A DNA stretch of 60,831 nucleotides, the filler included, from Hausera hauseri (lineage: Eukaryota), in the NCBI GenBank assembly GCA_046269625.1. It is 11 parts of 11 records of this genome, joined end to end, with 100 filler letters (N's around TTAATTAATTAA, not from the genome) between each part and the next. Parts side by side here need not be neighbours in the genome. Positions count along the whole stretch, not along the records: positions 1 to 4,903 come from JBJURY010397145.1; positions 5,004 to 9,217 come from JBJURY010696549.1; positions 9,318 to 14,721 come from JBJURY010261732.1; positions 14,822 to 21,931 come from JBJURY010037445.1; positions 22,032 to 26,138 come from JBJURY010758319.1; positions 26,239 to 30,947 come from JBJURY010465911.1; positions 31,048 to 37,962 come from JBJURY010052219.1; positions 38,063 to 45,312 come from JBJURY010027449.1; 3 more parts are not named here. One strand, 5' to 3'. The notes beneath the pieces were generated by a model. The model had not been told where the DNA came from. It worked only from the letters and a program-made list of their open reading frames with translations, and did no database searches. Below are positions 1 to 60,831 of the stretch, piece after piece. Position 1 is the first letter of the stretch, and each line of letters opens with the position of its first letter. Both the position numbers and the translations under genes were made by a program.

Positions 1-2
1 AA

Positions 3-380
3 GCATTAGTTGGTACTTCCATCAGACCATTATTCGAGCTGGCTGAGCTGGACAACATTCCTACAGACGAAACCATACAAGCTTCCCAGAGACACTTCAT
101 TGAGATCAGCAAAGACTCATTTTGTAGACTATTACAGGGAAATAAACCTTACATATCCGACGATTTATATACTGCCAAGTTTGTCTGGCTAAAGAATCAG
201 ACGCCGTTTGGTTTTCAACCTCAGTATGTCGGCTCTTACAAAGTAATGCGTTTACATTCCCACAACATCATCATCATCAAAGACGACAAAGAAGTAACCA
301 CTTTTCCCTACGTTTTCTCTCAAGACTTCCACATCCGATTTTGCACCTTCAAACCTTTTCACACCTCTTTCATCCCCTGA
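3..380 (+). pseudogene. pol: Ty3/Gypsy integrase C-terminal region (GPY/F-like)
   Basis: Frame from nt 3 reads ALVGTSIRPLFELAELDNIPTDETIQASQRHFIEISKDSFCRLL...FVWLKNQTPFGFQPQYVGSYKV. It is collinear with the integrase tails at ~18000-18200 (GTTIRALFELTDLD) and ~40380-40620 (GTPIRALFELSNHD...SSDSFCRLF). Confidence 0.85.
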
Positions 381-812
381 TAACAATCTGCCTTCTCTTA
401 CAATACTTCCTCCATCAAACACCACTTCGACTTCACCAATCTTTCCATTCATTCCTTTCATAATTCAAGCCTCTTGCATACCACCTTCCAACTACTTTCT
501 TTCGCCTTCTCCATCTTCTTGCTCTCTTCCGTTTTGTCCCTCTTCTTCGTCTTTTCTCTCTTTCTCCTTCCACACCTTCCTCATCTTCGGCGCTTTCTTT
601 CTCCCTTTCTCCTCACACATCGTCTTTTACCCCTTTCATTCCCGCTTCGCAACTTCCTTCTCTCTCTACTACTATTTCTATCTCTTTTCCGCTCTTCACC
701 ACTACCTCTGTTTCATCTTCCACTTCCACTATTTCACCTTATACAATTCCAACATCTACTCCACCATTCATTTCTCTTTCTTCATCTGCCACTACACATT
801 TTATCGTTCCTT
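380..812 (+). repeat. Pyrimidine-rich (C/T) low-complexity tract at the 3' end of the Gypsy internal region
   Basis: CTT/TCT-rich sequence; the related elements have Ser/Pro-rich tails after integrase at 17660-17880 and 40010-40290. Confidence 0.7.
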
Positions 813-813
813 C

Positions 814-1133
814 TGTGGTGCCCACAACGGCCAGTGCCCTTTGGCCAATTTAATTAGGCACGGCAGGGCGTCCGCTGCCGCTATGTCGGGCCCATGGGCG
901 GTTCTCGATCTCCTGCCTTGAAAGAAATTACGACGTACTCTAACGAACTCAAATGTGCCTCAGTACGTTATTGTTCCATTCCGAATCACATAATATGTAC
1001 GTTTCAAACCACTATTCTCTGCAAAACGAGTGTGGTCCATCACTGTGCATTTCTGCTGCGAAAGTCTCCCACATCATTCCACGGGATCTCTATGAATTTC
1101 GTCCTACCGAATCCCTCACGGTAATTATACACA
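814..1133 (+). repeat. Probable 3' LTR of the Gypsy element
   Basis: Starts TGTGGTGCC (compare TGTGATGCC at 17472 and TATAGTGCC at 39833, minus strand) and ends ...ATACACA. No PPT or second LTR is visible. Confidence 0.5.
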
Positions 1134-2090
1134 ATCAAGCATGAATTGAAACGAGGCCAAAAAGAAAACGATATTTCATATGCTTAATTGGAGAAAATTT
1201 AACAAACTTCTTCAAATAAACGGAAAATCGTTGGAGAATACTCTCGAATCATTGCAACTCGAAGGAGAACAAAAACACACTAAAGAAAGAATTAGATAAT
1301 CGAATAAATACCTAATCGTATCATTAACTTACGAATATTCACAATGATCTACGAATAGCTACAGCTTCGAGCTGTCAAAAAGTCAACAAAAGACCAATTA
1401 CCAGCAAATATAACTGTTAATAATGATTTAGACCAATCTGACTTTGATCTTTCCGGTCCAAAAGGTCTCTTCGGAAGTAACGACCCTGTTAATCTGTTTT
1501 CCGAATTGCAATGCACTGAAATAAATCAGCTTATTGATGAAATGAAAAAGCTGAAAGAGAAGAAAATCTGAACTGCTACGCCAATTGAATGAACTCAGAC
1601 ATCAATTGGATGATAGTCAAAGAGATGCTGTCCAACGACAGGAAAGTATCAATGATTTACAATCGCGGCTGGATGTTTTGGCCATGTTTGACAAAATGTT
1701 TGTTGGCGAAAGTGGTGATATGATCGAATCTGTTCAAGGTAATTCATAGGAAGAACTTAGTTAGTCGAAACTTCATGAAGAAATTGTTAAAATACGGAGA
1801 CCAGTCAGACAACTTAAAAATCGATATAAAATGGGTTTAAAGTAAATATACAGTATGCAACATGAGTCAAAACGTTACCACACTCGAAAAAACGTTGACC
1901 GAAGTTCCAAAAATGAAGATGAAGGGAAGCAAGAAATAGCCCGATTTCAAGAACAGTATGATACATTGAAGAGTGATACAAAATCTGATACATACAACAC
2001 AAATGATCTTAAAGAACTTTATAAGAAGTTGTCCAAGTACGTGAAAGACTCTGATTTGACCAATGATCAGAAAGGAAATACCAATGATTC
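1134..2090 (+). pseudogene. BICD: Bicaudal-D (dynein adaptor) coiled-coil fragment, intronless, with stops and frameshifts
   Basis: IKHELKRGQKENDI...KSLENTLESLQLEGEQKH/KKELDNRIN; VNLFSELQCTEINQLIDEMKKLKE..LLRQLNELRHQLDDSQ; DLKELYKKL. These match BicD LKHEIKR / LEEALETL..ERE.K..LKKEL / DLFSELN.SEI.KL / ELAQLY in order. Confidence 0.75.
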
Positions 2091-2099
2091 CAAGCCCAT

Positions 2100-2884
2100 T
2101 AGTAATAAAACTCGTACAAATCTATTGGTTGTTTATCAACAAGATATTTATTCAAATTTGTAGCATGCACTAAACAATGATGTCAACCACGAACTCATTA
2201 CTAGTCCAAATAAATTGCATGTTTTGATGGCATTTTTGAAACGTCCTCATTTGTATTCAATCTTTGGCCTTCGGATTTCTTTCGGGTTTAAAAGACTTTA
2301 TAAATTAGTCCAGGATAACGAAGAGTCTTTACTTACTCGCAAAAGGTTGTTACGGTTTCGGAATGATATTTTGAAAATGTCTAAGCTACCAAATGCCAAC
2401 CCATTATGGATTGGTTGTAATGGAAGCCAACCGCATTTACATCATTATCCTTGTGGACTATGGACAACGTTTCACACGTTGACAGTCAGTCATTATTTGA
2501 AGGTTAAATCTGGAGTGCATGAAGATGAAGGACAATTACTTATTAAAGCGATAGTTCAATTTATTACAGTTTTCTTCTCTTGTCGAGAGTGCTGCAAATT
2601 TCAAGGTCGAAACGAAAGACTACAAAGAAAAAGTACTCAATGATGAAAGTGCTATCGTTTATCTATGAAAGGTACATCATAACGTCAATAATCGTCTATC
2701 CGGCAAACCATCAGACGACCCAATAGCACCTAAAATTGCGTTTCCATCTGCTAAAGATTGTCCGAGATGCAGAGCCAGTAATGGGTCGAAATGGCCTTCC
2801 GAAGAAAACTGGAATAGAAAAGAAGTATTTAAATTTCTAGCGAGACATTATTCACGTGTTGAAAAACTGCGATTGCTTCAATGA
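2100..2884 (+). pseudogene. QSOX: Quiescin sulfhydryl oxidase (QSOX) helix-rich + Erv/Alr domain fragment, intronless
   Basis: VYQQDIYSNL; WIGCNGSQPHLHHYPCGLWTTFHTLTV; FFSCREC (redox CxxC); KVHHNVNNRLSGKPSDDPIAPKIAFPSAKDCPRC. AATAAA at 2931 followed by an A-rich tract. Confidence 0.9.
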
Positions 2885-3096
2885 TTAGACATATTCAGTG
2901 TGATTGATCTATGAGGATACTTTATGAATGAATAAAAAGAATTTGTTTTAATGTATTAAAGACAAAAAAATAAATACATTTTGAATTTTGAATTAGCAAA
3001 TTGTTGTATCCATTTTGGAGATTTTTATTCAGTTGATTTTTGGTTTTGCCTAATTTTATAATTCTTGTTGTCGGAATTTTTTTACTCTCGATCGAT

Positions 3097-4050
3097 GGAT
3101 ATTGTGCAGTTTTTAACTAATATTGGAGTATTAAAAGTCGATGTAAGTTTTCAAATTTTAACATTGAAAATCCAAAACAGATTGGTTTTTCATTGATAAT
3201 TTTGGTGTCAATTCACCTTATGAACAGTTTGATCGAACTTTTGAATTATTGTCTATCTTTTTATTGGATACATTTTTAACGCGGAAGGTTGACGAAGTTT
3301 TAATTAAAATTTCGAAAAGAACAGATTTTTCTAAACGAAGTGTATTTCTGTTTTATCTGGAAAATCTATAGTCTCAATCCCAATCTCAAGCATCCATTAC
3401 GGACAGCAATACGGAATATGCGTCCCAACATCTATTCTAGTGAGGAAATCGCCGCATTTTACATTGGAGATTTTGCAAATCTGGAATTAAGTGATAATTT
3501 CCAGGATACCATTCCTGACTTTAATACATGGTACAAAAATTCAATTGGGAAAGTCTAAGTTTTCAAATTTTTTCATTGAAAATTTGTGCGTAACAGAGAA
3601 CAAATTGAGAAAAAATACAAATCAAAAAGGTACAAAATGGGTAATATTTAAACAAAAAATATTACAAACAACTGTTTTTTCTGTGGGCCTATGTAAGCAC
3701 CACAATTTCCTTTCGAATTTTCCAAGGACCAGGTAAATATTCAATATACGTTCCATTAATAACCTTGTTACCAGAAGTCATTTTACCAGATACGCAATTG
3801 CAACGAAAGACAGAAACTAATACGATGCCTCATTGAAAAACCGTCATTGCTAAAATATTCAACAACTAATCCCGAGAACTTCAATCTCCTTTCGACCAAA
3901 CTAGTCACCAAAATATTACTGCTCTAAAGATGAACGGAGAGAATGAGGATTTCAGAGGAGTGTACGGGAAACATGGCAAAGCAGGTAAAAATCTATTATG
4001 TCCATTAAAAGTATTAATAGTGGTATATAAATCGCTGTTGTTTACAATAG
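3097..4050 (+). other. Unidentified possible host gene fragment with short GT-AG introns
   Basis: Candidate introns at 3143-3180, 3553-3596 and 3733-3774 separate open segments (e.g. ORF 3340-3558). No family recognised. Confidence 0.3.
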
Positions 4051-4215
4051 AATTTTAACGAACAAAATTATAAGGAATTTTAAGAAATTGAACTGAATCA
4101 TTTTATTGTAATTATAATGGGTGTTCACTAAAAATGAGAATGAATTGAAAGTGTTAACTTTTTACATTTAGAATGATTAGCAAGACAAAATAGTTTCACA
4201 TATAAAATTCATTAT

Positions 4216-4903
4216 TCATTGATCTTGAACAACACGATGCCTTCTAATATAATACAATCTAGAAATTGCAGATTGTGATAGTATTTGTATGAGATCTTTG
4301 TCAATCTTTCTTAAGCAAAGCTTTATTCTATTCTTCAGTTGTTCAATATTTATCGCTTTCCAACCATTTTTGTAAACATCTCTTTTCAAAATAGACCAAA
4401 AGTTCTCAATAGATCTTGCTTCTGGTAGATTGGCTAGGTTGTCATCTTTTGCAACAAGTGATATTTTCGGACTGCAAAATCTCAACAACTTTCTTTGAAT
4501 AATGTGACGTTTCCAAATCAGGCCAGATAAAATGGAATATTGGAATGATGGTTTTGAATAAATGGAAGCAAAGGCTTCCGTATGTATTCATTAAGATAAA
4601 TAACTTGGTTGATGGCAAGTCCACTTAGCACAAAATATGGTCTTGATATTCTATTGGAAGATATCGCCAACCACATCATGATTTTTTGCTCAAACTTTGA
4701 TTGATCTTGGTATTTGACTTCTGCACTTGTGTAGAATATACAACCTTCATTAAATGTACTGTGATAAAGTAAAAAAATTTCATCATCAAGTATCAGTCGC
4801 ATAAGTCGTTCACACTTGGTTTTTGCAAGCTGTCTTTGGGCTTCTGTTCTCTTATGAATCTTAGTTTTCCATCGTTTTTGAATTGTAGATTTTATTTTGA
4901 TTA
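4216..4903 (-). mobile_element. Tc1/mariner (IS630-Tc1) transposase remnant
   Basis: LILDDE...KFEQKIMMWLAISS...FIFWPDLETSHYSK...NLPEARSIENFWSILKRDVY, i.e. DDE residues, frameshifted. Confidence 0.85.
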
Positions 4904-5003
4904 NNNNNNNNNNNNNNNNNNNNNNNNNNNNNNNNNNNNNNNNNNNNTTAATTAATTAANNNNNNNNNNNNNNNNNNNNNNNNNNNNNNNNNNNNNNNNN
5001 NNN
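4904..5003. other. Artificial contig spacer (44 N + TTAATTAATTAA + 44 N); also at 9218, 14722, 21932, 26139, 30948, 37963, 45313, 50793 and 55858
   Basis: Identical 100-bp unit with stop codons in all six frames, found at every large gap. Confidence 0.97.
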
Positions 5004-5702
5004 AAAATCGAAAAATGTAAAAGCGTAGAGGGATAGAAAACCCTATATGCAGAATCCGAATTTGATGTCAGATATTAAAAAAGAGGCTTAAATGAAAAAG
5101 CCGATTTTTCGATCGATTTCGAATATTCGAATAATACTGTCAGATTTCCCATATACGAAAACCTTTGTATACCAAAAATTGGGTGTGCAAAATATTTATA
5201 AGTGTCTGAAAATGAATAAAACATTGAAAAATTCGATAATCGATCAAGAATAAATTATTGGAATAATCTAATCATTACATTCGATTGCCTATATATGAAA
5301 ACCATGTTTAAATTTTAAATATGGCGCTGTAAAATGTATACAATTGATACATTAAAACAAAATGTTCTAGAATATTAGGAAATATGATACGTTGCCTGAT
5401 TTACCCTGCAATATATATTTTTTCTTACACCATCATGATTACACTACTAGATTCTCCACATTTAAAAACCTTAAATAACCTACCATTTGCGTAATAAGTC
5501 AAAGTAGTGTATTTAAAAAAGGCATTTAGAGCTAATTTTCAAATGTATATAAACAATAGGTATCCAAGTCAGTTTGTTTTACTGCATCAAAATTATAAAT
5601 AATATTTTGAATAATCAATAAAAAGTAATCTACATTATTTCCAAAAAATTGTACGATTTTGTTCTTCATTGCTCTTATTATTAAAGATGTTTTTAGTATT
5701 CT

Positions 5703-8322
5703 CCCATGAAAGGCAGCTCCTACATATCGCTTCCTGAATGGATAGTTAAGAAAAATGCATGCACCAATGTCCATAATGAAGACAGCATGTGTTTCATGTA
5801 TTCTATTTTGTCAAAACTAGTCCAGGATCAACATAATGCTTCCCGAGTTTGGATATATGACAAAGTGTAGCACACATACAACTTCACCTGTATTCCTAGA
5901 TGAAGTCGCGAAATTTGAAAGCATTAACAACATCTCCATCAAAATCTTCGGACTGGAGGATATATTTTATCCTTTACATGTATACAAGGAGGAATTGGAG
6001 GATCATAGGGATCTGCTCCTGATAAATGATGGAGAACGAGGCATTTCATCTGGATCAAGATTTTTGAGCGCCTCGTAGGATCCCAAATATCCAAGCATAA
6101 ATCAAGGCTGGAAATATGCGAGATGCTTTTCCCATTTTAAAGGGGAGACAACCGCAGAAAAGCTGGTGGAGCACAAGACCTACTGCAATATAAACTATTG
6201 CAACCGAGCAGAATTCCCCAAGGAGGATTACCTGGAATTCAAGGAGTTCGAGAAGATGCAAGTGCCGATTGTCATAGTGTGACTTCGAGGCCATCCTCAG
6301 CCCAGTTCACAGCTGCAGCCCCAATCTGCAGCAAAGCAGTACCATAAGTTATCATCATACTGCATGTATGTCAAAGGACTGGACAAAGAAACCTACCTAT
6401 ACATGGGTCTAAATGCAGCAGCACATTTTATGCAGCGTCTGGAACAGTATGCCCACAAACTTGAAGACGTTGCAGCAGCATAAGGGCTACATGATGTCGC
6501 AGAAAGAAAAATGTTAATGGTGCAAAGCAGCAACATTCTACCTATACAAAAAGCTATTCACATGGGACAATTACAAAGTCAGGGATCACTTCCATTTTAC
6601 AGGCATATACCAAAGCGCAGCATGCAACAATTGCAACTTACGCTGCAAGACATGTACATATGTTCCCGTGGTATTCCACAATCTTAGTGGATACGATTCC
6701 CACTTCATTGTTCGAGAATTTGGTAATATTGAGGGGAACATTGATGTGATTCCAAATAGTGAGGAGAAGTACATCACCTTCAAGAAGCATGTGGGCCGCA
6801 TCACATTTCGCTTCATTGATAGCTTCCGCTTCATTAGCTCGTCACTGGACAGCCTCGTGAAGAACCTTCCAGCTGATGAACTCAAAGAGACAAGGAGGTT
6901 CTTCCCAAATACATTTGACCTGGTGAAGCGGAAAGGAGTGTTCCCCTATGATTATATAACGTCACTGAAAGCACTGTATGACGAAGCATTACCGACCAAG
7001 GAGGACTTCTATAATTAGATGTCACAGAGTCATATTAGCGATGCTGACTATGAGCACGCTCAAAGAATATGGCAGACCTTCCAGTGAAGGAAAATAGGGG
7101 AATATAGTGATATCTATTACCTCACAAATATGCTATTGCTTACAGATGTCTTCGAAAGCTTCTGGAATGTAACCCTTAAGAGCCACAAGTTAGATCCATC
7201 CCATTTCTTTACAGCTCCAGGAATGAGCTGGGCGGCGATGCTGCGCTATACTGACATAAGGCTCCAAATCTTGAAGGATTACAGTATGGTCCTTACGGTT
7301 GTGAGAGGCATCAGGGACGGAATCTGTCAGGTCATTTACAGGTACAGTGAGGCCAACAACAAATACATGACAGATTATGACCCATCCAGGGTATCCAGCT
7401 ATATAACATACCTGGATGCTAATAACCTCTATGGATGGGCAATGAGCAACCCATTGCACTATGATAACTTTAAATGGGTCGAGAATCCTGAAGACTTCCC
7501 AATATTGGACCTAGATCCCACTGGAGATGCAGGCAATATACAGGAGGTGGATGTGGAATACCCACAAAGCATCCACACAATTCAAGCTCTATAACAACTC
7601 GGTCTTTGGCAAAACTACGGAGAACATCTGGAACCGGATAAACATCGAGCTGGTATGTGACTGGAAGAGGTCAAAGAAACTCATCGCTAAGTCCAACTTC
7701 CACAGCAGCACAATTTACACGAAGAACCTGGTGAGCATCCATATTGTTAAGACATCACTTGAGTTCAACAAGCCTATATATGTGGACATGTCCATATTGG
7801 ATCTATCCAAGACCTTGATGCATGACTTTCATTACAACATCATGGTCCCCACATTCAAGGAGCTCCAGCTAATGTACATGGAAACGGACAGTTTCATGTC
7901 CCAGATCCACACAGATGATGCCTTTGAAAAATTTGAAAAATTGATGCAGTATATGGATACCTCGGACTATCCGAAGGATCATCCAAATTATTCAACTGCC
8001 AACAAGAAGGTCCTCGGGTGAAGTTTAAAGACGAGGTGAATGGGAATATCATCACCCATTTCGTGGCGTTGAGATCAAAAATTTATGCCATCGATATGCC
8101 ATCGGAGTTCAAAGGGCAACATTTGCTAAGGATATAAGCTTTGCAGATTTTGAGAGTGTTGCGGGAACAAACTCACATAGTCAGCGAGATGAAGAGGATC
8201 CAGTCCCGAGAACATCAGATGGATACGATTGTGTTACGAAGAAAACCCTCTATTGGTTCGATGACAAAAGGCACATTCTTGAAGACGGAATCAGCACACT
8301 GTTTCATGGACATGCTACACTA
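5703..8322 (+). pseudogene. polB: Polinton/Maverick protein-primed DNA polymerase B (copy 1), frameshifted and internally deleted
   Basis: GSSYISLPEW..KNA..NVHNED..CFMYSIL; RDHFHFTG..AACNNCNL; VFHNLSGYDSHFI; FIDSFRF; KGVFPYDY; YLDANNLYGWAMS; KLYNNSVFGKT; YMETDSF; KFKDEVNG. Confidence 0.93.
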
Positions 8323-8575
8323 ATGTAAATATGAACATTATTGTTGTACTTATTATACATGACTTGTATTTTTATACCAATAAATGTTTGTTATAATAAT
8401 TGTATCGAGTTTTTAATCATATAATGTGGGATATAGAATAAGGCCAAGTAAAACTAAGAAACTATTATATAGAATAACACCCAGTAAAACTTAGATCAAT
8501 AAAATCAATAAATGTAAAATTTGAATAATCAATACAGTACGACATTTACTTGCATTAATTTTGCATTATTTCAAA

Positions 8576-8790
8576 ATGTTGAAAACTTATCCGATTTGTT
8601 GGGAATAGATGTCGGATAAAATAATGACATTGACGACATGCAATACACATACTTTCTGTATAGGCTGTCTGCAGAAATAGCTAAGCAGTAAAATGTCTTT
8701 TCCGCTATGCAGAACAAAGTGCGAGTATGTGGTAGTCGAGGATGCTGAAGACCCATGCCTGTATGTAAAATGAGTAGTAGTCATGGTAAA
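8576..8790 (+). pseudogene. Small RING-finger (C3HC4-type) gene next to Polinton PolB
   Basis: ATG at 8576: MLKTYPICWE*MSDKIMTLTTCNTHTFCIGCLQK*LSSKMSFPLCRTK. RING spacing with two Cys decayed (to Y and F) and the conserved W read as a stop; followed by an acidic DSDSDS stretch. Confidence 0.7.
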
Positions 8791-9317
8791 ACCAATACAT
8801 GAATTCTTACCTGACAGTGACAGTGACAGTGATTATACGATTATTATGTAATTGTTATTCAATACATGTTTTTTCATTATATGCTTTATCTCATAAAAAC
8901 CAACTAGTTTCCATAACACATTTATTTCGTAGCAATATAACTTTGACATAACGCTAAACACTATTTATATGCACAATGTGAACCATGTTCACGATAAATA
9001 CATGTAATGTTCTTTGATATAGTTACCAATTTGGTACATTCGTATGCACATATTCGAAATTCTGGAAATGCGCTATTAAGTACCTTCTTTCGACCATCAG
9101 CATGGTGTTTGACATAGAACATGGATTCATTTATATTACACATATTTCCAATATCTCGCATAAGGCAATCGCTGCAAAACAGGGTATTATATTCTTCTCA
9201 AGTAAATTTGTAGATCGNNNNNNNNNNNNNNNNNNNNNNNNNNNNNNNNNNNNNNNNNNNNTTAATTAATTAANNNNNNNNNNNNNNNNNNNNNNNNNNN
9301 NNNNNNNNNNNNNNNNN

Positions 9318-12300
9318 ACAAAAACAGCCGCATCCCTTCAACAACAACAACAACCAGTAGGAAAAGTAAGGCATCAACAAGTCTGGATAAATACATCAGA
9401 ACCAGTACTCAGCTGCAAGAGCAACAGAGGGATCAGCAGGATCAGCAACAGTAAGAGGAACAGATACAACGGGAATCCGACATTAATGTTAAGTACGATC
9501 TGAACAAATCGTACGTGTGCATAAAAGCGAACATGTCGGCGAAAACAACAACGCAATTGAGACATGTTCCGCAAAATGTTCGCAACCAGGTGGAATCAGA
9601 AGTGGAGAAATTCAAACACCACCAATACTGCAAAGTGCAATATTATGCACTTGCACAATTTGAAAACGTTGAATGTGACAGGAAACAATGGTACCTGTCA
9701 CATCAAGCTGTACCATACGCCGAAGATTTCATCGCCCACGTAGGCGAGAAACTCGAGAAAATCGCTAACTACACGGAAAAGGGTAGTGGATGACGAATTA
9801 TACGAATTGTCACCCTCGGCTTTATCATAACAAAGTCGAGCGATATAATATATTTGTCCGGGCGATCATTCATACCGACACCTGCATCTTTGAAGCAGTC
9901 TCTGGCGGTAGTTAATGTAAAAAATACTAACGATGAATACTGTTTTCTTTACAGTATTCTCGCGGTATTGAAATATGACGAAATGGACAGACATAGTACA
10001 TCTCGTCCAAAACAGTATCAGAAATTTTTCCAAATTGGATTTCGATGAAAGCCGGATGCCAATGAAACTGAAATCCATTCCGGCTTTTAAACGGCGTAAT
10101 CCGACACTGGCAATCAACGCGTTCCGGTACAACACAATCGTAAAAATACCGGCGGATGAAGAAATTTACAAAAATCATGATGTGGATATAATCTATCGTA
10201 GTCGGAACCCAAATGAACGCTCAGTAAATTTGTTACTACTGGAACAAAAAGAAAAATACCATTACGTTGCACTGACAAATCTGGGCAGACCACTGAACAT
10301 GGAGCATGATCATTTCCTTCAAAACGAATACCGTGTAAATGGTGTCCTGTATGTCTTCATGGATTCAGGTCAAAAACAACATGGGAGAAACATGTGACGC
10401 TGTGCAGACAAAATTCGTCAGGAACCACAATGTCATGCCCGTCAAACAGGAACTCAGGTTCACTGATTGGTCAAAAACAGACAGTTCGGCATATGTAGTA
10501 TATGAGGATATCAAAGCTATTTTACCACGGCACAACATATATGACCAAAAACATGTCCCAATAGCCGTCGGTATATTAATTGTCCCAATAAAAGCCGCAG
10601 GTCAACCTCAATATTGATTTCCACGGATGAAATTGTGTACGCGATTTCTTGCAGCAGTTGCAAACCATAGCGGAAACTTAAATCGCACCCTGGTACAGTA
10701 GAAATAGCAATAAACCCTTAATGTAGACATGAAGATGAACACCTGACGTTTGCAGTCGCAGATGAACGTTACCTATATCACAAAATATTACCGTTCGATG
10801 CACTGGAACGGCTCGTACCAGATCACGACCATTTTACGGGTCGATATCTCGGAACTGCATGCAATTCATGCAATTTGGCAAGGCGTGCGCGGCCATTCCT
10901 ATCAATGGTATTTCATAACTTCAGGAGTTATGATTGTCACCATATTCTGAAATGGGCAATAAACTGATTTCCGCACTGGGAACTATCCATAATTCCGACT
11001 ACAATAGAGAAATACCTGTCACTGTCTGCTCGTATAAACCGGTTCCAGGTACGATTCCTTGACTCATTGCAATTTCTCAATGAATCATTGGCAAAGCTGG
11101 TAAATGCCTTGCAAGATGTGCCTATAGTACTTACGCAGTTCCCCGCACATATCGCACGTAGCAAAGGCACATTTCCATGACTTTGCAACACCGTATGAGC
11201 GAATTCGGATAGCAGAGCAATTACCGTCGCGATGGACAGCCATCGCAGATGATGAATACCGGAATAGCATAGAGGTATTGGACAGAACTCGGCTTCAGAA
11301 ACATGTTGGATTACATGCTCCATTATCTTAAACTCGACGTGTACTTATTAGCCGATGTGTTCCAAGCGTTTCGAGCGAAAGCGTTGGCTAAAGATAGGCT
11401 AGAGCCACTCAACTTTTATTCCATATCGGGAATGAGTTTGGGGTCAGTTCTAATGTCACTGGGTCAAGATTTTAGGCTGCTGCAAGATCCGGAAATGTAC
11501 CGACTGTTTGATGTTGGTATTCGCAGCGGCATGACATTTGTCAACAAGCATCCGGTTAGTGCTACCGATACAACATCACTGCTGTACATTAATATTAATA
11601 ACCTGTATGGCTGGGCGCTTTCGCAACCCTTGCCGTACGGTTCATTCGAACGGGTTGTCGACAGACAAGATCTGGACGACATAATGGTCAACCTACCACG
11701 AGTAGACATGGCAGGATCAGTCGGATACCTGATAGAGGTCGATCTCGTGGTATCGGATGAGTTGCATGACGTTTGGGACAATTTACGGGTCGCACCATTT
11801 AACCAAGGTCTGACAGGTTCAAAAGTGAAGAAACTGCTTATTACGCATGAGCCAAAGTTGAATTACGTGGTCCATTGGCGTCGCTACAGTTATACATGCA
11901 GCTCGGTGTACGCGTCACACAACTGCATCGTACAATCCGATTTGTTTAGGCTCCCATATTCAAGGCGTGCATAGATGGAAATTCGGAGAAACGAGCCGCA
12001 CTTGTACAAAGTTCGAAAAGGACTACTACAAGCTGAAAAACAATTCTCTGTACGGAAAACCAGTGGAGAATCTGAAAAAGCGGCTCAATGTGCGTCTACA
12101 TAACTCGGAAAAGCGGTTGGTCACGTACACGAGTAAGGCGCAGTTTCGGCGGTCAATGCACATTGCCGATGAATTGGTAGCGGGGCTGTTAAACAGGGAA
12201 GAAGTCGTTCTGGACCGGCTAAGTTACATCGGACAAGTTGTATTGGACCTGAGCAAGTTGCGAATGTATGAGCTACAGTATCGCGATTTGGCACGTTACT

Positions 12301-12759
12301 GGCAAATGTTCGACGGCTGAGATCAGTATCGTTGCTTTTTTATCAGTATCAGCTTTTTCCTTTAGCTGAAAAACGTCAATCGCGACGAACTGCTCCGACA
12401 AATGGTAAATGGACTACTTGACACGTCCAATTACCCGCAGAATCATCAGCTGTATAGCAACGCCATCACGAAGTGAAGGTCGTGTCCGGTATCGGAAATG
12501 GATATTTCTACGGCCAAAATGTTAGCCTTTGACATGACAGTGGACCGAAAATTGGCGCCAAAGGAGTTCAGTTGGTTCAGACAGAAATCGGCCACGCTGA
12601 TTATCGACGTATCTATGAAGCGTCAGGAGGACAATCAACCGATCGATTGAGCACCCGTTGTATACGGTGACCAATACAAAAATCGCTTTATCATGCAATA
12701 AGCGTAAGTGGGTGAGGCGAAATAAGAGTTGGACGTACGGATATTGGCGTTTGGAATAA
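9318..12759 (+). pseudogene. polB: Polinton/Maverick protein-primed DNA polymerase B (copy 2) including N-terminal region
   Basis: EKGSG*..LSGRSFIPTP..VVNVKNTNDEYCFLYSIL; DHDHFTGRYLGTACNSCNL; FHNFRSYDCHHI; FLDSLQFL; YININNLYGWALS; KLKNNSLYGK; VLDLSKLRMY. Confidence 0.92.
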
Positions 12760-14008
12760 AATATGCATGAATTCGGTGCTGATGATACAGACAGATCAAA
12801 TTACTGACAATTCATTGTGATCTCTCTGTTTTGTATAAATAATATTGTTCTTTGTTTTTGCCTTTTGTTTTTTCATCATTTAATTTATCTATTTAATTTA
12901 ATGTATCGAGAAACAATATGAAAAACAAACAAAATCAATAAAATTTATTAATCATCATAATCTAAAATCAAAAACAAAGTTGAATCAGCGTAAACTTTAC
13001 CAGCTTCCATATTTGTGATTTAACGCCGTGCAGATCCTTGTATCCTTTCAACTTCAATGTTAGATAACCTTTACCTCCTTCCGGTGGCCAAACTGCTTTT
13101 GCTGCTCTTTCTCCGCCATGTGAACTGACAATTTTCACCATATTCCCTGAGAAAAATCGACGATGTCTCGGATATCGCTAGTCAACACCAAATCACTCAA
13201 CTTTTCTAATTGTGTCTTCCTTTGTATCTAAATCATCGTCGCTGATCTTTTTCACCAATAGACCATATTTCACCGGTTTAATTTTAACTGTTTGTGTCAA
13301 TGGCAGTTGAAGAGTTGCACAGATAATGTAAGTTGTATCCATTATACAACCGGGAATTTCAGAGCGAATATTCGCTGTACCGTGGCTTTTTTGAGACTCG
13401 CGGAACTGTCACCTGCTGAATTATTTTCCAGAAATTTTTAAATAAGATAAACGTGAAATGAAATTGCACCCATATTTATATCAAATTTGTTCATACCTGT
13501 TTGTTTTCATTATAAACAATAGACAGTTACTTTGTGAGTATTGTCTCATCGCAATGATGCATACCAGTTAAAATTACCTCCACGTCGCTGAAGCCCATGA
13601 CACTTTCGTTTCGTTAATGAAGTCATTCGTAATAAATGTGTACAATTTCCATTATAGCACATTTAAATTCTGGACATTGGTGGGTTACTTTGGTTATTGA
13701 TCGGATTTGGTCAATGACAATTCCGAATGGCAGTAGTTTATTGTTACTATCAGCTGTGATTGGTTTGCGACAAACCATAATACGATACTTTCCCGATTAA
13801 AATATGATGCATGTAAAATTCGTTGGACACTTGAGGACATACTGCCTCGGTTTCCATTGATTAAAAGGTAGTGTTAATGACACTCGGTAACATGTCCGCG
13901 ATAGTTGATATTAGCTAACATTATGGAAACAGTGTTTATACTACAGCTATTTATGTGTGTAACACGAATATAAACAAAACTTGTGAGGAAAGGTTAATTG
14001 TTGTTCAG

Positions 14009-14640
14009 ATGAATCTGCAGAATGTTGCAATTTTTCAGACTGTAGGCCCCAGTAAAAGTGGCAAAACACACTTTGTGTAAACTATTGCAGACCTACTGTA
14101 ACATATTCCATTCACTGCGGTACAATCACATCCTGGCATCAGGGTGTTGTTGATAATGGTGAGTCCGGTTTGACACATCGGGAATTTTGTAAATTAAAAT
14201 CGATAACGGCAATTGATGAGTTTGATGAGAACTGGTCTGAACGATTATGCAACAGTGATGTTATTTTCATTGACGATTTATTTCAAGAGGCAACGAAATA
14301 AACCGACTTCAACAACCTGTTCACGAAGATTGCATGACGCCGTGATGTGACGGTTATATTCATTACGAAAAAAATGTTCCATCAGAGCGACCAGCATCGA
14401 ACAAGAAATCTATACGTACACTATTTGGTGTTGTTCAAAAATCCCCGTGATCAGACTCGTTGATTATGTTGTACAAGCATTTCCTCACAATCGAGCCTAC
14501 TTGAAAGATGCATATCATGATTCAACGACCGAGCCACACGGATACTTGTTCAGCGACTTTACACAACAGTGTCCCGATGACATGCATGCACGAACAGACA
14601 TTTTCAATCAGAAAGGTGCGTGTCTAAACAAATTCAAAAA
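14009..14640 (+). pseudogene. Polinton packaging ATPase (A32-like)
   Basis: Walker A GPSKSGKT, Walker B VIFIDD, then LFTK..RR.VTVIFIT, RT..L..HYLVLFKNPRD and AYHDSTTEPHGYLF.DF. Confidence 0.9.
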
Positions 14641-16929
14641 TCGAAGACGCGACAGCGATAAAATAAAGAATTTCCGAAAAACAATTGTTATACGTAAACC
14701 TACCAAGCGGGTGCCGGCGAGNNNNNNNNNNNNNNNNNNNNNNNNNNNNNNNNNNNNNNNNNNNNTTAATTAATTAANNNNNNNNNNNNNNNNNNNNNNN
14801 NNNNNNNNNNNNNNNNNNNNNTGCCTTAATTAATACTATCATCAGAGTTTATTACAGCAAATAGTATATCAATTCCATATCAATAGTTTTGTCCTGACAT
14901 CCGAATTTGACACAGAGGGAATTCGACAATACATGATACAAGTTCTTCTACACAGCTTTAATAGAAACCACGATCAACCCAAAGGGATAAAAGTAATTGA
15001 CGAAGAAGTAATTAACTTGATGCAAGCAAGCACTCTAGAAATTTATTATTATCGATACAATTACATGATGAAAGAATGGACACAATTTTTCAGAAATATG
15101 GAGTGGAGTGTAATGTAGTATATGGTACTAGATGGACCAATAGGATTACGGCCTACGTAGGATTAACACAAGTGGATTTATTACAGAACGAAAGAGGATA
15201 CCTAATAGACTACTTAGTAGATTTGCCAAAAGAAGAAGTCTCGGTACTAAAATGTCTTGTCAGCAATATCTTACAATATGTATGAACAAATTATCAATAT
15301 TAAACAATATTTAAAAAACAAGAGGAATAAATTCCGAGGTCCTATCAGAGATAAGCATACTTGGATAAAAATGGAAGAAAATATTAGTAAATTCCATAGA
15401 CTTATCTTAAATTTCACACTGAAAAAAGAACATATTACTAATGGAGGCTCTACCAAGTCAGAAAAATTAAATTACAATTGAATCAACTAATTCGGAGAAT
15501 AGTATCACAAAAGAAAGTGTTTCGATGAGACAGCAAGGAATGAAGCCAAAACTCAGTCAAGTAGTATTATTTCCCTGTATCTTAGCACTATGTATGACGA
15601 ACGTATCGGCACAATCAACCACAAAACCCCCATTAATTTTGAGACAACCAACAATCACCTACAACAATCATTACAGCCAGTCACCCCTACAATCTAGCTA
15701 TTTAAAGGAACAAATGAATTCAAGATGGTCGAAAACACCAATCGACCGCGAGAAAGTTTTGCTTGCAATTCTCAATATACTTGTGTAATTATAGTGGATA
15801 CAACCGATAGAAAAAAATTCCAATACATATTACTAATATATATATACCAAGTTTAATAGCACAAACAACTGAAATATCTCTAAAAGTGCTAAACCTAACC
15901 ACCACTATTCTCACCCAACAAAAGTCACAAACCATATTTCAAGATTATGCTACATTACCGGAAAATACCATATTTGAATTAAAAGATTATCTGTCTTTCA
16001 GGTAGATCCTTGGAGTAATAAGGTATTTCATCAGTTAAGATATTCTTAATATCTTGTTTGATATTTTGAGTTATATATTTTTCCTCTCTATCATTTTTAG
16101 TAAGTACTGGTCGTTCCTCTTTACTCGCTTTTAAAAGTTTCTTTTAGCAAAACATGGTTAGAAATTCTTCACTATCGGCTTTTGTTGCTTCTAGGGCTTG
16201 TTTTATCTACTGTTAATGGTTTATTAGGATCAGTTACATCAATTTCATCCATTCGTTTAAGTATGGTTTCTGAATAGATTTGTTTGATTCTTCATCAATA
16301 TTCTGCTTATTGAGGCTTTCGTCTAGGTCCTTAAGAGATTCAATCTTGAAAAATAAAACAGCGGTACCAAGATTTATTGAGAGAGCCAACTGTTAAACCT
16401 TGTAATTTCTAAACACTTTTCATGCGATAAATACCAGAAAATGTGTAGAAAAGTGTAAATTCCAACACAGAACGAGTAGACGCTAAGAACAACAACTTTA
16501 TTTAATATATTTTAAAAACCTCTAACGATAACCAATTTACAAATTGATCATTTATTTTTTTTTTACAAANNNNNNNNNNATGTTAAATTCCAGTGTAAAT
16601 TCCATATAAGTCACGATACACAAAATGCCGACAAAAACGATGACAAGATTTATTATTCAATCAACAATATTCAATAATTCTCATCAATTTTTTTACAAAA
16701 TCTTTATACAGTCTTGATTGTTTCTTTATAGCGACCGGTCTTTGTTAATCATTTGAATTAAGAATTTTTATAGTTCTGACTAAACACCCGTCGTGTTGAA
16801 CAAACTTCCCGTAAACTATCAAAACTTGTTGATTCTGGAAAAGACGTTTTATAATTGTTTTGCTTTTTTTAATTTTATTATGCTTCATATCTCCATTTCA
16901 ATCCTTTCTCTAAATTTTGTCTGTCACTT

Positions 16930-17281
16930 TTTCAGAAATGGTACCAGAAAAATCTAACTGATCTGGTATACGATATTGTAACTGTACTCTGTTTCGTACA
17001 TCTGATACTGATACAAGAGACGATAAATATGCAACATTGTCGATAGTACCTCGTATTTATCTATTTTTGGGCCTTGCCGTAATGGCCAATAACATGCTTA
17101 AGACGCGCACTGTACGAGCAACAGTCTTTGGACTTGGGTGTCTAAAGCCTTTAAGTAAATGTCCAACTAGAAAAAATGGAAATTCTTTTGATCACATTGC
17201 TAAAATATTCGGCCATTGATAAATTTCCTTTCGTTCTGATGTCTGCATCATTTGGTTGGCGAGAATATTCACGTTAAACAA
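16930..17281 (-). pseudogene. NF1: Neurofibromin (NF1) C-terminal region fragment, intronless
   Basis: FFLVGHLLKGFRHPSPKTVARTVRVLSMLLAI..DKYEV..NVAYLSSLVSVSDVRNR matches NF1 FALVGHLLKGYRHPSP..VARTVRILHTLL..DKFEV..SVAYLAALLTVSEEVRSR. Confidence 0.88.
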
Positions 17282-17472
17282 TGTGATTATCTTTAATGTC
17301 ATTTATTTTGATCGGTCTTGGTTAGGGTTTACTTGGGTTATTCTTGTACTGGCTGTAACTGGATTGTGGTGATGTGTTTTGATCTTTTCGAATCCACTTT
17401 TAGCTGCTGACGGATAATAAAATATTTATCAATGCAGACAGATTGTGTGGCGCCCGAGTCCGCGGCATCACA
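17282..17472 (-). repeat. 3' LTR (191 bp) preceded by a polypurine tract
   Basis: Perfect TGTGAT...ATCACA termini; PPT CCGGGGGTAG at 17473-17482 (minus strand); internal AATAAA. Confidence 0.8.
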
Positions 17473-17659
17473 CTACCCCCGGTACGAAAAGACGCTGTAA
17501 GAAGATAAAAATGTAAAAAGGAGAAAGTAAAGAGACAACGGTGTAAGCGAACTAATGAATCTTTGTATGGGCGAAACGTTGAATTTTATCGGTATGTTGT
17601 TCTCTGCTGTATTTGCTGAAGATAACCGTATTGCTTTGTTTAACGTGCTGTTTAACTGT

Positions 17660-19042
17660 CTACTGACATGGTTGAGATGAAATTAGGTTTTGATTTGACA
17701 CGTCAGCAGTTTGAGAACTGGTCGGTATGTCGTTTAGTGTAGTGTTTTGAGTTGATGCAGGTCTTGAAGTAGCAGGTTGTCGTGGTAGTAGAACGGAATA
17801 AGAATTGAAGAAGTCGAGAAAGGTTTTTGAAGACTCAGCTGATGGGTGTGGTGTATCATTAACAGAAAATGCAGATTTCACGTTAGATATGTGAACGTTT
17901 TGTTCCTTATCATTTTTTAATATCGTAACCGTACGTGAGGTAACGTCGAGGACTATAAATGGTCCTACGTAGTTTGGTTAGAAACCGGAGGGTGAAGGGT
18001 TTTTTAACCACACGAACTTTGCATTAAATAATGAGTCAGGTAAATATGCTTTGTCGCCACGTACTATTTTGCAGAAAGAATCCAGGCTTAGTTGAACGAA
18101 GTAATATTTTGCTCACCTAACTGTTTCGTCATTTGGCGTTTTGTCTAAATCGGTGAGTTCAAAAAGTGCGCGAATTGTAGTACCGAAAAGTGCTTCAGCA
18201 GGTGCGCAACCGGTGGTAGTAGACGGCGTATTGCGCCACCCCAGTAAAACGAAAGGGAGGGTGGTTGCCCAATTCTTATATGTTTCGGCTAGGACTTTTA
18301 ATGAGACCTTGAGAGTGCGATCAAAGCGTTCCAATAAGCCGTTCGACTGGGGATGGTATGGAACTGTGTATTTGTGACTTATGCCCAGTCGCCTAACTAG
18401 AGATTTGAATAGGTTTGATTCAAATTGGGGACTTTGGTCTGTAATTATATAGCGAGGTGAACCGAACCGGCAAATCCAAATCCTTATGAATGTGTTGGCA
18501 ATGGAGTCTATATTGATGGAGCGCAAAGGGACGGCTTCAGACCAACGAGGCGTGCGGTCCATCATTGTTAGGATGAATTGGTGTCCATTATCCGAAGGTA
18601 ATGAGCCAATGATATCTATGTAAACTGACTCAAAGCGGGATGTACATGGGAAATGTAATAATGGTGGTTTAAAATATTTAGTTACTTTTAACTTTTGGCA
18701 AGCTACGCATTGCTTAACCAAACTCTGTACGTCAGACCTCACTGATGGCCATGTTACATTACGTTTCAGGAGGCGGAATGTAGCCTTAAAACCTGGGTGA
18801 TGCAAAGAATGAACATATTGAAATGAAATTTGTTGGAGAGGAGGTGCCAAAATTGGAAAATATTGTCCAGGTGTCGAAGTATCCATGGCTATTCCATCGA
18901 TGATTTGCACGGATTTGTATTGTTTCAGAATTTCATTAGATGGGGAATTCTGGATCAATTGTTCCTTGGAGAATATAGGCGTGACACTGATTGCACCGAC
19001 TGACCATGATAGGCTGAGCATAGTAAAGACTGTTGTTGTCAC
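17660..19042 (-). pseudogene. pol: Gypsy integrase (HHCC, DDE, GPY/F)
   Basis: HSLHHPG...CVACQ; IDIIG; IITDQSPQFES; YHPQSNGLLERF; downstream YVGPFIV. Stop at 18113. Confidence 0.92.
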
Positions 19043-19149
19043 GACAGTGGTTTGATTGGACTTAGCGTGTGAAACGCTAGAAATCGAGTCGCTTAAATCG
19101 TCTTTGTGAACGCTATTACCGGACTGCTACAAAAATGTTGGATTATTTA

Positions 19150-19300
19150 TTAGTTAATGAGGAAATTGATTGGTTGATTGGGTTTGGATGTTAAGGACGC
19201 TTTTAGTGTGAAGACAGCGTAAGTACGGCTACTAGATTGAGGAAGTTTGCCTGTGCCAGTATGCGCCGAAACATCTAGCAGCTTTGTCAGTTTTTTTTGA
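19150..19300 (-). promoter_or_regulatory. Putative gag-pol -1 frameshift signal and truncated protease start
   Basis: AAAAAAC immediately before the gag stop, then a candidate stem GCTAGATG..TTCG..CATACTGGC. The -1 frame reads ...YAVFTLKA..PINFLIN* and breaks at the FLID(T/S)G position. Confidence 0.6.
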
Positions 19301-20460
19301 TAGTAGGATTTGGGGAATCGGAAGAATTACTATTGAATTGGTTAAGTCGACTGGAAAACGTGCAACTCTTGATGCAATTTCGGGCTTTATTGCTGAACCT
19401 ATTATGATAAATGCAAATAATATCAGATTTTTGGAAAGCTGGTATAAAGAATTTGCTTCCTAAGCAACATTTACTCGATTGGTTCTTGAATTTAGTGTGA
19501 TAATAGCACACTATAGGTCGAGTAGGGGAACTAGCGGATCTAGAATTGTGCGATGAGGAGCGGCTATGATTAGGTGTGAATCGATCTCGTGGCGGCATGG
19601 ATAAATTGTCCAATTTAGAAGTTAGAGCAGAAATAGCTTGGTGTACTGCCGTGTTTTCAACCCGTAGAGCGTTTATTTAGTTATTCAGCGCTACAATTTC
19701 TGCAGTGGGTGGTGTAATAGGCAATTGTAATGTGGCTGCGACAATAGGAGTATGGTGCGTATTTAGTATTTTATAGCTTTTATCAGCCAGTTGTGCTAAC
19801 TTTCTAACGTAGCGGTGTATTCAACGACGGTTAGTAAAGAGCGTATTTCTTTTGGTAACGATTGGAGAAAATATCTGCGCAGTAAATCAGCGTTGTTGAT
19901 TTGGTTCAATCCCAACTTGTTTAATTGGGTCAAGGATGTTTGTAAAAATTCGGAGGGTTTTAGTGTGCCTATGGTGTTTTCATTGAAATATTTCTGGATA
20001 ATGTTATCAAGAGAAGGCTCGGTGATTTTAAGGACAGCGTTGAATAGTGTTTCGTATGGGTTTGCGGTCTGAAAAATTTCGGAAAGTTTTGGTAGTAGCG
20101 ATCTAAAGTTGTCTGGTAGAAGTATTAATAGGCTATTGGACTTGAAGAAAGGGTCTGTGATCTTCTTAGATTTTAGCCACTGTTCATGGAATTCCAGCCA
20201 TGTACGGCCGGAATGTTGTTTATCTGTGAAATAGTCGACGCAACGGAAATTGACCAAAGAGAATGATATAGGTAGGACTAAAGGAGGCTGCTTTATTGGA
20301 ACGTGTATGGTGGGAATATCGGTGTGTTCCTGAGGGTCGTTTAATGCAGGTTTGGTGTCGGAACCACCGAATAGGCGTGGACATAAAGTTATCATTAGTG
20401 GTGAAGGTGGGGATAGAAAGGATAATAATAGATGGAAATAATGGAGATGGTATCAGTTTA
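19287..20460 (-). pseudogene. gag: Gypsy gag with two Cys-x2-His nucleocapsid motifs
   Basis: PYETLFNAVLK; IGTLKPSEFL; LLRRYFLQSLPKEIRSLL; CYYHTKFKNQSSKC and CIYHNRFSNKARNCIKSC. Confidence 0.85.
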
Positions 20461-20809
20461 TGCTTAGTATGTAGCCTTTTAAGTTGATGAGATGAGCCAC
20501 ATCTACGAACAAATCTGTTACTGTTACTTTAGTGTGTGTGCGGTATGTGTGAATGTTTGTTTTGAAAGAAAAGATAGATAGATAAAAAAATATGTATCAT
20601 TTTAGGGGCATAGTGCGTCACAGGGCACACGGTCGCAGACGAAATCCCAGCGTTGTAATTGTTGATCTGTTCAATCAGGGTGGTAAACATTAGGAAGGGC
20701 GTTCTGCGCTTCCGGCATGGTTGACGTTTGACTGCGTCTAGTTTTTTAAAGTCCCTTAGGCTTTCATAATTAAAAAGGGTGTCGTTCCTGTCTCTGTTGC
20801 CTTTTTTGT

Positions 20810-21316
20810 TGTCTCGTAAGTTCGTTGAATGTTCGTGATTGGCATTTTTTATATTCAATGGGCATATTCAGCAAAAGGATTCTTGGATTTTCGACCCCCC
20901 CTTTCGCATTTTTGGATGAACAATGTCCTTTTTAACTTTACACCATACACACCGATGGAATCTTCGATACTTCCACCAGAGATCTTATGTACGTTGGCAT
21001 AACGTGGAATGTTGGTTTCCTTACAATCATTTTCAGCTGTCATGATTATTGAAACTGCATCTAGTGCAATTTTACAGGTCCTATAGGACCATTTACTAAC
21101 GAATTTTGCACCAAGACAGTTTTTGACGACTTTCAATAATTCGTCGTGATTATTCGGATTGATTTTCACACAGCAATTAGTTTTCACGAATTCCAACGCG
21201 TCATTGAGTGTTTCTGTATATGAACTAGTTATTTTGGTTAAATAGATTTTTTGCTTCAAGCACGGTGCTGCTTGAGACAACAATTTACGAGCTAATATTA
21301 TGACAGAAGTTGTTCC
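20810..21316 (-). pseudogene. CCT3: Chaperonin CCT gamma (TCP-1 gamma) fragment, intronless
   Basis: GTTSVIILA..; KFVSKWSYRTCKIALDAV; KETNIPRYANVHKISGGSIEDS; after frameshifts KDIVHPKMR..VENPRILLLNMPIEYKK. Confidence 0.88.
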
Positions 21317-21931
21317 ACCCAATTGTAGTGCACTACCAAGGTTTCGTTTGCGCAATTTTAGTGCCAATTCTATGTGAGCTTCATTGTTTCTATATTCGTT
21401 AACAGTTTTCGTTAATTCCTTGAAAATTTCCAGACCTTTACAGTCCATTTTATTGAATTTGTCTGATTTTGTGTAATATATTACGGCGTAACGCTTCTTG
21501 TTAATCGACAAATACGGATAATAGACTTTTTTGAAATCCAATTTGATCGGAGCAATGAAATGACCGGTAATAAAATGGGCTACCTCTCGACCGAGTTTCA
21601 TAGCCGCCTGTACTGTATCAACGTCTAAATTGTTCATCACCGAATCAGTGTCCCCGTAGATAACCTTTACATCATGTGCATGTCCCTTAGACTTCGTAAA
21701 GTTTTCCTCGACTAACTATTTTGTTTTTTAAATCATAACTCGACCGTAACCAGTAAGTGATGATGAGATTGCTCCGGTAACTCTTGCCATTTCAACATGA
21801 TTTACAAAGCACGTGAGTTTATTTATTAATCGAATGGCCAAATAAGAATCTTTTAAACTATAGACTGCTAAACGACGGCGAGTTATTTCGTCGCCGTTTT
21901 GTAAACCGGCGATTATTTGATATGTCGCATC
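21317..21931 (-). pseudogene. POLD1: DNA polymerase delta catalytic subunit, three non-contiguous pieces
   Basis: [29 protein letters not shown] | [53 protein letters not shown] | IFKELTK..AHIELALKLRKRNLGSALQLG. Confidence 0.93.
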
Positions 21932-22031
21932 NNNNNNNNNNNNNNNNNNNNNNNNNNNNNNNNNNNNNNNNNNNNTTAATTAATTAANNNNNNNNNNNNN
22001 NNNNNNNNNNNNNNNNNNNNNNNNNNNNNNN

Positions 22032-22715
22032 CTTCCAGTGTGAAATTGCGCAACGGATAGGTGTTTCACAATGGGCTGTGTCAAAATTGATGAAATATTT
22101 CAAGGAAAGTGGCACAATTCTTTTATAACACAGAGGAAAATGTGGAAGGAAGGGAAGCTTTCTGAAGTGTTCGGAAGATTTACTGAACATCAAGAGCAAG
22201 AAAAATACCAGATTAACTGGCTGCCAGCTCGAGCTTGAGTTGGGAGATGCTGGTGGCAGTGTTTCTGTTAGAACAGTTTAAAGAGCTCTTGACAGGATTG
22301 GAAGATGTGCTTATCATGCTCCAAAGAAACCTTTATTAACAGTAAAGCAGATAAAGATTCGCAGCACCTGTGTCGCTCTGCACATCTTATTGACTCAAAA
22401 TGATTGGAATAAAGTTCTCTTCACATACAAAAGCAAAGTGGAAATATGTGGTAACAATATTAAACTTGTCAGAAAAATGAAAAGTTTTGTCGCAAACACT
22501 ATATATTAACTGTTAAACATGATTTAAGTGTAATGTTATGAGATTGTATTTCTTCTTTGGGGCATGGTAGAGTTCACATAATTGAAAGAAATCTTAAATC
22601 AGAGGTGTGTATTAAAATTTTGGAGCACGGGTATTACCTGAGGCTATAAAGAAGTTTGGCGTAGATGGAGAATGGTATCTGCAGCAAGGTAATGCTCCAT
22701 GACGTGTCCAAACCG
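22032..22715 (+). mobile_element. Tc1-like transposase remnant
   Basis: CEIAQRIGVSQWAVSK (HTH); VSVRTV*R; KKPLLT; DWNKVLFT; TVKH..SVML; LQQGNAP (QQDNAP). Confidence 0.8.
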
Positions 22716-22933
22716 ACCATGGAGTGGATTGCCGTGTATAGCATTCGGGTTCTGCTATGGGTATTATATAAAATGTCAGGGTTTCCGCTTTGCAGACCTT
22801 GAAGGGTCTTCCTACCAAATTTTGATGAACTTTACATTGCCATTGTGATTTCGTGGAACATATTAGTATGTACATATAAGCGTTACATATTTTTGTAATT
22901 ATTTCGTTAATTTTTCACATACTTTATATATAT

Positions 22934-25806
22934 TAGGGTACACCAAAAAAGTAAAGTTTTAAACCTTTTTGGCTGCCACTCACTAAACAGTTTCCGTATG
23001 GAAGTTGTAACACCACAAAAAATTTGAACTCCTTTGGAATTGTTTTTGGGTCCCGCAAAGACCTTGAAATTTCACTGTTTTTCTCAAACGACCAAAAAAT
23101 TGTCAAGATTTTTTAAACTGTTAAGTATTTATTAACATAGATAAAAAGTATAAAGTCGGCAGACTCGGCACGTGAAGGCAATCTGCAATTCAGCAATAAA
23201 GTCATGCGGAGTGTCTTTATAGTCAACTGAAATTATTGCATACTATTGTCTCTTCACTTGTCATTTGTCAACTGCACTACTTTGCACTTTGCAGTTACGT
23301 GATAATTGAAATAATAAAAATATAAAAAATACTCTTTGTACTTGCAACCTGCTAAATGCTGGCCAGTTCATTAGTGTTCAACTCTCTGAATGTTTTCTGG
23401 CGCTGCTTTACTACTTGCAACAAGTATTGCTTTTGAGCCTCGTCTCTTGTTGTGTTCTTGAAGCTCTGGATTAGCTAAACACCTCGCTCGGCACTTACGT
23501 TGACACTGGAGGTTGGAGACTGGTTATTGCTTGTTGAAACGAAGTTATTGAGTTCCGTTCTTCAACTGGAACATTCAGGAATGTACCATCAATGCCTGTT
23601 GTTTTTATGAACATGCGGGAAACAGTCATGTCGCTAGGTTAGATGGTAATACCTTCGACACATGTGGCCCGCGCTCATCAACCATAGAGTTACAAGCTGC
23701 TATTTGTCAGCATCCGACAGCTGACTTGAGAACAGTGCAAGTGTTACCATTTCTGGAGTCAAGTACCGCGAGTGTCTTGCGATCCATCTTAACCCAACAT
23801 TGCGAACGCCGTCGTCTTTATAAGCTCTGAGTGCTTGGAGCAGTTGTGGATCATCAACATGTGAGTGAACAGTCACTAAGCACTTGAACTATGGCCTTAT
23901 GTAAACGTTAACTTCAGACCTGTTGAACCTCTGTACGGCTTGTTGCTTACGAGATGTTAATTTCATCACTTTCTCATTACCTTCAAATGACAGTTCCAGT
24001 TTAAGAGTATATAGCGCCTTGACCATCCATCTTGACCGATGTACTGCATAGGACTTTCTGATTGTTTCTTCATCAATCTGAATTTCCGTCAGGTGTGCTG
24101 TCAACTGAGGAAACTCAAGGTAGTCTTCTCTAGGATGTTTGTATGTGAGTTAATCAGTTATGAATGATTTCAGATAGTCTGGGGATGAAATTAGTGGTGT
24201 TTTTCTAAGTTTTGGCTTACCACTTTCAAGATTGTACCACATCTCACGAAACCGCTGGAAGTTTGCAATGTCTGGATTACTGGATGACCCAAAGCAGAGA
24301 TTAAACACATCAGCGAGTATCACCTCATGCACGTGATGCCTACAGGCGAACCGTGGTAGGCTTCGACCCAGCGTATTTTCTAACTGTTGGCATTTGACGC
24401 TGAGTCTGTCTGTATTTCTGGCAGTTATGTCAAAACACATTTCAATGACCAGAGATTCACTATTCCAGGACTGAAGCTACTGAAGAACTGTCACAGATTT
24501 TTGTCGCCCAGTTTCAGATTGCGGTGCAGGAACTCCAAGCAGTTCTGTAGTACCATCTGTAGCTGAAATCAATAAGACTGGAAATCGATCCACTAGGAGA
24601 TTTTCAAGAGAGCCAGCTACGTCACTTATCAATTTACCATCCAAATACACAACAGATTTAGACGGCTAATAATTATCTCTGATATATTTTGCAGAGTGCT
24701 GGCAAAGTTTCTGGCGGTGTCAATGAACGGTATTTTTCTACAACAGAAACAGAGAACTGCTACTTGACTCTTAGCGAGCTGATGCAATTATCATTGTCCA
24801 GTTGCGCACGCTAGTATTGGTTCGATCTAATGTTTCTGCTAACTTTGTTGTCAGTACAGTCATGCGCCATTTCACCTGATTTTTCTTGAAATACAGGTCG
24901 TCTTCTCTTTCGTCGTCGTCTTCTGACTGAATTTCATTGCCTTCAGTTTCTGCTTCATTTCTTTTGTTGTAAAATTTGCCACTGCCGTTCACGTTTTGCA
25001 TGATTGTCGTACTTTAGTTTCTTTTCCATACTTCTCTTGTCCTTGTTAGCCTTGTTTGTCAATCGATCCAATGCTCCCAGTTCTAGATTCCTTCTGTAAT
25101 TTCAAAAACCGCTTGTCTTCTATGCAAATTAAATGGTTGGATGTAGCATGACTGGTGTCGAACAGTTGGTCAAGCTTTCCACTGTATTCTTCAAGTCCTT
25201 ATCATTTCCTCTTGAATAGTGTTTCATGAGGTCAACATGTTCCGTGTACAATTTCTATATCTGTTCCATCACAATCTTTACGTCGAGTTGGAAGGTGTGA
25301 CATGAACCAGAAAGGCTGTAGCTGTCCATAAACGTGCTTCGCACTGTCATAAATTGTTAGTTTTTGTGCTTGTAGTAAAATATGAAGTTATGCATGACGT
25401 CACAGTGGGTAGGCAATCAAACAAACGTTGTCACTACTACGCGTGTTTCAAGTTTCTGACTTAGACTGAGTCAGAGTCTGAGACACATTGACTATGGTTA
25501 GCTAACTGAACCCAGACACTAGCTAGTGTTACAAAATAGTGTTTACATTGCGGCAACAGCAGTCGGTTATAAACAAAACAAATTTAAAATGTCTGCTATT
25601 GCCAAAACAGTAAGTAGTAATTATTTTGCTACATAAATATGCAAGCAGACATCATGTAAATAAGTATTAAACAATAAAAGCACATATGCCAGTACAATTT
25701 GTATTTGTATAGCAATCAAATGTAGTATTGGTTTATTTGTTTGCGAAATTTCAACGTCTTTGAGGGACCCCTAAAACAATTCCAAATGAGTTCAAATTTT
25801 TTGTGG
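22934..25806 (-). mobile_element. hATm-like DDE DNA transposon, decayed transposase (~23380-25440)
   Basis: Terminus TAGGGTACACC; inverted repeat 23010-23073 vs 25744-25806; motifs LDGKL, DRFPVLIS, MCFDITARNT, ACRHHVHE, HRSRWMVKALYTLK, VNVSAERGV, QKQYLLQVV. The subfamily name is from memory. Confidence 0.75.
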
Positions 25807-26138
25807 TAGTAGCAGGAAGTGAGTGCATGAGATCAGACCCCCCCGGGAAGAAAATTTATTCTGGTTCGCGGACGAGTCATGGGGTAGAAAAAATGATACA
25901 CACTTACACGATTAATAGGGCGGAGATAGGAGACACAGTCAGAAAGTGGATACACACAGGCGGGCGTACTGTATGGATTTTAGGTATGTGTAAAAATTTG
26001 GCGCGTAAAAAGTTTTTTTAACAAAGCATTTTCTGGCCTGATTGTGGTTTCACTATTCCCACCCCAATTGGTGTAATCTGATTGGTCGGTTTGTGCCAAA
26101 AATTTTTGTTTTAATTTTGGTGGTTGGGTATAAATATA
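25805..26138 (+). repeat. Probable Polinton terminal repeat
   Basis: Starts GTAGTAG (Polinton ends are AGTAGT-like). Reverse-complement homolog at ~51075-51436 shares GATTAATAGGG.GGAGAT.GGAGACACAGTCA.AAAGTGGATACACACA and CTGGCCTGAT.GTGGTTTCACTATTCCCACCC. Confidence 0.6.
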
Positions 26139-26238
26139 NNNNNNNNNNNNNNNNNNNNNNNNNNNNNNNNNNNNNNNNNNNNTTAATTAATTAANNNNNN
26201 NNNNNNNNNNNNNNNNNNNNNNNNNNNNNNNNNNNNNN

Positions 26239-29200
26239 TGTCCATGGCTAATCTGCCATAAACATTAGTTTTCGCTATTATATTAGTTTCTAGATCTAAT
26301 TCATCTAATACTTTACGTCGGAGATCTGTAAATTTGGTGAAAATTCCTGCTATTACTTTAATTACTTCTTCCCGCTTATTAGTTTTAATCTCTATACTTA
26401 TAATATATGGTTGTTTTCGTCTATGTTTTCGTCTTACGTCTCTTCCAAGAGTTTTTAGTAATTTTCTTACGACTGAAAAGCAGAATATGTCATCCCTTGC
26501 TAATGACAGGAGCAATGGTGCACATTCTATTCGACCACTTAATGGTAGTGACGCATACTGCAGCAAGGCATTCCATACCTCATTAGGTGCTGAATCAGTC
26601 ATTTGTAACTTGGTTTTGGTTATTTCGGTTGCTGATTCTGGAGGTTCGTCATACACTATGGAACCTGGGGGAATATTCGTTTCCGGAATAATCTTTGGAT
26701 TTTCAATTGGTAATAGTGTAATTTTGGGATATTGGATCACATCAGACGTAAGTATGAATTCATCATCTTCTAAGATTTCAAACACTTCATCTTCATCGAC
26801 TACTTGTTGTTCCTTTTTGGATGTACTTACTGTATTGAATCCCAAATACTTTCGAGTAATGTCGGTCGTTGGGGTGGAACCTTATATTGAGGGAGTGGTG
26901 CAACTAATCTGTCATTGTAAGGTTCTATCCATTCTCCAATTAGTCTTGTTCTGACAAGTTCATATGAATATTCGTCGGAATCTATATCTATATGTCTCTG
27001 AGCAATTGGTACAATTACTGGAATTGGTCTTGCTTTATCGGTTTTCTCAAGTTTTCGTATTTCTGGAAAGGCTATTCGTAATGTTTTCTGGCTTTCTATT
27101 ATCCATGATATATTGTATTCTATTCGTACTGTCTTTAAGTATTCGTCTAGGCATCTTTGTGCCATAATTTCTGAGTTATGACCGTGATATAGGTCTAAAC
27201 ATTTGTAATTTCTGTTAGTTTGTTCCAGATCGTAGATGGCGGTTAGGTTTACTGGATTTACTTTCAATGTATTTAATAGTTCTGGCAACTGGCGTCCGAT
27301 GATTACTTTTCCTAGTAAATATTTATTCATAAATTCGCTTACCGACTCTTGTTGAGGATTGAGCGTTTATTGTATTCGGTGTACTTTGTAGTATCTGGTA
27401 TACTTGGATATACATGAATATTAAGAATTGTTTTTCCTTCTAAATTTTTGGCGGTGATTTGAGTTAGTCCTTTTTGGTCTCTGGTTATGCATCTGCCTAT
27501 AAGAATTATTTCTGTCTTGTGTTACAGGTTCATCCGTGGTTAATATGGGTGTTTCTTTAAGCAATTGTATTAAGTATATCGGGCAATTATCTAAGGGTTG
27601 AATTTGTCAATCTCCTTTGTAGGGATAATTAAGGAGTATCATAGTTTCTGTGGAAACTATTACTGTTTTGTTACCAATTCGTGACCGTGCTTCTCCTTGG
27701 TTAGTAATTATAGCGCATGGTGAGTCGTTTCTTTTAATCTGAATATCAGTCTTTTTAAGATAGACTTTATCAATACCTTCCATACAAATTGATCCTTGTT
27801 CGGCAATATATGCGAACTCTATTCGGTTAGATTTCTTGTCAACAAACAGTTTATCCCATTTCTGAACAACATCATTATCCATGCGCTGTAGTATTGCCTC
27901 CGTAATTAAGGTGGTATTACATGTTATTTCATGTTGAGAATGCCTATCTTCCTTAAACAAAGGTCTACTTGGAAAAATAAAATATGGAGATCCTTGATGT
28001 TAAGTTTAATTTTGTATTCTTGTCGTAAATTATTTAATTGTAGTGATAATGTACTTTCTCTTTCCCATTTATCATTTGGTAAGTTAAAATTCGTATCTAC
28101 ACTAAACGTACCAAAGATATCGGTTTCTTTTAATTGTATTTCTTTAAATATCCATGGTAATTCTATTTCAACTATAAGTTTTCCACAGAGTAGTTGTCTA
28201 AGGTCTTCATAGCGTTTTTCTTTTCCCATATATACGTTTTCTAATTCGACTATCAAATCACCTTCAACGTTCTCTATTTTTATTCGATTAATTTCTGGTT
28301 TCTGTTCGTCTTCGTTAGTTTTGTCTACAACTAAAAAGGTTAAAAGTAAGTTTTTGATTCCTTTCGTTTCTGGCCATAACACATATGAAAGTGTATCATT
28401 TTGAATGTCTGGTACCTTTCGCTCTGCTTGGTCTAAATAATTTCTTGTTATGAAGGGCTTTTCCAGAATGGAAATGTTGGATGCTAGTTTGGATGCAATT
28501 TGGTGGTGTTCTACTATGGGTTTTGTCATTAATAAACCCGTGAAGGCTGATTTAGTTTGTTCATTGAAAGTTACAGAACGGCGGCGTGAGGTGCTCCTTT
28601 CATCGTTATTACTTTTCCTATTGTCTGAAGAGTTTCCTTTCTCTTTTATGGAATTATTATAAGATTGCATTGTTGAGTCCGATTTTCTTTCATTGGCATA
28701 TTTGGAATATTCTGATACCGTATTTTTGTCATATCTAGATGGGGAAGTGTTCCTATTAGATGGTGAGTCATTTCGTCTAAAACTATAATCCGATGGCCGG
28801 GTATATCTATCATTATTGTTATTTGGTCTGGGAGAAGGGGTTCGATTTCGGTCTCTTGGAGGATATGGGCTGGGGTTCCTATTGTACCTATCCGACTCTC
28901 GTCTAAGTGGAGTATAGTCACGTCTTCTGTCATAGTTTCCTGATCTTGAATAATTATACCTATTTCTATTGTCATGACTAGAATTATACCTAACTCTACT
29001 ATCATCTCGTCGGTTATCTCTTTCTCTATTGTCGTTTCTATTGAAACTACCATATCTTTCTCGACTGTCAACTCTTCTAAATCTCTCGAGACTTTCGCTT
29101 CGCCTATCATTAGAATAATTATGTCTCGATCCTTCTGAACGATTAATTGGATATCGCGTTTGGCTATCATCTCGTTTCTAATATGTATTCATTAGATTCT

Positions 29201-30748
29201 TTCTATTCTCGTAACGACCGGAGTTTCGGTCGTTGTTGTATCTTTCTCTGCTAGGAAGTCTAATTCTGTTGTCATTTCTATCTCTTGTATAATCTCGTTA
29301 TCTATCGTTTATTGTATCATTTCGCTGTCGGTCATCCTAGTTTCCCCTATTTCGTTGATATTGTGTATCTCTTTGGTTATTATTGTAGTTGCTAAATGAT
29401 GGGTTATAACTTCCTCTTTCTGGGCTGTTGCTTCACTCTGGTGTACTGTTACCTTGTCGATTAGGACTTTGGCTTCTCGGAGAATCTCTCCAAAGTGAAT
29501 TGCTGCGATTTGGTACATCCGGTCTCACGAGTAATGGTGTCGTAGCCACTGCTGCTATTTGTGTTTGATTAGTCCATAAAGGTGTTTTATCTATCAGGGT
29601 AGCCATTCGTCGAGTATAATCTATCAGTTCAATAATATTGTTGGCTGTATGAAATTTAACTCCTTCTCATAAGAGTGGTAAGAGTCCAAGTACAAATTTT
29701 TCATGATCATGGCACCAAAAGTGTTTTCGTTATGGCCAAAATATCCAGTCATTGCTGTTTTGAACCTGTTAATATAGGTCAAAACTTCTTCATTGGGTTT
29801 TTGTTTATAATTTTGGAATTTTAGATATCGGTTTTCTTGTATATTAACCTGCTGATTTTGTAAGATCCTTTCTCTATGTTGCATCCAGGTTTCATCTATT
29901 CGTGCAGGTAGACGGGTTATTGCCATTCTCAAATCGTTATTCACATGTACTGGTAAGAGAGATATCTTCTTTGCATCATCCCAATACATAGCTGTTGCTA
30001 GTGAATCATATTCATCTAGGAAATCCTCCAAGTCTGATACTCGCCCTTCATATGGTTGAAGACGAGGAAGCGTTTGATATTTCTCTTCCCTTCTTCTTTC
30101 ATTACAATTTGGTAGACCGTAACCAACATTATTATTATTTCGATCGTAGTTGCGCTCATCTTGATGAGCCAACAGATTTCAATTATTCCTTTGTGGCTCC
30201 ATGTTGTTGTTGTCGGTGTCAGAAGTTTCACAAGATATGGAGCTTATTTCCACTGAGAATTCTGGTGATTGTATTTCTTCTAGTCGTGGAGTTATCCTTT
30301 CATCTTTCCTTAAGAATTCGAGACGTTCGTTTAATTGGTTAATGTCTTGGGCTAACGTTTCTATTTGATTCCTGGCGTGATCATTTTCCGCTTGTATTTG
30401 TTCTTGCTCGCATACTATAATTGCAACTTGATTTTGCATTTCGTTTAATTTTTGTCTTGATTGTCTTTCACTAGTATCTATCTGTTCTCTATTTCTATGT
30501 ATTGCAGCTATATGATCAATAGTCTGTTGTCGTATATCACATATTTGTCTGGAGTGGATATTGACCTCTTGTGCAAGTTGGCAAGTCCTCTCCGCCAATT
30601 CATTCAAGCCTATTTTATTATAATTCACTTTTTGCTCTATATGTGTGGTTCTTTCTTCAACTCTGTCCAATCTTATACCATTATTCATAACGTCTGTCTC
30701 TGTTATATCTCCTCCTCTTTGTCGAGGATATATTCTGTATTTCTTCAC
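26239..30748 (-). mobile_element. gag: LTR-retroelement-like gag (coiled coil + capsid + long R/S/N/D-rich region) followed by ~800 codons of unknown protein; decayed
   Basis: LQPYEGRVSDLEDFLDEYDSLATAMYWDDAKKISLLPVHV and FQNYKQKPNEEVLTYINRFK are capsid-like. Downstream ORFs 27924-28670, 27607-27960, 26827-27330 and 26239-26845 have no RT/IN motifs. Confidence 0.7.
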
Positions 30749-31047
30749 TTAATTGTCAAATACTATCATCCGTTCGGTTTTGTCTTATTCTTAAATCATT
30801 TAAATTTACTTGATGTACTTCATAACGTGTTTGGCATTCTAATTCGTGGTTAACTATTCTCTGTGCCAATTGTCGTGAATTAGGTGCGTTACAATATTGC
30901 CTCCTAAATGGCATTCGCCGTCCGTTAACTCCTCTTATCCATTGGTGNNNNNNNNNNNNNNNNNNNNNNNNNNNNNNNNNNNNNNNNNNNNTTAATTAAT
31001 TAANNNNNNNNNNNNNNNNNNNNNNNNNNNNNNNNNNNNNNNNNNNN

Positions 31048-31742
31048 TGTCGTAGAACGGTCGTTGCGAACAATATGCAACCGAAACCGAAATCAAATGT
31101 AAATAGTACATAGAACGAAACGAAGAACAAAATGATAATGCATTAATTATAAACAATTGAATCGTCGAAACACAGGATTGTAAATAGAACCGAACTATAT
31201 TGAACACGAAAAATCAATTAAAATACAAAATTAATTCCAAAAATTGCATATAAATAATGGCTCTCAACGTATATATAATCGATTTACAGAGACAATAGTC
31301 GTCATAAGTAATCAGTCATTATTCAACCGAGTTCAGTTAGCATTCAGTGGATATCATACTACCAGAAAGCTTGACGATTGTATTCAAGACGTTTAATTCA
31401 TTGATTCAACTTATTGTGTTGTCGAACTACCTTCTTATATTGCTACGGTATAATTTGTCATTGAATAAATTTATTTGTATCCTAAATTCTCATATAGTTT
31501 TCCGTCGCTCCTTACGAGGGACTTGCAGCACACTAAGTTCTAAAATCCTTCTAAATCTCATAGTTAGGTCGAGAATTTTGTAATCTACGCAATCACTGCA
31601 AGCAGTACACGCAAGTTGAAATAGTGCAAACATTCTAACGAGAACGTTAGAACTTATCTGCTTAAACAATATTATCTCTAATTTGAATTCTACTCATTGT
31701 TATAGTTGGGTGTTGGATAGGGCCCACCTTCAACTACTAACA
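31048..31742 (+). repeat. 5' LTR (~695 bp)
   Basis: TGTCGTAG...CTACTAACA imperfect inverted termini; TATATATAA at ~31270; AATAAA at ~31465; PBS immediately downstream. Confidence 0.7.
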
Positions 31743-31744
31743 TT

Positions 31745-31762
31745 TGGCGACCCTAGCAGGAC
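31745..31762 (+). promoter_or_regulatory. Primer-binding site, probably tRNA-Arg
   Basis: TGGCGACCCTAGCAGGAC, 2 nt after the LTR terminal CA; resembles the complement of tRNA-Arg 3' ends (...GGTCGCCA). Confidence 0.75.
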
Positions 31763-31992
31763 AGTTTGCACTTGCTAGACTTGACTCTCAGTGAAAAAGT
31801 AACGACACATTAGCGATCAGCGCTACCACATCAAATAATTGATTTGGGATTTAAAGAAATCCTCAGTATTATAAAGACATATTATTGATTCAAGAACGAA
31901 TATTGACAGACACGAGTTAGACGATAAATTAAATTGTAAAGAGAATATTAATTACCGTAAAACGTAATAAAGTTTATAAACAAGGTGAGGTA

Positions 31993-33190
31993 TTGATTAG
32001 ACGAACTTTATCGGAATCCAACTTAGCTAGTACTGAACCTAGTGATTTAGACGCTGTCGAGCAGCCTATCGAATTTAAAGTTCCCGATAAGAAAGTTAGA
32101 ACTCGTAAGATAGTTAAGCAAAATTTGATAAACGTCGAAAACATGGCTGAAAACCAAGCTGTAGCACAGAAGTTGGATATTTTTACATTTGACTCGTTTA
32201 ATTTGCCCGCGTATGACGGAGATCCAGACGGACTCAATGAATTCTTAAGGACATTAAAGCTGCATGCAGAAGGTGTTGGACTAGCAGCTAATGTGATGAT
32301 TACGCGTTTGTCATTATACTTGAAGAATCTGGCCGCCGATGCCTATAGTGAACTTACAGATGACGAGAAGAAAACTTGGTCTTCACTGGTAGGAGCCCTG
32401 AATCGGAAATTGTTACCACCTGTAATTCCGCAGCAAAAACTCATGGCTTTTCAGAATATAGTTCAACAAAAGGGTGAATCGATAACCCAATTCGCTTTTG
32501 CCTTAAAGAAATTGGCAAATAGTTACGTAAGCACCTTATGAATAGCAAATATAGCTAAGGCTAAAAATGAAGCAGAACGCGAAGCGTAGAAAAGGCAAGC
32601 CCTCCAGATTTGGATGTCATGATGATGACACAGTTAATAAACGGTATTTGGTCTAAGGACGTAGTAAAACAGTTGATTTTGGCACGTCCAGAGAATTTCG
32701 ATCGAACGTTGCAATTAGCTCAGGACTTCGAAATGGCATTGGCACGATATACTAGAGACAATGACAGAAATGATAGAAATAACGATCAAGGTGATCGAAG
32801 CAATCGCAATAATAGAAACGATAGACGATTTAACAAGAATTGCGGAGATCGGAACAAGAAAGGTAATTATGATCGCAGAAACGATCGATACAGTAATCAG
32901 AATTTTGACAATAGTCGATGTAGCTTCTCTAATAAATCAAATTACCAGACAGATAAACGCCTAGATGACTCTAGAAACTTTAGTCGACAGAATGACAATC
33001 GGAATTATGATAATCGCCAATACGGAGACTCTAGACAGGCTCCGTCGCAGCAAGGATGCAATAGAAATCCGAGTAGGTTGAAATCCCCGCTAAACGAAAA
33101 TGGCCGACAAAGAGTTGGAAGAAATGGCCATTTAGTCTGTTTCACATGTGGACAAGAAGGACACATAGCGAGATCGTGTCCGAATCCGCA
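31993..33190 (+). pseudogene. gag: gag (capsid + R/N/D-rich region + CCHC zinc knuckle)
   Basis: LPAYDGDPDGLNEFL; LSLYLKNLAADAY; FQNIVQQKGESITQFAFALKKLA; QLINGI; CFTCGQEGHIARSC at 33138-33179. Stop and frameshift at ~32541-32610. Confidence 0.9.
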
Positions 33191-36100
33191 AAGTGTCTCG
33201 TTTGTGGAACCTATTAAAACTTACGTAATTAAAAGCGAAAATTTAGAAGTAATTTACAGTGTCCGTGGAGATATGGATGTGATCATCGAGATACAAGACT
33301 TACGACGCTTCCTAAAGGCTCAGCCTGATACTAAAGACCCTAAAGTTTTAGTGCCTAGAAACGAATATGAGCACAAATTACGACTAATGGAAGTTTGCCA
33401 TGGCCTGCGTGAACCAGAAACGGAATATGAACGTTCCATTGTCCCACCAAGGCTGAGTGATATGGCACGAAAAAAGAACGTTCCTACAATAAACAAAAGG
33501 TTAGATGAAATAGAAAAGCCTGAGACTCCAAGCGAAGTAGACTTAGATGTCGAACCCGAGTATACTATAAAAAAGGTAACTAAGGAGGCAGAGGTCGGCG
33601 GAAAAGAGGAATTTCTTGAACCACTTATACTTAAAATTACCAAGAATAGAGGCCGCAGCCCATCACTGAGACGGAAACGTAAAGACCGTTCGAGATCCCA
33701 AATGATTAAGGAGAAGCCGAACACAAAGAGAGAAACCGAAATCGCGTTAGGGAGCGACGCAGAGTGCGCCTCGAACGTTCCAGAAATTAATTTAGTTACG
33801 CCCGGAGAATTGAGTGAGCTAACAGAATCTGTAAACGAGATAAACGACATATGTCCCTTACCAACTAGCGAAGGGGGAACGGAACAAGAGGAGAAACTCG
33901 ACCCTAAAAAGTGGAAAATCAGACGCTCGTGGAAAAATGCAGAGGAGTTAAAAAGAATGAGGATGAATTGTCGCAACCCAGAGGTATTACGACAGAATCT
34001 AGAGAAGCTCAAAGCAATGAGCGAAGAAGTGGATATTTCTGGTAAGGAACAGCAGTTTGTAGAAAGACTATATAAAAATATGAAACTATGTAGCGAAGGG
34101 AAGCTAAGTGAAGCTATAGACTTAGATCAGCCCGAAGAAGTGGCAAAAGAAACGCTAGTTCAGTGGAAACGTGATTTAAAACGGTGGATCAAACGCAAGA
34201 CGAAATGTCCGGAGACGTGGAATAAAACTACCCAAGGCACTAAAACTAGGATCAACGAAGCTCAGTCGTTATTAGCTACATTAGAAGCCAACCCGAAATT
34301 AAAAAGAGCAGTACGTAATTTGGAGCATGTCATGGATGAAATTAGATTCATCATAGTCGAGCAACTAAAAAAGAAGCCGGTCAAGAAACGAGACTCAAAC
34401 GACTTAAAGATGTTAGGCATAGATGTATTAGACATTCCGCTCTTAACGGAAATGATAAAAATCGCTTCTACTGCGACAAGGCAATATACCAGTCTGGAAA
34501 ATCGTTTTAAAATCGAAGTCGAAAAACGGTCGCAGATATATAGTCTAAGAAATAGGATCATGCACCCAGCTAATAATGAAACACAGAAGATAATTCTGAC
34601 TTGTATCCTTGACTTCGATGAATATAAGGACGAGTTTGACTATGCCTACCGGATCATCGATTTTATTAGAGGTCTAGATGATAAGCTAGAAGACGCCTGC
34701 AAAATGTTAAATAAAGCGATCTTGGCAAAGCCAGAAATTGCTAATCAGTTGAAAGAATGGTCCGAAGTAATAACGAGGCTAAGTAAATTAGTGGCCAATC
34801 GAAAAAGGAAATTTCCGGAAAGTGAACTTACAGTTAAGAAGCAACTGGAAGAAGACGCCCGAAATCTGGATACGATGAAAGCAGAGATTGACATTCGAAC
34901 CCAATTCGAGGCGCTACGTCAATTAAACTTTATGGAAAAGAAAGAAGAGATGATGGTGCAAAATGATACATATAAAATGATCGAAGAAACAAACTTTTTG
35001 CGAAAGCGAAATGCGACTTGCGATTTCTACCCGCAATTAAGAGATGTCCGCCTGAAGGGAATACGCTGGTTGATAGCCAACCCTATCGAAGAAATTTCGA
35101 TCCCAAATTTTAAAATCTTGGACTTTTTTCCCGAATACCGCTCAGTCGTTAAAGAAGCGGTTAAGTTCTTACACCGTCCCCAAGAATGGAGAGATGGAAC
35201 GGATCAAAGACTTCATACCGAACTAAGTAACATAAAGAACGACCGCCACCTTAACTTCGAAGAGATCAAATTTGTAAAAAAGGTATTAGATGTGATAGAT
35301 TCGGATTCAAACAGTATTAACGAGATGTACGAATTAGCGCTATTGATGGCAGAAATGGCAGAAATTAGTGACGAGAAACTAAGACAATTGTTGCAGCGGA
35401 TACAGCAAGTCTAAGAACTTGCATTAAGATGAAACAGAGCGATAAGGTTAGACGAACTAGTTAGAGAACTCGAAGTCTATAAAAACAAATACGCCCTTAC
35501 AAAAGCCAAAAAAGCTGACAAGTCATAATCCTTTCAAAGATGGCAAAGAGATGTCACGTCTTAACTAACGAAATATCAAGAAAAAGGTCTAATCTCACCC
35601 GAAGAATTATGTTCATCATTAACACTGCTCCACCAAACATCCGCTAATGGGAGATGTTTCCTAACGACGAAAATGGTCCAAATGCAACAGAAACTACAAG
35701 AACTCAGAGCAACTACATGGCCCGCAGGTGTAGATAGGCCAACCGATATACCGTAGAGGAGCTATCAACTACCAGATAATGAAAATAAACCGGATTGGGA
35801 GGCATAATTAGACGCAATGATTGCCGAAAATCCGAAAACCCCAATACGCATAGACAAAAGATTCAATGTAGAAATGATTTTGGACCCAGCACAAACCGAG
35901 AAAGATTTGACTCAGTTGATCGAAATAAATCTCACGGAAATTCAGTTAAGACGGTTAGTTCCTACTCTAACTAAATTAGCAAGAGAAGGTACGATTTTCA
36001 GTATGGTACCTAAACTTTTACTCAAGGAATGTGCCAAAATCTTAAAAGCAGAGGCAGAAGAGGCGATTCCAGTAAAAATAGTATCTGACTGGATGGACGA

Positions 36101-37010
36101 GAAGGAACAAGAGTTCACTACGCGCTCCATTGTAAAGGATGTATTATTGTGGATCAAGAATAACGGATATGCCCATGAGCTGAGCTATAGGCTCTACTTT
36201 AGAGGAAGGATACTAGACGAATCGGAACTATTAATAGAAGTCGGAATTATTTCGGGTGAAGTAAACCGGTTAGTGGTAACCACCGCTATCGACGAGATAA
36301 AGGAAGAGGCTATAAGGAAGGCTAAAACCGAGCAACAAGTAGGACGAATAATGGGAGTCCGAGATGCAGCAGTATATTTCGAGTACCTACAGACAGATGA
36401 AGATAATGAGCAATATGATAAAAATTTAGTACCGATCAATGACAATGTACCTGCTGCAACAAAGCATAAGCGTCCCGTCGGTAGACCACGGACGATACGA
36501 GAGGAAAACGACTACAATCGAGACCTAGTTAAGGAATTGAGACAAATGTCCATACCGACTCTTAGTGTGGATAATGAGGAACAGAACGAACTGATAAAAG
36601 ATTTGATACGAATAGTAAACCACTCCAGCCTCAGCGGTGATGTGTTAGATGAGAAGGAGAAAGCCATATTTAATGCCGCCAAGGCCATGAAAGGTCTCAG
36701 ATGTAAACTAGCCAAGAGTACCTTGAGCGATGAAATGATAATCGAGAAAATTATGGTAGAAAACACCATACAGGAATTGAGAAAAGTATTGCTATATCTG
36801 GCCATCAAAACCAACCCGAACGGAGAAAATAAATTTAACAAGGCTACTAGCTTGGCAAGGAAGGCTGCCATGAAACTGCCCCGAGAAGTGGACTGGACGA
36901 ATCTATTCGAAAAAGAAGAAGAGCATCAAACTAGATTTCCCTTCGATAACAATAGATTTGGAGATTTGCTACAAAATGTAGCTGGAAATCACAGAGGAGA
37001 TGAATCAAAC
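33190..37010 (+). CDS. Large unknown charged/helical region fused to gag, with a ubiquitin-like domain (36066-36278) and AT-hook (36468-36491); interrupted at 35414-35817
   Basis: Long ORFs 32610-35414 and 35817-37154; RLYFRGRILDESELLIEVGIISGEVNRLV resembles the ubiquitin C-terminal half; KRPVGRPR. No D(T/S)G, YxDD, RNase H or integrase motifs seen. Confidence 0.6.
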
Positions 37011-37962
37011 TTTCTAATCAACTTACTAACCATGATGATGTTGATAAAGCAAATGGACGCAGTCACAGTATATGATTGTGACAAATTTAGACTTGGCCAG
37101 AAATACTCATTAATGATTTGGAAATGTGTGAAGACGCGAGGCCCGACAGATTAGAAACAAAAGAAAAGAGTTATGTATTATACCAACAACACGAACTAGT
37201 TACCCTAGATGGAGTAGAATGTATGTTGCGACGATCTCGCAGCATCTTCCATTGTGGGCTGTTACATGGACACTCATCAATAATCAAACCGACAACTCCA
37301 CCAATTCCGATGAATTTAGAGCGACAGCATTGTAAGCAAGCTAGAGATACGGGAATAATAAAATGGGAGGGCATGGAATTAGAAATGTAACAAGGAAAAA
37401 TAATCAGGGTGTATAAAGTAGCGGCAGAAAGGTTAGATATGCACACCGGGCATTGTCAAGGTGCCGAATACGACACCGGGAAAGGACTAGAATCGAAAGT
37501 CGTAGTAGTAGACTTCTATGAAACCAAAATGCGCGTACAAAAGGTGATGTTCCATAGCGTTACTAAGCTTTACACAGAAAACCACAAGTGCCACATTCAG
37601 GATGGCACATGTCCGTTTCGACGTTCTGTAGTAATTTGGGAACTTCCAGCCAAGACCGATTGTAATTTTATTAGAATTAAAGAACTTAAGTTCAATGAAA
37701 CGACAGGGAAACAATACATAAGTAGTACAGAAACTAATTCTAAGACACGAGAAGTGGTAGCAGAACAGTCCACACCTAGTATACTAATTTCTGACACTCA
37801 TGGACTAAAGTTTTTAAAGAAAGATGTACTCACAAGATGTGATGTCATAATGTATGCCACAAATTATGGAGCATTCTTTGTAGCTGAGACGGAAATAAAC
37901 ACCAGAACGTTTAAACTGGAGACTCAAGACATTCGGATCGAAGATTACTTGAAGAACAGAGA
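37011..37962 (+). pseudogene. env: env-like glycoprotein related to chuvirus (Jingchuvirales)-type fusion proteins; cut off by the contig end
   Basis: Signal-like FLINLLTMMMLIKQMDA, then VYDC..YSL..LEMC..LYQ..CMLRRSRSIFHCGLLHGHSSII..C..TG..GHCQGAEY..VVV..C..GTC..W..DCNF..RC..ATNY. The Cys/motif pattern matches what I recall for chuviral G. One frameshift (~37115) and one stop (37388). Confidence 0.75.
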
Positions 37963-38269
37963 NNNNNNNNNNNNNNNNNNNNNNNNNNNNNNNNNNNNNN
38001 NNNNNNTTAATTAATTAANNNNNNNNNNNNNNNNNNNNNNNNNNNNNNNNNNNNNNNNNNNNTTATTAAGCCCCCACCGACTCAAATTGGTGTAGATTGA
38101 ATAATATTACAAATCATGAGGAAGAGCACTTAATAACCTACAATAAACAAATTTAAATTGAAAATTTGCGGTAACTGGTATTTAAAGTTTTTGTTTCTAA
38201 TTCTAAACTCCATTAATCCATTAATCAGTTAGTTTATTATTTTTATGAAAATGTCAGACTCGACAAATT

Positions 38270-39145
38270 TAAAGCCGGGCCAAAGAATGGAAATAATCGC
38301 AACTGGTATGCAAATTGAAAACTCAGGACGAAACGTTACCTATGTGGAAATACCAAAGAAGACAGGTTTCAATAAAAAACTTGCAAGATTTAATGTGGAA
38401 TCGAAATGATTTATTGTTGAAAACAGGAATATTATGTGATCGTGAAAAAGTAGATCAGGTCGTCCAGTTCACCAGTTATTTTCAAACAAACAAGACGTCG
38501 ATCATGCAGTTGCTGTATATGAAAATTAGGAATGTGGACACCATTTAAAAGATGCTGCCAACGAACTAGGAAGTACATTAAAAAGGTATTTGAAAAGCAT
38601 AGTTCCATGGAAAAAACACCAAAAAGAGGAGAAAAATCAGAATTATTTTGTCTGTGCTAAAAAGCTGCAATTTGCTCGAACACTGTTGAATAGACGGGGC
38701 CAATTAATATACTTATTTTAGAACATCAGATTTCTTGATCATAAAAACGCATGTATATGGTTAAAATTGGACACACCAACGTTAGTGTCGAAGAAAATGT
38801 TCAATAATATCATTAACACCCTTAATAGACGCAAAATGTAATCCCTCTGTCCATGGTATGTTTGTAGCAAATCAAATTGGTTGCGATGTTTATTTGTATG
38901 GAAAAACTAAACTGCATCCAAGAAAACAAGTTGAAAAATGGGTTTATGAAAAGGCAAACGAGCAATATTACTTGTGCCGTTTGAAAACCTGTGTTGTTCC
39001 ATTTGTGAAAGCAACAAATTCCAAAATTTTAATGTCAGATTGTGTGAATGCGAACCATACATTACAAATTCAACAATTTTTGTCTGAAAATGGAATAGAA
39101 TTGTATGGAAGCGCTGAATATCATCATCGGGTTGAAGATGCATAA
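38270..39145 (+). mobile_element. IS630/Tc1-like transposase remnant
   Basis: GRPVH; KKLQFARTLL; EQYYLCRLKTCVVPFV..ILMSDCVNANHTLQIQQFLSENGIEL (second catalytic D region). Confidence 0.5.
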
Positions 39146-39170
39146 CTGCCGTACTCTAACGGCTCTTCCA

Positions 39171-39310
39171 TTGGGTTGTTCGCAAAGTAATTTCGTTTTT
39201 TTTCTCAAAATGAAAGACGATATTTTTACAGTAAATATTTTATTGAATTATATATTGTCCATTCTGATCCAATATCTTTTGCCATCTTTCTGGCATGTTT
39301 AGATCCGACA
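39171..39310 (-). mobile_element. mariner 3' end with TIR
   Basis: MPERWQKILDQNGQY (mariner C-terminus), then the TIR TTGGGTTGTTCGCAAAGTAATTTCG at 39171. Confidence 0.75.
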
Positions 39311-39413
39311 CAAATTACAGATAATATTCCATAACGTTCGAAAAAAGCAAATATCGATTTATTTATTGCTTATTAATTACAACAATAATCTAACAATAAT
39401 AAATATCTAATTT

Positions 39414-39700
39414 CTACAGTAGTTCATACTGGCGCAGATGCATACGTTGAATGATATCCTTACAGTCATTGAACACCCGTCGAATGTTTTCAGTATCAAC
39501 AGCACATGTGAAATGAGAGTAGCAATAGTGCCGATCATCATTGCTTGTCGTCGTTATTTTCAAAACTTTTCTCTAAAAATATTTTGCTCTAGTAAATTCT
39601 AATTCTTCTACGTGGTTATAACACCGAGCTTCAGCTGGCAAGGTATATCGCGCATAATCAGGGAAGTAATCTTCAAATTTGGATCCTCTCTTAACACCAT
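39414..39700 (-). pseudogene. GNAS: G protein alpha-s C-terminal fragment, intronless, with native stop and 3'UTR-like AATAAA
   Basis: [72 protein letters not shown], the diagnostic Gs-alpha C-terminus. Confidence 0.95.
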
Positions 39701-39702
39701 AT

Positions 39703-39833
39703 TGTACGACGAGCATACTGTAACAAAAATAATTGCTGTAACATCGTTGAAGCACTGACTTTTAATACATGCGGTTGAAATTAGTGTGTCATTTGTTGAA
39801 GGCACGAGTTACATCCGCGACCGTGGCACTATA
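39703..39833 (-). repeat. Probable 3' LTR with upstream PPT
   Basis: PPT-like GGGGTGGTGA, then TATAGTGCC...TCGTACA; same position relative to integrase as the LTR at 17282-17472. Confidence 0.6.
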
Positions 39834-42800
39834 TCACCACCCCGTGGCAAAAGAGAAACTATGTAAGATTAAAAGGAAAGATAAAAACAATAAATCGCAA
39901 CAAAGGAACAGTGCTTAATGCCTATTCGGTTTTAGTATGTATCAGGCGTTGTGTACCATCAAAGAATTTTTCCTTGGTGTAAGTGCTAAATTTCATTGCG
40001 TTCCTTACTTAATTGATTTGTGCATGGTTGTTGAACGACATTTTGTGGTGAAAGTTTTGTGAGATTATCTGGTTCAATAGATGTAGGTAATGGAGGTGAA
40101 AAAAGTAGTGGAGATGATGAAAGAGAGGGAAACGAGGTGACAGAGTGTGACAGAGAAGTGATTGCTGCAACGGCGCAAAGTCATGGAGGAAGTCTGAGGA
40201 TGGAATGGAAGGAGTAAGAGTTGAGTTTGAATCGGAGGTCGAGTTGGCATCCGGATTGTCATCAATAAAGAAAGCGGGCTTCAGATTCAAAATATGAATG
40301 TTGTAAGATTTGTCGTGGTGTAAAATGGTAGCTGTGTGAGATGATGGATTAAGGAGTTTGTATTGGCCAACATATTGTGGCCTAAAACCCTAAGGCTACT
40401 GATCCTTCAGCCACACAAACTTGACGGAATGAACGATTTGTTATTGTTAAAGAGACGGCAGAACGAGTCTGAGCTGACCTCAACGAAATGACATTGTGGT
40501 GCACGAATGTTTTCGTCTGTGGCATTGTCGTCGTGGTTGGAAAGTTCAAATAGAGCCCGTATTGGAGTCCCAAAAGTGCCTCGGCTGGAGCACAACTGGT
40601 AGTGGTGGAGGGTGTGTTGCGCCACCCTAGTAGAACAAATGGTAGAATGGACGTCTAATTACGATGATTATCAGCCATGATTTTTAAAGAAATTTTCATT
40701 GTTTGATGGGACCTTCCAAGGAGGCCATTCACTTGAGGTTGATATGATGTTGTGTGGAAATGGGATATCCTCAAGCGCTTACCAGGTGATTTGAAGAGTT
40801 CCAACTCAAACTGAGGACTTTGATCCGTTATTATATAACGTGTGAAACCAAAACAACTGATCCAGATTTTTATGAAGATATCGGCTACTGAATCAATATT
40901 TGTTGAACGGAGAGGAACGGCTTCAGGCCAGCAAGAAGCACGATTCATCATAGTTAGGATATGTTGATGCCCGTTGTCAGAAGGTAAAGGGCCAACGAGA
41001 TCACGATGAACTGTATGAAAACGTGGTGTACAGAGGAAATGGTAAAGCGGCGGTATAAGGTTTTTGTTGATTTTGTATTTTTGACAGGCTGCACATTCCT
41101 TAACCCAGCCCTGTACATTTTTGCGCAGGCGAAAGGCTGCTTTTGAATCCGGATGATGGAGTGAATGCGTATGAAGGATAGCTGGCTTTTGTAAAGGTGG
41201 AGTTAGAATGATCTTTTGATTACCGAAATTTTAAGTATCATATGCAATTCCGTCAATGATATCAAAGGATTTGAAGGAGCTAAGGAAGTCAACGGATGGT
41301 TGATTGTCCTTAAAGACTTCGGAGGAGAACATGGGCTCAACAGTAATGGAGCCAACTTACCTCGACAGAAAATCTGCGACAAAATTGTCTGTACCTGAAA
41401 TGTATTCTAAAACAAAACTGAATGTAGATAGGTATGATATATGTCGTTTTTGCCACGGTAATGGCTGCTTTAATGATATGATATGCAGAAGAGGCTTGTG
41501 GGCAGTTTGAATAACGAATGGACGAGAGAGACAAAGGTGTTTGAAATGTTTTACTGCCAGAACTATGACGAGTAACTCACGGTCAAATGTTGAGTAACGG
41601 CTTTCGAGTTGTGTGAGTTTTTGAGAGTAAAATTCTAATGGTTCGTCAAAGCCATTTGAAATCTGGTGCAGTACTGCACCGGTAGCTGTGGTAGAGGCAT
41701 CGGTGGTAAGTATAAGATCAGCGTTGGGTTTTGGATAAACCACTATTTCGACAGTTTTTAGGCCTCCGCGTAAGTTTTCGAATTTTTTGACTAATTCAGA
41801 TGTCCAATGGATTAACTGCTCTTCTTTATGGATAAAAGCCGTGCAAAAGACGCTGTAAGCTCAGAACAATGTGGCACGTATTTGTAAACGAAATGTAGTG
41901 TGCCTAGAAAACACCTCATATCTGTGGTGGTCATTGATAAAGTTACGGTTTTTAGTTACTGTAATCAATCCGATTGTGGAGAGTGACCGTTGGGAATGAT
42001 GATGTAGCCTGGAAAATTGATACATTTTTTAAAGAAATAATACTTAAAGAAATTGACTTGTAAGTTTTTGTGACGTAGTTTGTGAAAAATAATTCGGAGA
42101 TATTCATGATGTTGTTTGACAAAAGTGGAGGCAACTAATATGTCATCAATGTACGGATGAGCAAAGTCAAGTCCTGATACAACAGTATCAATGTGTCGTT
42201 GAAAAGTTTGGGAAGCGTTACGTAAGCCAAATGGCATAAAGATATATTTATAGAGGCCAAATGGAGAAATAACAGCAGTTTTTGGAATGTCATCAGGTGC
42301 AACCAGAATTTGATGATAAGCTTTATGAAAATCAATTGTGGAATACGTATTAGTATTGGTAATACTGTGCAGGATGTCCTTTATGACAGGTGAATGGTAA
42401 AGATCCAGGGCTGTTAGGTTGTTTAACTGCCGGTAGTAACCACATGGTCTGTAAGTGCCATCTTCCTTTGTTAATACATGTAATGGTAAAGCCCATGATG
42501 GGTTTGATTTTCGAATAATACCAGACTTTTCGAGTTCACTGACCTCTAATTCAACGGCTTTTCGTCTGCAAGCAGGCAGTGGTCTGACCTTTTGTCTCAC
42601 GGGTCTTTGTTGTTCGGTGACTAGATGGTGATGAGTTGTAGAAGGCGGCTTGAAATTGACGTATTTTTTGAGAGTGCGGAAGCAAGAAGTTGTGATGTAG
42701 GATTTAATACTGGAGTCCATCGATAAGAATAATTGAGGCATATTATCGGAAGAGTTAGTGGCTGTAGTTAACGTAGAATGACTGAACACGCTACTAATTA

Positions 42801-43870
42801 CATTCGGTTCAACAGATAGTTTCAAAATTGAATTGGTGCCATTTGACGCAATTGAAAATATGGATTAATTATTAAACGCATTGTTGTCAGCAGACGAACA
42901 GCATGTTATATTTACATTTGAATGAACAGAAGAAGGCAAGGTGTCCGAATGGTCGTCTGGAAGGTATTTGTTTGTACATACAACGAAGTTTCTGTGTAGA
43001 AGACATTCATGCTTGCAGTCAATTAACAGATCATGTGCAGCAAGGAAATCGTAGCCTATTATTTGTCATCTGGTACCTACAATGTGCAAGGTTTGTCCAC
43101 AGGCAGTAAACAGTGGAAGAGAATAAATCACAGTATATATAAGAGCGAAAAATAATGAAAGAATTGAATAGGCACATTCTGAATCGATAAAAAAGTCGAT
43201 GTATGAAGTTACTTTAAATAATCGTGCAGCTTTCAACAAAAAGACTGCAAAGGCAATATTGAAACGGCCAGAGGATTGAAAGGTATTGCCAATGCCAGAA
43301 TGTGCCGTGTCATCTTGCGGCGTTATTGGTTTTTGCGTGTTGAGGAGAAAAAGAAGAACGAAAAGAAGAAGGAGGAGAAGAAGAAGAAGGAAAGCTGGAG
43401 CTGTTCTTATAATGCTTGCACCACCGGCATGCATGAAATGGCTTCAGATTGATACCTTGTGTGATATATACAAGTAGGGGCGTCCACTGCAAAACGCTCG
43501 TTATAAAAGCGACAGCCCAAAAGACACTTCTTCGCGTCTCTGCGGAACGTGTCATGATAAAAACAAATTATCCGTTTTCCCGGCGATTTGTCACGAAAGG
43601 AATGCTTAGAGAAGATACGCTAACGCAAGGTACAAGTCTCACCTCGTCGAGATGCAGCTAAAGTATTTAGCTGGATTATAATGGCAGAAATTGAATGTTG
43701 CAGAGTGTCATATTGCTTTTGCATTCTTTGTAGTTGCTGTGCGAACGTAGTCGTATCTGCTTCTGATTTATTAAGCTGGGTTGCAGCAGCTAACTAATCT
43801 GACATTGATTTCTTGAATATCATTGAGACAAATCAGACTAAACTTGTTTTGAGATATAAGCATTTTCGGT
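39834..43870 (-). mobile_element. pol: Ty3/Gypsy internal region: gag, PR, RT, RNase H, IN (decayed)
   Basis: gag CFYHDTF..KC and CIYHTRY..C; PR FFIDSECA..IIGYDFL; RT PWALPL..YRPCG.YRQLN..MPFGLRNASQTFQR..YIDDIL; RH TTDAS..YSTFDRELL; IN IITDQSPQFE..YQPQVNG. Confidence 0.93.
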
Positions 43871-44399
43871 TTTATAACCAAGGTTTTGGAGTATATATGT
43901 ACTCTTCTATCGCAATTCTGGTTGCTTGAAAATAATTATAAATAAAGCCTTAAAATCATTTCAAACTTTCAAAAATCTGCTAAAATCTGATAAAATGGTT
44001 ATGTAGATTTTTTCTTTTCTTTTTTATTTATAAATTCTAGATTTCCACGTCAACTACTGCACAAATAAAAATTATTCAGAAGAAAAATGCTACCACGCAA
44101 TGGAGTGAAAGTCGACGGGTCCCAATTTTACATTTGCCGGACATGGAAGGTTGTATCTGGTTTACAATTCCCGGCATTCAACATCAACACCATCTGACAA
44201 TGTTTAACAAACCAAAGAAAACCACACCGCAAAAACACAGAGAAATGATAAATAGGGCAAAACAGTTTATATCAGAGCAACGAATTCCGACAACCGATCA
44301 TCCCGCGCAACAACCAGAAAAACAGCCGATAAAATAAATCCAACAGTAGCCTGTGAAACCAACATCATCATCGCGTAAGCGGGCTAAATGACCGATGAA

Positions 44400-45312
44400 A
44401 CGAAATTCTGATAAGCATGCGAAGAAATCGAAAATGGATTCTGTGAAAAATCTACGACTTGATGTTCAAGCTATGTTTGCTAATAATTATGTGAACCTTT
44501 GCTTTAATGTTTCGCCTGACCAACACATTTCTACTCGACAACCTGAGAAAATTCTGTGTACTATAGACATGTACACTTTTCGGTTTTCTTCGTGTAAGAT
44601 AAAATAAGGACTTGATATTCTGTTTGCGTATATTGTAGGCAAATTTAAGAAGGAGTATATTTTACATGTAGCTGTCCCTTACGAAAAAAGTTATCCGCAA
44701 TAGGTAGCTGATACTCTGCGTGAGCGAGTTAAGAATTTTTGCCAAAATAAGTAGTGGATGGAAGGTAGTGAACATTCTGAAATACTGTTTTCATATAGTT
44801 AGAACAAGTCTACTACTCTATCTTTCTGGAAAAGCCTATTTACCAACACCTGGCGAATTGACAAATGCGATGGCTTTTGTTAATATACAAAATGAGGTCA
44901 ATTTGTTTTTCCTGTACCCGACTCTTCTCGTGACCAAATATTCTCATATTGACTGTAATAGATGTAGAGTAAATAACGATGTTCCATACTTAGGTGACTT
45001 GAGATATTCTTTGGATGATATGCCTATGAAAATATGCAACATAGGTAAACATGCAGATTCCGCAGTTATCAATTAATGTCTTCTTGTTTCACGATGAGGA
45101 TATTGTGAAAAATCCATTCGTCGATATTTTGTATAGAAGAAAAAATCCGAATGGTACTGTAGTGAACTTGTTCAATGTAAACATTGATGTGAGAAATGTT
45201 TGCATGGCTTTAGGGTTGACACTGCTTACGCTAATCATTTACAAATGTTCATGTCTTCTTCCAAATGCACAACTTTGTACAGAATGCCTGAAAACAAGTA
45301 TTGTAAATTTAA
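44400..45312 (+). pseudogene. polB: Polinton PolB N-terminal remnant (copy 3)
   Basis: SSGWKVV..YLSGKAYLPTP..FVNIQNE..MPMK..SINVF..KNPFVDILYRRKNPNG..VNL, collinear with copy 2 at 9780-10260. Confidence 0.8.
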
Positions 45313-47558
45313 NNNNNNNNNNNNNNNNNNNNNNNNNNNNNNNNNNNNNNNNNNNNTTAATTAATTAANNNNNNNNNNNNNNNNNNNNNNNNNNNNNNNN
45401 NNNNNNNNNNNNTTTGACTTTATTTGTCCTTGTCATAATTTTGATCAGAAACCACATCTCTGTAGCCTCCGGCTGTTTTAATATTTACACACTGCCCATT
45501 ATTCTCTTCCCTAAAATAGAATATGTATTATGTAACTCTATAGAACCTTTTTACTTTCTAGTGCCAAATACTTGTATGATGTTTCCGTTTCATGTGTTAG
45601 AAACAATATCGCTTTAGCTTTGGATATTCTGCTTTTCGTCTCGGCAATTATGCTGTTGTTATTTGTTCTCATTTTCCCCAACTTCTTGAACTTATTTACT
45701 GCCGACACTGAAGTTAGCTGGTTTCAAACAATTCCGGGTAAAAACATATTGTACATACCACAAATGTAATATATGTTTCGTGATTTGTTTGGGATATTCA
45801 CACTACAATTCCTATCGATCATTTTCGTCTCGCGCGTATCTCTTCATCCAGATTTGGAACTAACGTGGTGTGAAAGTTGCCGCCCCTGACGTGATATATT
45901 TATTATTGGATTGTGATTATTTGCATAACATTGGTAACTTATACAAGAACAAAGCAGCAGATATTTAATCCTCAAAATGTCAATTTATCCGGAAAGGTAT
46001 CTGCAACTACTTTTAAGAATTGGAAAATGGTTAAGAACTTAAAAATAAAGAATTACGTACATTCCACCAACTATCCCATGTGCAACTAGCAGACATGAGT
46101 CTAATTTCATCAGCCATTAACAACAAGTAATAATAATAAAACAAACGTTTGAAAAACGTCAACTAAAAACGGTTGATTGCATGTAATTTTTAATTTCATG
46201 CCTGTGTGTTATACGGTACAAGTGCAATGGATTCCGATTTGAATAAAACATTAAAACAAAAGTGGAATGAAATATAAGTTGTTGCTTTTGTAAAATTGAA
46301 ATATTTTAATTGTCTAATTTTCGTAAGACAGAAATATCTGAAATTATTTCATAGATAATACTAATGTTCATTACAGATGACACTGATAATTGTACCTGTT
46401 AGTTTTTCTACTTGTGATAGTGCTTCTTTGTATTTTTGTTGACAGAAAATTTGTTCGCAAATTAAAATTGGCAGTTGCTAGGAAAAGTTTAATTGGTGAA
46501 TTTACCTTGGTAACGAATTTTGTGATTGTAACTTTGGTGATTAATTTGGAAATAATTTTTCAGTGTCATCCGTCATTATGCAGAGAAATGGCGCTGGTCT
46601 GCACACGGCCAGCGGTTATAATTGGGATAATTCCACAGACGGTACGTTTTGTTTGATGTGTCAATTTATTGTTATTGGCTTTACCGTTATTGTTGATTGA
46701 ACGTCATTTGTGTAGTTGTATCGTCAAATGTGAGAATAAATCAGTGTACTGCATCGTCAGTGCTTTTGGATTGTCCATCTAATTAAGATTATCTCTGTTT
46801 TTCTCTGTTTGTCTCTTTATTGTTTGCGTTGACAGATTTTCGTGTGGTGCTGTTTTTGGATAGAAAAGTCGTAATAATAAAATGGGATATTTGTTGCATT
46901 GACTACAAAAGTTTTTTACTATTCTATTATTATTATTATTATTGCTCTCTTGTTGATGAATTTTTTGAATTAGGAATAATAAGTATAAAATTTTATTGGT
47001 TATTTGGAGCATATTTTGTTGTCGGAACTATAATTAAATACGTTACTACATTTAGCAACTGTCCGTTGTTTGTTAAATTAGTCAGCATCGATTTTGAAAC
47101 GTATTTGCAGCAATTCGTATGTAGGACTCATCAATTATTTGAATTGTCAAATTTGTGTTTGGTAACTTTTGTAGGATGACAATGGTTGCGGAATAACTCG
47201 CTAACCGTGTCAAATTGAAAGCGATGTTTGATAGATTATACGGCGAGTTTCTTTGATGCGCCAAAGTCGACGGCATTTTGTGTTCTCGACTATGCATGAG
47301 AAACACGTTTTTCGGTAGTGCTAGAGTGTTTGTCGATTTGGCACGTGATTCAAGTTGTGCACATTGCATGGTTGCATGCAGCGTACTCGCCGCCTATGAA
47401 AGACGGCACGAGTGAATGCCGGTTTCGGCACTGTGGGTTTGATCCACACCTGTTTTGGTGCAGCTTTTACGCTGTGTGCAACCAGGCATTTGAGTGAATG
47501 GTATTGAGGTGGGCCGTGTCGATAGGTTTTGTGCTAAGCGCTTGGCGACGAAATGGCA

Positions 47559-60426: not shown

Positions 60427-60831
60427 TTAACAGATAATAAACATTAATTGATATTCACTGGAATAACAATGTTCATGTTGTTTGTTATATGTTAACTTTG
60501 ATACTTGACTAATAAAATTTTGACAATTCATTTTTCTAGTTTTAAAAGCTTGGCACGTTAGAAATTTGATAAATGCTTTCCATAATTTTTTGTACGTACA
60601 TTGAAAAAGGTTCATTAACTATGTTTATCACCTTTAAAGAAGGTGATAATAATGGTTAAATTGGCAATTTTCAAAAATTTAGATATACCATTAAATATCT
60701 GTGTGTATGCAAACTTTTCTGTGTGTCTGCATGCCAAATTGTCTGTGACTGCACGTGAGTATGGGTTCCTATAGAAATTTACGTTATTAACTGGAAAAAT
60801 AGTAATTTATTTTTTGCATATCTTAAACTTT

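Follow-up and report, generated by a model that had tools for sequence, protein, structure and literature searches.

The window, that is, the whole stretch of 60,831 nucleotides of Hausera hauseri DNA analysed here, filler included, comprises 11 contigs joined by N spacers. Three different contigs, as the original prediction had it, each carry one Gypsy element (E1, E2 and E3) next to pieces of host genes (Table 1). In a Pfam screen of 361 ORFs of at least 55 aa, performed by one method on all 11 contigs, host families were matched at E ≤ 1e-4 on 3/3 contigs bearing E1–E3 and on 0/8 of the remaining ones (Fisher p = 0.006, or 0.024 when the more distant element E4, which has no host piece beside it, is counted). 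Inspection of the translations likewise revealed no host genes on these eight contigs, and Rfam yielded no matches in the window. The association between elements and host pieces is real, though the junction details initially given for it are not.

Table 1. Features of the three element loci, with positions counted along the window
Feature	Position	Strand	Evidence or remark
E1 integrase C-terminal tail	3–377	+	48–51% identical to E2 tail; 0 lesions in 86 aligned codons; contig starts inside
E1 pyrimidine-rich 3′ spacer	378–813	+	Shorter than in E2/E3 by about 200 nt, among them the purine tract
E1 putative 3′ LTR	814–1133	+	Start supported by motif TGTGGTGCC; end unproven, second copy not found
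Broken coiled-coil coding piece, presumably BICD-like	1134–1975	+	Translations; heavily broken; weak generic coiled-coil matches
QSOX (sulfhydryl oxidase) C-terminal half	1976–2884	+	Pfam Erv1 3.7e-5; named QSOX matches; no intron-sized insertion
Apparent 3′ UTR after QSOX	2885–2975	+	Two AATAAA; poly(A) tract absent
NF1 piece	16788–17281	-	174 codons with 7 lesions; intron-sized insertion absent
E2 3′ LTR start	17282–17472	-	NF1 junction somewhere in 17325–17282
E2 purine tract	17473–17480	-	Homologous to E3 tract
E2 protease remnant joined to integrase	17880–19288	-	Pfam rve and H2C2; RT and RNase H deleted
E2 gag	19289–20339	-	Tandem Cys-His motifs, one full CX2HX9CX3C (19415–19362)
Stretch resembling the element in composition, perhaps from a diverged LTR or leader	20340–20829	-	GC skew -0.31, like E2; weak match to E2 3′ LTR (13/300 shuffles)
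CCT3 (TCP-1 gamma) piece	20830–21316	-	133 contiguous codons, E 1e-24; in-frame fusion to POLD1; 3′ end near 20830 by eye
POLD1 piece, three segments	21317–21931	-	Skips twice internally, both in frame (about 174 and about 52 codons)
Apparent G-alpha-s 3′ UTR	39345–39413	-	AATAAA present; poly(A) tract absent
G-alpha-s piece	39414–39757	-	QCFN...RED segment, out-of-frame skip of about 45 codons (estimate), residues 301–394, stop
E3 3′ LTR start	39758–39833	-	At most 76 nt
E3 purine tract	39834–39843	-	Alignment with E2 tract
E3 gag C-terminus, protease, RT, RNase H, integrase	40285–43800	-	CX2HX9CX3C at 43565–43512; Pfam RVT_1, RT_RNaseH, rve; N-terminal gag missing

The spacer of E1 aligns to the tail of E3 (1/300 shuffles) and then jumps directly to the LTR start motif. 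An LTR end at 1133, followed by BICD, had been proposed. A compositional change point at 1105–1144 is consistent with this end, but there is no 5′ LTR copy to confirm it. The adjoining, presumably BICD-like coiled-coil piece matched BicD neither in Pfam, PDB and Atlas nor in the representative search, where all 150 listed matches were best in the QSOX part. A natural BICD-QSOX fusion, suggested by the top match P0123, was dismissed, as this protein proved to be a QSOX whose Erv modules are repeated. QSOX itself was not named in the original prediction and sits after the coiled-coil piece; its stop at 2882–2884 may be natural or a lesion, and homologues continue further. Beyond its AATAAA the sequence is T-rich and appears to resemble genomic downstream elements.

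The cargo of E2 differs by end, with POLD1 and CCT3 on the 5′ side and NF1 on the 3′ side. The in-frame POLD1-CCT3 fusion, likewise missing from the original prediction, lies in a single ORF (21715–20858) that holds both Pfam domains. In a POLD1 tree of about 200 columns, for which 45 out of 120 fetched proteins were used, the piece formed a long branch without resolved placement; the ORF 20867–20532 had no PDB or Pfam matches. The NF1 piece matches human neurofibromin with E = 7e-14 and is 55% identical over 174 codons to P0273, reaching 16788. Its 7 lesions in these codons compare with 3 in about 720 codons of E2 (p = 7e-4). The LTR end placed at 17282 is ambiguous: 6 bp there match the LTR start in inverted orientation, whereas NF1 homology may reach 17325 (0/300 shuffles with P0274, 34/300 with P0273). 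We also considered NF1 homology across the whole E2 LTR and rejected it, the score not exceeding that of shuffles. Past the gap after NF1, the scaffold does not continue into POLD1. A T-run by the N gap at 16570 has the wrong sense for an NF1 poly(A) tail.

At E3, the piece matches residues 301–394 of the human G-alpha-s chain (E = 1e-36) with a stop at the end. The LTR had been claimed to end at 39703; this does not hold, as the G-alpha coding sequence (QCFN...RED) already begins at 39757, 54 nt within that LTR (Pfam; PDB E = 2e-11). A possible extra N-terminal G-alpha segment at 39810–39765 was not recovered by phmmer.

The three elements had been taken for one Gypsy family. In general, copies of a family share at least 80% nucleotide identity. 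E2 and E3, however, are 68% identical over 578 nt, the integrases of the three elements show 48–61% protein identity, and the putative LTRs of E1–E3 resemble one another no more than shuffled sequences do; judged by this divergence, they are separate families. All three appear to belong to one CsRn1-like Gypsy clade, as suggested by Gag signature and domain order. The full motif CX2HX9CX3C, a CsRn1 signature as defined in the available part of PMC2582038, is present in E2 and E3, each time with a second partial Cys-His motif beside it; the gag of E1 lies outside its contig. The Pfam domain order of E3 is PR-RT-RH-IN, with YIDD at 42153. A GPY/F motif occurs in E2 (GPF at 17965), and the GP[YF] pattern is unmatched in E1 and E3. 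The only candidate for a tRNA-Trp primer-binding site (at most 4 mismatches) upstream of the E2 gag, at 20369, has 4/12 mismatches; with 353 such sites window-wide, no site near this gag stands above chance.

The 3′ tails of E2 and E3 align collinearly through the purine tract into the motif T(G/A)TRRTGCC at 17472 and 39833, a score that 0/300 shuffles reached; on this alignment, the LTR starts of E2 and E3 are real. The motif is also found at 814 in E1; elsewhere in the window it matches only at 47563. Hairpins at the LTR starts were not significant (z = -1.7, -0.9 and +1.9). A 5′ LTR copy was found for none of the three elements, which are truncated or run off their contigs; the best candidate, the weak E2 match, was one of 15 pairs tried and was equalled by 13/300 shuffles. 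With a second LTR lacking in every element, none of the LTR ends can be taken as proven. The junctions with host sequence lie about 75 nt (E3), 145–190 nt (E2) and 320 nt (E1) downstream of the 3′ LTR start, in regions with 22–33 CA dinucleotides per 300–400 nt. We found no R-U5 remnant downstream of any cargo. E3 contradicts the model of an intact LTR whose final CA directly meets the start of a coding sequence, E2 leaves it ambiguous and E1 does not prove it; this undercuts the idea that the elements integrate preferentially, in sense orientation, into coding sequence.

Of the claimed order, a Gypsy 3′ region followed by same-strand host coding sequence, NF1 and G-alpha-s (GNAS) stand and BICD does not. 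All five host genes confirmed by our tools (POLD1, CCT3, NF1, QSOX and G-alpha-s) lie in sense orientation relative to the element, a count based on only four independent blocks (chance 1/16). The pieces look intronless: across 916 aligned codons of the five genes there is no intron-sized insertion; the available part of PMC5896119 gave no usable G-alpha-s intron positions. With exons of 289 nt, the mean given for Gyrodactylus in the accessible text of PMC4040987, the chance of this is 7e-5, and with 1-kb exons 0.064. Neither apparent 3′ UTR (QSOX, G-alpha-s) is followed by a poly(A) tract, which decay may have erased. Element sequence borders each host block on one side; the other side meets unrelated repeats, a gap or the end of the contig. 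The reported lack of a 5′ gene part at the other end is telling for E2 only, because the contig of E1 begins within the integrase and E3 is without its N-terminal gag.

Taken together, the elements are adjoined by pieces from five or more unrelated host genes, fused to one another and with internal skips. On balance, we lean towards the view that the three mosaics are decayed products of LTR-mediated retroposition by three families of the CsRn1-like Gypsy clade. Among the explanations first offered, capture or joining of host cDNA fits best; it is strengthened by the POLD1-CCT3 in-frame fusion, QSOX and the skips in POLD1 and G-alpha-s, though a complete LTR-cargo-LTR unit is not visible in the window. 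Spliced host mRNAs would be co-packaged in the element particle, and minus-strand synthesis would transfer onto such an mRNA, near its 3′ end in the case of G-alpha-s and perhaps QSOX. The reverse transcriptase may then skip forward inside the mRNA (twice in POLD1, once in G-alpha-s), hop from one mRNA to another (from CCT3 to POLD1, from QSOX to the BICD-like piece) and rejoin the element RNA early in U3, 70–320 nt past the 3′ LTR start, leaving the host pieces as neutral cargo in or beside the LTR. Later deletions and insertions at the DNA level would erase the outer ends and account for the loss of the E1 purine tract and of RT and RNase H in E2. The missing E1 purine tract indicates that some deletions occurred after insertion, and the skips in the host pieces could have the same origin. 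The excess of NF1 lesions over E2 is not expected from a single one-off chimera and counts against simple capture. More speculatively, cargo downstream of the purine tract might be copied over further rounds while gag and integrase stay under selection, from which the stronger decay of NF1 would follow.

This same decay, far above that of E2, makes later insertion the main rival: another retroelement would have produced older retrocopy mosaics, into which the Gypsy elements inserted, with deletions removing most of the LTRs and the 5′ halves. The possibly complete LTR of E1 (change point 1105–1144), the 6-bp inverted terminus at 17282 in E2 and the evident DNA-level deletions (the E1 purine tract; RT and RNase H of E2) would all fit. 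Yet this demands strong targeting of rare mosaics, on 3/3 versus 0/8 contigs and always in sense, and it sits badly with POLD1-CCT3, not NF1, on the 5′ side of E2 and with an E3 junction away from any LTR end; we regard it as rather unlikely. Decay of a duplicated gene-dense, intron-poor region (an extra haplotype, a B or a sex chromosome), in which deletions fused neighbouring genes, agrees with the frequency of deletions at these loci and with the T-rich, seemingly genomic sequence past the QSOX AATAAA; as no intact parent gene lies within the window, it keeps some standing. It is less likely, however, and indeed improbable: it requires an intron-poor host and deletion-driven fusion of unrelated genes, a POLD1 gene beside CCT3 and a shared orientation of every piece with the elements, against 0 intron remnants in 916 codons of five genes and eight remaining contigs without a host gene.

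A unistrand piRNA-cluster-like locus, in which transposon and retrocopy pieces of like orientation are selectively kept as templates for silencing, would be compatible with an origin by capture and is in keeping with the shared orientation of all host pieces and elements. By eye, though, remnants beside the mosaics that we take to be DNA transposons (transposase-like) lie in both orientations, and the targets would be housekeeping genes. Pfam had no transposase matches in these remnants. According to the available text of PMC9674220, W-linked partial cDNAs by LTR remnants yield silencing RNAs in Plutella; here, we consider such a locus very doubtful.

Retroposition by LTR elements, as favoured above, has precedents in metazoans. 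The accessible portion of Tan et al. 2016 (PMC5131818) describes LTR-mediated retrocopies without L1 hallmarks or poly(A), chimeras of 2–4 genes, secondary retroposition, and retrocopies with flanking Gypsy LTR sequence, which in some lies only 5′ of the copy (Suppl. Table S8); zebrafish cases are among them, one being of this 5′-only kind. The loci reported here are similar in that partial, seemingly intronless copies without poly(A) are joined to LTR elements and form multi-gene chimeras. In the Drosophila set of that study, a part of the internal ORFs had given way to the retrocopy. Here, by contrast, the three downstream junctions all lie close to the beginning of the 3′ LTR, the elements come from three families of a single clade, and there are additional within-mRNA skips. 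Maize Bs1, as described in the same source, is likewise a three-gene mosaic borne by an LTR element, but is from a plant, element-flanked and multi-copy. BARE-2, also from a plant, took foreign sequence into its LTR region by an abnormal template switch, yet acquired another retrotransposon rather than a host mRNA (PMC13317346, available part). Ty1 retrosequences in yeast, too, are cellular RNAs copied into the genome by an LTR-element RT, but were induced experimentally (as covered in the accessible part of the review PMC7175516). At Pxyfem of Plutella xylostella, too, a partial cDNA lies directly against remnants of LTR elements among decayed transposons, and the outer LTRs are lost; Pxyfem, however, is multi-copy, antisense-acting and functional (PMC9674220, same text). 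With the CsRn1 clade (PwRn1, AgCR; PMC2582038) our elements share the Gag motif, the GPY/F integrase tail (E2), the purine tract by the 3′ LTR and an env that was not seen. They differ in the doubled Cys-His motif and in that the tRNA-Trp primer site and the LTR pair were not found; gene capture is not mentioned in the available part of that source. In a search of largely open-access literature, we met no report of gene capture by flatworm Gypsy elements or of mRNA capture by a CsRn1-like clade.

LTR-mediated mRNA capture, including LTR-flanked and multi-gene cases, is thus already published; what is notable is solely that it recurs within one clade. In the animals surveyed in the available part of PMC5131818, LTR-made retrocopies are rare: retrocopies with diagnostic features numbered 3 in mosquito, 7 in zebrafish and 10 in chicken, about half of them LTR-made. 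If the later-insertion explanation holds, the loci would be an ordinary repeat graveyard with old retrocopies. Under retroposition, finding three cases and five or more genes within 61 kb, each case beside a different family of the clade, would indicate a lineage in which mRNAs are captured unusually heavily and template switching favours one region. It is conceivable, though we think it unlikely, that a CsRn1-like sub-clade with the doubled Gag Cys-His motif habitually directs the first strand transfer to host mRNAs and keeps multi-gene mosaics of them in its LTRs through many transposition rounds. Most copies genome-wide would then contain host coding scraps in U3, and the sub-clade would be a clade-wide vehicle of exon shuffling that might also give rise to small RNAs targeting housekeeping genes.

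Scanning every ORF of at least 55 amino acids in the window (361 in total) once against Pfam and counting cellular families at E ≤ 1e-4, we observed such families in 3/3 contigs harboring the Gypsy elements E1-E3 versus 0/8 others (Fisher p = 0.006, or 0.024 with a fourth Gypsy element, E4, counted as a member). The host genes confirmed by database tools (NF1, G-alpha-s, QSOX, POLD1 and CCT3) lie in the sense of the element in 5/5 cases, which represent only 4 independent blocks (1/16). Moreover, no intron-sized insertion was detected in 916 aligned codons of these host pieces. With the mean exon length of 289 nt given for Gyrodactylus (PMC4040987), which may not be that of the host, ~9.5 introns are expected, and the chance of finding none with 1-kb exons is 0.064.

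Sequence searches bore out the original prediction that the pieces following E2 and E3 derive from NF1 and GNAS (G-alpha-s), respectively. The BICD identity proposed for the piece behind E1 was unconfirmed in all searches made for it; the stretch between the E1 LTR and QSOX may at most be called BICD-like by resemblance, and QSOX homology starts right behind it. POLD1 shows two clean in-frame skips (codons missing between joined segments) of ~174 and ~52 codons, and is joined in frame to CCT3 in a fusion ORF of 286 codons. Three of the four tool-verified host junctions are in frame. In G-alpha-s, an out-of-frame skip separates the segment QCFN...RED from residues 301-394, after which the piece closes with its own stop, trailed by a short stretch that looks like UTR and contains AATAAA. 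The 3′-end of QSOX, where the stop is possibly premature, resembles that of G-alpha-s, and neither end is followed by a poly(A) tract.

Coordinates of elements, host pieces and neighboring repeats
Feature	Contig	Position (strand)	Observation
Gypsy elements E1-E4	1, 4, 8, 9
LTR start motif, E1		814 (+)
LTR start motif, E2		17472 (-)
LTR start motif, E3		39833 (-)
Tandem doubled Gag Cys-His motif, E2		19508-19362 (-)
Tandem doubled Gag Cys-His motif, E3		43565-43431 (-)
E4	9	45413-50792 (-)	long integrase tail
QSOX homology		starts near 1976
G-alpha-s, QCFN...RED		starts 39757
POLD1-CCT3 ORF		21715-20858 (-)	open throughout, one internal skip included
Broken ORFs		14834-16569 (both)	past the 10-N gap that follows NF1; no Pfam match
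Polinton-like	2, 3, 10	5004-14721, 50893-55857	DNA_pol_B_2 (protein-primed polymerase) in 2 and 3; endonuclease VII; weak adenain-like protease match in 10; all broken
Gag-bearing element	6	26240-30748 (-)	long Arg/Ser-rich ORFs, further ORFs without explanation
Gag-bearing element	7	31933-37960 (+)	retrotrans_gag, CCHC knuckle, 947-aa and 448-aa ORFs, then Monjiviricetes-type (mononegavirus-type) fusion glycoprotein
Presumed Mariner/Tc1-like transposase remnants beside mosaics		39340-39165 (-), 38786-39142 (+), 4219-4903 (-)	no Pfam transposase match
Inverted repeat pair	11	55960-56331 / 59248-58882	84-92% identity
Inverted repeat pair	5	23012-23073 / 25807-25745	84-92% identity
Inverted repeat pair	5, 10	25862-25999 / 51378-51241	84-92% identity

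Repeats are present in every one of the 11 contigs (4-7 kb each, separated by N spacers). Contigs 5 and 11 are, as we read them, presumably DNA-transposon remnants, and the inverted repeat pairs of contigs 5, 10 and 11 are probably DNA-transposon ends. The contig 6 element has no tblastx match to contig 7. In the latter, the two long ORFs give a weak ubiquitin/SUMO-like match, pol would fall past the contig end, and the gene order resembles that of planarian Burro elements (PMC6431247), from which one might guess at a flatworm host. A POLD1 tree gave no clear placement of the host.

The integrases of E1-E3 share 48-61% pairwise identity, E2 and E3 are 68% identical across 578 nt, and the putative LTRs align to each other no better than shuffles. 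Thus, what had been proposed as one family comprises related but separate families. E4 is further removed (33-54% identity), and neither a host piece nor a clear LTR was seen in its 3′-flank. RT and RNase H are missing from E2 and the N-terminal part of gag from E3, and the E1 contig opens inside the integrase. Both E2 and E3 contain the motif CX2HX9CX3C, the Gag signature of the CsRn1 clade (PMC2582038), with a second partial motif alongside; the doubled motif could serve as a sub-clade marker. The search for a tRNA-Trp primer site, made as part of the CsRn1 test, yielded none above chance. As LTRs of this clade may terminate in AAA or ATA (PMC2582038), a terminal CA is not required.

The tails of E2 and E3 are collinear through the purine tract into the start motif (0/300 shuffles), indicating that the LTR starts are sound. 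In E1, ~200 nt including this tract are missing, which shows that post-insertion deletion occurs at these loci. The LTR ends had been placed flush with the host pieces. For E3, the end at 39703 falls within G-alpha coding sequence, and at most 76 nt of LTR are left. At the E2 end, 17282, 6 bp match the LTR start in inverted orientation, but NF1 homology may reach 17325: this anchored extension is supported with one reference (0/300 shuffles, 1/287 random segments) and unsupported with the closer one (34/300 shuffles). A composition change point at 1105-1144 agrees with the E1 end at 1133, against which stands that no 5′ LTR copy was found for this or any other element.

We lean slightly towards template switching in LTR particles as the origin of the mosaics, because the pieces lie on one strand, show neither intron-sized insertions nor poly(A), fuse unrelated genes, skip within genes and occur only in contigs of one clade, a combination described as the outcome of this process (PMC5131818). 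Synthesis would move onto co-packaged host mRNAs and then rejoin the element within the early part of U3. However, several observations do not fit a simple scenario. Within 174 codons, NF1 shows 7 lesions, compared with 3 within ~720 for E2 (p = 7e-4), and hence they cannot have decayed jointly since a single event; POLD1, with 2 stops in 204 codons, and QSOX, with 3 lesions in 237, are less degraded. In addition, the cargo differs between the two ends of E2, and the search downstream of each cargo recovered no trace of R-U5. Under template switching, extra rounds carrying neutral cargo might, speculatively, explain the older-looking NF1. The same contrast is accounted for by a later Gypsy insertion into older retrocopy mosaics, combined with deletion, but this requires targeting and we consider it rather unlikely. 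DNA-level decay of an intron-poor duplicate and trapping in a piRNA cluster both appear improbable to us.

Chimeras of up to four genes have been described by Tan et al., whose Table S8, among the places viewed (30/238), includes zebrafish retrocopies with Gypsy LTR flanks, one on the 5′ side only (PMC5131818). For barley BARE-2, a switch into the LTR has been described (PMC13317346). A literature search of incomplete coverage returned nothing on a CsRn1-like clade routinely capturing mRNA. The process itself is already published, and the mosaics of Hausera hauseri are a further instance, notable for their density and the shared junction region.

Follow-up and report, generated by a model that had tools for sequence, protein, structure and literature searches.

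The retroelement at positions 31048-37962 of the window (the whole 60,831-nt stretch of Hausera hauseri DNA that was analyzed, joined from 11 parts of assembly GCA_046269625.1) is probably a decayed, compact relative of Burro/GYPSM1 and of the GAG-ENV-POL Ty3/gypsy elements, cut by the end of its contig, with pol located downstream of env. The placement of env ahead of pol is an already known arrangement, and finding no pol between gag and env does not mark an element as pol-less. A downstream pol is supported because the contig ends in the middle of env, because flatworm env-bearing Ty3/gypsy elements have the order GAG-ENV-POL (PMC13524379), and because the env, by eye, has its end motif in common with six Schmidtea entries. 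Kinship with Burro is supported because the succession of Gag, CCHC knuckle, charged helical block, weak ubiquitin-clan matches, and env resembles Burro ORF1 and because the gag is of the Retrotrans_gag type, as stated for Burro. In favor of the overall reading, related contigs also carry the interval between gag and env. An earlier note on this DNA had favored a structural-only, satellite or bipartite element that lacks pol, and offered pol downstream of env as the alternative. The pol-less headline is unsupported because the contig carries nothing 3' of mid-env, and the alternative now appears the likely option, with precedent among known elements.

Layout and limits of the contig

Positions 31048-37962 are exactly one contig (JBJURY010052219.1), flanked by artificial N/TTAATTAATTAA spacers, and carry the following features.

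31048..31742, + strand: putative 5' LTR of 695 bp, with a TG start and CA at 31741-31742
31745..31762, + strand: tRNA primer-binding site (PBS), likely of the Arg type, 2 nt after the LTR end
32143..33185, + strand: gag, with a capsid-like part, an Asn/Arg/Asp-rich linker, and one CX2CX4HX4C knuckle at 33138
33186..37010, + strand: accessory block, 1,275 codons long, in the frame shared by the gag end and the env signal
37011..37055, + strand: hydrophobic segment, by hydropathy the likely internal signal sequence of env
37056..37962, + strand: N-terminal half of a class III env of the chuvirus/gB type, interrupted where the contig ends

The order described earlier, LTR, PBS, gag, long interval, and chuvirus-like env, was recovered, with an LTR-like start, an Arg-type PBS, a CCHC knuckle, and a Monjiviricetes_fusion match all found. 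The LTR contains a TATA-like element at 31270 and AATAAA at 31464; it is putative as a direct repeat, because it occurs once in the contig and no partner LTR was seen. By eye, the first 12 nt of the PBS agree at 10 of 12 positions with Arg_CCG and with one Arg_UCG_UCU 12-mer in supplement 1 of PMC13524379. The leader that follows is 400 nt long and without an upstream accessory ORF, and its length and that of the LTR argue for an element smaller than Burro. In profile searches, the gag matched Retrotrans_gag (E 4e-4 to 9e-4, under the curated cut-off) and zf-CCHC (E 6e-7), with no match at E up to 1 to the families that we take to be BEL/Pao gag; on these matches, it is of the Ty3/gypsy type.

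Two stops (32539 and 32587) and a frame change near 32600-32615 interrupt gag, and env has a frame change near 37110-37150 and a stop at 37388; the frame changes in both probably reflect decay. Apart from such breaks, the gag end, the interval, and the env signal lie in a common frame: positions 32571-37151 form a single frame with six internal stops, and about 1,620 codons lead from the gag start to env. With gag, interval, and env all broken, points absent from the earlier note, as is the mid-env stop of the contig, this copy is inactive.

The highest 15-residue hydropathy of the 32571-37151 frame (1.53) starts at 37011, in agreement with the signal peptide proposed earlier. The env beyond it matched Monjiviricetes_fusion with an E value of 3.6e-13 over profile positions 39-309 of 653. 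The contig thus stops mid-env, ahead of any 3' LTR, and at least ~1 kb of env and everything beyond it therefore lie outside the data; no pol or 3' LTR was found in this copy or in any sibling contig. Homologous protein searches, as weak evidence, returned 0 of 478 candidates for the C-part of env and 0 of 1,913 for env read with X at the breaks. TNY is present in 17 of the 229 sequence rows in supplement 2 of PMC13524379, and in six of the 229, which are the six Schmidtea entries, it closes the domain I-II block, directly after the last cysteine. By eye, the env here has TNY in the same place and has in common with the Schmidtea entries the preceding TP, G-x-x-F-x-K, and F-x-E features. The insect chuvirus-type entries shown in that supplement have a different domain end, and the eight-cysteine pattern of this env is also common to insect entries. 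In its end motif, judged by eye, the env appears closest to the Schmidtea type and not to the insect type.

The interval between gag and env

The interval consists of 34% D/E/K/R and 1% His, has no introns, is in frame at both ends, and has the same A-rich coding-strand bias as env. The gag/env frame contains 6 stops across it, all between 35412 and 35805, whereas the remaining five frames have 27-129. None of 300 order-2 Markov simulations gave a best frame with fewer than 43 stops or an open run longer than 234 codons. Against this simulated maximum, open frames of 947 and 448 codons from stop to stop uphold the earlier argument that they speak against a random insert. The lengths first given for them, 934 and 445 aa, were counted from a later codon. 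Related Logan contigs cover the interval in 17 of 17 bins, a record ~84% alike spans the interval-env junction, and the joints listed for diverged sibling contigs, 15 of 69, show no skip longer than 256 nt. The Logan matches come from the one run found, possibly the source sample, so this coverage is not independent evidence, and the search listed no RNA as a carrier of related sequence. Judged from these contigs, the interval belongs to a repeated family.

No Pfam pol family matched in any of the six frames of the contig, in contrast to other elements of the window, whose pol ORFs are decayed but still match RVT_1, RT_RNaseH, rve or Integrase_H2C2. The window pol ORFs contain 20% D/E/K/R and 5% His, a composition unlike that of the interval, and the best tblastn match of seven of them to the contig has an E value of 0.06. 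The earlier statement that no pol lies in the interval therefore holds, and the profile search, named at that time as a way to reveal a diverged pol, found no pol family. A scan for env elsewhere in the window covered 74 of its 104 other open frames of at least 85 codons, with 8 more scanned separately, and gave no match; the window therefore shows no env-pol junction outside this contig. The interval is very probably neither pol nor a random insert.

For interval residues 210-947, a homologous protein search returned 0 of 7,998 candidates at E 1e-3, which is weak evidence; the ESM Atlas gave no usable match for 33186-35411 or 36048-36980, and PDB sequence searches gave nothing under E 1. Foldseek of single-sequence AlphaFold models (pLDDT 36 and 53) returned nothing at E 1e-3, a blank that does not exclude folds. 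The block is largely without family assignment, with one homologue fragment and no confident fold. It has almost no known relatives and is the one part of the element where something new might be found. Four sub-regions can be distinguished.

35343..35804, + strand: helical stretch with a single outside homologue, P0003 (150 aa, 32% identical)
36057..36290, + strand: possible ubiquitin/SUMO-like domain, weakly matched (UBX E 0.035, Rad60-SLD_2 E 0.046, ubiquitin E 0.078)
36465..36494, + strand: GRPR motif, which we take to be AT-hook-like; a pattern match, without a profile match
36501..37010, + strand: region where Burro has a BCL-2-like domain, helical only in the pLDDT 36 model

P0003, from one 2,157-nt contig (ENA), was the sole match among 1.84 billion representatives (E 3.7e-11). 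In pairwise alignment it is open across five of the six stops, which supports one ancestral frame, and the helical pattern kept at 32% identity points to protein-level constraint. Related loci sought through the env or P0003 alignment numbered 0 confirmed of 9, 98, 351, and 151 pattern matches. The ubiquitin-clan matches, all below cut-off, are the only ones for 36057-36290, a region 240 codons before env that was chosen by eye and scanned before the comparison with the Burro domain order; unrelated families reach a similar level (E 4e-4 to 0.15) in 8 of 17 other segments scanned. The single-sequence model of pLDDT 53 matched no ubiquitin fold, and VIA-align of the model gave a best Z of 5.7 with no ubiquitin fold listed, results that do not exclude such a fold. 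Positions 36501-37010 had no match in Pfam, PDB or the Atlas. Single-sequence searches of the contig matched no BCL-2, MATH, BIR, ankyrin or Smc module, of which BIR and ankyrin may fall outside it.

Proposed function and alternative readings

In active members of a Burro-like family with pol after env, the LTR would drive genomic RNA, primed by tRNA-Arg, and translation would yield one long polyprotein. Its env ectodomain would enter the ER by way of the hydrophobic segment at 37011, and a C-terminal anchor beyond the contig would bring the chain back to the cytosolic side; cleavage by host signal peptidase and by the element's own protease would separate Gag, the accessory products, Env, and PR-RT-RH-IN. 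The role envisaged for the accessory block is that of a coiled-coil scaffold carrying a ubiquitin-like and possibly a BCL-2-like module, and these modules may act on host ubiquitin and cell-death pathways, by analogy with the proposal for Burro.

It is unlikely that the family is truly pol-less and non-autonomous (LTR-gag-accessory-env-LTR), making particles and borrowing Pol from a helper element. The absence of pol in 6.9 kb, the repetition of this layout in related contigs, and the commonness of defective env-bearing BEL/Pao (Anakin) copies in mosquitoes, according to the available part of PMC7642597, are consistent with it. However, the contig ends mid-env, with the pol position after env outside the data; by eye, the env is similar to that of GAG-ENV-POL elements; and Burro, as described in the available part of PMC6431247, is a precedent for in-frame gag-accessory-env followed by pol. 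The premise that env-bearing elements place pol in this interval overlooks both Burro and the GAG-ENV-POL Ty3/gypsy elements (PMC13524379). It is similarly doubtful that this is a widely copied LTR family forming the particle-making half of a two-part enveloped retroelement, one that encodes nothing but a polyprotein of Gag, accessory modules of ubiquitin-like and anti-death type, and class III Env, and exchanges capsid and envelope for a helper's polymerase. A family truly without pol would represent a type of helper-dependent enveloped element for which the literature searched offered no example.

We consider it very improbable that one gag-pol-env copy recently acquired a host gene or some other sequence, either as an insertion or in place of pol. 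Most of the interval is without family assignment, as such an insert might be, but it is in frame at both ends, lacks introns, and has the A-rich bias of env; diverged siblings run throughout it at the joints listed, the ~84%-alike record bridges the env junction, and 1.84 billion representatives yielded one match and no conserved host family. There is a slighter chance still that the interval is an eroded pol in which stops have been kept out solely to allow read-through into env. It sits at the usual place of pol and is near it in length, which is typically ~1,000-1,250 codons; against this stand its 34% D/E/K/R and 1% His versus 20% and 5% in the window pol ORFs, the tblastn and six-frame profile results, and the helical pattern kept in P0003. 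Least probable is the deletion of pol from an Anakin-type BEL/Pao element that carried a chuvirus glycoprotein. The Monjiviricetes_fusion env and the frequency of defective Anakin copies (PMC7642597, available part) would suit it, but the gag matches Retrotrans_gag and no BEL/Pao gag family, the 1,275 extra codons are unexplained by deletion, and the env end motif is of the Schmidtea and not the insect type.

Comparison with known systems

Troyka, likewise an LTR element with a CCHC-type gag, is described in the available part of PMC12440569 as having CG...CG termini, CX2CX8-10HX4C, and no env; identity with it was rejected, as the element here has TG...CA, CX2CX4HX4C, and an env. Anakin, a BEL/Pao element with env after pol and no accessory block described in the available part of PMC7642597, is similar in that a chuvirus-like glycoprotein is found in an LTR element. 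It differs in its BEL/Pao pol before the glycoprotein, whereas here no pol lies between gag and env and the gag is of the Ty3/gypsy type.

The flatworm, nematode, and bryozoan env-bearing Ty3/gypsy elements of PMC13524379 carry only gB-type env in the order GAG-ENV-POL, with Smed_errantivirus_1-6 in group C1a (Platyhelminthes, HSV/gB-type env). The element here has the same env class, an env directly after the gag frame, and, by eye, the same end-of-domain motif and cysteine register. An errantivirus in the sense of that survey would have a Ty3/gypsy POL downstream of env, two LTRs, and a tRNA PBS; here there is one LTR-like end with a PBS, and the sequence ends before the pol position. The survey describes no accessory block, looked for GAG no further than 5 kb upstream of ENV-POL, called neither an LTR nor a PBS for any of the six Schmidtea entries, and makes no mention of Burro.

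Burro/GYPSM1, according to the available part of PMC6431247, is a planarian giant Ty3/gypsy element of more than 30 kb with LTRs, with 2-3 knuckles and an ORF of ~4,900-5,100 aa in which env is placed between gag and pol in the same frame; ORF1 is given as Gag, CCHC, Smc, MATH, Ubi2/SUMO-like, BCL-2, Env, PR, dUTPase, RT, RH, and IN. Several of its BCL-2-like, MATH/TRAF, Smc, BIR, and ankyrin modules were found by HHpred, and their role in host ubiquitin and cell-death pathways is proposed only. Its env was likened to gypsy Env and mononegavirus fusion proteins, a class that may differ from the env here. Burro was compared by its published description, and the PR-dUTPase-RT-RH-IN position lies beyond the contig. 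The element here differs in its 0.7-kb LTR and 400-nt leader without an upstream accessory ORF, in its one knuckle versus 2-3, and in having no MATH, BCL-2, BIR, ankyrin or Smc match, in single-sequence searches versus HHpred for Burro. Besides these differences and the possible difference in env class, several observations stand against a Burro-like reading: no pol or 3' LTR was seen in this copy or any sibling, the resemblance of env to the Schmidtea entries was judged by eye and its eight-cysteine pattern recurs in insect entries, the ubiquitin-clan matches are at a level that unrelated families also reach, and no Burro accessory module was matched. Both elements have Retrotrans_gag and CCHC at the N-terminus, a long accessory block in frame with env in frame after it, and a ubiquitin/SUMO-like domain, here a possible one on weak matches, shortly before env. 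If the Burro-like reading is true, a compact, short-LTR member is added to the little-studied group of gag-accessory-env-pol polyprotein elements, and it joins the Burro description to the GAG-ENV-POL survey, two literatures without mutual citation in the text available.

Organization of the element and its surroundings

The element fills one entire contig (31048-37962, + strand) of the window, a composite of 11 unrelated contigs with 100-nt spacers (N around TTAATTAATTAA) between them, and the adjoining contigs are not its genomic context. The anatomy described in the earlier note (LTR-like start, PBS, gag with a knuckle, long interval, and env) is a real feature, and LTR, PBS, gag, accessory block, hydrophobic segment, and env follow one another in that order, with a common frame:

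From 31048 (TG), with CA at 31741-31742, + strand: putative 5′ LTR, from the sequence
31270: TATA-like box inside the putative LTR
31464: AATAAA inside the putative LTR
2 nt past the CA of the putative LTR: PBS
From 32143, + strand: gag (Retrotrans_gag, E 4e-4, below the curated cut-off)
33186-37010, + strand: accessory block
After the hydrophobic 15-mer at 37011, + strand: env (Monjiviricetes_fusion, E 3.6e-13)

The contig holds a single LTR copy, and by eye the first 12 nt of the PBS are identical at 10 of 12 positions to two tRNA-Arg 3′ ends (PMC13524379 supplement 1). Gag closes with one zinc knuckle (zf-CCHC profile, E 6e-7), and env is present for profile positions 39-309 of 653, where the contig stops. 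This copy is dead: gag has two stops and one frame change, the interval has six stops, and env has one frame change and one stop. Among the 229 env domain I-II sequences of PMC13524379 supplement 2, TNY occurs in 17 rows, and in six of these, the six Schmidtea entries, it closes the block right after the last cysteine; the env of the element carries TNY at that same place and, judged by eye, has further nearby features in common with these entries. The cysteine register is also common to insect entries and is non-discriminating.

Several other features were observed in the window. A decayed gag element at 26239-30947 (- strand) has a coiled-coil frame, a Retrotrans_gag match (E 7e-4), and long Arg/Ser/Asn/Asp-rich repeats, and its coding strand is A-rich as in the element; the more than 700 codons in broken frames that follow lack a Pfam match, with no pol up to the contig end. 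It could be a second gag-accessory family, and tblastn gave no link to the element better than E 0.9. At 20858-21715 (- strand), a single open frame fuses pieces of DNA_pol_B (E 9e-31) and Cpn60_TCP1 (E 8e-22); a gypsy integrase frame of like orientation lies 1.7 kb downstream, and these host-gene fragments were possibly captured by, or lie beside, an LTR element. DNA_pol_B_2 fragments and an Erv1/Alr fragment (6518-7015, 11273-11971, and 2164-2640) suggest that several contigs carry insertions, now decayed, that are Polinton- or DNA-virus-like, and ~370-bp inverted repeats (55960-56331 and 58882-59248, 84% identical) where the last contig begins resemble the termini of a DNA transposon that has decayed.

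The accessory block

The interval spans 1,275 codons with six stops in the knuckle-bearing frame and 27-129 in the five others, whereas every frame of 300 simulated sequences had at least 43, which bears out the view that it is not random. The absence of pol between gag and env, also claimed previously, holds as well: a profile search found no pol family in any of the six frames, while the same search readily detects the pol frames, also decayed, of the window's other elements. Charged residues make up 34% of the interval versus 20% of the window's pol frames, and the knuckle frame continues through the interval to its top-hydrophobicity 15-mer and then the env start.

Logan contigs of sequencing run X1, which may be the source sample, were compared with the element at 80% likeness, yielding 12,400 related records (5,234 of them less than 90% alike) that cover 30 of 30 bins. 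Summed depth, which is not copy number, ranged from 1,341 to 25,114 over the 17 interval bins, and transitions accounted for 1,385 of 1,807 variable places. One record, ~84% alike, bridges the interval-env junction. The largest skip was 256 nt among the 15 of 69 joints listed, and 6 of 1,513 loose ends were listed, so this survey is not exhaustive. Within the LTR, related contigs were sparse over the first two thirds (31048-31509; summed depth 19 and 670) and deep over its 3′ end and the PBS (up to 34,822), and U3 thus appears to have diverged among subfamilies. When the interval's final 1,200 codons were searched against 1.84 billion representatives, the single match was P0003 (E 3.7e-11), a 150-aa outside homologue with 32% identity over interval codons 720-873. 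Because P0003 has no stop at five of the six stop sites, it is likely that one ancestral frame broke into the present frames of 947 and 448 codons; together with the Logan cover of all interval bins and the junction record, this match places the block in the element family.

An Arg/Ser-rich basic patch (33651-33701) and an AT-hook-like motif (36465-36494) lie within the block and could be nucleic-acid binders or nuclear signals. A segment 240 codons upstream of env, chosen by eye for its ubiquitin-like look, matches three ubiquitin-clan families only (E 0.035-0.078). Its position is suggestive of a ubiquitin-like identity, but the match is weak: unrelated families score comparably in 8 of 17 interval windows, and its predicted model (pLDDT 53) matched no ubiquitin fold. 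The region in the expected place for BCL-2, before env, gave no match in profile, PDB, and ESM Atlas searches.

Working model and alternatives

We consider it probable that the element encodes one polyprotein with pol after env and a host-directed accessory block. The LTR would drive genomic RNA, tRNA-Arg would prime, and a single polyprotein would result, in which the internal hydrophobic segment would initiate translocation of the env ectodomain. An anchor beyond the contig end would stop translocation, pol would then follow in the cytosol, and signal peptidase and the element's own protease would cut the product. The accessory block would target host ubiquitin or death pathways, by analogy with a role proposed, untested, for Burro, a giant planarian Ty3/gypsy element.

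A truly pol-less family is unlikely, retaining some weight because the contig gives no view 3′ of mid-env; the headline reading of the earlier note, a structural-only element, is not supported by it. It is less probable still that the interval is a recent host-gene insert: one database match is all that was found, and related contigs cover the block family-wide. Marginally more improbable still is an eroded pol retained as a stop-free bridge, which the interval length fits, but the composition does not, no pol matches occur there, and the conserved homologue P0003 exists.

Comparison with known systems

The element does not show the defining features of Anakin, a BEL/Pao element with a chuvirus glycoprotein (portions of PMC7642597 and PMC10084718), or of Troyka, an LTR element without env (portion of PMC12440569). 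In the portion of PMC13524379 consulted, the Ty3/gypsy elements with env from nematodes, bryozoans, and flatworms have gB-type env only, in the order GAG-ENV-POL; gB-type ectodomains are noted there as bordered by a signal peptide or two membrane segments, and Burro is not named. The portions of PMC8532177 and PMC11410931 describe Burro as abundant and expressed in planarians, with nothing further bearing on the element. Unlike Burro, the element has a 0.7-kb LTR, a short leader, and a single knuckle, and has no detectable MATH or BCL-2 match, which suggests a compact relative. Such compact forms may already stand in Grohme 2018, Sacco 2022, or the figures and supplements of PMC13524379. The element is a real feature of a known kind and, by analogy, a candidate member that would work like Burro or a GAG-ENV-POL element.
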